From Candidatus Dojkabacteria bacterium (GTDB taxonomy: Bacteria > Patescibacteriota > Dojkabacteria > JAFGLO01), in assembly GCA_035371485.1 (NCBI GenBank), contig DAOOWV010000003.1:1-53449 (forward strand): 53,449 bases of DNA, read 5' to 3'. Every line of letters begins with the position of its first letter. Position 1 is the first letter of the stretch. The notes beneath the pieces are model-generated. The model searched no databases. It was not told the DNA's origin and worked only from the letters and a program-made list of their open reading frames with translations. Both the position numbers and the translations under genes were made by a program. Positions 1-53,449 of the stretch are shown piece after piece.

Positions 1-1146
1 ACCTATTTATTATCAAAAAAAAGACACAAAACTAAAGTTACACTAAAACAATCAGATCTAGCTCATTTTATCTCGTATATCGGAAGAATTGTAGACTCTA
101 AACCCTCTTTACCAGTTTTGGGAAATATACTTGTTGAAGCCCAAAAGGATTCACTGATCCTTACTGCAACAAACTTAGAGGTAAGTATGCAGGTTACTGT
201 CCCCGCTGAAGTGTCAGAAAAGGGAGTTACTACTGTTCCCGCAAGAACATTCGCAGAATTCGTTGCAACACTGCAAGACGATACGGTTACATTAAGGTTA
301 GAAGGACAAATTCTACATGTTGAAACAAAGTCCAGTCAATCCCAGTTTAATACAATGAATAAAGATAATTTCCCTACCTTACCAGCACCAAGTGGAGATC
401 CAACACTTACTATTGATGGGAAAACTTTAAAAGAAACATTAGATTTGGTAAACTTTTCAACAGGAACTGATTCCTCAAACCCTGTTTTTACGGGTGTTTA
501 CGTTAACTTCGAAGGAGATAATCTTGCTTTCGTTTCATCGGATGGATTCAAATTATCGAGATATATCTTAAAAGTTGACCAAAAACCAGAATCATTACCG
601 TGGATAATACCTGTTAAAGGCTTACGTGAAGTTTCAAAACTTATTGATCCTGAATCTGAAGAAGATGTAGTTACCTTTCATGTAGTTGCAAAAGGAAAAC
701 AAATATTAATCTGTTACAAAAACGTTAATATTTATACCAGATTAATAGATGGAGAGTTCCCTGATTATAAAGCAGTAATTCCCAAGGACTATCAATCTAA
801 AGCAGTTTTGTCTTTCTCCGCAATGAAAGATGCCTTAAGACAAATTAATATTTTTGCACGATACATTCCTGGAAACCACATCTCATTATCAATGGATAAA
901 GAAACACAATCAATAGTTTTAGAAGCAACACTCTCAGAAGTTGGAAGTAATAAGACCGTTGTTCCAGCTAAAATTGAAGGTGACAATTTAAAATTAAAGT
1001 TTAGCTCAAAAATTCTCGGAGACATTTTTAATGTAGTAGCTGATGGAGAATTAACTTTTGAGGGCAAACCAGATTCTGCTTCTGTTATCAAAATTGACAG
1101 TTACAAGGATTATATTCACGTTGTAATGCCACTTAGTGTGACGTAA
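1..1146 (+). CDS. dnaN: DNA polymerase III beta subunit (sliding clamp); 5' end at or beyond window edge
   Basis: Frame 1 is open from nt 1 and reads TKVTLKQSDLAHFISYIGRIVDSKPSLPVLGNILVEA, a canonical clamp N-terminus. Length fits a three-domain clamp. TTG-118 in the ORF track is internal and there is no ATG upstream inside the window. Confidence 0.9.
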   Translation, partial: TYLLSKKRHKTKVTLKQSDLAHFISYIGRIVDSKPSLPVLGNILVEAQKDSLILTATNLEVSMQVTVPAEVSEKGVTTVPARTFAEFVATLQDDTVTLRLEGQILHVETKSSQSQFNTMNKDNFPTLPAPSGDPTLTIDGKTLKETLDLVNFSTGTDSSNPVFTGVYVNFEGDNLAFVSSDGFKLSRYILKVDQKPESLPWIIPVKGLREVSKLIDPESEEDVVTFHVVAKGKQILICYKNVNIYTRLIDGEFPDYKAVIPKDYQSKAVLSFSAMKDALRQINIFARYIPGNHISLSMDKETQSIVLEATLSEVGSNKTVVPAKIEGDNLKLKFSSKILGDIFNVVADGELTFEGKPDSASVIKIDSYKDYIHVVMPLSVT

Positions 1147-1177
1147 TCAGTGATTAGTGACTAGATATTCATTTTCC

Positions 1178-1249
1178 ACTTGTTCGTTTGTTCATTTATT
1201 CACTTGTTCATTCGTTCACTCTTTCACTTGTTCGTTAGTTCGTTTCAAC
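1178..1249. repeat. degenerate octamer tandem array, 9 units
   Basis: Counted directly: ACTTGTTC GTTTGTTC ATTTATTC ACTTGTTC ATTCGTTC ACTCTTTC ACTTGTTC GTTAGTTC GTTTCAAC. ACTTGTTC recurs three times in phase. Lies in the spacer after dnaN. Confidence 0.8.
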
Positions 1250-1296
1250 CAGAAGTTGACCAACCTTACTTTTTGAAAATATAGGAGGGCTAGCAT

Positions 1297-2007
1297 TCAC
1301 TTGTTTTGGGGTTCAAATCCAGGTAAATATTTCATTCCGTAGTTTTTACCAATCATCAAACAATAACCTTTTCTTGCCATTGCTTTTATATTAGCTGGAA
1401 AACCAATGTTTCGTATTTTTTTGCGGATTCTCCAAATAATTGAATAAAGAGAGGCTAATGAGATATATTGATTTTCACACCTCACAGCAAGCAAAAGCTG
1501 TTCTTTGGTTACAATATTTCCCTCATTTAAAAGAAGTTGCTCAAAAGTTTTATATTCTAGTGGAGTCAAAAATAAAGAGAAATAGTCATATTTTATGGTT
1601 CCTATAAGAGGATTAATCACTACTTTTTTATTGAATTTCTCACCAAGATGGTGCAATAAAACTTTCTGCTTATAAAGTGCAATTTTATTAATTAACAATT
1701 CTACACGCACTGGTTTCCAAAAACGCTCGACAATAAATTCATTGTACCATTCACTAATTCCAATATCTTCAACGCTATAACCACAAATACTAAATACACC
1801 AATATCCTGACCACTTTTTTGGATCATACGTAAAAATTTAGTTCGTTCAATTCCTTCAAGATCTACAACACATACCCCACTTCCGATATAATCTAGTTGA
1901 CTATAATCTTTAACGTTAATTACTTTATCGCATATTATCTCCAAATTACGAAGTATTGCATTTTTTAGGAAGCAATCTTCCATACATACTGCACCTGAAA
2001 AGTTCAT
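1297..2007 (-). CDS. OmpR/PhoB-type winged-helix transcriptional regulator with atypical receiver-like N-terminus
   Basis: C-terminal ~100 aa fit the trans_reg_C pattern (LTPLEYKTFEQLLLNEGNIVTKEQLL...SLYSIIWRIRKKI...ARKGYCL). The N-terminal half keeps VVDL and a KP motif but lacks the usual N-terminal acidic pair. No kinase gene is adjacent. Confidence 0.6.
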   Translation of the reverse strand: MNFSGAVCMEDCFLKNAILRNLEIICDKVINVKDYSQLDYIGSGVCVVDLEGIERTKFLRMIQKSGQDIGVFSICGYSVEDIGISEWYNEFIVERFWKPVRVELLINKIALYKQKVLLHHLGEKFNKKVVINPLIGTIKYDYFSLFLTPLEYKTFEQLLLNEGNIVTKEQLLLAVRCENQYISLASLYSIIWRIRKKIRNIGFPANIKAMARKGYCLMIGKNYGMKYLPGFEPQNK

Positions 2008-2088
2008 TAGTTTTAGTTGATAAAAGTATAATTTACTGATATTATAATTTCACAGAAGTAACGTACTCAATATTAAAATAGTAACCTT

Positions 2089-2421
2089 ATGACATTTTTT
2101 TTATCAATTATTACAATATCGTTTATTGAGGCTTATCTTCTTTTCTTTCTATCTCAAATTGATAGTTTTTCACCTTACAATATTATTGGAAAAATAGACT
2201 ATTCAAATGTAATTATTGTCGTATTTTTGATTACTAACCTAGTGATGAATGCTCTAAGCTTTTTGGCTGGAGGATTTCTAATTCAAAGAGAAAAAATAAA
2301 GAAGAAAAAAGATCCAAATTATAATCCGATAACGATTAAAATTAAAAAAACGATCTTATACACCAACATTATTGCATCCTTGGTAATATGTGCAATATGG
2401 ACTATTTATATTGCGATTTAA
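2089..2421 (+). CDS. hypothetical small membrane protein
   Basis: 110-aa ORF with three hydrophobic helices and a KKKKD loop. It is the only plus-strand ORF in a minus-strand block. No family recognised. Confidence 0.4.
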   Translation: MTFFLSIITISFIEAYLLFFLSQIDSFSPYNIIGKIDYSNVIIVVFLITNLVMNALSFLAGGFLIQREKIKKKKDPNYNPITIKIKKTILYTNIIASLVICAIWTIYIAI

Positions 2422-2472
2422 AAAAGTCAATACAAATTGAAATTATTACACAGAAAATTTAATATTTTCGAA

Positions 2473-3129
2473 TCAGGGAGATTTACTTACTTCGGTTACT
2501 GAATGATCTAATACTGAACCGGTATCAACTGCAGAAACATCAGATAATGGAATATAAATCCCATCCATTCTTTCTTCAACCCAATTTTGCTTAGATATGA
2601 TTTTATAAGGTAACAAATCCCTTAAGATAACATGAATTTGATCAACATTTTCTTTGTCACCTATTAACAGAATTAATCTTGCAGGTAATCTTAATTCTGT
2701 TTCTATATTCAACAAATAAATACCTGAAACATATGAAAACCAATATTTATTAAGAATACTGAATTCGTACATTTTATCAATTGAATATACTCCTCTTGTT
2801 GTAATTTTATGTTCTACTAACTCTGGTGGCACACTCCACATAACAAAAGTTAAAAATATCATCGCAACAGTAACTGCAATTAACATATACTGTCTTATAA
2901 TGAAAAAGAAAGTAATTGCACAAAGAGCAATAAAAACAATTCTTATGTAATCTTCTTTGGGTCTTTTTCTAAAAAACCTCATTGGAGCTTTCCAAGTCAT
3001 CAAAACCTCGTATTTTAAATTTTCCAATGCATTTTCCCTTGGCACGACTTGAGTTTCCTTACTTTTTACAGATGTTTTTTTACCGGCCTGATTAATTCTG
3101 TAAATTGTTGAGTCTAAAAATCCAGCCAT
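2473..3129 (-). CDS. hypothetical membrane protein
   Basis: 218-aa ORF with a central hydrophobic hairpin (IVFIALCAITFFFIIRQYMLIAVTVAMIFLTFVMW) followed by a soluble C-terminal domain. No family recognised. Confidence 0.5.
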   Translation of the reverse strand: MAGFLDSTIYRINQAGKKTSVKSKETQVVPRENALENLKYEVLMTWKAPMRFFRKRPKEDYIRIVFIALCAITFFFIIRQYMLIAVTVAMIFLTFVMWSVPPELVEHKITTRGVYSIDKMYEFSILNKYWFSYVSGIYLLNIETELRLPARLILLIGDKENVDQIHVILRDLLPYKIISKQNWVEERMDGIYIPLSDVSAVDTGSVLDHSVTEVSKSP

Positions 3130-3226
3130 TTGAAATAAATTTACAAATTATACACATATTTTACATCATTTTATAATTCTTGTCCAAAAAGCAAAAGGTT
3201 AAAAGAATAATTTTTCACTCACTCCT

Positions 3227-3742
3227 CTACGGTTTCCAAAGATTTTTTCCAAATTCACCCTCAACAAATTCATGCAACTTATGACGTTCAATTTTATTAA
3301 TATCCAAACTTAGCTCTTCACAGATTTTTTTCAAGAAGCTCTCTCTCAATTTCTGCGCCTCTCCTTTGGAAATGTTTCTAACAGAAAGGACTTTTATAAG
3401 TTTCAAAAGATATTTATAGATTTCAACTGCAACATACTGTTCTGGTAATAATTTACATAAAATATTGGTAACATAAAGAACTGTAAACTGATTTTCTAAA
3501 TTCATAAGTATATTAGGCTCTTCGTAACCTAATATGGAATGAAGTGTTCGAAATCCAGATTTATCTTGTATAGATATTTCAACACAATTAAGCAAACCAA
3601 TTGCAGGAGAAATCTTTCTACTATATGCACCATTAACTCCCAAAGCATATCTTCCTAATTTTGGACTAAAAATCCAAATCAACTTACTATTATCACGAAC
3701 CTTTATATGTCTAATAACTATTCCACTATCATTTACTATCAT
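3227..3742 (-). CDS. recO: RecO-like DNA repair protein (short form)
   Basis: The N-terminal OB-fold pattern GIVIRHIKVRDNSKLIWIFSPKLGRYALGVNGAYSRK...LNCVEISIQDKSGFRTLHSI parallels RecO (AFVLHSR...GRVRLVAKGARSKRS...). LYVTNILCKLL matches the RecO helical region. The C-terminal Zn region is missing. Confidence 0.55.
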   Translation of the reverse strand: MIVNDSGIVIRHIKVRDNSKLIWIFSPKLGRYALGVNGAYSRKISPAIGLLNCVEISIQDKSGFRTLHSILGYEEPNILMNLENQFTVLYVTNILCKLLPEQYVAVEIYKYLLKLIKVLSVRNISKGEAQKLRESFLKKICEELSLDINKIERHKLHEFVEGEFGKNLWKP

Positions 3743-5555
3743 CTCTTTTGCCTACCTTCCATTTATAGATTGTGTAAAACCTTTCTTCCAAATGTGTGCT
3801 CATCATAACCTCAACACCACTTATTTTGCTATCAACGTAATATTCAACAGTAGGGTGAAAAAGGTAGAGTGCTGGCATATCATAAACCCAAAAATCCAAC
3901 ATTTCACTATACATTTTTTTTCTTTGTACTTTATCCATTGTCTGTCTTGCACGTTCAAGTCTTACATCAACCTGAGTACTTGCATACTGTGAAAGATTAT
4001 ATCCTGGATGCTCAACCTGACTTGAATGCCAAAGGGTATAAGGATCCGGATCTCTTCCTTGTTCAACCTCGAAAAGCAATAACTCAAAATTTCTTGTTTG
4101 AATAGTTTCGGATGCTATTTTTTGAAAATCTTGGGGATCTTTTTCTATTAAAACACCTCCAGCTTTAAATGAGTTAACGATGAAATCAATTATTTTCTCA
4201 TTGTTTTCACTATTCATATAAGAAATTTTCATTGAAAGAACTTCCCCATTTTTTTCACGATAACCTGTAGTTTCATTTATTTTCCAACCAAGTGAGACTA
4301 ACGCTTTATCTGCTTTTTCAAGATTAAATTTAAAATATTCAAGATTAGGATCAAATGCCCATGAGTCAGTAGGTATTGGACTATATGCAGGGGAATCACC
4401 CTCCCCAAGATATTGTACTAAAGCATCTCTATCGATAAGCATTGACAATGTTCGCCTAAGTTCTGGATCTGTTACCACTGAAGGGACTTGTGTTCCATCA
4501 ACGGTTTTGGTTGCCCCTACGTTAATAAAAATCATTTTAACATTGTGACTTAATGGAATAACATGTCTTTCAAAATATGGATATTCCTGCTCCAAAACAT
4601 CAATAATTGCTTTAGTTGGATTTACAACAGAATGTATCTTCTTTCTTCTTATTTCTTTTATTAAATCAGTTTCACTTCCAAACAGCCTAAAATGAATTTC
4701 TTCAAGTTCTGGTTTTATTCCAAAATACTCTTCATTTCTAACCAAGACCACGGTATCAGTATTATGACTTTTAACAATATAAGGTCCAGTACCTATTGGA
4801 AATTGGTTGAAAATACTTAAAACAATATTATCTTCACCTCTTATTTCTTGCCAAATATGTTTTGGTACAATTCCCAAAGAGATCGTCTCTAAAAATACAG
4901 GACTTGCACTAGGTAAAATAAACTTAACTCTGAAATCATCTATTTTTTCGACTTTAATATTTTGTTCACCTATCTTTGGATATCGTGAAAAGGTAAACAC
5001 TACATCATCTGCAGTAAATCTTATTGGATCTTCATCCTGTGCACGTTTATGCCAAAGCACATCATCCCTTAATGTAAATACATATTCAGTTTGATCACTA
5101 TTAATGATATAACCTTGAGCCAAATAATAAGTTAATTTCCCTTCTTCATCAACGGTAAAAAGTGGTGAGTAAACAAGAGTTTCTATGTCCTTCTCAGCTT
5201 GATTATTACCATCTACCAATGGATTTATCACTAGTTTTGAAAACTCTCCAGTATTTGGATCTCTTGTCATAGGATTAAGATAGGCTTCATATAGAATTTG
5301 CTTCTCATTTGAATAAACATACCAATCGGAAGAGAATGCCCACCCAATCAATGGGAATACAACAATACTAGAAATAAAAATATAACTTAAAGGTCTTGTT
5401 TTTTTTATAATATTTAATAACCAATCGGGATAATTCCAAAACCAATCTCTAAACTTATAAAAGCCGTTTGATAAACTTGTAAAAAATTTTTTTATGAAAT
5501 TAACCAACCCCTTGAAATTTGAAATTTTAAATTCTAAATTATACCTGTCCACCAC
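3729..5555 (-). CDS. ABC transporter substrate-binding protein, family 5 (peptide/nickel type), membrane anchored
   Basis: N-terminal TM anchor (LSYIFISSIVVFPLIGWAF), then an SBP_bac_5-like pattern (YVFTLRDDVLWHK...FTADDVVFTF). 608 aa. No permease or ATPase genes are adjacent. Confidence 0.7.
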   Translation of the reverse strand: MVDRYNLEFKISNFKGLVNFIKKFFTSLSNGFYKFRDWFWNYPDWLLNIIKKTRPLSYIFISSIVVFPLIGWAFSSDWYVYSNEKQILYEAYLNPMTRDPNTGEFSKLVINPLVDGNNQAEKDIETLVYSPLFTVDEEGKLTYYLAQGYIINSDQTEYVFTLRDDVLWHKRAQDEDPIRFTADDVVFTFSRYPKIGEQNIKVEKIDDFRVKFILPSASPVFLETISLGIVPKHIWQEIRGEDNIVLSIFNQFPIGTGPYIVKSHNTDTVVLVRNEEYFGIKPELEEIHFRLFGSETDLIKEIRRKKIHSVVNPTKAIIDVLEQEYPYFERHVIPLSHNVKMIFINVGATKTVDGTQVPSVVTDPELRRTLSMLIDRDALVQYLGEGDSPAYSPIPTDSWAFDPNLEYFKFNLEKADKALVSLGWKINETTGYREKNGEVLSMKISYMNSENNEKIIDFIVNSFKAGGVLIEKDPQDFQKIASETIQTRNFELLLFEVEQGRDPDPYTLWHSSQVEHPGYNLSQYASTQVDVRLERARQTMDKVQRKKMYSEMLDFWVYDMPALYLFHPTVEYYVDSKISGVEVMMSTHLEERFYTIYKWKVGKRDDSK

Positions 5556-5628
5556 CTACCACTTACTACCTAACAATCAATATATCCCTTATCACTCATC
5601 ATCTATCATTTATATATTCATCAGTTTA

Positions 5629-5850
5629 TTAGCTCGCCTTTACAATCCAAACGGTCAATGCTACAAAAATCACTGCAACACCTATTGTTAAATATAATAT
5701 CACTTTCTCAACACCCCTTCTTGCTCTGAATGTTTCACCAGTTCCACCCAAAAATCCACTCTGTCCATCACTTCTATTTTGAATAAGAATTAGTAAAACT
5801 AATATTACAGTTACAACAATGTGAGAAATATACAACCAATTACTTGCCAT
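5629..5850 (-). CDS. secG: preprotein translocase subunit SecG
   Basis: 73 aa with two TM helices flanking a Gly-rich loop: VILVLLILIQNRSDGQSGFLGGTGETF...RGVEKVILYLTIGVAVIF. Confidence 0.8.
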   Translation of the reverse strand: MASNWLYISHIVVTVILVLLILIQNRSDGQSGFLGGTGETFRARRGVEKVILYLTIGVAVIFVALTVWIVKAS

Positions 5851-5936
5851 AAATTTCTAATTCATTAATTATTTAGTTAACATAGCGATTATAGCACAAC
5901 AATCAATATGTGACAATTAAAAGCAGTATTGAAAAT

Positions 5937-6503
5937 TTACTTCATTTGGGTAGTAGCAGCACAAGTAATATTATAATCTGAAGAACCTCCGGTACAATAG
6001 CAAATCTCCCCTTCATCACCTTTTGCATTTGATTGTTTTACAGGACTAGTAGTATCTAATTGCACACACAGTGCATAAGAAGATGTATTTTCCGAGGACC
6101 TAGTGTAGGCATAACATCCATTACTCTTACAAGGTTCATTATTAAAATTAAAACCGTCAGAATAAACAGATAAATGATTCATCAATGAATCGTCTGATGT
6201 AGTTATTTTTGAATCTGTAATAGAAGTATCCTCAAGAGTCTCCTTAGACGGGAGAGATCTTATTGGAATAGTGAGAGTTATTATTCTTTCTCCACCACTT
6301 TGAGAATTAGAAATGATTGCAGTACTTGGAGTTCCATCCGAAATAATACCGATTCGGGGATATTCTGACTTGTCATTATAATAAGCCTGAAGCAATGATG
6401 CAATTTGATCAACATTTTTTACCTTTCTAGTTATCCTCCCTTGCTTTATAGCGTAAGATCCTCCAGCAATTGCACCTATGGAAAGTAGTCCGATTATGGC
6501 CAT
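5937..6503 (-). CDS. type IV pilin-like protein, paralog lacking a canonical start for its prepilin leader (possible pseudogene)
   Basis: Shares LVELLIVMAIIGLLSIGAIAGGSYAIKQGRI and a 6-Cys C-terminal pattern with 7018..7533. The frame is open upstream to 6554, encoding KSKENKVAFTLVELL. There is no ATG/GTG/TTG between the in-frame TGA (6555-6557) and ATG-6503. Confidence 0.6.
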   Translation of the reverse strand: MAIIGLLSIGAIAGGSYAIKQGRITRKVKNVDQIASLLQAYYNDKSEYPRIGIISDGTPSTAIISNSQSGGERIITLTIPIRSLPSKETLEDTSITDSKITTSDDSLMNHLSVYSDGFNFNNEPCKSNGCYAYTRSSENTSSYALCVQLDTTSPVKQSNAKGDEGEICYCTGGSSDYNITCAATTQMK

Positions 6504-6597
6504 GACTATAAGTAATTCTACTAAAGTAAATGCAACTTTATTTTCCTTTGATTTTCAAGTCAATATTTAAGAAATTTATTTATAATTATTACTTATC

Positions 6598-7014
6598 TTA
6601 TTTCCCATAGGTAACTAACTCACCATGAATATCATAGAACAATGAGATTATAAAACTACCAACGATTAATGATAGAGTATCCGATAATTCAATAGCTTTA
6701 ATAATTACAAAACCAGTATCAATGCTACCAATAGTTGTAGAAGTTACTCCAATTCCAGAGGCTATATATTGTGAAGCATAAAAACCCAAAACAACAAGAA
6801 CAGTCCCCATAATCAAACGGGTTAGAAAGTTTCTGGATACTGTAAGAAATTTGAGTGTATTATCTGTGAGGAACAAGAGTATTGCGATAAGCAAAATAGC
6901 TAGAAACGTAAATAGATTAAGAGGGGATACACTGATCCCCCCATAAACCCATATTCCTGTTATTACACATAACAAGGCGGAAAAAATCCCACCTAGCAGT
7001 TTACGAAACTTCAT
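6598..7014 (-). CDS. hypothetical polytopic membrane protein between the two pilin genes
   Basis: 138 aa with four hydrophobic helices. Tightly packed, 3 nt from the upstream pilin stop. No family recognised. Confidence 0.5.
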   Translation of the reverse strand: MKFRKLLGGIFSALLCVITGIWVYGGISVSPLNLFTFLAILLIAILLFLTDNTLKFLTVSRNFLTRLIMGTVLVVLGFYASQYIASGIGVTSTTIGSIDTGFVIIKAIELSDTLSLIVGSFIISLFYDIHGELVTYGK

Positions 7015-7017
7015 CTT

Positions 7018-7533
7018 TTATTTTCTAGCTGTTGTTGCTTCACAAGTTGCATTATAATTGGTTCCTCCACCAACACAATAACAATGTTCTTTTGTATTAG
7101 CAGCAGTTCCTTTGGCATTTGACTCTTTTATATCAGTATCGGTATCTAGCTGAACGCAAAGAGAATACTTTTCCGCACCTCCATACGAATAAGCATAACA
7201 ACCATCACTACTACACGGTTCATTTTTGAATGAAAATCCCTCAGCATACGAAGCCAGTGCACTGTCAGCAACCAAACCATCTACATCTACAGTTGTTGCT
7301 CCAATAGGAAGTTTAGTAACACCGATCGCATTAGGATAGTCCAATTTATCGCCGTAATATGCCTGAAATAAAGTTGCTATCATATCTACGTTCTTCATTT
7401 TCCTAGATATTCTACCTTGCTTAATAGCATAGGAACCTCCAGCTATAGCACCAATTGAAAGCAATCCAATTATAGCCATAACAATCAATAGCTCTACTAA
7501 TGTAAAAGCCTTGGTCTTTGACCTTCGTCTCAT
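7018..7533 (-). CDS. type IV pilin-like protein (prepilin N-terminal motif)
   Basis: MRRRSKTKAFTLVELLIVMAIIGLLS is a short basic leader plus FTLVEL hydrophobic helix, with Ala rather than Gly at -1. I moved the start to ATG-7533. The track's extension to 7599 is an AT-rich, Cys/Tyr/Ile-rich shadow. Confidence 0.75.
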   Translation of the reverse strand: MRRRSKTKAFTLVELLIVMAIIGLLSIGAIAGGSYAIKQGRISRKMKNVDMIATLFQAYYGDKLDYPNAIGVTKLPIGATTVDVDGLVADSALASYAEGFSFKNEPCSSDGCYAYSYGGAEKYSLCVQLDTDTDIKESNAKGTAANTKEHCYCVGGGTNYNATCEATTARK

Positions 7534-7607
7534 AAATAGACAGTTAAAAATTAAATAGTAATCACAATTCATTATAACAATGTAAAAGATTTTTGTCAAT
7601 AGGAAAC

Positions 7608-7691
7608 GAGTGCTGAATTATGAGTTCTAAGTTCTGGGTTATGAATTATGAGTGCTTAGTTCGGAGTGCTGAATTGTGAGTGCTAGGTTAT
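7608..7691. repeat. degenerate heptamer tandem array, 12 units
   Basis: Verified base by base: GAGTGCT GAATTAT GAGTTCT AAGTTCT GGGTTAT GAATTAT GAGTGCT TAGTTCG GAGTGCT GAATTGT GAGTGCT AGGTTAT. Confidence 0.85.
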
Positions 7692-7720
7692 TAATTAGAT
7701 ATTATTGTATTTTAGAGAAC

Positions 7721-8077
7721 TTATGATTTAAGGTTTTTCTTTGTAGAAATGATAATGCTTTTAATTATTTTAAAAATTGAGTTTGCTTCTAACAGTAATT
7801 CCACAGTATCGATTTTCAATGTCTCTTTAATTAGTTCCAACCAATAAATAGTTTCATCTGTTTCTTTTTGAGCAATATTTAGTTTGTGAATAAAATCCAT
7901 TTTACTTTCAGCATTTTGAGCTTCTCTTACATTTGCACCTATCGATGTTCCAGACCTAAGTAGTTGTTCACTAAGGATAAATTCATTTTTATCCTCTCTA
8001 ATATATTTACAAAAGTAAAAAATTTTAATTGCAAACTTAAAAGTCCTTTCCTGTATACCAATTGAATCCCTACTCAT
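7721..8077 (-). CDS. four-helix-bundle protein (23S rRNA intervening-sequence protein / Avd-like family)
   Basis: Family hallmarks: LLRSGTSIGANVREAQNAES..DFIHKLNIAQKETDETIYWLELI. 118 aa. Confidence 0.8.
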   Translation of the reverse strand: MSRDSIGIQERTFKFAIKIFYFCKYIREDKNEFILSEQLLRSGTSIGANVREAQNAESKMDFIHKLNIAQKETDETIYWLELIKETLKIDTVELLLEANSIFKIIKSIIISTKKNLKS

Positions 8078-8099
8078 TATTATTGAAATTTATAATGTT

Positions 8100-8130
8100 T
8101 AACAAAAACTCACCTGCCTGACGTCAGGCA
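8100..8130 (-). terminator. possible efp terminator: 16-bp perfect palindrome followed by a U-run
   Basis: TGCCTGACGTCAGGCA (8115-8130) is self-complementary. On the minus strand it is followed by GGTGAGTTTTTGTT. The U-run sits 6 nt from the stem, so it is not a textbook terminator. Confidence 0.35.
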
Positions 8131-8158
8131 CGGTAACTCACAACTTCTAACCCATAAC
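8131..8158. repeat. degenerate heptamer array, 4 units, inverted relative to 7608-7691
   Basis: CGGTAAC TCACAAC TTCTAAC CCATAAC. The reverse complement (GTTATGG GTTAGAA GTTGTGA GTTACCG) belongs to the same family as 7608-7691 read in the GTTCTAA GTTCTGG GTTATGA phase. Confidence 0.55.
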
Positions 8159-8161
8159 TAA

Positions 8162-8722
8162 TCAGGTTACTCTCTCTACATACTTTCTCGTCTCAGTATT
8201 GATTGCAATTTTATCACCATTTTGAATAAATAAAGGAACATCAATTTCGTTACCTGTATCAATTTTTGCCTTTTTGGTTGCATTGGTTGCAGTATCTCCC
8301 TTTACTCCAAGCCCAGCATCCACAACTTCACGTACGATTTTTAATGGAGCTTTAAAAGCTATTGGTTTCTCTTCATAAATAACAACCATATATTGTTCAC
8401 CTTCTTTTATAAAATCTGCAAAATCACCTATCTTTTCTTTTGATAATGCAACTTGTTCAAATGATTTTGGATCCATAAAATAATAATCAGAGCCATCATT
8501 ATATAAGTATTGATATTCCAATGTATGTACTTCAATCTCATCAACCTTTTCTCCAGATTTGAAGGTAAAAACTGCTTGTCTTCCTGTAATTAAGTTGTTC
8601 ATTTTAACTCTAGTAAAAGCTGAACCTTTTCCAGGAGAAACAAATTCTTTATCCACTATAACGTGAGGTTCTCTTTCAAATAAAATGTATTGACCCTTAA
8701 AAATTTGAGTAGTTGGTGCCAT
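8162..8722 (-). CDS. efp: translation elongation factor P
   Basis: MAPTTQIFKGQYILFEREPHVIVDKEFVSPGKGSAFTRVKMNNLITGR is the canonical EF-P N-terminus including the KPGKG-like loop. About 186 aa. Start set at ATG-8722. The track's extra 17 codons overlap a heptamer array. Confidence 0.9.
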   Translation of the reverse strand: MAPTTQIFKGQYILFEREPHVIVDKEFVSPGKGSAFTRVKMNNLITGRQAVFTFKSGEKVDEIEVHTLEYQYLYNDGSDYYFMDPKSFEQVALSKEKIGDFADFIKEGEQYMVVIYEEKPIAFKAPLKIVREVVDAGLGVKGDTATNATKKAKIDTGNEIDVPLFIQNGDKIAINTETRKYVERVT

Positions 8723-8729
8723 CTTTATT

Positions 8730-8806
8730 AAGTAACAAATAATAATTAACAAGGAACAAGTGATGTAAATCAAACATCAATTATAACTAATAATGAATTA
8801 ACTTCA
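8730..8806. repeat. degenerate heptamer array, ~11 units, upstream of efp
   Basis: AAGTAAC AAATAAT AATTAAC AAGGAAC AAGTGAT GTAAATC AAACATC AATTATA ACTAATA ATGAATT AACTTCA. The periodicity decays toward the right end. Confidence 0.5.
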
Positions 8807-8873
8807 AAGTTTGTTCCATTAAATGAATACTTGATCCATTTCCGAAGTATATTCTAACATATCTTATTAAAAT

Positions 8874-9218
8874 TTAACAGATCTTTTTCAATTTCTTAAT
8901 GGATGAAACCAGTAATCTGATAATTTCAGAATTATTCTCCTTTAATTTTTGAAGTTTTCTCAAACTATAGTGTCTTTCTTCCAATAACTCTATCCAATAC
9001 TCACTTTTAACTGCCTCCTTTAATCCTATTGCAAGCTTATGAATATAATCCTTCTTCGTTTCAGCATAAACAGATTCAGCGATATTCGCACCTATTGCAG
9101 TAACACTCCTTATTATTTGATTAGATATAACAAATTCTCTTTGATTTTGTAGATCATCAAACACTTCAAATACCAACAATGAAAGTTTTTTAGATCTTTC
9201 TTTCAGAAAATTTTTCAT
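8874..9218 (-). CDS. four-helix-bundle protein (Avd-like family), copy 2
   Basis: IIRSVTAIGANIAESVYAETKKDYIHKLAIGLKEAVKSEYWIELL carries the same family motifs as 7721..8077 and 21817..22185. Confidence 0.8.
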   Translation of the reverse strand: MKNFLKERSKKLSLLVFEVFDDLQNQREFVISNQIIRSVTAIGANIAESVYAETKKDYIHKLAIGLKEAVKSEYWIELLEERHYSLRKLQKLKENNSEIIRLLVSSIKKLKKIC

Positions 9219-9348
9219 AAAACTTGTATAATAAAGGATAGATTATTAATTATCAATTATTAATTATAATATACACAAAATTTAATAGTATAATCAACGT
9301 AAAAATGTAAACATGAGGTTATTTTTTCAATTTCGAAAATTAAAAATT

Positions 9349-9383
9349 CACTTATTACTCGTTACTTATTACTTGTTACTTAA
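9349..9383. repeat. degenerate heptamer array, 5 units, abutting and overlapping the dnaE stop codon
   Basis: CACTTAT TACTCGT TACTTAT TACTTGT TACTTAA. Confidence 0.7.
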
Positions 9384-12300
9384 CTAACAAGACAGCATTT
9401 GTATCCATCACACCAGTCTCCAACCGAAATCCCACTTTTAACTTCAACAGTCATCGGTTCGTTTTCTGTTTCAATTTCTATTAATACTTTTGTGTCTCCA
9501 GGATTTTGAGCAATCAATTCCTTTAGCTTCAATAACTCATCTTTAGAAAATTGTTTAGGTATTGAAATTTTTAATAGATTATCTGAAACTTTTTTATCTT
9601 CTTTGGGTTTAACCTTGTACTTTTCCAAGACTTCTGGTGTTATTTCTTTTATCTGATCAGCTAATAAAGTAAACTCATCATTTCTTTCATTGATTTTTCC
9701 ACGTACAACAATTAGTCCTCCTGATTTCAAAAGAGAAGAATACTTCTCATAGATCTTTGGAAAAATAACAACTTCAACAAATCCATCTAAATCTTCAAGT
9801 TTCACAAAAGCCATTGGATCGCCATTTTTTGTAGAATTTTTTTTAATATTATTTATCTGCCCAAGTATGGTAACAGACTTGTTTTTTTGTTCTTTTCCTA
9901 CAGAAAGTGTAGTTTGTAATTTATACTTTTCTACAAAACCGGTAGCCGAAATTAAAGGATGTTCTGTAATATAAATTCCGATAAGATCCTTTTCCCACTG
10001 TATTTTCTGTGTATTGGGAGTTATTATTGTTGATGGTAATGGGGTTTTATTAATAATTTTCTTTTCTTCACCCTTCCCTCCACCAAAAAGCGTACACATC
10101 CCAGCCATTTTTTGCTCTTGTTCATCTCGATATTTTTTATATAACGCAGGTAAAACCTGAAGTAATGCCCCTCTGTCCCCAAATTCATCTAAAGCCCCAA
10201 CTTGAATCAATAATTCAAATGTTTTTACGGGTACTTCAACAAGTTTCAAATCATGCAAGAGATGATCTAAAGATTCAAAAATTAATCCTTTTTCTCTTCT
10301 GATGTCAACAATATTTTCTACGCTTTTTCTACTTATTCCTTTAATTGCCCCTAGACCAATTCTAATATTGGTTTTATCCTCAATCGAATATTCTAGTTGA
10401 CTTTTGTTAATATCAGGAGGAAGCACATTAATTCCTTTATGTACACATTCTTCAAGTACCTTAGTAATCATATCTTTATCTCCTATTTCCGTTTTCAACA
10501 ATGCTGCAACAAATTCAACTTCAAAGTAAGTTTTTAACCAACTAGTATAATATGTTATTAGCGCATAAGATGCGGCATGTGCTTGATTAAAGGCATAATT
10601 CGTAAATGGAATAAAAAGTTCAAAAAGTTTGTTAGCATTTTCTTCAGTCATACCATGCTCTACAAATCGAGTTATCAATTCTTCCTTCATTTCAAAAAGA
10701 ACATCAGGCTTTTTCTTACCTGTCGCTTTTCTAACTTTATCAGCTTCTCCCCAATCCATCCCAGCTAATTCAATTACCGCTTTAATAATATCTTCCTGAT
10801 AAACTAATACTCCAAAAGATCTTGATAAAAACTTTTCCATTCTAGGATCTAGATACTCTATTGGTTTTTTACCTTCTTTTCTCATGGCGTACTCTTTTTG
10901 ATACTGGTTTGGTCCAGGTCGAACTAGAGCGTTAACTGCTGATAAATCAAAAATAGTTTCTGGTTTGATAGTACGTATCGTCTGTTTCATTACGTCACTT
11001 TCAAGTTGAAAAATCCCAAGTGTATCAAGTTTACAGACCGTTTGATAAACTTTATTATCATCAAGTTTTATATCCTCAAGAGATATGTCTACCTCACGAC
11101 TTTCTTTGACAAGTCGGATTGTTTCTCTAATAGTATCAAGATTTGTTAGCCCAAGAAAATCAACCTTTATAAGCTTGAGCTCTTCGATATCATCCATAGT
11201 ATACTGTGTTACCATCCTACCAGAATCTTTATCAACAACTACAGGAACATAGTCTGTAATTGGAGCAGGAGTCACCAAAATACCACAGGCATGAATTCCA
11301 ATATTTCTGGCTTTACCTTCTATTTGTTTTGCTACATCTATTAATTGTCCCGCATTCGGGTCTTTTTCAATAAGTTGTTTCAACTCACTTACGGCTTCAA
11401 TGGCTGATTTAATCGTAACTTTTTTCAAACCTTGTCCTGATGTAGGAATTAATTTTGCAATATTATCCACATAGTCTAGAGGTAAGTCCAAAACTCTACC
11501 TGCATCTCTTATTGAACCTCTAGCCTGCATTCTTCCAAAAGTTACAATATGAGCTACACGATCTTCACCATGTTTTTGAATGGTATATTTAACTAATTCA
11601 TCTCTCACAGACGCAGCAACATCAAGATCAATATCAGGAGCCTTAGGTCTCAATGGGTTAAGAAACCTCTCAAAGTTCAGACTAAAATTTAAAGGATTTG
11701 CATTAACGACTCCAGTAGCAAATGCTACGAAACTTCCCGCTGCAGAGCCTCTTGTTGTAAAGGGAATATCTCTTTCGATCATCCAGTCTGTAAATTCACT
11801 AACCATAAGCATATACGAAGAAAAACCCTTCTCAGCAAAAATATTCAATTCGTAATCTAACCTTTTACTTTCTTCCTCATTCAACTCTCTTCCAAGTCTT
11901 GTTTGAGCGCGTTGAAATGATAAATCATGCAAATATTTATCAGCATTCTTATTGTATTCCGATGGAATATCAGCTACTGGTAAAATCCAATCCTTATTCA
12001 TAATATCGACATTACACAAATCACTAATTCGAGCAGTATTTGCAACAGCTTCCTTTATTTCATCTGAATTTCCGAAAAAATCCAATACTTGATCCTCTTT
12101 CCATAAATAGAAATCAGGAGTAGCAACCATCGTAAGTCTGTCAGTATCTTTAATTTTTTTCTTGGTGTTTATAGCTAATAGTACATCTTGGGTAAAAGCA
12201 TCTTGTTCTGTAGGATAATGTGCATCAGTAGCAACTGTAAGGGGAATTCCGGTATCTTTTGATAACTGCATCAGTCTTTTATTAACAATTTCTTGTTCTT

Positions 12301-12835
12301 TCATACGATTGGGCTGTAGTTCAAGGTAATAATTTCCTTTCCCAAACAGTTTTTCATATTTCATTGCAAGTTCAGTAGCCTCTTTTATTTTCTTATTATA
12401 AAGTAGTCTTGGAATTTGTCCTCCCAAACACGCCGTTGTAGCTATTAATCCTTCATGAAATGTCTCAAGAAGTTCAAAATCTATTCTGGGTTTGTAATAA
12501 AAGCCTTCAGTATTAGCTAAAGATACCAATTTTATAAGATTTTGGTAACCTGTCCTATCCTTTGCAAGCAAAACAAGGTGATATTGATCATCATCCATTT
12601 TGGCAACTTTATCGTGTCTTGAACGCTGAGCTACGTAGACTTCAGAACCAACTATTGGTTTAATACCTGCACGTTGAGCAGTATTGAAAAATTTAAAAAT
12701 ACCAAACATTGAGCCATGATCAGTAAGTGCAATAGATGACATCTTGTTTTCAACCGCCATGTCTACAATTTGGTTGACGGAAGAGAGTCCGTCCAGTAAA
12801 GAATACTCGCTGTGTACATGCAGATGAGTGAACAC
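9380..12835 (-). CDS. dnaE: DNA polymerase III alpha subunit
   Basis: 1151 aa. PHP domain start FTHLHVHSEYSLLDG, polymerase core, and C-terminal OB region. GTG start at 12835. Confidence 0.95.
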   Translation of the reverse strand: MFTHLHVHSEYSLLDGLSSVNQIVDMAVENKMSSIALTDHGSMFGIFKFFNTAQRAGIKPIVGSEVYVAQRSRHDKVAKMDDDQYHLVLLAKDRTGYQNLIKLVSLANTEGFYYKPRIDFELLETFHEGLIATTACLGGQIPRLLYNKKIKEATELAMKYEKLFGKGNYYLELQPNRMKEQEIVNKRLMQLSKDTGIPLTVATDAHYPTEQDAFTQDVLLAINTKKKIKDTDRLTMVATPDFYLWKEDQVLDFFGNSDEIKEAVANTARISDLCNVDIMNKDWILPVADIPSEYNKNADKYLHDLSFQRAQTRLGRELNEEESKRLDYELNIFAEKGFSSYMLMVSEFTDWMIERDIPFTTRGSAAGSFVAFATGVVNANPLNFSLNFERFLNPLRPKAPDIDLDVAASVRDELVKYTIQKHGEDRVAHIVTFGRMQARGSIRDAGRVLDLPLDYVDNIAKLIPTSGQGLKKVTIKSAIEAVSELKQLIEKDPNAGQLIDVAKQIEGKARNIGIHACGILVTPAPITDYVPVVVDKDSGRMVTQYTMDDIEELKLIKVDFLGLTNLDTIRETIRLVKESREVDISLEDIKLDDNKVYQTVCKLDTLGIFQLESDVMKQTIRTIKPETIFDLSAVNALVRPGPNQYQKEYAMRKEGKKPIEYLDPRMEKFLSRSFGVLVYQEDIIKAVIELAGMDWGEADKVRKATGKKKPDVLFEMKEELITRFVEHGMTEENANKLFELFIPFTNYAFNQAHAASYALITYYTSWLKTYFEVEFVAALLKTEIGDKDMITKVLEECVHKGINVLPPDINKSQLEYSIEDKTNIRIGLGAIKGISRKSVENIVDIRREKGLIFESLDHLLHDLKLVEVPVKTFELLIQVGALDEFGDRGALLQVLPALYKKYRDEQEQKMAGMCTLFGGGKGEEKKIINKTPLPSTIITPNTQKIQWEKDLIGIYITEHPLISATGFVEKYKLQTTLSVGKEQKNKSVTILGQINNIKKNSTKNGDPMAFVKLEDLDGFVEVVIFPKIYEKYSSLLKSGGLIVVRGKINERNDEFTLLADQIKEITPEVLEKYKVKPKEDKKVSDNLLKISIPKQFSKDELLKLKELIAQNPGDTKVLIEIETENEPMTVEVKSGISVGDWCDGYKCCLVS

Positions 12836-12870
12836 GATAACTAAGTAATAAGTTACAAGTAATAAAACTC
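12836..12870. repeat. degenerate heptamer array, 5 units, abutting the dnaE start; inverted copy of the 9349-9383 family
   Basis: GATAACT AAGTAAT AAGTTAC AAGTAAT AAAACTC. ACAAGTAATAA (12855-12865) is the exact reverse complement of TTATTACTTGT (9366-9376). Confidence 0.7.
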
Positions 12871-12989
12871 TCCCCAGCCTTACCTACTTAAGATAAACAC
12901 GAAACAAAAAGAAAAATCGAATTCTTGTTACCTATACCTGGTACTTACCATTTAATAAGTCTAGTCTAATTTTTTATACATTGCAAGCT

Positions 12990-13889
12990 TCATTCTCTCA
13001 AAGTTTCAATGTCCCCATTTACAATTTTTAAGACTTTAGAAGACTTTCCGAGTACTTTTATCTGCTGATCTTTGAACACCAACTCGACCTTATCAATGAT
13101 ATTATTAGAAATATCGGTAAATTTGACTGGAGGCATCTGCCCTGAAAAGTTTGCAGATGTAGCAACAATAGGTTCTCCTAATTCCTCAATTACTTTACAA
13201 ATCCAATCATAATTTGGCATTCTTACACCTATTGATTTATCCTGCTTATTTAAAACTCTTGGTGGATAAAATTTATGATCAGCAACCGGAACAATAATCG
13301 TTACAGCCCCTGGCCAATAAGTATTTACCAACCTTTTTACCGACTCATATTCCTGTGAATCTCGAGCTATTCTATTTCCAATAATCTCAAAGATTTGATC
13401 TTTTGACGCAATAAGCACTGCTGTTGGTTTAGTAGCAGGTCTTTTTTTTATTCGATATAAGGCCTGAACAGCAACTTTACTATACAGCCGACAACCCACA
13501 CCATACACAGTATCTGTCGGGAAAATAATAACTTTATTACGTTGAAGAGCTTCAACAGCTATTTCAACAGATCTCTTATTAGTAACTTGAACTATCTTAT
13601 GTTCTCTTTTTAATTCTTTTAATTTCCAAAGAAAAAGTGCCGTTGGATTTGTACAACTTTTGTAATCAATAACAAACCTCATTGCTTGTTCAAGCAGTTC
13701 AACTCTCTCCTGCTTTGCCATACGCATATAGATCGGAGCATTTTTAGTATCATTTAATTTCTGAGCAATCTCAAAACCTAATCTCTGATTTTCACGAACC
13801 TGAGGTCTCTTTTTTTTCTCATCAAAATATTGAGCCATCAAGGAATCAATTTTTTCCAAATGCAGTTTCTGAAATTTTAAATTGTACAA
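12990..13889 (-). CDS. tsaC: L-threonylcarbamoyladenylate synthase (YrdC/Sua5 domain) with ~95-aa N-terminal extension
   Basis: The C-terminal 200 aa carry VIIFPTDTVYGVGCRL...LYRIKKRPATKPTAVLI...GVRMP...PIVATSANFSGQ. TTG start in the track; an alternative ATG lies at residue 18. Confidence 0.75.
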   Translation of the reverse strand: MYNLKFQKLHLEKIDSLMAQYFDEKKKRPQVRENQRLGFEIAQKLNDTKNAPIYMRMAKQERVELLEQAMRFVIDYKSCTNPTALFLWKLKELKREHKIVQVTNKRSVEIAVEALQRNKVIIFPTDTVYGVGCRLYSKVAVQALYRIKKRPATKPTAVLIASKDQIFEIIGNRIARDSQEYESVKRLVNTYWPGAVTIIVPVADHKFYPPRVLNKQDKSIGVRMPNYDWICKVIEELGEPIVATSANFSGQMPPVKFTDISNNIIDKVELVFKDQQIKVLGKSSKVLKIVNGDIETLRE

Positions 13890-14016
13890 ATTGTACTTAG
13901 TGATTAGCTATTTCTTCCTCATAACTTCAAACTCATATCATATTACCACTTATCATCCCCGCCTGCCTGTCCTTATTTATATGGTCGGGCGGGCAGGTAT
14001 CACTTCTCATTTAATA

Positions 14017-15396
14017 TCAATTAAGCATTTCTCTTTTTATTTTTCCCCTTATCCTATCAACTTTCTCTCTTAATCCAAAATCATTTTGTAATATTTTTTC
14101 AATTTTTTCAACAGCATGTAAAACTGTCGTGTGATCAGTACGCTTTAAATAACTAGCTGTATCTTCAAGTTTATAGCCTAAATCATGACGAATAATATAC
14201 ATTGCTATTTGTCTAGGAATTGATATTTGCTTCTTTCTTGATTTACCACGTAAATCTGATGTTTTAAGGTTAAATTCTTTTGATACTTCCGAAATTACCA
14301 TCGCTGGGTTTACTTTTTTTCTTTTTTGATCTATATCTTTTTTTAATAATTCTTGAACTTCACTCGGGGTTGGAACCACCCCTGTAACACTTTTTTGAGT
14401 ATAAATACGATTTAATGCTCCTTCTAATTCACGAATATTTGATTCAACGTATTGAGCAATTGTAACAATTATTTCTTCTGGAAGATAAATCATTAATTGT
14501 TCAGCTTTCTTCTTCAAAATTGCAATCCGCATTTCAAATGTTGGAGGTTGAATATCTGCCACCATTCCCCCTTCAAACCTTGACTTAAGCCTATCCATCA
14601 AATTGGAAATTTCTGAAGGAGGTCGATCTGAGGCAAATACTATTTGTTTATTAGCAAGATAAATTTCATTAAAAGTATGAAAAAGCTCATTTTGAGTTTC
14701 CTGCCAGTTTGAAATAAATTGGATATCATCAATAATTAATAGATCTAAACTTCTGTATTTTTCGCGAAATGATGAAGTTTTACCTCCTCTAATTGCTTCA
14801 ACCATTTCATTCAAAAAACGTTCACTAGAACAATAGTAACATGTTTTACTTCTATCATCTAACAACATTCTATTTCCGATTGCCTGCATCAAATGTGTTT
14901 TCCCTAGTCCAACACCTCCATAAATAAATAATGGATTATAAATTCCACCAACCCTTCCAGCAACTGCCTCAGCTGCCGCATGTGCTAACCTATTTGACGG
15001 ACCAACTATAAAACTTTCGAAGTTATACCTATTATTAAGATTTGATTCAAAACCTTGAGATTGGGTACTCACTGCAGAGGCCCCATTAAAAAGTGATTTT
15101 TCAGTTTTCTTCTGCTTTTTTGAACCAGCTGCTCCTTTCACACTTACTGCTTTATCAATAATAAAAGTAACAGTAACGTCTTGATTAGTAATTTCACTAA
15201 TAGTATCACATAACAATTTTTTATAATTATTATCCATCCATTCTCGTACAAATGAATCAGCACAACCTATTACTACAACTCCATTATTGAATTTTTGCAG
15301 AGAAGCTCTTTTAAACCACGTACTAATTGCAGCAGGAGGCACTTTTGAGGAAACTTTATCTACAACGAAATCCCAAGAAATTGTAGTTTCATTCAT
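14017..15396 (-). CDS. dnaA: chromosomal replication initiator protein DnaA
   Basis: Walker A GGVGLGKTHL, Walker B LLIIDDIQF, sensor and box VII regions, and C-terminal DNA-binding domain (RQIAMYIIRHDL...DHTTVLHAVEKI). Confidence 0.95.
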   Translation of the reverse strand: MNETTISWDFVVDKVSSKVPPAAISTWFKRASLQKFNNGVVVIGCADSFVREWMDNNYKKLLCDTISEITNQDVTVTFIIDKAVSVKGAAGSKKQKKTEKSLFNGASAVSTQSQGFESNLNNRYNFESFIVGPSNRLAHAAAEAVAGRVGGIYNPLFIYGGVGLGKTHLMQAIGNRMLLDDRSKTCYYCSSERFLNEMVEAIRGGKTSSFREKYRSLDLLIIDDIQFISNWQETQNELFHTFNEIYLANKQIVFASDRPPSEISNLMDRLKSRFEGGMVADIQPPTFEMRIAILKKKAEQLMIYLPEEIIVTIAQYVESNIRELEGALNRIYTQKSVTGVVPTPSEVQELLKKDIDQKRKKVNPAMVISEVSKEFNLKTSDLRGKSRKKQISIPRQIAMYIIRHDLGYKLEDTASYLKRTDHTTVLHAVEKIEKILQNDFGLREKVDRIRGKIKREMLN

Positions 15397-15652
15397 GTTA
15401 TTTCTAACGTGATATTATAAGTAGGGCAATTTACTGGGACTAGTTTACCACACGTGTGGATAAGTTACAAGAGACAAGAGGTGATAAGTGATAGGTAAGA
15501 AGTGATAGGTGAAAAACTAACCAGCAAAATAACTTTAATAGATAATAACTAAATTCTACCTAGTTCACAAATCAAAGCCTGTCGTTTTTTTGCAAATGTG
15601 ATAAACTATAATTTAGATAATCACTTTACATTTTATTTTTTATACACAACTT
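15397..15652. promoter_or_regulatory. candidate oriC / dnaA control region
   Basis: Perfect DnaA box TGTGGATAA (15455-15463) is embedded in a 12-bp palindrome CCACACGTGTGG (15448-15459). The left arm of that palindrome gives TTTACCACA. A one-mismatch box TTATACACA lies at 15640-15648, and 15590-15650 is an AT-rich stretch. Confidence 0.5.
15467..15515. repeat. degenerate heptamer tandem array, 7 units
   Basis: ACAAGAG ACAAGAG GTGATAA GTGATAG GTAAGAA GTGATAG GTGAAAA, verified by coordinates. Confidence 0.8.
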
Positions 15653-16360
15653 ATGAATTATCTAATTCTTGTCCGACACGGACTTTCAATGTGGAACTTA
15701 ACAAACAAATTCAGTGGATGGGTTGATATGCCGTTAAGTGAAAGAGGGGTACTTGAAGCCCAATTGTGTGCTGAAGACCTTAAGGCTCTTAAAATAGACG
15801 TTGCCTACACATCGGAGCTAAGAAGAGCACAGCAAACACTTTTAACAATTCTTTCAAAACAAAACAGGACTGGAATATTTTTACATAGAGATACCAATAA
15901 ACATAATTGGCTTCAAAACTCAAATAAATTCGATAAAAACGAAATCCCAGTATATTATTCAATGGCTTTAAATGAAAGATATTATGGAGAATTACAAGGT
16001 ATGGACAAAGATGAAGCAAGAAGAAAGTTTGGTGAAAAAAATGTATTAGCCTGGAGGCGAGGTTACGCTGATAAACCACCTCATGGAGAAAGTCTTAAAG
16101 ATGTTTATAATCGTTGTGTTCCATACTTCAGGGCCAGAGCATTAAAAGATGTAACAAATGGGAAAAATGTAATTGTTTGTGCTCACGGAAACACATTAAG
16201 AGCAATAATTAAGAATTTGGAAAATATTTCAGATGAGAAAATAGTAAGTCTTGAATTCCCTATGGCAAGACCTATAATTTATAAAACCAAAGGAGAATCA
16301 CTTGAAAGATTGGATAACGGATTATCTTTTGATAGAAAAGTATATTGGGAAAAGATGTAG
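15653..16360 (+). CDS. gpmA: 2,3-bisphosphoglycerate-dependent phosphoglycerate mutase (histidine phosphatase family)
   Basis: LILVRHGLSMWNLTNKFSGWVDMPLSERG is the catalytic RHG motif. Also ...ERYYGELQG...VCAHGNTLRA. Confidence 0.85.
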   Translation: MNYLILVRHGLSMWNLTNKFSGWVDMPLSERGVLEAQLCAEDLKALKIDVAYTSELRRAQQTLLTILSKQNRTGIFLHRDTNKHNWLQNSNKFDKNEIPVYYSMALNERYYGELQGMDKDEARRKFGEKNVLAWRRGYADKPPHGESLKDVYNRCVPYFRARALKDVTNGKNVIVCAHGNTLRAIIKNLENISDEKIVSLEFPMARPIIYKTKGESLERLDNGLSFDRKVYWEKM

Positions 16361-16494
16361 ATTTTAAATTACAAATAATAAGTGATACGTGATAAGTAGT
16401 AATGTGGTTTAGAAATAGTAAATAAACCTTATGAAGCAAACAGTATAATCTAATCTTAGCAAGGATAACTTTTACCAGTTCAATTTTATACTTA

Positions 16495-16941
16495 TTAACT
16501 CGCTTTCTTGGCTTCCTCAATAAACATATCAATATCATGTATAAAAGCATTTACTACCTCTTCCCAAATGGCATCAGCCATATCTTCCATATTCATACCT
16601 GTTTTCTTTTCCATCAAAGCAGATAGAAGTTCTGCACTCTGCAAAGGCTCTAATTCGACAAATGCTTTTGAAACTTTATCTAGCTCTTCATCTGTGAATT
16701 TTTTAACGACTTCACTCATTAAGTAAAGATTTGCAAGAGCCATAGCTTGTTTTACAACTTCTTCATGCAATTCTTTTGTCACACCTTTTTCAACTAATTT
16801 GGCAATTAGTTTATCAGTAACTGTTTGTTGTTGTGCCAATCCACTTTGTTGAAATACTTGAACAAAAGCATTCTGTTCTTCTTCTGTCATAGCTACTCCA
16901 ATTTGTTGTTGAAGTGCTTGATTTACTTGATTTAAATCCAT
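16495..16941 (-). CDS. hypothetical acidic helical protein (member of the island small-protein family)
   Basis: 148 aa, Glu/Asp/Gln-rich. Carries FTDEELDKVSKAFVEL, a motif shared with four other small ORFs. Lies directly downstream of the 1003-aa ORF. Confidence 0.6.
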   Translation of the reverse strand: MDLNQVNQALQQQIGVAMTEEEQNAFVQVFQQSGLAQQQTVTDKLIAKLVEKGVTKELHEEVVKQAMALANLYLMSEVVKKFTDEELDKVSKAFVELEPLQSAELLSALMEKKTGMNMEDMADAIWEEVVNAFIHDIDMFIEEAKKAS

Positions 16942-16969
16942 ATATTTGGGCAGTTAAATTAAATTCTAC

Positions 16970-19900
16970 TTATTTTGGTTGAGCGACGACAGGCATCGCA
17001 TTTTCTAAAATATTTCTACCAAACCAAATTCCACCTGGATTCAATTTAGCCTTAGCTACTATTTCCGCTAAATTCATACCTTTGTTGGCTTCTAAAAGAT
17101 ATTCAATACCTTTATCACCTAACGTAGCCCTCCAAAGGTTTGGATCACCACTTACAAACATTTTTACAAGTTTATCCCCAATTCCGATACCATCATAAAC
17201 TTTTGCAGATGAATCTCCCATCATAATTCTTTCAAGCGCTTGTGCAACGGATGATCCTGGAGCTAAACTTAAAGCCTCACCACCAACAAATCTTACCAAT
17301 TCTCCGTTCCGTTCAACTTCAATTTTTAAAACCCTATCAGCCATTGACACATCCATAGTCTCAACTTGCCCAGTTTTATCAATTAATTTTCCATCTTCCA
17401 CCAATGCATCTTTTCCAGACTGCCACCTTGAAATCAAACTATCTGTACCTGTTAAACGCATACCCATAGCCATAACTGAAGAACCAAAGATCAAACCAGT
17501 AGTAATTGATGAGATATAAGCTTGAGTATTATCTCCTGCTAGTCTCTTTAATCTTTCAGCATATTTAGCTCGCTCATCTTCAGGTAAACCACCACCAGCA
17601 ATTTTATCCAAAATTCTTTTAATTTCACCTTTTTCTCTCACAGTAGTAATAGCTTCTACAGCTTTTCCACCTGGAATTGCAACCAAAGGAATAATTCCTG
17701 CAGCTACTGGTCCAAAAACGAATGATGCAGCTGCACCTACAGTAGTACCAATTGCCAAGCCCAATAATCTTCTTGTTCTCTCTTTAATTTCTTCAGCAAA
17801 CCTATCAGCACCTTCTCTATCACCTTTGAATTTTGCAACCTGGTGACCTACTAAAGCTCTTGCCCAGTCTATTCCTTCCCCAGCCATAGCAACTCCTCCT
17901 CTTAATAAATTCCAGGCTGCATATAATCCCATACCAATAGCAATTATATTTCCCGCAGTTCCACCAATAGCACCTAAAGCTAATATGACTGCAACACCTC
18001 TTAAAACCCTTCCAACACCATTAAATGAACCTTTAAAGAAATCTTTTAGTACATTTCTCTCTTTCTTATTAACAACCCTCATTGCTACTTCAGGACTAAG
18101 TCCAAGATCCAAGCAAAGCTCAATTGCTTTCTGATCTTTTACACTTTCCATACGCTTTAATGTTGGAGCCAACTCACCTTTGGCTTCCCTTTCTGTAAGG
18201 AAATAATTACCTGGTAATACGCTTAAATCATTATACATCGCAGGATTTTCCGCAATAATTTGTTCAACTAATGCGTTTAATACATCTCTATCGTTCATCA
18301 AATCATGTGCAACTATATTGTAAACTCTTGCATTTAATGGAGTAACTTTAGTGGAATCTACATCTATCTTTCCACCTTTAATCGTTAATACATTTTTTAA
18401 TTCACTCAACATATATGCGTCAATATATAACTCATAGGCTTGTGCAGTATCAACAGCCAATAAGTCAAAGTAAGGCTTGTTAACAATGGCAACTTCTTGC
18501 TTAAAATGCTGATCACCAGCATTAAATAAACCAGGAATGGTAGCCTTTATACTATCAACCTCAGTTTGAACAAATCCTAATTCGAGAAGAATAGTGTTAA
18601 AGTCTTTTCCCTTTAATTCATTAAACTTTTGCAAATAAGCTTTTGAATCAATACTTGTCCTAAAATTACCACCTGCTTCTCTCATAGCCCACAATTCCAT
18701 TATCAAAGCAAGGTTCTCCCTATTCTTACCATCACTTAATTTGTCAACTAAAGCTTCTTTAGAAAATATAGGAGGAACAGCAACTTTATCAAGAATTGCT
18801 AAGGAAACAGCCCTTCCAGTTGAAGGATCAATGACCGAATGAACGTTACTCAACTCAGTATTTATCAAAGTTCTTGCACTAGCAACATCTCTAACTTTTT
18901 TCCCGGTTGCATCATAACATACGGGACCATAACCTAAAATATCATAAACCACTCCTCTTCTTACTTCTTCACGATTAGATGGAATCCCTAAGTTATCAAC
19001 TTTATGTTCAGTAATTGGATGGGTTAAATTGTCCCTGTTTTTTACAATAGCCTTTACAACTGGATCAGCTTTAAGTTTTTGCCCAATCTCTGTTAGTCTT
19101 GCATCTCTACCGGGATCAGCAATAGCCCCAGCAAAATCAATAGAATTCAATAAACTTCCATTTCTTTTATCTACTTCATTAAGAGTTCTTTGACCATCTT
19201 TTCTTAATTCAGTTCTTAATTTGTGTCCATGATAGTCTTCTAAAGCTTTTTTCCCGGCTTCTTCTCGCAATGTTTCTAATGCATATTTCCAAGATTCTTT
19301 TTGACTTGGATCAATATGTGGCGAACTCAATTTCTCTGCTACCTCAAGGTATTGCTCATTTGTTAAAGGTACTATTTTATTAGCTTCTGTTTTTTTAGCA
19401 TTAATTTGATCTGGAGATACAGGCATGCCAGCTACAATTCTTTGTGCAATACGATTATTCATAAATGCTACCCTTGCTTGATCAACAGCTGGTTGATTTG
19501 CAGGATCAGCAGCATTAGGAATCCTCGCAACAGCGTCAGCTTGGAATGTCGCAACTACAGTAGAATTACTTGGATCTGCACTCCAAGTGTCAATATCCGT
19601 TTGTGGAATCCCCTTCATAAGTTCTTGTCTAACAAGCAGTTTGGCAACCTTTTCAACAACTCCAGGTCTTACTTTTTTTATATCTTCAGGTTTTAACATT
19701 CTGCTTTCGCCAGTTACGGGAGTAGCTCTATCAACAAATTTTCCCACAACAGGAATTTTTCCAGCAACATCTGTAACCTTATCTCCTACTCTAGCAACTT
19801 TGTCATCAACCGTACCTCGCCAATCATCTACTTTTCCTCCACTTCCGAAAGCATCTCCAACTCTTTCAGCAAATCTTTGGATGGCCCTAAATGGTGCCTT

Positions 19901-19981
19901 TATTGCATCTACAACTTTTTCTGCTCCCATTTTTATTCTGTCTCCAATGGGAGGATTTACACCAGGATTCATAAGTGTCAT
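16970..19981 (-). CDS. hypothetical large membrane-associated protein (1003 aa)
   Basis: Uninterrupted 3-kb ORF. N-terminal GDKV/GKxV repeats (VDDKVARVGDKVTDVAGKIPVVGKFVDR). Gly/Ala-rich TM block (GVAVILALGAIGGTAGNIIAIGMGLYAAW; LLGLAIGTTVGAAASFVFGPVAAGIIPLVAIPGG; TGLIFGSSVMAMGM). No catalytic motif recognised. Confidence 0.7.
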   Translation of the reverse strand: MTLMNPGVNPPIGDRIKMGAEKVVDAIKAPFRAIQRFAERVGDAFGSGGKVDDWRGTVDDKVARVGDKVTDVAGKIPVVGKFVDRATPVTGESRMLKPEDIKKVRPGVVEKVAKLLVRQELMKGIPQTDIDTWSADPSNSTVVATFQADAVARIPNAADPANQPAVDQARVAFMNNRIAQRIVAGMPVSPDQINAKKTEANKIVPLTNEQYLEVAEKLSSPHIDPSQKESWKYALETLREEAGKKALEDYHGHKLRTELRKDGQRTLNEVDKRNGSLLNSIDFAGAIADPGRDARLTEIGQKLKADPVVKAIVKNRDNLTHPITEHKVDNLGIPSNREEVRRGVVYDILGYGPVCYDATGKKVRDVASARTLINTELSNVHSVIDPSTGRAVSLAILDKVAVPPIFSKEALVDKLSDGKNRENLALIMELWAMREAGGNFRTSIDSKAYLQKFNELKGKDFNTILLELGFVQTEVDSIKATIPGLFNAGDQHFKQEVAIVNKPYFDLLAVDTAQAYELYIDAYMLSELKNVLTIKGGKIDVDSTKVTPLNARVYNIVAHDLMNDRDVLNALVEQIIAENPAMYNDLSVLPGNYFLTEREAKGELAPTLKRMESVKDQKAIELCLDLGLSPEVAMRVVNKKERNVLKDFFKGSFNGVGRVLRGVAVILALGAIGGTAGNIIAIGMGLYAAWNLLRGGVAMAGEGIDWARALVGHQVAKFKGDREGADRFAEEIKERTRRLLGLAIGTTVGAAASFVFGPVAAGIIPLVAIPGGKAVEAITTVREKGEIKRILDKIAGGGLPEDERAKYAERLKRLAGDNTQAYISSITTGLIFGSSVMAMGMRLTGTDSLISRWQSGKDALVEDGKLIDKTGQVETMDVSMADRVLKIEVERNGELVRFVGGEALSLAPGSSVAQALERIMMGDSSAKVYDGIGIGDKLVKMFVSGDPNLWRATLGDKGIEYLLEANKGMNLAEIVAKAKLNPGGIWFGRNILENAMPVVAQPK

Positions 19982-20102
19982 ATTAGTATTTTAAAATTTT
20001 AATTAATTATCAAAATAACAAAGAAAAGTCTCACTCAAGAGACTCCTCTTTGATATTTTATGGTACCTTATCGATTTTACCGAAAGTTAACCAGGTAATA
20101 GA

Positions 20103-20423
20103 CTATCCATTAACTTCCTTTATACCTTTAAACAAACCATCCATAATTATTTTCCCAAGATCAATCATTTCATTCTTTTTTTTATCTGAAAGAATAGTCG
20201 AACTCCTTATTTCTGATACATACTCGTCGTATATTGTCTGAAGTTTCTTAAGTAACTCTATACGCAAAGAAACATCGACTTCATTATACTCATTTAAAAA
20301 CTGTGTATAAACTATCAATGATTCTTCAGGAAGTCCAGACGCAATATCAAGCGCCAGTAATTTTTGTTCACTGGTAAAAAGCAACGAATCATCTAAGGCT
20401 TTTAAAAAGGCAGTTTTGCTCAT
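20103..20423 (-). CDS. hypothetical small acidic helical protein (island family)
   Basis: 106 aa. LLFTSEQKLLALDIASGLPEES aligns with the same region of 22305..22646 and 29582..29905. Lies 20 nt downstream of the 372-aa ORF. Confidence 0.65.
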   Translation of the reverse strand: MSKTAFLKALDDSLLFTSEQKLLALDIASGLPEESLIVYTQFLNEYNEVDVSLRIELLKKLQTIYDEYVSEIRSSTILSDKKKNEMIDLGKIIMDGLFKGIKEVNG

Positions 20424-20443
20424 AAAAAATAATTTAATTTAAT

Positions 20444-21562
20444 TTACAAGTTTTTTCCGCTCACGTTACTTGGTGGAACTTTTGCTTTATTTGCTGATTC
20501 TTGCTTAGCGTTAGCTTTTTTTAACGCTTCTTCTAAGAAACTTTTAACCATAGCCATAGCAGCAGAGTTATCAACATATTCTTCAAATCTTTGCAACTTA
20601 GCTCCTCCAGGTTTTTGAATCATAATCTCCCACAAAGGACCAAGCATTAGATTAAACATACGCGCTCCTGGAACAAAGTTTAATGCTAATTCGGCAATTT
20701 GCATTGCCACTGGTTCCATCTGGTCCCCTGTCCATTCTTCATAAAGCCTCTTTCTCGCATCAATTATAAACTTATCTACAACCACATCCGTAACTCCAAG
20801 TCCCGTTAAATCTGGAGTAATCACATCAACACCCACAGTTACCAATGCCAACGTTACTAAAGCCAACATTCTCTCAATTCTTTGTGCACTACTAATTGGT
20901 TTCATTTTATGAGATTCTCTATAAGCATTATCCTCAGCAACACTTGCCCTATGTTGTTCACCAATTCTTCCTAACCATTTAGCAAAAACACCTTTTCTCT
21001 TATCTCTTGCAATATCAGCATATTTATCCAAAGTGCCTTGAACTCTTTGTGAAAATTTCTGAAATATACGATCAGCTTCTATTTCTTCAACCGCTTCTTT
21101 TTCTTGAGGCGCAACTGCTTCCTTTCCCTTGAAACCTTTTAAAATTCCTTTTGCTAAACTGAAAACAATTCCAGCTACAGCAATAACTTTACCAAAGCCA
21201 GTGAATCTTCTTTTTTCATCTTTTTCACACTCAACACCTTCAGTACCATCTTCTTTAGCATGCGGTGCTCCTTGTGTTGTGGAATCACCAGCTTCAGCAT
21301 CCGTTGCTCCTTGTGTTGAGAAATCACCAGATTCTAATGTTCCAGACGTTGCAGCAACTACATCCGGACCTGGTGTTGCTTGTGCTTCAGTTCCATTTGC
21401 TTCCGCACCTATTTCTTCTGCTGGTACCCTGGTAACACTTGGTACTTCAGGGAATTCTGCTACTGGCGCTTGAGCTACATCGGCTACTGCGTCTGGTAAT
21501 CGTGTTGGACCGGTTCCTGATACACCTGAATTTACCCCCGTAGAACCTTGTTCTAGTGCCAT
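20444..21562 (-). CDS. hypothetical protein, disordered N-terminus plus hydrophobic segments (372 aa)
   Basis: The first ~120 aa are Ala/Pro/Gly/Thr/Glu-rich with a 13-aa tandem repeat. Hydrophobic segments: FGKVIAVAGIVFSLAKGIL and MLALVTLALVTVGVDVI. Locally high G+C. Confidence 0.65.
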   Translation of the reverse strand: MALEQGSTGVNSGVSGTGPTRLPDAVADVAQAPVAEFPEVPSVTRVPAEEIGAEANGTEAQATPGPDVVAATSGTLESGDFSTQGATDAEAGDSTTQGAPHAKEDGTEGVECEKDEKRRFTGFGKVIAVAGIVFSLAKGILKGFKGKEAVAPQEKEAVEEIEADRIFQKFSQRVQGTLDKYADIARDKRKGVFAKWLGRIGEQHRASVAEDNAYRESHKMKPISSAQRIERMLALVTLALVTVGVDVITPDLTGLGVTDVVVDKFIIDARKRLYEEWTGDQMEPVAMQIAELALNFVPGARMFNLMLGPLWEIMIQKPGGAKLQRFEEYVDNSAAMAMVKSFLEEALKKANAKQESANKAKVPPSNVSGKNL

Positions 21563-21702
21563 CTTTTATTACATAATAAATTATTCTTCAACTATTTCTA
21601 TATCAACAAAAAACACAGCGTTATTATATCACAATAACTTGTTTTTTTCAACACTTAGTTCTATTAAATATAACAATAAGTAAAATAAATGTCAAATCAT
21701 TC

Positions 21703-21758
21703 AAGCTAACAAACGAATGAACAAGTGAACAAGTTAACAAGAGCACGAGTGAAAAAGC
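21703..21758. repeat. degenerate octamer array, 7 units
   Basis: AAGCTAAC AAACGAAT GAACAAGT GAACAAGT TAACAAGA GCACGAGT GAAAAAGC. GAACAAGT is the reverse complement of the ACTTGTTC unit at 1178-1249. Confidence 0.75.
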
Positions 21759-21816
21759 TCATAATGCTAATAATTTTATATTGAACTAAACAATCTAAGC
21801 ATAATATAATAAAATA

Positions 21817-22185
21817 ATGAAACCGAGTATTCTAAAAACAAAATCTCAAGAATTTGGGTCTCTAGCAATCGATTTCTATAAATTTTTAAATTCACAAAAA
21901 CTATATGAAATTGCAAAACAGTTTTTAAAAAGTGCTACAAGTATTGGCGCAAACATATCAGAATCAAAATATGCTGAAAGTAAAAAAGATTTCATTCACA
22001 AGTTACATATAGCATTAAAAGAAGCAGTTGAGACAGAATACTGGATTGAGTTGCTGAAAAATGAATCTAAAACATATAAAAACTTCTCAATACTTGAGAA
22101 TGAAAATAAAGTTTTGATTTTTATTCTAACAAAGTCAATAAGAACTGCAAAACAAAATGAGCAAATTAACAAACGAACAGACTAA
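21817..22185 (+). CDS. four-helix-bundle protein (Avd-like family), copy 3, on the opposite strand inside the island's minus arm
   Basis: FLKSATSIGANISESKYAESKKDFIHKLHIALKEAVETEYWIELL. The C-terminal codons (KQNEQINKRTD) run into an octamer array. Confidence 0.8.
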   Translation: MKPSILKTKSQEFGSLAIDFYKFLNSQKLYEIAKQFLKSATSIGANISESKYAESKKDFIHKLHIALKEAVETEYWIELLKNESKTYKNFSILENENKVLIFILTKSIRTAKQNEQINKRTD

Positions 22186-22244
22186 CAAGTGAAAAAACTA
22201 ACAAACTAACTAAAAAGAGATAGAACTAACGAGTGAACAAGAGT
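22165..22244. repeat. degenerate octamer array, ~10 units, starting inside the 3' end of the four-helix-bundle CDS
   Basis: ATTAACAA ACGAACAG ACTAACAA GTGAAAAA ACTAACAA ACTAACTA AAAAGAGA TAGAACTA ACGAGTGA ACAAGAGT. An inverted block follows at 22296-22319 (ACTAGTTA ACTAGTTA GTTCGTTC). Confidence 0.65.
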
Positions 22245-22304
22245 GATTGGTTATTTTTTTCAAATCATACCATAATTTCAATCTCGCAGTTTTTCACTAG
22301 TTAA

Positions 22305-22646
22305 CTAGTTAGTTCGTTCATTTAATAAATTGTCAATCCCTTCTATAATTGTTTTCTTCCATTCCAGCGATTCAGCAACGAGTTCTTCTTTACGTTCATT
22401 GGTAATATCTTTTGACGCAAGAATCATCCCTTGGTAAAAAGCAATCCTTTTTAAAATTTTATTTTTGAAGTCACTCAAACTCTGAAGTACCTCCTGATCA
22501 AGCACTGAAACAGTATCTCCGAATTCATCCAAAAGTGTTTTTTTAAGTTCTTCAGGAACAGAGTCAATAAGCGAAATAAGATCATTTTTCTGCTTATCAG
22601 TAAGCGATATACTCTGAACGATTTGAGCAGTTTTATCCATTATCAT
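22305..22646 (-). CDS. hypothetical small acidic helical protein (island family)
   Basis: 113 aa. ISLTDKQKNDLISLIDSVPEELKK aligns with 20103..20423 and 29582..29905. Lies 24 nt downstream of the 433-aa ORF. Confidence 0.65.
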   Translation of the reverse strand: MIMDKTAQIVQSISLTDKQKNDLISLIDSVPEELKKTLLDEFGDTVSVLDQEVLQSLSDFKNKILKRIAFYQGMILASKDITNERKEELVAESLEWKKTIIEGIDNLLNERTN

Positions 22647-22670
22647 TTACATTAAATTATTAATACTACA

Positions 22671-23972
22671 CTACGGCGTACTTGCTGCTTTAATTCCTTT
22701 TCCAACAGCACCAGCTCCAATGTCAAACATGTCACCTAAAAATCCAAATTTTGAGGACAGAAATCTATTGAGCCATTCATTAAAAGGTTTCAATAAATGC
22801 CCATGTGGTAATCTTTCATTTAGTCTACTAAATGCTGTAAGCCCACTTGGAGATATAATTTCTCTCAAACCATCAGGTGCAAAAATAGTCAATATTCCCG
22901 ATAATAATGACGCTCCCTTCCTTGAATATCCTCCTGTCTTGAATCTATCAGAATGAATAAACATTTCAGCATCTTCTCGAGAATATCCCTTTTCCATCAA
23001 AGCAACAATTACTTCATGTTCTCTTTTTAAGGCATAAGCTTTATCCACAGACTTTGATATCAAAAACTTATCACTGAGTTTATCAGTCACATATTTGACT
23101 ATGGTTTCTGTAAATTTATCATCTAGATCCAAACCTAAAAATCCCAATGCTTTTTTATCTTTCAAAAAATCAAGAAGAGGTTTTCCAGTTACCCAGTCTA
23201 AGCCCCAAGAGTAGATTAATACTCCTAAATCAAATAATGCATCTATAGCTACCTTTTTCTCACTTTCACCTGGCTCCACATTAAAGAACCATCTTCTCGC
23301 ATTTTCAAGTTTACCCCTTGCAATCCTTTCCTGTTTTTTGGCCACCTCCTTATTAAAATCCTCTAAATCTACATTCATTCCTTCCAAAAACAAAATTTTT
23401 AATGCCTTTTCCATTCCTACTTTTTCAGCAAGACTTAGTAATTCTTGTGTTCTGGGATCTAATAATGAATCTAAAGTCTGCACCTCGTCCTGTGGTATTC
23501 CAGAACTATCACCTGACTCTTCATCCTCCGTTAACGGAATAACTAGCGAATGGGATGCAATAGCAATTACTTCGTCAGGAGTGGGATGCTCTGGCTTCGT
23601 TAATGATTCTGGTGTGTCAACTTCAGATTGAGCCTGTTGTGCCAATTGTTGCTCCATCCTATGATGCTGAAATGAGATACCTGCAATGAGTTGAAATGCT
23701 TCCGTAGCAGTCATTTGTTCAATAAGTCTCCAAGCCATTGGATGAATCTCTGGAAAATCTCTTTTCCAAGCTTCAATCATCTCAGGAGTAATTTCGGCTC
23801 TTGTAGCTCCATCTCTACTCTTAACTGCTGGCTGAAATGGTTCTACTGGTGAAGGGACAGGAGCATCAATAGAAGCAGGAAGATTGCCAGTTACAACTGG
23901 AGAAGGTATTGGTGATTCTGTACTCCTTGGAATGTCATTACCTACCCCAAAAGATGGTCTATTAAAACCCAT
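22671..23972 (-). CDS. hypothetical protein, Pro/Ser-rich N-terminus and Gly-rich C-terminal tail (433 aa)
   Basis: SPIPSPVVTGNLPASIDAPVPSPVEPFQP, then an acidic linker (EDEESGDSSGIPQDE). C-terminus is FGFLGDMFDIGAGAVGKGIKAASTP. No family recognised. Confidence 0.65.
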   Translation of the reverse strand: MGFNRPSFGVGNDIPRSTESPIPSPVVTGNLPASIDAPVPSPVEPFQPAVKSRDGATRAEITPEMIEAWKRDFPEIHPMAWRLIEQMTATEAFQLIAGISFQHHRMEQQLAQQAQSEVDTPESLTKPEHPTPDEVIAIASHSLVIPLTEDEESGDSSGIPQDEVQTLDSLLDPRTQELLSLAEKVGMEKALKILFLEGMNVDLEDFNKEVAKKQERIARGKLENARRWFFNVEPGESEKKVAIDALFDLGVLIYSWGLDWVTGKPLLDFLKDKKALGFLGLDLDDKFTETIVKYVTDKLSDKFLISKSVDKAYALKREHEVIVALMEKGYSREDAEMFIHSDRFKTGGYSRKGASLLSGILTIFAPDGLREIISPSGLTAFSRLNERLPHGHLLKPFNEWLNRFLSSKFGFLGDMFDIGAGAVGKGIKAASTP

Positions 23973-24039
23973 TTTTTCAGTTTATAAATTTATTTTTAGC
24001 ATTTGAGTATTTTAACATTATACACTACATATTGCAAGG

Positions 24040-24909
24040 TTAGTTCGCATATCGTACCTCATTACTAAGCCCAGTCAATCTTGCAGCACGTTTATATATC
24101 TCAAGCTTTCTTCGTACTATCTTTTGCATTGCCAACTTTTCTGGATCCCTACCATGATACGACAAAATTTCCAAATATATTTTTATCCTCTCTGCATGCG
24201 CAGGTGCACAGATAATTGCAGGACATTTACCTTCTTCGGCTAAGGTTAATAACGCTTCAGCCTGCAGAAGTCTTCTTGCATCATTTGGTGACATTCTCTC
24301 CAATAATTCTCTATTTGTAACATTGTGCCCATGTCCGGTATATTCATTCCAACGATCAAACCAAAATTTAAATTTAGATTTCGGAACATCTATACCCCAA
24401 AGTCCCATTACTTCAACAAAGGGAACAACTGGGTTAGCTGCAAAAAGAACTTCTAAAACTTCGTATACAACTTTATTTGCGATATCAGCTGAAGCTATTC
24501 TTTTCCCTAATTCAGAAGCAACTTTAGTGCAGTGTCCAAAAAAATCATATATATATGCTTTACTATATTGTTCAGCCCCTAATTTATTAAAATTTTCAAC
24601 CTCTTCTGGAAGATAACTTATCAAAACGTCAGTTACACCTGGCTGACCAATAAATGAACTAAGAAGTTCTTTCCAATTTAAGGGGGCTACTCCTTTTATT
24701 TCAGACCTTCCATTTACATCATTAGAAGTATTATGTTCAATGCCACAAACATAAACCTTTCTACCTCCAGAAATCTCAACTGCGACACTTGTTCCCTTAT
24801 CAATTGGAAACGTTGAGGCATATTTCTTATCCAAATCAACAACAACCGCGTCAGTATGTTTTTCAGGCACAAATACTCTTGGAAAAGTCGTTTCTCCGCC
24901 AAATCCCAT
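24040..24909 (-). CDS. hypothetical soluble protein (289 aa)
   Basis: Long ORF in operon position. No TM segment or catalytic motif recognised. Starts MGFGGE, as the 433-aa ORF starts MGFNRP. Confidence 0.6.
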   Translation of the reverse strand: MGFGGETTFPRVFVPEKHTDAVVVDLDKKYASTFPIDKGTSVAVEISGGRKVYVCGIEHNTSNDVNGRSEIKGVAPLNWKELLSSFIGQPGVTDVLISYLPEEVENFNKLGAEQYSKAYIYDFFGHCTKVASELGKRIASADIANKVVYEVLEVLFAANPVVPFVEVMGLWGIDVPKSKFKFWFDRWNEYTGHGHNVTNRELLERMSPNDARRLLQAEALLTLAEEGKCPAIICAPAHAERIKIYLEILSYHGRDPEKLAMQKIVRRKLEIYKRAARLTGLSNEVRYAN

Positions 24910-24936
24910 AGACAGTAAGAGACTTATATAATAATT

Positions 24937-25278
24937 TTAAATCATTAATCGATCTATTCTTTTCTTTTGTTCATCATTACATTCTGGATAAACGGTTGCA
25001 ACAAAATCATCCATCAACTCAACAATTTGTTCCACCCTTTTATCCCCAACAATTTCCGAAATTTGCTCTATCAAACCATTGAAATCACGTTCATTCTTGA
25101 TCTCACCTGGATGAAAACTCATTCCCTCATTTTTACAAATTTGCAAAAGTTTTTCAACCGTCGTCATTTGATAAATGGCAATAAAATCATTAACTCTTTT
25201 ATACTGCTCTTCTGTAGAGTATCCCAATATTTTTAAAATTTCATGAAAAATGTTTATTTCAGTATCTAATATACTCAT
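24937..25278 (-). CDS. hypothetical small acidic helical protein (island family, divergent member)
   Basis: 113 aa. YSTEEQYKRVNDFIAI aligns with FTDEELDKVSKAFVEL of 16495..16941. Confidence 0.6.
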   Translation of the reverse strand: MSILDTEINIFHEILKILGYSTEEQYKRVNDFIAIYQMTTVEKLLQICKNEGMSFHPGEIKNERDFNGLIEQISEIVGDKRVEQIVELMDDFVATVYPECNDEQKKRIDRLMI

Positions 25279-25645
25279 GTAATTTTTACCAACATTAAGT
25301 TATTACCATAATATAATTAAATTAAATTTTTTGCAAATTATTTAAAAATTTGAAATATGCATCCATTTTCCAAGTACTAATATTCTCCCTTTGAACTTGA
25401 TTCAATTTATTCATACATTGTTAATAAAGTCCCCGAGGGATATTACGCGACTACGACAAATGCAAACCTTAAGAAATTGGAAATTATAATATTGAATTAA
25501 ACTGTTCTCCAGATAAATGTTAGACAAATCTTACAGCAATCAGGAAGACGTGAATTACTTAAATAACATTTTCAAATTAAGAACTCTTATCTATCACATA
25601 TCAACCAAATTCACGTTTTTTCACTTGTTAACTTGTTCGTTTATT

Positions 25646-26292
25646 TTATGCTGTTGCAGGGGTAGCCAAAAGATCAGTGATATTTCCTCTGAGGCTATTC
25701 AAACGTTCGCTAAACCATGCATTAGCTGCTCCTGGACCGCCTGTTCCACTTAAACTACGAACATCAGGAAGTTTTGAAGCATCAGAAGTCCCATAAGCCT
25801 CATACATCTCAGCTTTTGCCTTTGCTTTATTATAAGCAACGATCCCCGAATATATTGTAAGTCCAGCACCAATTGCTAAAAACAAAGGATTTAAAGCCCC
25901 TAACGCGATTGCCGAAGCTTTTATCCCTTCTGCAGTAATAACTGATAAAGCCAAGTGCGTATTACTCAACCCAAATGCTCCTACTAAAGACCAAAAACCA
26001 GTTCTAGCACCAGTACTTATCGCACTAACCAATGGGAAATTTTGAGCAAATCTATTTTCAAACCAACCATTCGCTGCCCTCTTAGTAGCATCTATTTCTA
26101 ACAACTTTTCATTCATCTTAGCTTCTTGCCAAAGACCATAGGTTCCGATAACAGCAGCAGGAATAGTTAACCACGGATTAAAACCTAAACTCGTCAAAAT
26201 ACCTAGAAAACCAGCGCCAATAAGAGCACCACTCCTCTTTCCATAGGTAAGTTTATCTTGATTTTTTTACCATAATCTGGCGTAAAATTCAT
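25646..26292 (-). CDS. hypothetical glycine-zipper membrane protein; start codon separated from the body by a -1 frame break in an A7 run
   Basis: The body ORF (25646..26197 in the track) begins at a TTG inside a TM helix. Its frame is open upstream as KNQDKLTYGKRSGALIGAGFLGIL without a start codon. ATG-26292 gives MNFTPDYGKK in the +1-offset frame. The two frames meet at the T7 run 26262-26268 (A7 on the coding strand). Confidence 0.55.
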
Positions 26293-26371
26293 GTCGACAT
26301 ACTTTAATTTATGTGGTATATTTTAACATATAATAACAAATAATTCAATATATAATATTATTTTTTGATTC

Positions 26372-28765
26372 ATGGAAACAGAAATCCTAACAACAGCAAT
26401 AACTGTACTTTCAATATCACTTTCCGTCACTTTTTTAGTCTTTTTTATACTCGCAACCATCCGTTTTATCTCAAGACAAAAAATTAAAAACAATCGTAAA
26501 AATTTAAAACTTCTTAAAGTAACATTGCCTAGATATCCAAGACCCCTTGATTCCTTAACAGAAAAAGTCCAAAAAGAACAAATAAATGAACAATCTGCCG
26601 AACAAATGTTTTCTGAACTTCGTGGAATTGTACCTGATGATTTGAGAAGATTCTTCAGATATGGGGAGACTATATCTATGGAAATCGTAGCAACAGCCGA
26701 AAGCATTTCTTTTTTTATTTACTGTTCACCTGAATTCAAAGATTCACTTAAACGAACAATATATGGTACACATCCTGAAGCAGAAATAGTGGAAGTAAAC
26801 GACTATTTTGACGAGTTTACAAAAGATCCCTTTGTTTATGGATACATAAGACTTGCAGGACCAGCATATGCCCCAATTCGAACTTATGAAACATTAGGTG
26901 GTGACACACTAAATACTTTATTAGCTAAACTCACAGATCTACACGGAAAAGAGAAAATTGCCATTCAATTTTACAGTACTCCTGTAGGCGATTCATGGAG
27001 ATCAAGTGCCCATTCTGCATTGAGAACAGCAACACAAACTGCCGGAGATATTAATAATACAGTATTATCCGGAGGACAAGATAGATCAATAATCGATAAT
27101 GAACTATATTCCGGAATTGAGAAGAAGATGTCAAAAAAAGGATTTCTAACTGGTATAAGAATAATTTCTGTAGCCGAAAATAAACAGACTGCAACGACAA
27201 ATTTACAAAGTGTGGGTAAGGTTTTTGCACAATATGAACTTCCTCCTATGACACAATTTGAAACAACAATGTACAAAATTAATACTTTTAATTTCCTTCG
27301 TGACTTTAAATTAAGAATAAAACCATTTTTTGATCTACCAATATATAGACAACAATTTATAACCAATACAGCCGAACTTGCTACCTTATTTCACCTCCCA
27401 AGTGTAGAAGTGCGAATTCCTAAGTTAGAATGGCAGAGATACAAAAAAGAGCCTGCTCCAGCCGATATCCCTCAAGAAGGGTTATTTTTGGGATACAATA
27501 CCTATAGGGGTGAACGTAAAAAAATATTTATAAAAGAAGATGACAGACGAAGACATTTCTACATAATAGGACAAACCGGTGTTGGTAAATCAGAATATAT
27601 GAAACAGATGTTCTTACAGGATGTATATTCTGGAAAAGGATGTTGTTTCATTGATCCACATGGAGATGTCGCCGAAGATATACTCTTTAAAATCCCAGGA
27701 CATCGCAAAAATGATGTTGTGTATTGGGATCCGGGAGATACACAATACCCTATGGGTCTAAACATAATGGATGTTGAAGGTGATGAAGCCAAAAATATAA
27801 TAATAAACTCATTCATTGATTTACTTTACAAACTATATGACCCAAATAGAGTTGGAATGATGGGACCAATGCTTGAGAGAACAATAAGAAATGTAATGCT
27901 TACCGCAATGGAGGAGCCCGGATCGACATTGATTGAGGCATTAAGACTGATTACAAACCCAGAATATGCCAAAACGAAAATACCAAATATAAAAGATCCA
28001 ATTGTAAAAACCTACTGGACAGAGCAGATGGCACAAACAACCGACTTTCATAGATCTGAAGCATTAGGATATTACGTTTCAAAATTTGATCGTTCTATAA
28101 CAGATAAAACAATAAGAAATATAATTGGGCAATCGAAATCAAGTTTCAATTTTAGACAGATAATGGATGAACAAAAAATATTGATAGTTAATCTTTCAAA
28201 GGGTTCTCTTGGAATTGAAAACATGACATTTCTGGGAATGGTTCTTATCCCAAGGATATTAGTTTCAGCAATGAGTAGAGCAAATATACCCGAACCAGAA
28301 AGAAAAGATTTTTATCTATATGTCGACGAGTTCCAAAATTTCACTACTAATGATTTTGTATCTATATTGTCTGAGGCAAGAAAATATAGATTATCACTTG
28401 TAATGGGAAACCAATATATCAGTCAAATCAGAGAAGATATTAGAAATGCAATATTCGGTAACGTAGGGACATTGGGTGCTTTCAGAGTAGGAATTGATGA
28501 TGCAAAATATTTAGCCCCATTTTATCATCCAATTGTTAATGAATTTGATTTGTCTAATAATGCAATTGGTAATATGTATATAAAATTACTCGTTGAGGGA
28601 AGACCAAGTGAAGCATTTACTGTAGCCTACGATTGGAATGAAATACAAGCTATCCCAAGAAACGAACAGATTGCAAATGATATTATTGCAAGAACAAGAA
28701 GAGATATCGCAAAGGAAAAATCATTAGTTGAGCAAGAGATCGTTACAAGAGCAAACCTTATTTAA
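26372..28765 (+). CDS. TraD/TraG/VirD4-like type IV coupling ATPase (FtsK/HerA superfamily) with long N-terminal domain
   Basis: N-terminal TM helix ITVLSISLSVTFLVFFILATIRFI. Walker A GQTGVGKS followed by CCFIDPHGD (compare TrwB GATGTGKS...VDPNGD). Walker B FYLYVDEFQNF, then RKYRLSLVMGNQYISQI. About 380 aa precede the P-loop. Confidence 0.7.
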   Translation: METEILTTAITVLSISLSVTFLVFFILATIRFISRQKIKNNRKNLKLLKVTLPRYPRPLDSLTEKVQKEQINEQSAEQMFSELRGIVPDDLRRFFRYGETISMEIVATAESISFFIYCSPEFKDSLKRTIYGTHPEAEIVEVNDYFDEFTKDPFVYGYIRLAGPAYAPIRTYETLGGDTLNTLLAKLTDLHGKEKIAIQFYSTPVGDSWRSSAHSALRTATQTAGDINNTVLSGGQDRSIIDNELYSGIEKKMSKKGFLTGIRIISVAENKQTATTNLQSVGKVFAQYELPPMTQFETTMYKINTFNFLRDFKLRIKPFFDLPIYRQQFITNTAELATLFHLPSVEVRIPKLEWQRYKKEPAPADIPQEGLFLGYNTYRGERKKIFIKEDDRRRHFYIIGQTGVGKSEYMKQMFLQDVYSGKGCCFIDPHGDVAEDILFKIPGHRKNDVVYWDPGDTQYPMGLNIMDVEGDEAKNIIINSFIDLLYKLYDPNRVGMMGPMLERTIRNVMLTAMEEPGSTLIEALRLITNPEYAKTKIPNIKDPIVKTYWTEQMAQTTDFHRSEALGYYVSKFDRSITDKTIRNIIGQSKSSFNFRQIMDEQKILIVNLSKGSLGIENMTFLGMVLIPRILVSAMSRANIPEPERKDFYLYVDEFQNFTTNDFVSILSEARKYRLSLVMGNQYISQIREDIRNAIFGNVGTLGAFRVGIDDAKYLAPFYHPIVNEFDLSNNAIGNMYIKLLVEGRPSEAFTVAYDWNEIQAIPRNEQIANDIIARTRRDIAKEKSLVEQEIVTRANLI

Positions 28766-28800
28766 GTGATAACTGATAAGTAATAGGTGATAAGGGATAT
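28766..28800. repeat. degenerate heptamer array, 5 units
   Basis: GTGATAA CTGATAA GTAATAG GTGATAA GGGATAT, immediately after the ATPase stop codon. Same family as 15481-15515. Confidence 0.75.
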
Positions 28801-28925
28801 TATTTATTGGTGCTGGGATATGAAATTGGTCACTAATCATTGAGAGCTATCAGATAAACTCTTGACTTTTCTAACAAAATGTAATAGACTATTTTAGTCG
28901 GTATATAATATAATAAAATATCGTT

Positions 28926-29531
28926 ATGAATCTTGGAGAATTTGGACGAAAAATAGAAAGCGGTGCAAGTAATGCTTGGGAATTTGCAAAAAAAGTCCCA
29001 GGTAATGTCGCAGAGGCCGTAAAAGAAGTTCCTGAAAAGGCACTGGAATTATGGCATAATCTAGGTGACAAAATTGAGAGATTAGGTAATTCAACTGCGG
29101 TCGAACACATTAAAGACACTGGAGAAACAGCTGGAAGAATATTGGGAGTTATTGTTGATGAAGGTAAGAAAAACTTTACTAATGAAGGTCTTGCAAAACT
29201 TGTTCCAGCTGCAGCAGTTTTATCAAGAGTTGCAAGAGGTACCTTAGGAGTAAGAAATGGTGGATTGATAGACAGAGGAGTTGGTGCATTAGAAACTGGA
29301 TTGGCTATAGCCGCAAACTGGAAAGAACACAAAGCAATCGCCTTGGCAACGTTAGTTACTGCATTTACTCCAAGAATATTCAGATTTGGAATAAGAGCCA
29401 TCGATGTTGCAGCTACCTTAAGAGCTATAAAGGATATGAACAGATTTATAGGTGGAGTTTCTGAAAGAAAAGACGAATTTAAAGCACCTGGTACAGCCCC
29501 AGCCGTAGAGGTTTCACCACCAGAAGCATAG
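28926..29531 (+). CDS. hypothetical protein (201 aa), amphipathic N-terminus and Gly/Ala-rich hydrophobic core
   Basis: Plus-strand ORF chosen over the antisense 28889..29557 ORF because of operon context and composition. GASNAWEFAKKV resembles GAANAWFSERL at the C-terminus of 25646..26292. Confidence 0.55.
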   Translation: MNLGEFGRKIESGASNAWEFAKKVPGNVAEAVKEVPEKALELWHNLGDKIERLGNSTAVEHIKDTGETAGRILGVIVDEGKKNFTNEGLAKLVPAAAVLSRVARGTLGVRNGGLIDRGVGALETGLAIAANWKEHKAIALATLVTAFTPRIFRFGIRAIDVAATLRAIKDMNRFIGGVSERKDEFKAPGTAPAVEVSPPEA

Positions 29532-29581
29532 AAATTTGAAAATTTAAAACCGAACAATATTTTATTTAATTAAAAAAATAT

Positions 29582-29905
29582 ATGACCAGTAGAGAACAGT
29601 TCATTAAAACCGTACTGTCAACTACCCTCTTTACTGACGAAGAGAAAGTAAAGATTGTTGACGCAGTAGATTCTTTAAGTGAAGAAGCTCGTGCAAAAAT
29701 TGTTGAAGAAATTGAAGGTTATAATGCACGAACAAAAGAAAGAGTAGCAAAGTACAACACCGCAGTTAAAGAAGAATTTGCAAAATATAGAGAAGAACTT
29801 AAAAATATACCTGAGATTGCTGAAAAAGATATTGATATTGCAAACGCCACTTCTCAAGTATTAGAAGATGCAATAACTAAGGCAACTAGTGACTTAGTTT
29901 CCTAA
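29582..29905 (+). CDS. hypothetical small acidic helical protein (island family)
   Basis: 107 aa. TLFTDEEKVKIVDAVDSLSEEARAK aligns with 20103..20423 and 22305..22646. Confidence 0.65.
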   Translation: MTSREQFIKTVLSTTLFTDEEKVKIVDAVDSLSEEARAKIVEEIEGYNARTKERVAKYNTAVKEEFAKYREELKNIPEIAEKDIDIANATSQVLEDAITKATSDLVS

Positions 29906-29914
29906 TTAACAGAA

Positions 29915-30742
29915 ATGACACTGCTAAAGCCGGAAACACTTGAGGACACTGATAGCGAATCTGGACAAACATTTTCTTTTGCACAAGAAACTAACTCTCC
30001 AGCCAGAACTAAACCTCAAAAAACTGAAGATGATATACCTCCTTTACCTGAGTTAGGTGCCGAGACTCTAAAAAATGTTTCAGAAATTCAAGAAGATCTT
30101 ATAGTTGAAGATGCTCAAGACAAACAAGAGACAAAGAAAGGTATTCTTACACATTTAGACACTATGATTAGAGGCCGTAAGTTGACTTTAGATAGAGCAA
30201 TTCTCGATTTAATGATTGCCTTAAGCATCGGAACTGCTGGAGCTATTGGAGACAATGTCGCCCTATTTGATAAGGTTCCATGGCTTGGTATTGTTCTAGA
30301 ATTCGTGAGTGATCAGGGGCTTAAATGGGTAGCCAATGAGTTTGACGAGAAAGTTAGAGATTTAGTTTCAAAGGTTGCAAATAAAGATTATAGAACTAAC
30401 AAACCTTTTATCGGTGGAACCGCAAATTTGGTTTCGGAGGGAATTGGGCTTGGAACTAAGGCACTAGTCGCGCTTGGGTTTATACCTGCTGGAGCTATTG
30501 GAGATTTTGTAAACCCTGCAACTGTACAAGCAGTTCTTGAATTTGGAAAATATACGCCAATTATAGGAGCAGTTGTTGAAAGGGGAGTTAATACTTCAGA
30601 TAAACTTATTGGTAGAGTTACAGGTCTAATTGGTGAAATTTTTGGCAAAGTTGAAGAAGAAAAACCTGGATTCAGTTTTGATAATTTTTCTAAATGGTGG
30701 GATCAAAAATTGCAAGAAGGCGTGGTTTTTAGTCCAGTATAA
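29915..30742 (+). CDS. hypothetical protein, acidic disordered N-terminus and Gly-rich hydrophobic C-terminal half (275 aa)
   Basis: N-terminal ~75 aa are Glu/Asp/Thr/Pro-rich. Then LDLMIALSIGTAGAIGDNV and GIGLGTKALVALGFIPAGAIGDFV. Starts MTLLKP, as the 1003-aa ORF starts MTLMNP. Confidence 0.65.
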   Translation: MTLLKPETLEDTDSESGQTFSFAQETNSPARTKPQKTEDDIPPLPELGAETLKNVSEIQEDLIVEDAQDKQETKKGILTHLDTMIRGRKLTLDRAILDLMIALSIGTAGAIGDNVALFDKVPWLGIVLEFVSDQGLKWVANEFDEKVRDLVSKVANKDYRTNKPFIGGTANLVSEGIGLGTKALVALGFIPAGAIGDFVNPATVQAVLEFGKYTPIIGAVVERGVNTSDKLIGRVTGLIGEIFGKVEEEKPGFSFDNFSKWWDQKLQEGVVFSPV

Positions 30743-30759
30743 GTTTAAATTTCAGAATT

Positions 30760-31044
30760 ATGGAAAGACCTGATCCTTTTGAGACAAGACCTCCAAGGGG
30801 TGGACTTAAACTCACATTTGAATCAGATAAAAAAGAAAAACCTGCAGAAGTTGAGTATATCCAACATCCTATTTCAAGAGAGGCGTATGAAGCCCAAAGT
30901 CCTGAGAATCAAATATTAAAAAGATACATTGAGATAGATGGAGGTAAAGTTCCCATAGAATTGATGACTGGTACTAGAAAAAACCAAGCGGTGAAGAAGA
31001 AGGTTATTTTTTTATGGGAGTCAAGTTTGAAGATGGTGCCGTAG
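30760..31044 (+). CDS. hypothetical protein (94 aa), 0-frame product upstream of a U_UUU_UUA heptamer
   Basis: ATG-30760. Contains RYIEIDGGKVPIE. The frame ends at TAG 31042-31044 and overlaps the next ORF by 31 nt. Confidence 0.5.
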   Translation: MERPDPFETRPPRGGLKLTFESDKKEKPAEVEYIQHPISREAYEAQSPENQILKRYIEIDGGKVPIELMTGTRKNQAVKKKVIFLWESSLKMVP

Positions 31045-31571
31045 GCACGATTGAAAATGGAACCAAAGATAGGAATGGGAATTTAATATTAGCCACACCA
31101 TCAAATAGTAAAGTAGAAGGTGTTGGCCCAGATCCAGACAGTACTCCTTTCACTATTAGAGAACCAATAATAGAAGAAAATACAGTGGATTATGTTGAAA
31201 TAGATGGACAAAAATATAGGGTTCAAGAAAGACAGGTCCCCAACAACACTCAACCTGTTCCTGGTATTCCTGATAGCCTAAGTCTCACCAAGAGCGAACG
31301 TTATATAGTTACAAAAGACGGACAAGAATTAATAGTTAGAAATAATTTGGAATATAAAGAGGTTTCAAACGGCCCATTTATAAGTGATGCCCCAGAAAAA
31401 AAAGGATTAGTACCTATTTCTGTTCCTGGAGTATTTGATGAAAAAGGTAATTTTCATCCAATCAAAAAAGGCTACTATGATGAAGAAAGAGGGTTACAAC
31501 CTACAAGAAAACAAATACTCGAAGATTTAAAACTAGGAACAGAATTTAAGCTACCAAAATATTCCAAGTAA
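31014..31571 (+). CDS. hypothetical protein (185 aa) in the -1 frame of the preceding ORF
   Basis: ATG-31014 immediately follows the T7 run 31007-31013, with a purine-rich GAAGAAGAAGG upstream. Contains DYVEIDGQKYRVQE, echoing RYIEIDGGKVPIE in the upstream ORF. Confidence 0.55.
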   Translation: MGVKFEDGAVGTIENGTKDRNGNLILATPSNSKVEGVGPDPDSTPFTIREPIIEENTVDYVEIDGQKYRVQERQVPNNTQPVPGIPDSLSLTKSERYIVTKDGQELIVRNNLEYKEVSNGPFISDAPEKKGLVPISVPGVFDEKGNFHPIKKGYYDEERGLQPTRKQILEDLKLGTEFKLPKYSK

Positions 31572-31627
31572 TATCTGTTGATAATTCCTTTTTCCCCTAA
31601 ACCTCCCCAATAACTATTCCACAAATG

Positions 31628-31795
31628 TTATTGAGTAACTTCGATTGTTGAAACACCTGATTTTACAATCTCACCGATTTTATTAACAATCGCTCTTGAA
31701 GGATCAACATTACTGGTACTTGGAGCATCCAAATGTCCACAAATTATAGCATTTTTTGATATTTTACCTGTGGAAATTAAATGTTTAATCAACAT
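31628..31795 (-). CDS. C-terminal fragment of an Amidase_2-type N-acetylmuramoyl-L-alanine amidase, in frame with 31799..32362 across a TGA
   Basis: MLIKHLISTGKISKNAIICGHLDAPSTSNVDPS fits the second half of the amidase_2 fold (I.GH.d....DP). It is the same reading frame as the upstream ORF, separated only by TGA 31799-31801 and one Ala codon. Confidence 0.55.
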   Translation of the reverse strand: MLIKHLISTGKISKNAIICGHLDAPSTSNVDPSRAIVNKIGEIVKSGVSTIEVTQ

Positions 31796-31798
31796 TGC

Positions 31799-32362
31799 TC
31801 ATATCTTAACTTGTTGTTCATTGATCGTAGAACCATCTGTAGCATCAGGATATCCATTTTCATTTGTGTCAACATAAGTTCCAGAGATTTCAATTGAAAC
31901 TGTCTTTGCACTATTCCATTCAACGTTTGAAGCAACACTATCTACATTTAAGGTGGCATATCCAGGTTCTACAAATTGATACACAACGTTATCCTTGTGA
32001 ACCAAATAGTTAGTACAAGCATAATCCTCTGAATACAAAAATCTATTTACAACTGGATCTAGAGACTCTGCGGTAGTCCAATGAAGCACCACCCTTTCAG
32101 CTGGCTCTTCTGAATGCCAATATTTATTTACATCAGAAGCCTCCACACCGCCATTAGGAAAATAAGTTCCAATCATCCAGTTTCTATACGCTGTACGTGG
32201 AGATTCTTCATCCTTAAACCATTGCGTCATATCATATTTTTTAGAAATTTCAAGGTTATCTTCTCCTACTTCAAATAATTCTTGGACCATTTCTTCAAGA
32301 GTATCTCGTACCCCAACAGTTCCTTTTAGCCACTCATTACTATCACTATTTATCCTTTTCAC
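31799..32362 (-). CDS. N-terminal part of an Amidase_2-type peptidoglycan amidase, ending at an in-frame TGA
   Basis: RVVLHWTTAES...CTNYLVHKDNVVYQFVEPGYAT fits the amidase_2 pattern (ivlHhTa....hyli..dG.iyq.v). GTG start at 32362. The domain is truncated by the TGA. Confidence 0.55.
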   Translation of the reverse strand: MKRINSDSNEWLKGTVGVRDTLEEMVQELFEVGEDNLEISKKYDMTQWFKDEESPRTAYRNWMIGTYFPNGGVEASDVNKYWHSEEPAERVVLHWTTAESLDPVVNRFLYSEDYACTNYLVHKDNVVYQFVEPGYATLNVDSVASNVEWNSAKTVSIEISGTYVDTNENGYPDATDGSTINEQQVKI

Positions 32363-32373
32363 CTCTGAAACTT

Positions 32374-32976
32374 CTATATCGCTACTCCCGGAAAAAATGA
32401 ATTTTTACGGCCTTTCATTAGCAACAATGCCACGTTAGGTGGAATTGGTATATGTGAATACTCTTGAGCTACCCTCACAATTTCATCACTTTTTATATTT
32501 TTACTAAAATCAAACAATATTTCTACAATAGCCTTATCATCGTAACCTTTAGCATGAAGCTCACGAGCAATATGCGGATAATCTAATTGAGCTCTAAACA
32601 GATCCCAATAAAGCTGTATTTGTTTTCCTTTTGATTCTCCATATACTTTCTCCAAGTCCTCATACGTATCGACAACGTTACGTCCGCCATTATACATCGC
32701 AGCCACTCGAATCAGAACGATTGGATGATTTGGATATTTATCAATAAAATCATCTCCATACGACTCACGAACCAATTTACGTGCCTGATTTAGACAATCC
32801 TCCATAACGTCAAGCACATATGGCAAATTATTTTCAAACTTGCTTAAATTTGCAACAAGATTGGAATCTTTATTTGCCAAAACATAATACCACTTTAATA
32901 ATCCCTCAACATTTAGCCATTGACGAGGAGTTGGGTTATTCTCGGAAACAATCCATACTCTTGAATCAAGACTCAA
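32374..32976 (-). CDS. hypothetical protein with an SLT-like C-terminal motif (IRVAAMYNGGRNVV)
   Basis: TTG start in the track. The frame is open 18 codons further upstream (KYNSAARWFLADARYLST) to TAA 33031-33033, with no start codon there. AAMYNGG resembles the aaYNaG motif of lytic transglycosylases. Confidence 0.45.
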   Translation of the reverse strand: MSLDSRVWIVSENNPTPRQWLNVEGLLKWYYVLANKDSNLVANLSKFENNLPYVLDVMEDCLNQARKLVRESYGDDFIDKYPNHPIVLIRVAAMYNGGRNVVDTYEDLEKVYGESKGKQIQLYWDLFRAQLDYPHIARELHAKGYDDKAIVEILFDFSKNIKSDEIVRVAQEYSHIPIPPNVALLLMKGRKNSFFPGVAI

Positions 32977-33050
32977 AGTAGAAAGATATCTGGCATCAGC
33001 TAAGAACCATCGGGCTGCACTATTGTATTTTTACTTGAAGCAGGCAATAA

Positions 33051-33584
33051 CTACATCAGTTTAATAAGTGCATTGCCCCTATTAAAAGCACTCTGTTCAC
33101 TATTGTCATTTAATAACATATTTAATTCATTCTGCTCTGAATTATTCCCCAATTTAATAAAATCACCAGTCGAAACATTAAAAGGCATAACTTGCCATGG
33201 CCCACATGCTCCACTGTTATTGGATTTTATTGGAATCAAACCACTTTCAGGCATACCAATTGACATAACAAAATCTATAGGAATTCCACGACTGTTTAAT
33301 TGATCTACTACTGATTCAGTCATCCTTGATCTTACCCATGGACTAAAAGCAACAGGAACATACTTATTAGCTTCAGAAACATCATTTGAATAATATGACC
33401 TCCCAACATTTTTTAATGCATCATAACCTTCATACCCATAATTAAATGGAACATCTAAAGTCAAACCGTTGGAAACTGCTAATACTTCATCTAAACTTAC
33501 TTCCTTTTTGGTTTCTACAAACGGCTCTTCTTCAACAACTTCTGGACTTTCATCACTTGGCCCATCTTCACCTTCTTCAATCAT
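33051..33584 (-). CDS. lytic transglycosylase (SLT domain)-like protein with acidic N-terminus
   Basis: SIGMPESGLIPIKSNNSGACGPWQVMPFN matches the SLT catalytic region (ES...S.aGA.GlmQvmP). The N-terminal ~30 aa are acidic. No signal peptide is visible. Confidence 0.6.
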   Translation of the reverse strand: MIEEGEDGPSDESPEVVEEEPFVETKKEVSLDEVLAVSNGLTLDVPFNYGYEGYDALKNVGRSYYSNDVSEANKYVPVAFSPWVRSRMTESVVDQLNSRGIPIDFVMSIGMPESGLIPIKSNNSGACGPWQVMPFNVSTGDFIKLGNNSEQNELNMLLNDNSEQSAFNRGNALIKLM

Positions 33585-33667
33585 TTTGTCATCTTTTGTT
33601 CCACCAAGTCGAGTTAAATCATCAGAAAGAGGTTCTTTGGAAACTGGAGTAACCCCATCCTCTGGAA

Positions 33668-34018
33668 TTAGTTTACTTCCTTTTCTATTGAACTTTGCTT
33701 TCCTGTTGCCATTACTGGTTTTTCAGTAGTAACAGGAATATCTTTCTTTATTAAATTTTTAGATTTTGGAGGAAAAATTTTATCCCACAATCCACGTAAC
33801 TTTGGAGGTTCAGGTAATTTTGAAAGATTATCTCTTACTTTCCCATATACACCAGCTACCATACTTCCACTGTTTTTAACTACCTCTCCAAACTTTGCAA
33901 TATTCTCAGCTCCCACTTTTATAACCTTGGTTGCCTTGGGTAAAGATAAATCTTTAAATATACTCGATACTACCCCTAATCCTTTTTTAAACACTTCAAC
34001 TGGAAATGGCATATTCAT
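33668..34018 (-). CDS. hypothetical basic protein (116 aa), first gene of the hydrolase operon
   Basis: Lys/Gly/Val-rich amphipathic sequence (KVIKVGAENIAKFGEVVKNSG), similar in flavour to the N-termini of the 1003-aa and 201-aa ORFs. Confidence 0.5.
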   Translation of the reverse strand: MNMPFPVEVFKKGLGVVSSIFKDLSLPKATKVIKVGAENIAKFGEVVKNSGSMVAGVYGKVRDNLSKLPEPPKLRGLWDKIFPPKSKNLIKKDIPVTTEKPVMATGKQSSIEKEVN

Positions 34019-34242
34019 TATTGTAAAATGAAATTAAAAAAATGAGAGCATTGTCATATAATAGGTTGATCGTATTTACATAATAAATTTGTCTATAAAA
34101 ATACTCTCAAAACTAACGTTTAACACCAAAATCAGTTATTTTAATATAGCACTCTTTCAACAATATTGTCAAATAATAAAAAAAACTGCAGTCAAACCAT
34201 TATTGTGCTAAAATTAAAGTAATATTAAATAATTCACCATTT

Positions 34243-34998
34243 ATGAAGACGCTAAATAGTATTTTAAAAACACTATTTAAACCTAGTGACATAATAACTT
34301 TCTATTCATTACATCAAAAATTGAAGGCTCATGCAAAAACCCAGACCCTCCCCACTTCATACTCATTACCCAATTTCATCTCTTTTCCTAATGATTTTTG
34401 GAAACAGGTTATCACTCTTTACAAACAAACACTCTCAGATAAACTTGAACGTTCTATTTCTATTTTTCTATGGGAACAAAAGTATATATTCGCAACAACT
34501 ATAAAAGGTAGTTCATCAAAAGTTGAAATAAAGGGACAGATACGAGTAGCATATGAATTAAAAGATCAAAAACCTCCATTTACCTTTTTTAGAAAAATAT
34601 GGATTGACGATAAATTATATTCTCAACGACAAGTCTCTCAAAAACAAGTACCTAAAAACATAGATAAACCTTTATATTTATTTCACCTTCATACACATCT
34701 TCCACACAATTCGAGTGAATATAATAATAATGAGACAACAAATATTGGCGAGGATTTTACAGAAAAATACAACTATTCATATTGGTCAGCACAGGACATA
34801 AAAACATTTATTAATTCCAGCTCGATAATTACTGGTCTAATTACTGATAAATTCAGATTATTAGTCAAAACTGATAAGACTCCTACCTCAATTGTTCAGA
34901 TCACTGATGAAGAAATTTCTTCTGAAAAACTAAAAAGCCAACTCTATCTTATTGAATATAGCGGAAATTTTGGTCAGAATCTATCATTAAATAGTTAA
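34243..34998 (+). CDS. hypothetical protein, weak JAB/MPN-like HxH...SxxD signature
   Basis: LFHLHTHLPH ... YWSAQDI with an upstream Glu (FLWEQ). The spacing is longer than canonical JAMM, so the assignment is tentative. Confidence 0.45.
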   Translation: MKTLNSILKTLFKPSDIITFYSLHQKLKAHAKTQTLPTSYSLPNFISFPNDFWKQVITLYKQTLSDKLERSISIFLWEQKYIFATTIKGSSSKVEIKGQIRVAYELKDQKPPFTFFRKIWIDDKLYSQRQVSQKQVPKNIDKPLYLFHLHTHLPHNSSEYNNNETTNIGEDFTEKYNYSYWSAQDIKTFINSSSIITGLITDKFRLLVKTDKTPTSIVQITDEEISSEKLKSQLYLIEYSGNFGQNLSLNS

Positions 34999-35106
34999 AT
35001 ATATTAGCTATTCACTTATTACAGAACAACACACTTGTCAACCCTCTTGACAAATTTTACAAGCACTGTTAGAATGGTATTGTACATAAAATCAGTGTCA
35101 GCTAAA

Positions 35107-35742
35107 ATGCACAAAACTCAAACACTTTTACTTCAACTTTCACAAACTACCGACCTCTCAAACTTGACACTCCGTCAAATTGGAGCATTAATCGGCGAAC
35201 CCCATCCTCAAAATGTAAAACATCACTTGTGTCAATTAATAAGTAAAGGGCTTCTTGCCTCAAATTTAAAATATAAAGCTCATACAGAATTTGGAAGTAA
35301 AGCACTTGTTAATATTGATTTTGTAAATATACCGATTGTCGGTACCGCAAATTGCGGACCAGCAACTCACATTGCAGAGGAAAATCTTGAAGGGATGCTA
35401 ACCGTTTCCAGGGGCATACTAAAGAATAAAAATAAGGTTTTTGCAATTCAGGCTGACGGTAATTCTATGAATAAAGCAAATATTAATGGTAAGACAGTTG
35501 ATAATGGTGATTATGTTTTAGTTGATGGAGAAAAACGGTCACCACAAAACGGTGATTATGTCCTATCAATTATTGATGGATATGCAAACATAAAACGTTT
35601 TTATTTAGATAGAGAACATTCTCAAATTATGTTAAAATCCGAAAGCCAGCTTTCAATTCCACCAATCTTTATAGCCACTGAAGATTTTTCAGATTACATT
35701 GTTGCTGGAGAAGTGTTTGATGTACTTAAAAACAGTAAATAA
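35107..35742 (+). CDS. lexA: LexA-like repressor (wHTH plus S24 peptidase)
   Basis: wHTH LTLRQIGALIGEPHPQNVKHHLCQLISKGLL. S24 core with Ser in ADGNSM and Lys in ANIKRF. GDYVLVD and GDYVLSI beta strands. Start moved from TTG-35035 to ATG-35107. Confidence 0.8.
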   Translation: MHKTQTLLLQLSQTTDLSNLTLRQIGALIGEPHPQNVKHHLCQLISKGLLASNLKYKAHTEFGSKALVNIDFVNIPIVGTANCGPATHIAEENLEGMLTVSRGILKNKNKVFAIQADGNSMNKANINGKTVDNGDYVLVDGEKRSPQNGDYVLSIIDGYANIKRFYLDREHSQIMLKSESQLSIPPIFIATEDFSDYIVAGEVFDVLKNSK

Positions 35743-35745
35743 ATA

Positions 35746-36939
35746 ATGGAACCACTTGCTTCACTTTTCAGGCCGGATTGTTTAGAAAATTTTATTGGAC
35801 AGAAACACCTAATAGGACCTGATGGACCAATACGTACTCTTATAGAAAAAAGAGTTCTCCCATCAATGGTTTTTTGGGGACCTCCTGGCACTGGCAAAAC
35901 AACGCTGGCTTACATAATTTCTAAAGATTTACATTATAACTTCCACTACATGTCTGCTGTTAGTAGTGGTAAATCCAAATTACTAAAACTTATAAAAGAA
36001 GCTAGAGAACAACAAACTTTATTTAGCAAAAAAACCATCCTTTTTCTCGATGAAATTCACAGATGGAATAAAGCCCAACAAGATGCACTACTTCCTTTTG
36101 TTGAAAAAGGTACCATTACCTTAATTGGAGCTACAACAGAAAATCCCTCATTTTCACTAAATTCAGCCTTACTTTCACGAGTAAAAATATTCATTTTTGA
36201 GCCACAAACTGTTGAAGATATCACTACCAACCTAGAGAGAGTAATAAATAAACTAAAAGAAGAAAAGGGACTTGAAATTGGAGATAAAACAATAAGAATG
36301 ATAGCAGATTTAGCAAATGGAGACGTAAGATCAAGTTTAAGTATATTGGAGATCGCTATTTCACTTACTCCAAAAGGTAAAACTATTACGGAAGAAACTA
36401 TAAAAAAAGCTGTTCAGCGACAGATTTACCATGATAAGCATGGCGAAGAGCATTACAATATAATTTCAGCAATTCACAAATCGCTACGAAGCTCCAATCC
36501 CGATGCAGCTTGCTACTGGACAATGAGAATGCTTGAAGCAGGAGAAGATCCACGTTATATAGCACGAAGAATGGTAAGGTTTGCAAGTGAAGATATAGGG
36601 AATGCTGATCCTCAAGCTTTAATTTTAGCTATTACTGTTTACAACACCGTTGAAAAAATTGGTATGCCAGAATGTGATGCTTCATTAATGCAACTTGCTC
36701 AATATTTGGCAAAAGCACCCAAAGATAATAGTGCCTATGTTGTTGCACAAAAAACACGAGAAGATGTTAAAATACATGGTAATTTACCGGTACCTCTTCA
36801 CTTGCGTAATGCAGAAACCAAATTGATGAAGGATATTGGATATGGTAAAAATTATGAATACGACCACAATCTTGAAAACAAGAAATCCGATCAACAATGT
36901 ATGCCTGACAAGTTAAAAGACAGAAAATATTGGGATTAG
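35746..36939 (+). CDS. rarA: replication-associated recombination protein A (MgsA/RarA AAA+ ATPase)
   Basis: Walker A GPPGTGKTT, Walker B ILFLDEIHRWNK, and MgsA C-terminal domain DAACYWTMRMLEAGEDPRYIARRMVRFASEDIGNADP. Confidence 0.9.
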   Translation: MEPLASLFRPDCLENFIGQKHLIGPDGPIRTLIEKRVLPSMVFWGPPGTGKTTLAYIISKDLHYNFHYMSAVSSGKSKLLKLIKEAREQQTLFSKKTILFLDEIHRWNKAQQDALLPFVEKGTITLIGATTENPSFSLNSALLSRVKIFIFEPQTVEDITTNLERVINKLKEEKGLEIGDKTIRMIADLANGDVRSSLSILEIAISLTPKGKTITEETIKKAVQRQIYHDKHGEEHYNIISAIHKSLRSSNPDAACYWTMRMLEAGEDPRYIARRMVRFASEDIGNADPQALILAITVYNTVEKIGMPECDASLMQLAQYLAKAPKDNSAYVVAQKTREDVKIHGNLPVPLHLRNAETKLMKDIGYGKNYEYDHNLENKKSDQQCMPDKLKDRKYWD

Positions 36940-36997
36940 AAATTTTGAGTTTTAAGTTTTAAATTAAATATAATTTAAAATTCAGAATTTTTAAAGC

Positions 36998-37729
36998 ATG
37001 TTCCGTTTTTTTACTGAAAAACAAGAAATAAAAGATAATACCCTTTACATCACCAAAGAAAGTGATATCCATCATATAATTCATGTACTAAGGTTACAAA
37101 TTGGTAACGAAATAGAGGTAGTCTCAAACAATAATGTATATTTAGGTAAGATATTGAATTTTAATGATAACAAAATAAAGATACAGATTATTAATAAGTC
37201 TTGTTCTCCACAACAATCACAAAATCAAATAAGAATAAATCTTTTTCAATCTATAATTAAACCATCAAACTTTGAATTAATTTGTGAAAAGTGCACCGAA
37301 ATTGGTATTACTTCAATTACACCAATCGTTTCACAACATTCGCAATTTGCTGAAGAAGTATTCATTAAAAAAAATGAAAGATTTAATAAAATTTGTGAAG
37401 TTGCATCAAAACAATCAAAACGCACTACAATACCAAAGGTTAATAATCCAATTACTTTAAAACAAATTGAATTGATTAATACTTCGCTAAATATCATATT
37501 TGATAATACTGATTCATCTTCATCCCAGTCTATAAATTATTCCACTTTTGAAGAAATCAATTACTTTATCGGACCTGAAGGAGGTTGGGGAATAAATGAT
37601 CACGAAATATTCAAAACATTTCCCAATATGCTAAAAATATCTCTTGATGGAAACATTTTAAGAGCAGAGACTGCTTCAATTGTTGGACTAACAATAATAA
37701 AAATAAAAGCCAATTTGTGGAAAATATAA
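36998..37729 (+). CDS. rsmE: 16S rRNA (uracil1498-N3)-methyltransferase
   Basis: RsmE layout with a PUA-like N-terminus (HHIIHVLRLQIGNEIEV) and a SPOUT C-terminus with FIGPEGGW and LRAETA. Confidence 0.8.
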   Translation: MFRFFTEKQEIKDNTLYITKESDIHHIIHVLRLQIGNEIEVVSNNNVYLGKILNFNDNKIKIQIINKSCSPQQSQNQIRINLFQSIIKPSNFELICEKCTEIGITSITPIVSQHSQFAEEVFIKKNERFNKICEVASKQSKRTTIPKVNNPITLKQIELINTSLNIIFDNTDSSSSQSINYSTFEEINYFIGPEGGWGINDHEIFKTFPNMLKISLDGNILRAETASIVGLTIIKIKANLWKI

Positions 37730-37761
37730 TCCGTCAAAGAATTTTAAATATTACTGCAAAA

Positions 37762-38406
37762 TTATTCTTGAATTTGTAACAAATCACCCTCAACGATTCC
37801 AAACTTTTCAACTGTACCACCTGGTAACTCTAGTACCGAATAATAACTTCCATCTGGAGCGTAAATTGGGCATTCTTCAGTCTCACATATCGGTACAGAA
37901 TTAAAGATTGAGAAAACTTTATTCTCAGAATCTAAAAATAGAATATCAAGGGGAAACTTTACATCTTTCATGTGAAATCCACCTGTAGTATTTTCAGTAA
38001 AAGTAAATAACATTCCTTGATTCTCCCCAATTGAATCTCTGCCAGACAAACCGCTAGTTCTCGTTACATCATTATCTGCTACTTCAAGACTAAAGCTTCC
38101 TTTAATTGAACCAGAATTATTAATAATAGTGGCGTCTTTAGTAACCATGGCATTAGCATCCATATCAAGATTATAATTATTTATCACATCTTGGTATTGT
38201 TTTTGCATTTTTATTTGATTTTGGATATCCTCAAATTCTTTCTGATCTTTTGCAGAAATAAAACTTACAATAAAAACAGACAATATAAGGGTCAAGATAA
38301 ACCCAAAAACAATTATACTTCCTGTTGATCCAAGTACTGAAAAAGATTTCTTAACATCCCTCCAATAATCTTTTATCCAACTTGGAATTTTAACTTTTAC
38401 TTTCAT
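37762..38406 (-). CDS. DUF192 domain protein, membrane anchored
   Basis: N-terminal TM anchor, then GLSGRDSIGENQGMLFTF...FHMKDVKFPLDILFLD, typical of DUF192. Confidence 0.7.
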   Translation of the reverse strand: MKVKVKIPSWIKDYWRDVKKSFSVLGSTGSIIVFGFILTLILSVFIVSFISAKDQKEFEDIQNQIKMQKQYQDVINNYNLDMDANAMVTKDATIINNSGSIKGSFSLEVADNDVTRTSGLSGRDSIGENQGMLFTFTENTTGGFHMKDVKFPLDILFLDSENKVFSIFNSVPICETEECPIYAPDGSYYSVLELPGGTVEKFGIVEGDLLQIQE

Positions 38407-38503
38407 GCCATAAAAATAATAATCTTAAACATGGTGATTATACCATCATGAAAGTTAATTAGCGAATATTTACATTCAATAACAAGGACAAACCAAAAGC
38501 AGA

Positions 38504-40045
38504 TTATTTATAAAGATTAACTCCTCCCATTGAAATAGGAACAGGAATATTCAAGAGACCAAGTGCTGTTGGTGCAAAATCAGCAAGTTTTCCAATTGGT
38601 AATGTAATAGGAGCAAAACCATCTCCAACAATCATAAATGGAACTGGAAAGATTGAATGCTCTGTGTCCATCTCTCCTGTTTGAATATTTTTCATTTCTT
38701 CTGCATTACCATGATCAGCAGTTATCATTACAATTCCTCCTCTTGCCAACATCGCCTTTACTAGCTGTCCTACACAATAATCAACATACTCAATGGCTTT
38801 AATAGTAGCAGATATATTACCAGTATGTCCAACCATATCTCCATTTGCATAATTCAAAACAATAACATCATATCTGTCCATATTAATTGCCGATAATGTG
38901 GAATTTGTAACCTGAACAATACTCATTTCAGGCTTTTCATCATAAGTAACAACTTCACTTGGAGAAGGAATATTAATACGCTCTTCACCAAGAAATTTTA
39001 GGTTTTGGCCACCATTGAAAAAATAAGTTACATGAGGATATTTCTCAGATTCAGCAATTCTTAACTGGGTTAAACCTCTCTCAGCTAATACTCTACCAAG
39101 AGGTAACTGAATATTATTTCTAGGAAAAATGAGATTACTATATTGTTCAAGATTCTTTTGATAGGACATCATACTTGCAAAAAATATAGAGTCACCAATA
39201 TAGTCTCTTTTAAAACCATCAAACAAGGGATCAATCAATGATTTCGTAAGCTCAACTGCCCTATCAGCTCTAAAATTCATAAATAAGACCGAGTCACCAT
39301 TTTTTATTACCCCAAATTCTTCAATACAAAAAGGTTCAATAAATTCATCGGTTGTAGCCGTCAAGTAACCCTTTTCTAAAACCTCTTTCCAATTACTAAC
39401 TTTTTCTCCTTTTCCATCAACAAGCAACCTATAAGCTTTTTCAATCCTATCCCATCTTTTATCTCTATCCATTGCATAAGCTCTTCCAATAATTGATGCA
39501 ATTTTACCAACCCCTACTTCAGAAATCTTAGCTTCTAATTGTTCTAAATATTTACTTGCACCTTTGGGCTCGGAGTCTCTTCCATCTAAAAAACAATGAA
39601 AAAAAACCTCAATTCCTTTTGCTTTTTGTCCAATTATTTCTAATATTTTTAAGAAGTGTGAAATATGAGAGTGAGTCCCTCCATCACTTAGTAATCCCAT
39701 TATATGTAATCTTCCACCATTTTGTTGGGCAAAAGCAATAGAAGAATTTATTGCATTATTGGTATTTAAAACTCCTAGTTCGATTGCTTTATCTATCCTT
39801 AATAATGATTGATATACTATACTCCCAGCACCTAAGTTAGCATGTCCCACCTCACTATTTCCTTTCGTTCCAGAGGGTAACCCTACAAATTCTTCAGAAG
39901 CTTTTAAATATCCATGGGGGTAAGCACTCCACAGTCTTTCAAGATTGGGTGTCCTTGCCCTTGTTACTGCATTACCATCATTATCAAAAGTACCACCTAT
40001 CCCATCAAGAATAATCATCAATATTGGTCTTTTTAATTGACTCAT
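38504..40045 (-). CDS. gpmI: 2,3-bisphosphoglycerate-independent phosphoglycerate mutase
   Basis: LMIILDGIGG, GNSEVGHANLGAG (catalytic Ser), LLSDGGTHSH, ITADHGNAE. 513 aa. Confidence 0.9.
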   Translation of the reverse strand: MSQLKRPILMIILDGIGGTFDNDGNAVTRARTPNLERLWSAYPHGYLKASEEFVGLPSGTKGNSEVGHANLGAGSIVYQSLLRIDKAIELGVLNTNNAINSSIAFAQQNGGRLHIMGLLSDGGTHSHISHFLKILEIIGQKAKGIEVFFHCFLDGRDSEPKGASKYLEQLEAKISEVGVGKIASIIGRAYAMDRDKRWDRIEKAYRLLVDGKGEKVSNWKEVLEKGYLTATTDEFIEPFCIEEFGVIKNGDSVLFMNFRADRAVELTKSLIDPLFDGFKRDYIGDSIFFASMMSYQKNLEQYSNLIFPRNNIQLPLGRVLAERGLTQLRIAESEKYPHVTYFFNGGQNLKFLGEERINIPSPSEVVTYDEKPEMSIVQVTNSTLSAINMDRYDVIVLNYANGDMVGHTGNISATIKAIEYVDYCVGQLVKAMLARGGIVMITADHGNAEEMKNIQTGEMDTEHSIFPVPFMIVGDGFAPITLPIGKLADFAPTALGLLNIPVPISMGGVNLYK

Positions 40046-40189
40046 TCCTAATTTTCTTATTTTAAAATATCAAATACAAACTTCATCTATTTTTGACTTT
40101 TTATACTATCTGTGTTAACATTCCTCTGTTGAAAAACAACAAATTGTGCACGTTACTTTTTCATATTTTAATATTAGCATAAAACCGAA

Positions 40190-40516
40190 ATGAAAGAAAC
40201 TAAAGCAACCTCGTCCAAAATAACTGTTGGCGACAAAGTTACCGTATCATTTAAGATCGTTGAGAAAGACAAGGAAAGAATTCAGCTTTTCAAGGGATTA
40301 GTAATTGCAGAAAACGGATCCGGTAAAAATAGAAGTATAACTGTCAGAAAAGTAAGTTACGGTGTTGGAGTTGAAAGAGTTTTCCCCCTTAATTGTCCAT
40401 CTGTAGAAAAAGTCGAACTAGTATCAAAAGGAACTGTTAGAAGATCCAAATTGTACTACATGAGAGACAGAATTGGAAAGAAAGCTATGAAAATTTCTAA
40501 AGAAGAGATTCTTTAA
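40190..40516 (+). CDS. rplS: 50S ribosomal protein L19
   Basis: VGDKVTVSFKIVEKDKERIQLFKGLVIA...ITVRKVSYGVGVERVFPLNCPSVEKVELVSKGTVRRSKLYYMR. Confidence 0.9.
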   Translation: MKETKATSSKITVGDKVTVSFKIVEKDKERIQLFKGLVIAENGSGKNRSITVRKVSYGVGVERVFPLNCPSVEKVELVSKGTVRRSKLYYMRDRIGKKAMKISKEEIL

Positions 40517-40522
40517 TCCATA

Positions 40523-40723
40523 ATGGGAATTATCAAAGTTTTCAGAAACAAAATATTATCGAAGGGTCATTGTCCTTTTTGTTTGGCAAAATTATCTTTT
40601 ACTGCAAATGACCAAAAGATCTTTAGTGAAAATTTACCACAAGAAATACCTATTACCTGTGTATGTAAAAGAAAATACAGCTTTAATACAGAAACTCAGA
40701 AAATTACAATCACATCCAACTAA
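40523..40723 (+). CDS. hypothetical small zinc-ribbon-like protein
   Basis: 66 aa with CPFC ... CVCK cysteine pairs. Starts 6 nt after rplS. Confidence 0.45.
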   Translation: MGIIKVFRNKILSKGHCPFCLAKLSFTANDQKIFSENLPQEIPITCVCKRKYSFNTETQKITITSN

Positions 40724-40796
40724 GTCTTATACCATTTTCAAATAGAGATCAACCAAAACTTTTTCATTTTTCACTCTTCACTTTTCACTTGTAATA

Positions 40797-40910
40797 TACC
40801 GCTAAAGGGAGACTGCTTCCTTACGCAGGCTGGCCTCGATATTTATCGAGGAAAGTCGTTCCGAATACATGCAGGAACAAAAAGGACGGTTCGATTAACC
40901 GTAGCATCCA
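40797..40910. ncRNA. candidate structured RNA of unknown class (GC-rich, four hairpins, tRNA-like fragments)
   Basis: Hairpins: CTGC-8nt-GCAG (40814-40829), CCTCGAT-ATTT-ATCGAGG (40833-40850), GTTCC-11nt-GGAAC (40858-40878) and ACGGTT-CGATT-AACCGT (40886-40902). About half G+C in an AT-rich spacer. No ORF. Strand undetermined. Confidence 0.35.
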
Positions 40911-40922
40911 ACATATAAAAGA

Positions 40923-40950
40923 CTTATTACTTATCACCTATCACTTAACA
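40923..40950. repeat. degenerate heptamer array, 4 units
   Basis: CTTATTA CTTATCA CCTATCA CTTAACA, the reverse complement of the GTGATAA/GTGATAG family. Confidence 0.7.
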
Positions 40951-40953
40951 AAA

Positions 40954-41025
40954 TACCGCTACGGGGAATCGAACCCCGATTGCCGGATTGAAAATCCGAT
41001 GTCCTAACCGTTAGACGATAGCGGC
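40954..41025 (-). tRNA. tRNA-Glu (anticodon UUC)
   Basis: 72-nt cloverleaf folded by hand. Acceptor GCCGCTA/TAGCGGT (G1-U72 wobble), D arm GTCT-AACGGTTA-GGAC, anticodon arm TCGGA-TTTTCAA-TCCGG, variable CAAT, T arm CGGGG-TTCGATT-CCCCG. CCA is not encoded. Confidence 0.85.
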
Positions 41026-41207
41026 GTCAATTAAATAGTAACTATTTATCATTAACTAACAGATGGATTATACCCGAAAACAAAAAACTTGGCAAGAAAA
41101 TTTGTTCAATCATTTTCATTTGCTTGAATTTTTGTTATTATAGTTCTATAATGAAAAAGGATTAATGAATAATCCAGAAACATAAAAATATTTTATTATT
41201 TACTGCC

Positions 41208-41843
41208 ATGTCAGATTTTGAATTAGTTAAGGACGAAACACTAACAAACGAAGTTTTAAAAACAAGCAAAGGTAAAAATGTCTTGAAAAAAGTACTTGGA
41301 ATTATTGAACCTATTATTATTTCATTTTTATTGGCAATCTTTTCATGGTTATTTCTTGCAACTCCTCATGAAGTCTTCGGACAATCAATGGAACCAAACG
41401 TACACGATAAAAGCTTTGTAGTCGCAGCAAAACTAGCCTATAAGTTTGGAGATCCTCAAAGAGGAGATGTAATTATTTTTAAAAGAACAGAAACAAGAGA
41501 TTATATAAAAAGAGTAATTGGATTACCTGGTGAAAAGATCAGAATTGAAGATTGTAAAATATACATAAATGATTCACCTTTAGATGAATCGGCTTATTTA
41601 GCGAATTCAGTTTGCACATTGGGTGGAAGTTACCTGGAAACAAGTACAGATCAACAAAGATATGAAATAATAGTTCCTGAAAACAAATATTTTGTTGTTG
41701 GTGACAATAGAAATGGAAGCACCGATAGTAGAGATTTTGGCCCACAAGACATTTCACTATTTAAAGGAAAGGCTGTAATTGTCTTTTCTGGTGGAGTAAA
41801 AAAACAAGTCTTTACAATCTCAAGACCAAAATATAATATCTAA
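41208..41843 (+). CDS. lepB: signal peptidase I
   Basis: TM anchor, catalytic Ser in FGQSMEPN, Lys in YIKRVIGLPGEKI, and box E VVGDNRNGSTDSRDFG. Confidence 0.9.
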   Translation: MSDFELVKDETLTNEVLKTSKGKNVLKKVLGIIEPIIISFLLAIFSWLFLATPHEVFGQSMEPNVHDKSFVVAAKLAYKFGDPQRGDVIIFKRTETRDYIKRVIGLPGEKIRIEDCKIYINDSPLDESAYLANSVCTLGGSYLETSTDQQRYEIIVPENKYFVVGDNRNGSTDSRDFGPQDISLFKGKAVIVFSGGVKKQVFTISRPKYNI

Positions 41844-41857
41844 AATATTCCTTATTA

Positions 41858-42643
41858 ATGATAAAATTTGTTATTGCTAACCAAAAAGGTGGTGTTGGAA
41901 AAACAACTACAGCTATAAATCTTGGAGCATATCTTGCAAAAGAAGGATATTCAGTATTGTTAGTTGACCTGGATCCACAAGCCAATCTTACCTCAGGAAT
42001 TGGTTATGAAAGAAAATCCAATAGTGAGCAGGAAATTTATCCTAACGTCTATGATGTAATGGTTGATGGCAAGAAAATTTCTGAAATATTTTCCCCAACT
42101 CGCAATGAAAAATTGTACGTTGTTCCATCACATCTGTCACTAGCAGGAGCAGAAGTTGAAATGATAAATCTGTTATCAAGAGAAAATATTTTGAAAAATG
42201 CTCTCGATACATTTACAGCTGTTGAAAAATTTGACTATGTAATTATTGACTCTCCCCCATCGTTAGGATTACTGACTATTAATGCGCTCGTAGCCTCTGA
42301 TCATGTCTTGGTTCCAATACAATGTGAATATTTTGCACTAGAAGGAATTGGACAGCTTTTTGAAACCATAAAGATGATTAAAAAAGTAAATCCAGACTTA
42401 GACATTGGTGGAATTATATTAACAATGTTTGACGCACGTACAAAACTTTCAGAACAAGTCGCAAACGAGATAAGAAGTCATTTACCTGATAAGGTTTTTA
42501 ATACAGTAATTCCACGAAATGTAAGGTTATCTGAGGCTCCATCGCATGGTAAATCAATTATGGATTATGATGAGAAGTCAACAGGAGCAATAACTTATCA
42601 CAAACTTGCAAAAGAAGTTATAAAAAGATTCCCTCCTAAATAA
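41858..42643 (+). CDS. parA: chromosome partitioning ATPase ParA/Soj
   Basis: Deviant Walker A NQKGGVGKTTTAINLGAYLA, plus LLVDLDPQANLT and IIDSPPSLG. Confidence 0.9.
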   Translation: MIKFVIANQKGGVGKTTTAINLGAYLAKEGYSVLLVDLDPQANLTSGIGYERKSNSEQEIYPNVYDVMVDGKKISEIFSPTRNEKLYVVPSHLSLAGAEVEMINLLSRENILKNALDTFTAVEKFDYVIIDSPPSLGLLTINALVASDHVLVPIQCEYFALEGIGQLFETIKMIKKVNPDLDIGGIILTMFDARTKLSEQVANEIRSHLPDKVFNTVIPRNVRLSEAPSHGKSIMDYDEKSTGAITYHKLAKEVIKRFPPK

Positions 42644-42658
42644 AATAATAATAGATAT

Positions 42659-43546
42659 ATGGAAATCACTGAAAAAAATGAAAATAAAAGATTGGGAAGA
42701 GGGTTAAGTGCACTATTATCACAACAAGCACAAGATAAATTATCAGATTCAAACTCATTGCAAATTTTGGAAATTGACATAAGAAAGATAAAACCCAATC
42801 CTTATCAACCAAGACAACAATTTGATCCTGAAAAACTTATTGAACTCGCTGATTCTATAAGATCTAAGGGTGTCTTCCAACCTTTGCTTGTAAAAAAAGA
42901 GGGTGATTTCTATATTTTGGTTTTTGGAGAACGAAGATTACGTGCAGCTAAAATTGCAGGTTTTGAAAAAATACCCGTTATGGTAAAGGAAATTGCTGAT
43001 TCTGATATGGTAGAAATGGCGGTACTGGAGAATATTCAAAGAGAAGATCTCTCACCAGTTGAAGAAGCAAATGCTTATGAACAACTAATGAAAGAACATG
43101 GAGTAAAAATCAAAGATCTGTCTAAAAAAATTGGAAAATCTATCCCATATATTTCTAATAAAACCAGACTACTTCAACTTTGTCCCGAAGTACTTAAAGC
43201 TTTGCAGGAAAAAGAAATAACTGAAGGACACGCAAGAGCTTTAATTCCTTTAGAGTCTAGATCTCTACAAAACCATGCATTACGATTGATTATTCGTGAT
43301 GAAATGAACGTGAGAATGGTAGAAAGATTGGTTAATAAACTTAAGCAAGCTGATAGCGAAGACGATATCGAAACCAAAAAAGTAATTCAATATGTTCTAT
43401 CTGCAAAAGCTAAGCAAATACAGAATAGTATTTCAAGTAAACTTAAACTCCCAACTCAAATAGTTCCTCTTAAAGAAGGAGGAAAAATTGTCATCAAATA
43501 CAAGTCTGATAAAGATTTAGATAGGATTATGAAAGGCATAGCCTAA
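42659..43546 (+). CDS. parB: chromosome partitioning protein ParB/Spo0J
   Basis: RLGRGLSALL, IRKIKPNPYQPRQQF, GVFQPLLV, and GERRLRAAKIAG (ParB box). Confidence 0.9.
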   Translation: MEITEKNENKRLGRGLSALLSQQAQDKLSDSNSLQILEIDIRKIKPNPYQPRQQFDPEKLIELADSIRSKGVFQPLLVKKEGDFYILVFGERRLRAAKIAGFEKIPVMVKEIADSDMVEMAVLENIQREDLSPVEEANAYEQLMKEHGVKIKDLSKKIGKSIPYISNKTRLLQLCPEVLKALQEKEITEGHARALIPLESRSLQNHALRLIIRDEMNVRMVERLVNKLKQADSEDDIETKKVIQYVLSAKAKQIQNSISSKLKLPTQIVPLKEGGKIVIKYKSDKDLDRIMKGIA

Positions 43547-43600
43547 TATTTCCTTACATGTTAAAAATTACGAAAACTTGCTTTCATAATCCCTATTTTA

Positions 43601-44398
43601 CTAGTTAATCTCAACTGAATTCGTTATTCCATCCATAAGTAACAAGGCTTCATTTAATTCCTCTGAATTTCTTTCAGGTGGAAGATAAAACATGTATGTA
43701 TCATTAGGAAAATACTCAGAGGCTTTGTAACTGTAGTATATGGTAAAAAAGTTATAACTAATTTCGTCGTACATCTCACCTTCGCCGAAGCCACTAATAT
43801 TTAAATTATTCGGGGAAACAACATATTGACTAAAATTCCAATACCATTTGTTATTATCCTTTTCATCCTCACCTGCCTTTTCATCAGGTATAGAACTCCC
43901 CTTTACATAGCTATTTACAATATAACCTTCATAAGAAGCCGGAGTTACAACCTGATTTTCTGAGTCAATTTCAATATTAGGTCTTATGGTAGCGTCAATA
44001 TAAAAGCCAGTTCCTCCACCAGTAAAAATAGGATCTGCACAAAGTTCCCAAAGATAATTACCATCTGTTACAACAATGAGATCATCCTGATCACCTTCTT
44101 CAATGTACCAACCTCTTGGATATTTAAAGGAGATCCCCCAGACATCATTATTATATTCACAAAAATCATTTTTACACGCATTGGAATTTTGGGAAAGAAT
44201 GTTTGTATCTTTATCATCATCACTTTGGGAATCAGTTTTGCTCTCATTATTTGAATTGTTATTGCTTGTAATCTCACCAGTATCTATTACCTTGGAATAT
44301 CTATATTTTCCATAAGGAAACCCAATAATAAGCCCACCAGCAAGAGTAAAAATAAAACCCAAGATTAATAAAGGCACAATTAATTTATTATCTTTCAT
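43601..44398 (-). CDS. hypothetical membrane-anchored extracytoplasmic protein
   Basis: N-terminal TM anchor (LIVPLLILGFIFTLAGGLIIGF), an Asn/Ser/Asp-rich linker, then an aromatic-rich domain. No family recognised. Confidence 0.55.
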   Translation of the reverse strand: MKDNKLIVPLLILGFIFTLAGGLIIGFPYGKYRYSKVIDTGEITSNNNSNNESKTDSQSDDDKDTNILSQNSNACKNDFCEYNNDVWGISFKYPRGWYIEEGDQDDLIVVTDGNYLWELCADPIFTGGGTGFYIDATIRPNIEIDSENQVVTPASYEGYIVNSYVKGSSIPDEKAGEDEKDNNKWYWNFSQYVVSPNNLNISGFGEGEMYDEISYNFFTIYYSYKASEYFPNDTYMFYLPPERNSEELNEALLLMDGITNSVEIN

Positions 44399-44591
44399 AT
44401 AATTTGGTATAAATTTATGTATTAAATAATTTAGTTTTTTGAAACAATGTTGTAGAATTAATTACTAATATTAAATTCTAAACAAAAATAAATCAACATC
44501 CTTGAAATATAAGTACAACTTAGTATACACTTTATCAAAATTTACTTTACTACATATATTAAATTAGCTAATTAATTTATAAGAAACCAAC

Positions 44592-45227
44592 GTGAATAAT
44601 CAAATTCTAGAGAAAATTATCGAAATATTAGCAAAAAAATATCCCAATCCACAAACACCCTTATTACACCGTAACTCATATGAATTGTTAATTGCCGTTA
44701 TTTTATCAGCTCAAATGACAGATAAAAGATTAAATACAATTACACCATTACTTTTTGAAAAATATCCAACTTTTTCATCCTTAGCAAATGCAAATATTGA
44801 GGATGTGCAAAAAATTATATCAGGTGTAAACTACTACAAAACTAAATCACAACATATTATCGAAGTATCAAAAACTATTAATTTAAAATATGATGATAAA
44901 ATTCCTGAGACTCTTGATAAGCTTATAGCTATGCCAGGAATCGGAAGGAAAACTGCAAATGTAATCTTAAATGAAGGACTCAACATTTCAGAAGGTATTG
45001 TCGTAGATACTCATGTAATAAGAGTATCCCAAAGACTTGGCTTTACAAATAATAAAACAGCACAAAAAATAGAAATTGACTTGATGAAAATTATTCCCAA
45101 ACAATATTGGCGAAATATATCTCTTTGGATGATATTTCACGGAAGAGAAACATGTGTCGCCAGAAAACCCAAGTGTGATGAATGTAAAATAAAGGATTAT
45201 TGTAATTACTATAGTAGTCTGAAATAG
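44592..45227 (+). CDS. nth: endonuclease III
   Basis: HhH-GPD motif LIAMPGIGRKTANVIL. [4Fe-4S] ligands C-x6-C-x2-C-x5-C in CVARKPKCDECKIKDYC. GTG start. Confidence 0.9.
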   Translation: MNNQILEKIIEILAKKYPNPQTPLLHRNSYELLIAVILSAQMTDKRLNTITPLLFEKYPTFSSLANANIEDVQKIISGVNYYKTKSQHIIEVSKTINLKYDDKIPETLDKLIAMPGIGRKTANVILNEGLNISEGIVVDTHVIRVSQRLGFTNNKTAQKIEIDLMKIIPKQYWRNISLWMIFHGRETCVARKPKCDECKIKDYCNYYSSLK

Positions 45228-45443
45228 TTGTAAGTAGACAGTAAGCGGGAGGAGGTAAAATACATACTACTTACTATATACCACATAGCATGTATTTCAA
45301 ACTGCAATATTAGTAATAATCTCCACGAAATTTCGTTCAATAATTTAAATTTCAAAATTTATAATTTACAATCTCATAGGGTTTGCATTATTGTAGGTTT
45401 TATATTATTATATAGTTGTTAAAATTACCTGCCCTTTACTGCC

Positions 45444-47237
45444 ATGAATGAAAATCAGATTCTGCAAAAATTAATCGAAAAACAGAAGATAACTTCTGAA
45501 GTTTTGTCTAATCTCAAAACTGAATCAGCTCAAACTGGGAAGAATGTCGATGTATTATTGATAGAAAAAGGCATAATAACAGAAATTGAGCTTGTGCAAA
45601 TAAAAGCTGAAATTTTCAATATTCCTTTTGTTGACTTATCACAAGTAACAGTAACTGATGAATCATTAGGTATGCTTCCTGTTGACACAATGAAGCGTTA
45701 CAAAATGATTGTGTTTGAAAAAGAGGGCTTTGTGATGAAAGTTGCGATGTCAGATCCATTTGATATTCAAGCAATTGGTTATGTGAAAAGTAAATACCCC
45801 AACTACAAAAGAATTGAAACTTACATTTCATCTCGGGAGCAGATATTTGAAATAATTGATAGAAAAAGTTCATCATTAATTGGTGAATCCATTGAGGAAA
45901 GTCTCTCGGATTATCAAGGAGAGGATATGGAGATTCAAGATTCAGGAGAAACTGTTGATGCTTCTGAAGCCAATTTATCCAACGCTCCAATTGCAAAGAT
46001 TGTTAATACAATTATCGAATTTGCAGCAAAGAACAAAAGCTCAGACATACATATTGAACCATTAGAGACCAAAACAAGGGTAAGATACAGAATACATGGT
46101 GTAATGATTGAAAAAATTTCTCTCCCTAAAAAGATCCATCAAGCGTTGGTTGCACGTATAAAAATAATGACCAAGACAATGAAGATTGATGTGAAACGTG
46201 CCCCACAAGACGGTCGTATCCCTATGAAATATAAGGACAGAGTCTTTGACCTTCGTGTTTCATCGCTTCCAACAGTTTATGGTGAAAAAATTGTTATGCG
46301 TTTACTTGAAAGAGGAGGCAAAATTCCTGCCTTAGAAAATAGTGGTTTAAGAGGACCAGGATTTAAAGTTTACTTGGATGCAATTACTTCTACTGTTGGT
46401 ATAATTTTAATTACAGGACCAACAGGATCAGGTAAAACACAAACATTAGCAAGCACACTTTTAAGAATCAATGATCCCAAAGTTAATATAATAACTTTGG
46501 AAGATCCTGTGGAAATAAGAATTGATGGAGTAAATCAAGTTCAGGTTAATCCACAAGCAGGTTTAACATTTGCAAAAGGATTGAGGTCAATTCTTCGACA
46601 GGACCCAGATATTGTTTTGATTGGAGAAATTCGAGATACCGAAACAGCTCAACTTGCAGTACAGGCATCATTAACAGGACATCTTGTACTTGCAACATTG
46701 CATACAAATAATGCATCCTCTGCCCTTCCAAGACTTGTTGATATGGGTATGGAAAATTATCTTTTAGCATCAACAATTAAAGCAATTGTTGCCCAAAGGC
46801 TCGTAAGAACAATTTGTCCTGACTGTATTACTGCGTTACCCCTTACTAAAGAAATAATCTCTGATATTAATACAACTCTTGGAAATATTGAAGGATTCAA
46901 CACAGAAAGTTATCTAGAAGCAAAGTGTAAACAAGGTAATCTTCCAGCATATTACAAATGTCCCGAAGTTATTAATGGCGAAAAGACATATTATACCTAT
47001 AAGGGAAATGGATGTTCAAAGTGTAATGGTACTGGTTATGCAGGTAGAATTGGTATTTTTGAGGTATTAGGAATGAATGAATCAATTGGAAGACTTTTAA
47101 TGAAAAACAAACCCTCTAGCGAGATTGAAGCAGAGGCTGTAAGACATGGGATGATTACAATGGTACAAGATGGATATATTAAAGCACTTGATGGAATAAC
47201 AACAATTGAGGAAGTTATGAGAGTTATTAATACATAA
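45444..47237 (+). CDS. pilB: type IV pilus assembly ATPase PilB (GspE family)
   Basis: N-terminal T2SSE_N-like domain, Walker A GPTGSGKTQT, LATLHTNNA, and tetracysteine CPDC...CSKCNGTGY. Confidence 0.85.
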   Translation: MNENQILQKLIEKQKITSEVLSNLKTESAQTGKNVDVLLIEKGIITEIELVQIKAEIFNIPFVDLSQVTVTDESLGMLPVDTMKRYKMIVFEKEGFVMKVAMSDPFDIQAIGYVKSKYPNYKRIETYISSREQIFEIIDRKSSSLIGESIEESLSDYQGEDMEIQDSGETVDASEANLSNAPIAKIVNTIIEFAAKNKSSDIHIEPLETKTRVRYRIHGVMIEKISLPKKIHQALVARIKIMTKTMKIDVKRAPQDGRIPMKYKDRVFDLRVSSLPTVYGEKIVMRLLERGGKIPALENSGLRGPGFKVYLDAITSTVGIILITGPTGSGKTQTLASTLLRINDPKVNIITLEDPVEIRIDGVNQVQVNPQAGLTFAKGLRSILRQDPDIVLIGEIRDTETAQLAVQASLTGHLVLATLHTNNASSALPRLVDMGMENYLLASTIKAIVAQRLVRTICPDCITALPLTKEIISDINTTLGNIEGFNTESYLEAKCKQGNLPAYYKCPEVINGEKTYYTYKGNGCSKCNGTGYAGRIGIFEVLGMNESIGRLLMKNKPSSEIEAEAVRHGMITMVQDGYIKALDGITTIEEVMRVINT

Positions 47238-47261
47238 AAAATTTAATTTAACTGCCAAAGT

Positions 47262-49058
47262 ATGAATATAAATGACCTACTAAACACAACTGGAGTTACA
47301 AGCCAACCAACCAATGTTGCAAAGAATCCCACTTCAACCCCACAACCACAATCTCAACAACCTATACCAACCGATCCAGTTACTTCCCAACCTCAAACGC
47401 CACCACAACCAAACGAAAAAGAAAGTATAGAAGAAGTAGACTCAAAGGAAAAAGATATAAAAATTGATGTTCCACTTTTGCCTCCTTTAGAAGATACAGA
47501 CAACACTAAGGATCTAACAACTCCACGACCCCAAACCACAATACCATCAAATGAACCAGAGAAGGTCATTACTAACACTGATATTTCCCTACCCCCATTA
47601 GAAAAAACTAACAAAAAAGAAGAGGTGACCCCACAGGAAAATGATACAAAAGTTGATGTTCCCCCTTTGCCTCCTTTGGAAAAAGCAGATGATGTTAAAG
47701 ATTCAACAATACCTCAACCAGAAATTGAGTCCCTTCCACAACCAATTGAAATGGACATCAACAATGAATCAACAAAAGATGTAACAACTACTGCACCAAC
47801 TGCAGATTTAACACCTCCTTTGCCCAACATACAGGAAAATAATACCAATATCCCAAATGAAAATATAGTTGGCCCAACTGCACAACCTTCTACCCCAACA
47901 GCTGGAGCAGGAGCATTGTCATTAGAAAATATGCAAAGCCAAATAGTATCGGGTAATAATGTATTGGAAAGTTCAGACATGTTAAATGCTACTAGTTCTG
48001 CATATCCTTATACAATGAAGCAACTTCTTGAGATTGTCGTTCAAAAAAATGCATCTGATTTACATATCGGAGCAAACTACCCAGCACTAATTCGTATTGA
48101 CGGAGAATTACAACCAGTTGGCACACAAATTATAACTCCAGAAATAGCCAAAGATCTTATTTTTTCGATACTGTCAGAAGAAAATAAAGAGGTAGCGGAG
48201 ATTAATAAAGAAGTTGATATTGCTTATGCATATGAGGATATTGCAAGGTTTCGTGTAAATGTCTATCATTCTACTGGAAGTATGTCAGCAGCACTACGAC
48301 TTATTCCCAATAAAATCAAAACTATGGAAGAGCTTAATCTTCCTAAAATTTATCAGAACTTTGTAAACTTAAAGCAAGGATTGATCTTAGTAACTGGACC
48401 TACTGGTCATGGTAAAAGCACAACACTAGCAGCAATTCTTAACGAAATCAATAAAAGTAAACCTTTACATATTATTACAATTGAAGATCCAGTTGAATAT
48501 GTTTATCCTGTTGGAAAAGCACTTGTTAATCAAAGAGAAATGAAACAAGATACCCATTCATGGGATATTGCATTAAAAAGTATATTACGTGAAGACCCTG
48601 ATGTTGTATTAGTCGGTGAAATGAGAGATTATGAGACAATTTCTGCGGCAATTACTATCGCAGAAACAGGACATCTAGTATTTGCAACGCTTCACACAAA
48701 TAGTGCTTCACAAACAATTGATCGTATTATTGATGTATTTCCAGAACACCAACAAGGACAAATTCGTACACAACTTGCTGTCGTTATTGAAGGAATCATT
48801 GCTCAAAGACTTGTAAAACTGAACGGTGGTGGAAGAAGAGCAGTATCTGAGGTTATGATGGGAACTGCTGCAGTCAGAAATATAATCAGAGAAGGAAAGA
48901 CTTATCAACTTGATAATGTCATAAGAACCAGTGGCGATGTGGGTATGATTTCAATTGAAAGATCACTCGTTGACCTGGTTAGAGAAGGACTTATTTCAGT
49001 TGAAGATGCACAACTAAATGCTATCAATCCTGAAGAAGTATTACGTCTGTTAAAATAG
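47262..49058 (+). CDS. pilT: PilT-type retraction ATPase with ~240-aa proline-rich N-terminal extension
   Basis: The C-terminal ~350 aa carry ASDLHIGANYPALIRIDGEL, RFRVNVYH, VTGPTGHGKSTTLAA, ITIEDPVEY, LREDPDVVLVGEMRD and ETGHLVFATLHTNSA. The N-terminus is Pro/Thr/Gln/Glu-rich with a ~63-aa duplicated unit. Confidence 0.85.
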   Translation: MNINDLLNTTGVTSQPTNVAKNPTSTPQPQSQQPIPTDPVTSQPQTPPQPNEKESIEEVDSKEKDIKIDVPLLPPLEDTDNTKDLTTPRPQTTIPSNEPEKVITNTDISLPPLEKTNKKEEVTPQENDTKVDVPPLPPLEKADDVKDSTIPQPEIESLPQPIEMDINNESTKDVTTTAPTADLTPPLPNIQENNTNIPNENIVGPTAQPSTPTAGAGALSLENMQSQIVSGNNVLESSDMLNATSSAYPYTMKQLLEIVVQKNASDLHIGANYPALIRIDGELQPVGTQIITPEIAKDLIFSILSEENKEVAEINKEVDIAYAYEDIARFRVNVYHSTGSMSAALRLIPNKIKTMEELNLPKIYQNFVNLKQGLILVTGPTGHGKSTTLAAILNEINKSKPLHIITIEDPVEYVYPVGKALVNQREMKQDTHSWDIALKSILREDPDVVLVGEMRDYETISAAITIAETGHLVFATLHTNSASQTIDRIIDVFPEHQQGQIRTQLAVVIEGIIAQRLVKLNGGGRRAVSEVMMGTAAVRNIIREGKTYQLDNVIRTSGDVGMISIERSLVDLVREGLISVEDAQLNAINPEEVLRLLK

Positions 49059-49081
49059 ACCTTAAATTTTTACAATAGTTT

Positions 49082-50302
49082 ATGAACCAATATTCATACA
49101 AAGTAATCGACAACCTTGGAGTCACTAAAAAAGGAACGGTTGAAGCTAAAACCAAAGATGATGCAGTACGTGTATTACAAAACGCAGATTTTAAAGTTAT
49201 TTCAATAGATGAAAAAGTAGCTCTTATCAATTCCGAGACCCTTAATAGTATAAATATTGGAGGAATACCACTTAAAGAAAAAGTAATTTTCATGAGACAG
49301 ATGGCAACTCTTCTTTCAGCTGGAATCTCACTATCAGGTGCTTTGGAAATACTCGAACAACAAATATTAAACTCTGGTTTTAAAAAAGCTGTTGGCAACG
49401 TAGCAAAACGTGTATCTGAAGGTATTCCGTTCTCAAAATCATTGGAAACAGAAGAAGGAGTGTTCGACAGTATCACCATCTCTTTAATTAGAGCGGGAGA
49501 AGAAAGTGGAAAGATGGAAGAAATTCTTCTTAAGCTTGCAGAAGAGTTAGAGAAAAAACAAGAATTTCAAGGAAAAGTAAAATCCGCGATGATCTATCCA
49601 ATAATAATGTTAATAGCTATAGTAGGAGTAGTTGCTGTAATGATGATTTTTATGGTACCAAAGATGGTTGAAATGTTTGCTGAATTTGGAGCAGGAGAAC
49701 TCCCTTTTTCTACAAGAATTGTCGTTGGGATAAGTAATTTTATTATTAAATATAAATTTATTATTCTGGCTTTAGTTATTGGTGGGGGTTTCGGTTTTAG
49801 ATATTATTACAACACAGATAATGGTAAAAAGGCATTTGATAGGATATTACTGAAAATTCCTATCTGGGGTAACTTTATTCAACAAGTGCAAGTAGCAAAT
49901 TATACAAGAACAATGGCATTACTCCTTAAAAGTGGAATGGACATTGTTGACATACTAAAATTAACTAGCAATGTCTTAAGTAATTACTGGTTTAAAAAGG
50001 GGTTACTTGATTCTGCAGAGGAAGTAAGTAAAGGAGTTCCATTAGCATTACCGATATCAAGAGTTGAATTTTTCCCTCCTTTGGTAAGCAGAATGATTGC
50101 TGTTGGTGAAGAAACTGGTAAGCTTGAGGTAGTTTTTGAAAAAATGTCCGAATATTATGATAGAGAAGTCAAGCAAATGACCGAGAACTTATCTGCAATG
50201 ATGGAGCCAATAATGTTAATTGTTATGGGTGTAATTGTCGGTTTCATTGCTTTTGCTGTTTATGGACCAATGTTTGAAATGTCTAGTGTAATTGGTGGAT
50301 GA
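49082..50302 (+). CDS. pilC: type IV pilus platform protein PilC (GspF family)
   Basis: Two T2SSF-like repeats (FMRQMATLLSAGISLSGALEIL; YTRTMALLLKSGMDIVDILKL) and hydrophobic helices at the expected positions. 406 aa. Confidence 0.85.
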   Translation: MNQYSYKVIDNLGVTKKGTVEAKTKDDAVRVLQNADFKVISIDEKVALINSETLNSINIGGIPLKEKVIFMRQMATLLSAGISLSGALEILEQQILNSGFKKAVGNVAKRVSEGIPFSKSLETEEGVFDSITISLIRAGEESGKMEEILLKLAEELEKKQEFQGKVKSAMIYPIIMLIAIVGVVAVMMIFMVPKMVEMFAEFGAGELPFSTRIVVGISNFIIKYKFIILALVIGGGFGFRYYYNTDNGKKAFDRILLKIPIWGNFIQQVQVANYTRTMALLLKSGMDIVDILKLTSNVLSNYWFKKGLLDSAEEVSKGVPLALPISRVEFFPPLVSRMIAVGEETGKLEVVFEKMSEYYDREVKQMTENLSAMMEPIMLIVMGVIVGFIAFAVYGPMFEMSSVIGG

Positions 50303-50395
50303 TCCTTTTAAATAACTAGATTAGTATTGCCCAAACGCCCCTTTTGTGATATAATAACCCAATCGTATTTTTATTTCTTCTAAAATTATATCAAT

Positions 50396-51946
50396 ATGGT
50401 AGAACCTTTAACGCCAGAAATACTAACTCAGGATACAATATCGAAATTTTCATGTTTATGTAAATATCAAAATATTATACCGGGAAATAACCCTGCTGAT
50501 GATGAACGTCTAGTTGAAAGATTAGTTTTATCAAGGAATGAAAAAGATCAATTACTAAAAGCAATTAATGGAGGTAGAGTAACAACAGATAAAATAACAT
50601 TAACTGAAGGTCAAATAAAAGTTATTACAAGCGAACAAATAGATCAAGAATTATTAGGGCCAAATAATCTACCTCAAGTTGCATTCATTCCTGTAGCAAG
50701 AACCAGGTCACAACATCTCAGATTACTAAAAAGCTATCAAACATTGTGTGTAATCAGTCAAACGAGGGGCATTGGAAATAGTGGTCCTTGGAGCCAAAGA
50801 ACAGTTCCGGAAATTGAGCTATCGAATATACCTGATTTCAGAGCAATTTTAAACGAGGATATTCCACAATCAGCTTATCAAAACGTTGGATCAAATATAA
50901 AGCTACCACATCAAAGACAAATTATTCTTCCACTGACTCTTTCAGCTGAAAGCCAAGCTAAATTATCAGTTTTCATTGCGCGATTTCAAGATCAAGAATT
51001 TGACCAATCCAGGATATCATTAACTTATAACGATATTGTCCAGGCAATGACAACTGAAGATCAAATAATTTTTCAGTTAGCATTCTGTGCGACAAATATA
51101 GCTGAATTGGTAGATATACTCCGATACTATTCACCCGCGTTTGGAGGTGATTTAGAACAAGGCAATTACCATAGATTTCTTTGTTATTTACTTTGTGATA
51201 CATTCACTGCGGACAATGCAACAGAAACATTAGAAAATGCAGTAGATATCAATCGAAGGAAAGTAGATATAATTTTAAGAGCGTTAACCTACATTAAAGA
51301 TCTAGAAGAGCCTAATAAAACACATAGTATTCTACCTGCAAAAGTGATAAGAGTTATTGACGGTATGGCTATGTTACTCTCTCCAGAAATGTATACCCCC
51401 GATAATAGATTATCGGAAAGAGGAAGATATGGTGGAAGAGCAACAATGTTTGCTAGAGAAACTATAAGAGCAGCTTATGAAAGAAAAGTAAATCAACAAG
51501 CAAGTGAAAAGACGAATGCTCATAGACTAAAACATTATGCTGGAAAGATGTTATACGAAATGGCAAAAGAAAAATTCGGTCAAGACTTCCAGGAAAAAGT
51601 TGCCAATATTGCAAATGGAATTAAACTTGGAATGCGAAAAGCAATAGCGCAACAAGCCGATTTTCCCCAGGAATTTACTTCGCTTTTTGAGTCAGAAAGA
51701 CCCTCCATGGTCAATTTCAAAGAAGCACTGGGATTACCAAGTAGACAAATTGCAAGTCAAAAAAGGGATATTTTTGTTATAAAATTAGGATTAGCACTAG
51801 CCCAAAAATTAGTAGATGAAAGATCAATGCCAGAAGCTGCAATGGTAATTGACATCATTACTAAATTATTTCGAGATCAAACAAAACTTGTTGACCTTCG
51901 ACAAATTGATCAGCTAAGACAAAGTATTGCTGGAAAAATAGCCTAA
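50396..51946 (+). CDS. hypothetical soluble protein (516 aa) downstream of pilBTC
   Basis: Long uninterrupted ORF, Gln/Arg/Leu-rich. No TM segment or motif recognised. Confidence 0.6.
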   Translation: MVEPLTPEILTQDTISKFSCLCKYQNIIPGNNPADDERLVERLVLSRNEKDQLLKAINGGRVTTDKITLTEGQIKVITSEQIDQELLGPNNLPQVAFIPVARTRSQHLRLLKSYQTLCVISQTRGIGNSGPWSQRTVPEIELSNIPDFRAILNEDIPQSAYQNVGSNIKLPHQRQIILPLTLSAESQAKLSVFIARFQDQEFDQSRISLTYNDIVQAMTTEDQIIFQLAFCATNIAELVDILRYYSPAFGGDLEQGNYHRFLCYLLCDTFTADNATETLENAVDINRRKVDIILRALTYIKDLEEPNKTHSILPAKVIRVIDGMAMLLSPEMYTPDNRLSERGRYGGRATMFARETIRAAYERKVNQQASEKTNAHRLKHYAGKMLYEMAKEKFGQDFQEKVANIANGIKLGMRKAIAQQADFPQEFTSLFESERPSMVNFKEALGLPSRQIASQKRDIFVIKLGLALAQKLVDERSMPEAAMVIDIITKLFRDQTKLVDLRQIDQLRQSIAGKIA

Positions 51947-53449
51947 TTACTGCTTTCTACCACAGCATTTCTTATATTTTTTACCACTTCCACAAGGACA
52001 AGGATCATTCCTTCCTACTTTCGCTGAAGCTACAATAGATGAACCCACTTTAGTTGGAGTTACCGTAGGAGAACTTTCTTTTTTATTTTTTTCATTCTTC
52101 ACCTTTTCATTTTTCATTTGTTCGTTGCTTAACTTGTTCACATTTAGCTTGCTCCCTCCCACTATTTTTTTTGCCAAGATTTGTGAGATTTTTTCGGGAT
52201 CACCTTCAACTTTAACTTTAAAAATACGCCCTACTATATTTTCAGTTATATCATCCAACATTGATTGAAACAACCTAAACCCTTCATTTTTATATTCTGT
52301 TAAAGGATCCTTCTGTGCATAACTTCTTAAAGAAATTCCTTCTCTTAATATACTCATTGCATCTAAATGTTCAGTCCATAGTTTATCAATTGCAGATACA
52401 ATTATCATACGCTCAATATCTGTTGCAACTAAGCGAAATTCATCAAAAAAGGATACAAAAACTGCAAACACAACTTTCATCAATAACTCTTGTAAAGCTT
52501 GTTGATGGTCATTGTTCTTATCTGATTTTGACATCAAGTGTTTTAACACCTCTTCTTCGAAATTATTATATTTCAGATCTATTTTGTTAAGACCACTTTT
52601 AAGTCTCTCCTCTGGAATCAAAGCAGTAATATTTTTTACAATCTGTTTTCCTTCATCTTTGTCAATTTTTCCATCTCCAGTATAAGATGCGTCAAGAATT
52701 GACATTATTCTTTGAACAATTTTTTGTAAAACCCATATTCTTGTCGGTAAAAACACAAAATTGTCCTCAATTTTCCACTCTCCTACTTCCATTTCCAACT
52801 TACCCGCATCAAAACGATAAACATTATTAATCCCATTTACTCCCCAATTTTCACCTAATAAAGAAAAATCCTCCAAAAAATTACCCAATAATTCAAAATC
52901 AACTAAATCAAAAGATACTTCAGCATAATTTTGTGAAAGCGACTTACCACTATTAATAATATTTGCGTGAAGTTCAGCTTCTTTATCCAACAAATCCAAT
53001 AATTTATCCCTTAGTGAATAAATAATATTCCTATGATTATTCAATACATCATCATATTCTACAAGGTGTTTTCTTATTTCAAAGTTTACATTTTCAACTT
53101 TCTTTTGTGCTGACTGAATAGCTCTTGCAATCATTGATGCTTCTATTGGCATATTTTCATCGACTCCTAAACTATTAAACATGCTGTGCATAATATCTCC
53201 ACCAAATCTCCTCATTAACTCATCCTCTAAAGAGACGTAGAATCTTGAAGAACCAGGATCTCCCAATCTTCCAGATCTACCTCTTAGCTGATTATCAACA
53301 CGTCTTGCTTCATGCCTTTCGGTACCAATTATATGTAAACCACCAAGTTCTTTTACTCCATTGCCTAGTTTAATATCTGTACCTCTACCTGCCATATTAG
53401 TAGCAACAGTTACAGCTCCTAATTGACCAGCATTTGCAACAATATGAGC
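51947..53449 (-). CDS. secA: preprotein translocase ATPase SecA, C-terminal part (5' end beyond window)
   Basis: The frame is open to the window end ([29 protein letters not shown]). Also [20 protein letters not shown] and the C-terminal zinc finger [14 protein letters not shown]. Confidence 0.9.

Follow-up and report, generated by a model that had tools for sequence, protein, structure and literature searches.

We asked whether the membrane ATPase encoded in an origin-proximal gene cluster, about 1 kb from dnaA on a Patescibacteria (CPR) chromosome, serves the largely unassigned genes that surround it, and in what capacity. Within the window (the whole analyzed stretch of 53,449 nucleotides), we found all the open reading frames (ORFs) that the initial annotation had assigned to this island, with the same coordinates and strands, and the layout it had described was borne out: two arms diverge between a 183-aa ORF on the minus strand and the ATPase start at 26372 on the plus strand. 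As had also been claimed, few families are recognizable. Pfam names only four ORFs (the ATPase and the ORFs of 122, 187 and 177 aa), and the 16 others of the 20 have no match in Pfam, NCBIfam, PHROGs or PADLOC; sequence and structure searches gave no remote homology for the ATPase neighbours. The compositional features pointed out earlier are present. The small ORFs encode acidic proteins (pI 4.4-4.7), the 372-, 433- and 275-aa proteins have N-termini of the disordered type (P/E/T/A/S/G/Q/D account for 63-77% of residues, vs 47-50% in the remainder of each protein), and Gly/Ala-rich hydrophobic segments are seen in the 1003-, 372-, 275- and 183-aa ORFs. A hydrophobic, signal-like segment at the N-terminus is absent from all 19 island proteins other than the ATPase.

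A T4CP-like ATPase located together with peptidoglycan-hydrolase-like genes, and having homologues in large Bacillus phages, could be what decay has left of an integrative conjugative element, an inserted plasmid or a prophage. We consider such an origin very improbable. Our scan of ORFs of at least 150 aa confirmed that no VirB4, relaxase, integrase or element replication-initiator is encoded across the 53-kb window, and neither flanking att-like direct repeats nor a tRNA border was found. The island had been described as visibly richer in G+C. Its genes are indeed slightly richer (mean 0.355 vs 0.330), but the surplus is confined to codon positions 1 and 2 and GC3 resembles that of the flanks (0.234 vs 0.219), indicating an effect of amino-acid composition and not foreign DNA. 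Furthermore, the core of the island lies upstream of the same right flank (f251-LexA-MgsA) in all three related genomes examinable, so that synteny is fixed in four genomes, and the ATPase is found in fixed chromosomal contexts across the phylum. The island is native chromosomal DNA and, in line with the initial annotation, not an ordinary ICE, nor is it a prophage.

The ATPase (26372..28765, plus strand, 797 aa) consists of a single N-terminal transmembrane (TM) helix (residues 9-27) with a basic stretch after it, a DUF8128 alpha/beta domain, and a P-loop domain of the TrwB/VirD4-VirB4 superfamily with a helical insert. The DUF8128 and motor domains are probably both cytoplasmic, and precomputed annotation places PF26449 (DUF8128) on all homologues. 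Pfam matches are to TrwB_AAD_bind (2.5e-5), TraG-D_C (3.8e-5) and DUF87 (1.5e-4); the sequence signals in Pfam and NCBIfam (TraG-D_C, TrwB_AAD_bind, CD1115 VirD4-like) are of the T4CP type, and DotL is the top PDB sequence match. An AF2 model (pLDDT 86.8) used as a Foldseek query matched TrwB with TMt 0.60-0.66, while the top E-values, 8e-16, were obtained with the full-length VirB4 protein TrwK of R388. The island ATPase thus shares with the T4CPs VirD4, TrwB and DotL a TrwB-fold motor, T4CP sequence signals and an N-terminal anchor. Unlike them, it has one TM helix instead of the usual two and an extra DUF8128 domain of ~300 residues between anchor and motor, giving it a VirB4-like two-domain length and architecture. 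With VirB4 it has in common a size of ~800 aa and the arrangement of an N-terminal domain and a C-terminal ATPase, but global superposition is poor (TM 0.25-0.33), Pfam finds no CagE_TrbE_VirB match, and no recognizable VirB3-, VirB6- or VirB8-like genes are adjacent.

Its genomic setting also recalls known systems. T4CP genes of Patescibacteria mostly lie far from virB4, proved non-essential in S. epibionticum and may have been exapted (PMC12102498). Like most of these orphan T4CPs, the island ATPase is encoded away from virB4 and without a relaxase; what sets it apart from them is its chromosomal location and its wide distribution in the phylum. The island is near dnaA, as are many Patescibacteria virB4 loci. 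The virB4 neighbourhoods were analyzed by Quinonero-Coronel et al. 2025 (PMC12102498), and the neighbourhood of the island is not in that paper. The full-length DUF8128-ATPase architecture is found as well in Bacillus phages G (gp156), JL, 0305phi8-36 and YungSlug (phrog_5156, 4e-67; BFVD Foldseek E 5.6e-47, TMq up to 0.70). The phage homologues differ in their context of a phage genome and are just 20-24% identical. In phage G the homologue adjoins a VirB4-like gene, and in YungSlug it is found beside a peptidoglycan peptidase and small membrane proteins.

Comparison with relatives defines the core of the island. Three genomes (L090, L092 and L093) keep the order IVP-113a-433-289-113b-183 in one arm and ATPase-201-107-275 in the other, with a variable region after the core; the ATPase is 91-93% identical and its neighbours 25-84%. 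In L081, where the ATPase is 60% identical, the order ATPase, 107, 275 is kept.

On the minus strand, the first gene encodes a small hydrophobic Gly/Ala-rich protein of 183 aa (25646..26197; 56-58% identical in relatives). Its ORF starts with TTG at 26197 and, because the orthologues are 215-223 aa long, the true start may be further upstream. It is followed by a 113-aa acidic protein (113b, 24937..25278; 68%), a 289-aa soluble protein (24040..24909; 55%) with invariant Cys and His residues in the alignment (C55, H59, C127, H193, C234 and H238), and a 433-aa protein with a Pro/Ser-rich N-terminus (22671..23972), which evolves fast: in the relatives, its identity is just 25-35% where that of the ATPase is 91-93%. 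Beyond a second 113-aa gene, the 122-aa 23S_rRNA_IVP four-helix-bundle gene (21817..22185, plus strand, Pfam about 2.7e-19) had been taken for an insertion; it is 72-79% identical in L090, L092 and L093 with its position unchanged, so it was not inserted recently. The arm continues on the minus strand with another fast-evolving protein of 372 aa (20444..21562; 29-34%), whose low-complexity N-terminus includes a 39-nt tandem repeat at 21253-21330, a 106-aa ORF, a 1003-aa protein (16970..19981) and finally a 148-aa acidic protein (16495..16941), the last two described from ORF and composition. The 1003-aa protein has a Gly/Ala-rich hydrophobic cluster at residues ~655-770, and no match to it was found in any library, PDB sequences or the metagenome scan.

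On the plus strand, the ATPase is separated by 160 bp, in which a promoter-like site is located, from a 201-aa Gly/Ala-rich basic protein (28926..29531), whose orthologues are 52-68% identical in L092 and L093 and detected by profile only in L090; its match to Pfam T7SS_signal is insignificant (E 0.078). Past the 107-aa gene lies a 275-aa protein (29915..30742; AF2 model pLDDT 33) whose N-terminus is acidic and disordered and which carries hydrophobic segments rich in Gly. It is the best conserved of the large neighbours (57-66% in close relatives) and is 30% identical in L081, where it directly follows the ATPase and the small protein. Its family comprises only three 50%-identity clusters in 1.84 billion proteins. 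The 201/107/275 trio is also found in L094, where a 193-aa protein matches the 201-aa ORF at 8e-7 and the 107-aa homologue is on a contig too short to show the ATPase. The paralogies suggested previously among large ORFs (372/433/275, 183/201, 1003/275 and 433/289) were unsupported by phmmer and profile-profile comparison.

Paralogy was detected among the small proteins. Sequence comparison shows that the 107-aa ORF (29582..29905, plus strand; 82-84% identical in relatives), the 106-aa ORF (20103..20423, minus strand) and 113a (22305..22646, minus strand) constitute a new family with a common N-terminal motif of ~45 residues, the 107-aa protein being its founding member. Mutual phmmer E-values range from about 3e-6 to 5e-3 (106-aa to 107-aa, 2.7e-6; 113a to 107-aa, 6e-4, and to 106-aa, 3e-3), and jackhmmer joins the three; hhalign gives 99.8-99.9%, but with a profile that already included all of them. 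An HMM of the N-terminal domain (106-aa, 4e-22; 113a, 7e-16) identifies exactly three members in the 53-kb window, all inside the island. The 113-aa ORF at 24937-25278 and the 148-aa ORF were considered as members and rejected, having no profile relation to the family. At the loci examined, all selected via the ATPase or the 275-aa protein and on which the association with the ATPase rests, members are found no more than 6 kb from the orthologous ATPase in another four lineages (L081, L087, L089 and L097). In L087, L089 and L097, they are mostly less than 2 kb away, interleaved with Gly/Ala-rich proteins of 185-234 aa, and in L081, L087 and L097 one is directly beside the ATPase (gaps of 4-120 bp), with other neighbours differing. 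The cross-group profile match has 77.6% probability, P 1.9e-5 and a score of 31.3 vs a column-shuffle null maximum of 15.3. The family is missing at the L088, L095 and L096 loci (ATPase 55-60% identical). Conserved co-occurrence with the ATPase, on which the initial annotation had made its proposal depend, is thus found in graded form: the full core at 91-93% ATPase identity, ATPase-107-275 at 60% and the small family at 53-56%.

Beyond these lineages the picture changes. The DUF8128 ATPase occurs widely in Patescibacteria, and none of the island's neighbour genes is beside it in 80 other species. The ATPase therefore does not need the island gene set, and what had been presented as an ATPase-centred system holds in one sub-clade, around an ATPase that is not island-specific. 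It may be a housekeeping enzyme (e.g. in DNA translocation or a division-related process), with lineage-specific, quickly evolving ORFans, whether envelope genes or of no assigned role, beside it by chance near the origin. Consistent with this, its neighbours elsewhere are unrelated: in Microgenomates its surroundings are housekeeping and cell-division genes, it adjoins NrdR/RNR, a XerC/D-like recombinase (34 loci), DivIC and SpoIID, and it has its own conserved upstream partner, of the F2/F14 family, absent at the island. The promoter-like sites separating the two arms point in the same direction. Against it, an FtsK-replacement role would not be needed, as transcriptome papers on the saccharibacterium TM7x reportedly mention an FtsK. 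We find the absence of any functional link rather unlikely, because the small family is directly adjacent in three lineages, because the order ATPase, small protein, 275 persists where the ATPase is down to 60% identity, and because tight, same-strand ORFan runs flank the ATPase in every sub-clade member examined.

We tentatively favour the reading that the island is a fast-evolving, lineage-restricted accessory module served by an orphan coupling-type ATPase, a functional link that we infer from adjacency alone. Around the ATPase of this sub-clade lie fast-evolving genes whose products have no Sec signals: large proteins, with a disordered N-terminus and with amphipathic or hydrophobic segments rich in Gly and Ala, alternate with small acidic members of the new family. 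The small proteins would be adaptors or chaperones for the adjoining large partners, whose export or membrane insertion the membrane ATPase would power through physical or functional coupling, acting alone or in concert with a T4SS of the VirB4 type whose genes lie elsewhere. Such a module would probably serve envelope or host-contact functions. In design, this resembles IcmS/IcmW-DotL (type IVB), VirE1-VirE2 and Lap/WXG100-LXG (type VIIb), in which small acidic proteins are found beside larger proteins devoid of signal peptides, with a membrane ATPase of the FtsK/HerA superfamily near. The likeness is one of design only, with no evidence of sequence or structural homology to the adaptors or substrates of these systems and no Pfam match to WXG100 or LXG on island ORFs. 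As in adaptor/substrate systems, the small partners (61-84% identical in relatives) are better conserved than the large ones.

The same alternation of fast-evolving large and small acidic proteins might instead represent toxin-immunity or effector-immunity cassettes of the polymorphic-toxin type, in which Gly-zipper toxins that disrupt membranes would be paired with small immunity proteins in the cytoplasm and directed at hosts or competitors, served by the ATPase or not. The Gly/Ala-rich hydrophobic segments, the lack of Sec signals and a variable segment adjoining the core would all suit such cassettes. Cognate immunity proteins usually co-diversify with their toxins, however, and better-conserved small partners that have an N-terminal domain in common across cassettes fit adaptors or chaperones better. 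In addition, Pfam, NCBIfam and PADLOC detect no known toxin or immunity domain and the core gene content is fixed among relatives, not shuffled, making this explanation improbable.

Alternatively, the neighbours, instead of being substrates, could be the building blocks of an envelope channel or pilus, be it a highly divergent T4SS-like one or one of another kind, with the ATPase as motor. VirB6-, VirB3-, VirB8- and VirB2-like parts would then be among them, the 1003-aa protein being of the 'extended VirB6' type and the small Gly/Ala-rich proteins pilin-like. The 1003-aa ORF does have about 4-5 clustered hydrophobic segments with large hydrophilic domains on either side, the 183-aa ORF and several short L089 and L097 neighbours are Gly/Ala-rich and hydrophobic, VirB4 gives the top full-length Foldseek matches, and peptidoglycan-hydrolase-like genes are nearby. 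Patescibacteria T4SS loci, moreover, are typically dnaA-proximal, with divergent pilin arrays split by non-pilin genes (PMC12102498). Yet Pfam VirB6/TrbL, VirB2/T4SS_pilin, VirB3 and VirB8 give no match even at E up to 1-10, and the ATPase sequence signals favour T4CP over VirB4. Structural components ought to be retained alongside the ATPase phylum-wide, whereas these genes are absent from 80 species and the 433- and 372-aa proteins are at 25-35% identity beside an ATPase at 91-93%. We therefore judge a structural role unlikely. Under the accessory-module reading, the recurrence of the small family beside the ATPase in several lineages is a hint of a module for export or the envelope that has not been described before.

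The convergent operon (31628..34018, minus strand; 116, 177, 200, 187 and 55 aa) had been included in the island as a hydrolase operon. Pfam does match the 187-aa ORF to Amidase_2 (3e-5) and the 177-aa ORF to SLT (0.012), both below threshold (24.8 bits vs a 26-bit cut-off, and 15.7 vs 21.3). With the exception of the 116-aa N-terminus, its genes are not conserved in L090 or L092, and the operon is part of a variable segment that the relatives lack. No signal peptides are present in the operon proteins, and the hydrolase-like ones may perhaps also be exported by the ATPase. The variable segment starts with overlapping ORFs of 94 and 185 aa (30760..31571, plus strand, from ORF calls); the 185-aa ORF has relatives of one part only, 40-48% identical, in L090 and L093.

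The island at 16495-34018 is laid out in two diverging arms, and the initial annotation had both the arms and the ORF sizes correct. The minus arm encodes, in order, proteins of 183, 113, 289, 433, 113, 372, 106, 1003 and 148 aa, with a 122-aa gene on the plus strand between the second 113-aa gene and the 372-aa gene. The plus arm encodes proteins of 797 (the ATPase, 26372..28765), 201, 107, 275 and 94/185 aa, and a convergent minus-strand block of 116, 177, 200, 187 and 55 aa closes the region. We refer to genes by the length of their products, with 113a for 22305-22646 and 113b for 24937-25278. Only four ORFs in the island have a Pfam match, namely the ATPase, the 122-aa gene (23S_rRNA_IVP, 3e-19; hereafter IVP) and the 187- and 177-aa ORFs; the remaining 16 match nothing in Pfam, NCBIfam, PHROGs or PADLOC. 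The housekeeping flanks have a clear Pfam match for nearly every gene: dnaN (118-1146), RecO, SBP, pilin, EF-P, dnaE (9380-12835), Sua5, dnaA (14017-15396, minus strand) and His-phosphatase. To the right, Pfam identifies a LexA-like gene and a T4P PilB/PilT/PilC set; MgsA-like, RsmE and iPGM genes follow LexA in the precomputed Pfam listing, iPGM also in a second scan. The position of dnaA puts the island start about 1 kb away from it, and the window is origin-proximal. Published T4SS (virB4) loci of Patescibacteria are often dnaA/dnaN-proximal (PMC12102498), whereas the window has a T4CP-like cluster there, with no virB4 in 53 kb.

The block had been described as visibly G+C-rich. It is in fact only marginally richer and not foreign, with a GC3 of 0.234 compared to 0.219 in the flanks; the excess is confined to codon positions 1 and 2 and therefore reflects Gly/Ala/Glu-rich proteins rather than foreign origin. 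None of the hallmarks of an ICE (VirB4, relaxase, integrase/recombinase, att borders) was found in the window, in agreement with the initial annotation on VirB4, relaxase and integrase (from a scan of ORFs no shorter than 150 aa over the 53 kb), and neither direct repeats flanking the island nor a tRNA border was found. Given its native GC3, the lack of these genes and borders and its fixed synteny, we rejected a foreign island, ICE or prophage; an ordinary ICE is excluded. The remnant of a mobile element is a very improbable origin for the block. Strain-level polymorphism was uninformative on diversifying selection, with 99.99-100% identity to the organism's other contigs.

The ATPase has an FtsK/HerA-superfamily P-loop nucleotide-binding domain with the TrwB fold, according to Pfam, NCBIfam, PDB profiles and Foldseek. 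Its Pfam matches are all weak (TrwB_AAD_bind 2.5e-5, TraG-D_C 3.8e-5, also DUF87); NCBIfam returned SXT_TraD at 1.9e-9 and CD1115 VirD4-like at 2.5e-6, and DotL and TrwB were matched among PDB profiles. The AF2 model is confident (pLDDT 86.8, 70 sequences). In it, residues 46-340 form the alpha/beta DUF8128 domain and residues 370-797 the P-loop domain, whose helical insert at residues ~471-600 may correspond to the all-alpha domain of TrwB. Foldseek matched TrwB, the T4CP of R388, at E ~1e-12 with TMt 0.60-0.66. The best E value (8e-16) was obtained for full-length VirB4/TrwK, with a poor superposition (TM 0.25-0.33), and HerA and Cag-beta were next. The CagE_TrbE_VirB signature (PF03135) did not match the ATPase at E up to 1, and NCBIfam VirB4_plasma reached only 0.004, confined to the Walker A region. 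The sequence signals favour a T4CP over a VirB4.

The ATPase is anchored by one strong N-terminal hydrophobic helix (residues 9-27, KD 2.5) with a basic stretch after it, and most of the protein is therefore expected to be cytoplasmic under the positive-inside rule. Unlike T4CPs of the VirD4/TrwB type, whose canonical anchor consists of two helices, the window ATPase has one helix, and neither VirB4 nor relaxase was found as its partner within the 53-kb window; a virB4 locus may be present elsewhere in the genome. Type VII secretion (EssC/EccC with WXG100) uses a multi-domain FtsK/SpoIIIE ATPase, in contrast to the single T4CP-type nucleotide-binding domain found here. PADLOC defence models gave only generic HerA / mads-type ATPase similarity. 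Transcriptome papers on TM7x reportedly mention FtsK, which weakens the idea of the ATPase as an FtsK replacement. We place the protein in the VirD4/VirB4 ATPase superfamily; its motor is T4CP-like, and its one TM helix and its DUF8128 domain make it atypical.

More than 3,200 homologues of the ATPase were found, essentially all from Patescibacteria/CPR and with DUF8128 on the full-length ones among the matches listed; more than 600 species-representative genomes encode the protein. In a 2025 survey, 2,918 of 3,035 Patescibacteria genomes encoded a T4CP-like ATPase, with 148 of 5,713 homologues near virB4, and its authors put forward exaptation of the Patescibacteria T4CP as possible; in S. 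epibionticum, the one genetic model, the T4CP gene is non-essential (PMC12102498). The T4SS cluster of S. epibionticum has no recognisable coupling protein (PMC10633639).

Full-length structural homologues of the ATPase are also encoded by large Bacillus phages (phage G gp156, E 5.6e-47; phage JL, TMq 0.70). The homologue in phage G (L098, 89194-93336) adjoins a VirB4-like gene, and that in phage YungSlug (L099, 126444-129882) has genes for a peptidoglycan metallopeptidase and for small membrane proteins beside it. Such loci look like a phage-borne T4SS-like mini-module. The DUF8128 architecture is common to Patescibacteria and large Bacillus phages, and its phage neighbours are T4SS-like and wall-degrading.

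Synteny around the ATPase is absent phylum-wide, with no homologue of the 19 island neighbours at the ATPase loci of 80 genomes (ATPase 36-55% identical), and its core is kept within the lineage. We found the order IVP-113a-433-289-113b-183, diverging from ATPase-201-107-275, in three metagenomic relatives (L090, L092 and L093; ATPase 91-93% identical), two of which (L092 and L093) have also kept 372 and 106. Downstream of the core, the relatives have a segment of variable gene content and then f251-LexA-MgsA (L090 and L092; the L093 contig ends earlier). Divergence among the neighbours within the lineage is very uneven. Identity to the window is 82-84% for 107, 68% for 113b, 61-71% for 113a, 57-66% for 275, 56-58% for 183 and 55% for 289, falling to 29-34% for 372 and 25-35% for 433; the 201-aa protein reaches up to 68% and is undetectable by BLASTP in L090. 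Values for the flanking genes are 86-89% (MgsA), 78-83% (LexA) and 60% (RsmE). In L081 (GCA_054922035.1; ATPase 60% identical), only the ATPase followed by genes for 106 and 298 aa remains, the latter two being homologues of 107 and 275 at ~30% identity. All the sister-clade loci (L081, L087, L088, L089, L096 and L097) have the ATPase embedded in tight same-strand runs of Pfam-less genes.

Elsewhere the ATPase keeps different company. Its Microgenomates loci place it between NrdR/RNR/cobalamin adenosyltransferase and a XerC/D-like recombinase (34 loci), DivIC and SpoIID. In Microgenomates and allies (L006, L008, L010, L012 and ~25 other loci), the gene directly upstream encodes, on the same strand, a conserved partner of ~110-150 aa, about 125 aa in Microgenomates, with a disordered Pro/Gln/Val-rich N-terminus and the conserved C-terminal motif LPLTDDQIxxGL......S.RWLAEWCxRRLKQ. 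The two families of this partner, F2 and F14, are linked by hhalign (95.7%). The partner matches nothing in Pfam, the window lacks a counterpart of it, and none of the window's proteins was found to be related to it.

The island encodes a family of small acidic proteins defined by an N-terminal domain of ~45 residues (MDKxxALxxLIExSxxLxxxxKxxLLxxVDxLxEE-like) in proteins of 53-113 aa. phmmer relates the 106-, 107- and 113a-aa ORFs to one another (3e-6 to 5e-3), and jackhmmer joined them; hhalign gave 99.8-99.9% for the three with a profile that had already included them. The domain HMM scores (4e-22 for 106, 6e-22 for 107 and 7e-16 for 113a) are partly circular, the HMM having been seeded with the same ORFs. 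Its informative result is that, over the whole window, exactly three members were recovered, all in the island, and nothing else matched. Profile tests did not support 113b (24937-25278) or the 148-aa ORF as further members.

L087 (two), L089 (one) and L097 (two) encode proteins of 53-71 aa with the same N-terminal motif next to the orthologous ATPase, where they alternate with Gly/Ala-rich proteins of 185-234 aa. Independent support for the family comes from phmmer among the three window ORFs and from cross-group hhalign, which aligned residues 1-46 co-linearly (probability 77.6%, P 1.9e-5, score 31.3 versus a maximum of 15.3 over 60 column-shuffled nulls). The window-type and the shorter proteins are probably homologous. 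In the window clade and in L081, L087, L089 and L097, loci that were all sampled through the ATPase, the family lies a few kb at most from a DUF8128 ATPase; it is absent from L088, L095, L096 and 80 distant GTDB loci. A scan of metagenome contigs with the family gave no match, and nothing meaningful was found against PDB sequences or profiles. No small protein matches WXG100 or LXG. Alternating small and larger genes could also be read as toxin-immunity cassettes, a reading that we regard as improbable.

The family of small proteins is new here, and so is its repeated occurrence beside the DUF8128 ATPase. We found no account of either in the literature, and a full-text search for DUF8128 returned nothing; the 2025 survey covered virB4 neighbourhoods, not T4CP neighbourhoods (PMC12102498).

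Paralogies suggested by the initial annotation (372/433/275, 183/201, 1003/275 and 433/289) found no support in BLASTP, phmmer or hhalign on orthologue alignments. The 275-aa family is very narrow, with seven proteins in 5.8 billion and three 50%-identity clusters in 1.84 billion representatives (exhaustive HMM search); the third cluster (L094) again carries a trio, 193-108-256. The 275-aa protein is also encoded on a contig of 376 kb. Its AF2 model, from a 7-sequence alignment, is unusable (pLDDT 33). Weak phmmer hints of kinship between ~190-aa neighbours in L087/L089 and the 275-, 201- or 183-aa families were not confirmed by hhalign. PDB searches (sequences and profiles) gave nothing meaningful for the 1003-, 275-, 200-, 187- and 177-aa proteins, and a metagenome-contig scan with the 1003-aa ORF gave no match. 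Pfam T7SS_signal scored E 0.078 on the 201-aa ORF. The neighbours might be divergent structural subunits of a T4SS-like apparatus, a reading that we consider unlikely. Pfam, NCBIfam and PDB-sequence searches matched no VirB6-, VirB3- or VirB8-like component among the island proteins.

By a heuristic measure only, all 19 non-ATPase proteins, both hydrolase-like ORFs among them, lack a hydrophobic N-terminal segment resembling a signal peptide. The hydrolase calls themselves are recognisable and fall below the cut-offs: Amidase_2 on the 187-aa ORF scores 24.8 bits (cut-off 26) and SLT on the 177-aa ORF 15.7 bits (cut-off 21.3). Both genes belong to the variable segment, and L090 and L092 lack them. 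At 32374-33584 (minus strand), the 177-aa ORF has the N-terminal lytic-transglycosylase motif ES...S..GACGPWQ, and the 200-aa ORF after it, which is read in a different frame and set off by two stop codons, has an AMYNGG motif; the pair may be a split or pseudogenised transglycosylase.

Taken together, the observation behind the initial annotation is mostly right, and its proposal of an ATPase-centred novel secretion system, still a hypothesis, gains partial comparative support. We tentatively read the island as a native, fast-evolving accessory module that one sub-clade has added to an orphan coupling-type ATPase of wide conservation. It combines a membrane-anchored motor from the secretion-ATPase superfamily, small acidic proteins that share a domain and are better conserved than the large neighbours, and large neighbours with Gly-rich hydrophobic helices and without Sec signals. 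Closest in design are the adaptor/chaperone and substrate sets IcmS/IcmW-DotL, VirE1/VirE2 and Lap-LXG, to which no homology was found. We infer the coupling of the neighbours to the ATPase from adjacency, an association that holds for a sampling in which every comparison locus was reached via the ATPase or the 275-aa protein. That the ATPase and its neighbours have no functional link is unlikely; in that case the locus would still clearly exemplify, for CPR genomes, an ORFan block that evolves fast and lies near the origin.

Patescibacteria rely on other bacteria as hosts, and to our knowledge the mechanism of material exchange between the two is largely unknown. As an accessory module, the locus offers first candidate partners for the orphan ATPase in one sub-clade, namely the small family and rapidly diverging Sec-independent Gly-rich proteins, and makes the role of the orphan T4CP testable by interaction, localisation and co-expression. 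A bolder and distinctly unlikely version holds that the DUF8128 ATPase is the motor of an undescribed VirB4-independent export route in one Patescibacteria branch, in which small acidic shared-domain adaptors would bring fast-evolving, signal-peptide-less membrane-active proteins, and perhaps wall hydrolases as well, to this motor for export, either onto the surface of the epibiont or into its host. If true, the route would be a functional analogue of T7SS and T4CP-adaptor systems in design, built from unrelated parts.

Several further features of the window were recorded. The four-helix-bundle IVP gene (PF05635; 21817-22185, plus strand), opposite in strand to the arm around it, had been called inserted; it is kept at the same position in the three relatives (72-79% identical), and L097 has a fragment-sized IVP gene at a distance of 4 kb from its ATPase. 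The IVP family includes DGR Avd proteins; a DGR was rejected, with no template/variable repeat pair in the window and no reverse transcriptase among the ORFs scanned, which cover the window apart from 34-45 kb. The 289-aa protein (24040-24909, minus strand) has two CxxxH motifs (C55/H59 and C234/H238), invariant like C127 and H193 among 55%-identical orthologues, which suggests a metal-binding or Cys/His catalytic protein. In L083 (JGI 3300010345, 600-3601), an otherwise 99.99% identical contig of a different assembly, a single indel splits the 1003-aa ORF (16970-19981) into 380 and 610 aa; it is a frameshift at strain level or else an error in assembly. A hairpin with a 14-bp stem and T-run between the 106- and 1003-aa genes (20019-20052, minus strand) may be an internal terminator or attenuator, in a region whose overall count of terminator-like sites is not above chance. 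A type IV pilus set (PilB-like T2SSE+MshEN, a second T2SSE ATPase and PilC-like T2SSF; 45444-50302, plus strand) lies ~11 kb downstream of the island, and a prepilin with an N_methyl motif (7018-7599, minus strand) lies upstream of dnaE. Tandem repeats of 14 nt are present at 7608-7705, and a dispersed repeat of heptamer-like units (AACAAGT/GAACAAG...) occurs at 1172-1216, 21712-21756, 22168-22198, 25615-25645 and 52110-52141; its three island copies are intergenic, two of them bracketing the IVP gene, and the last copy lies within the SecA ORF.
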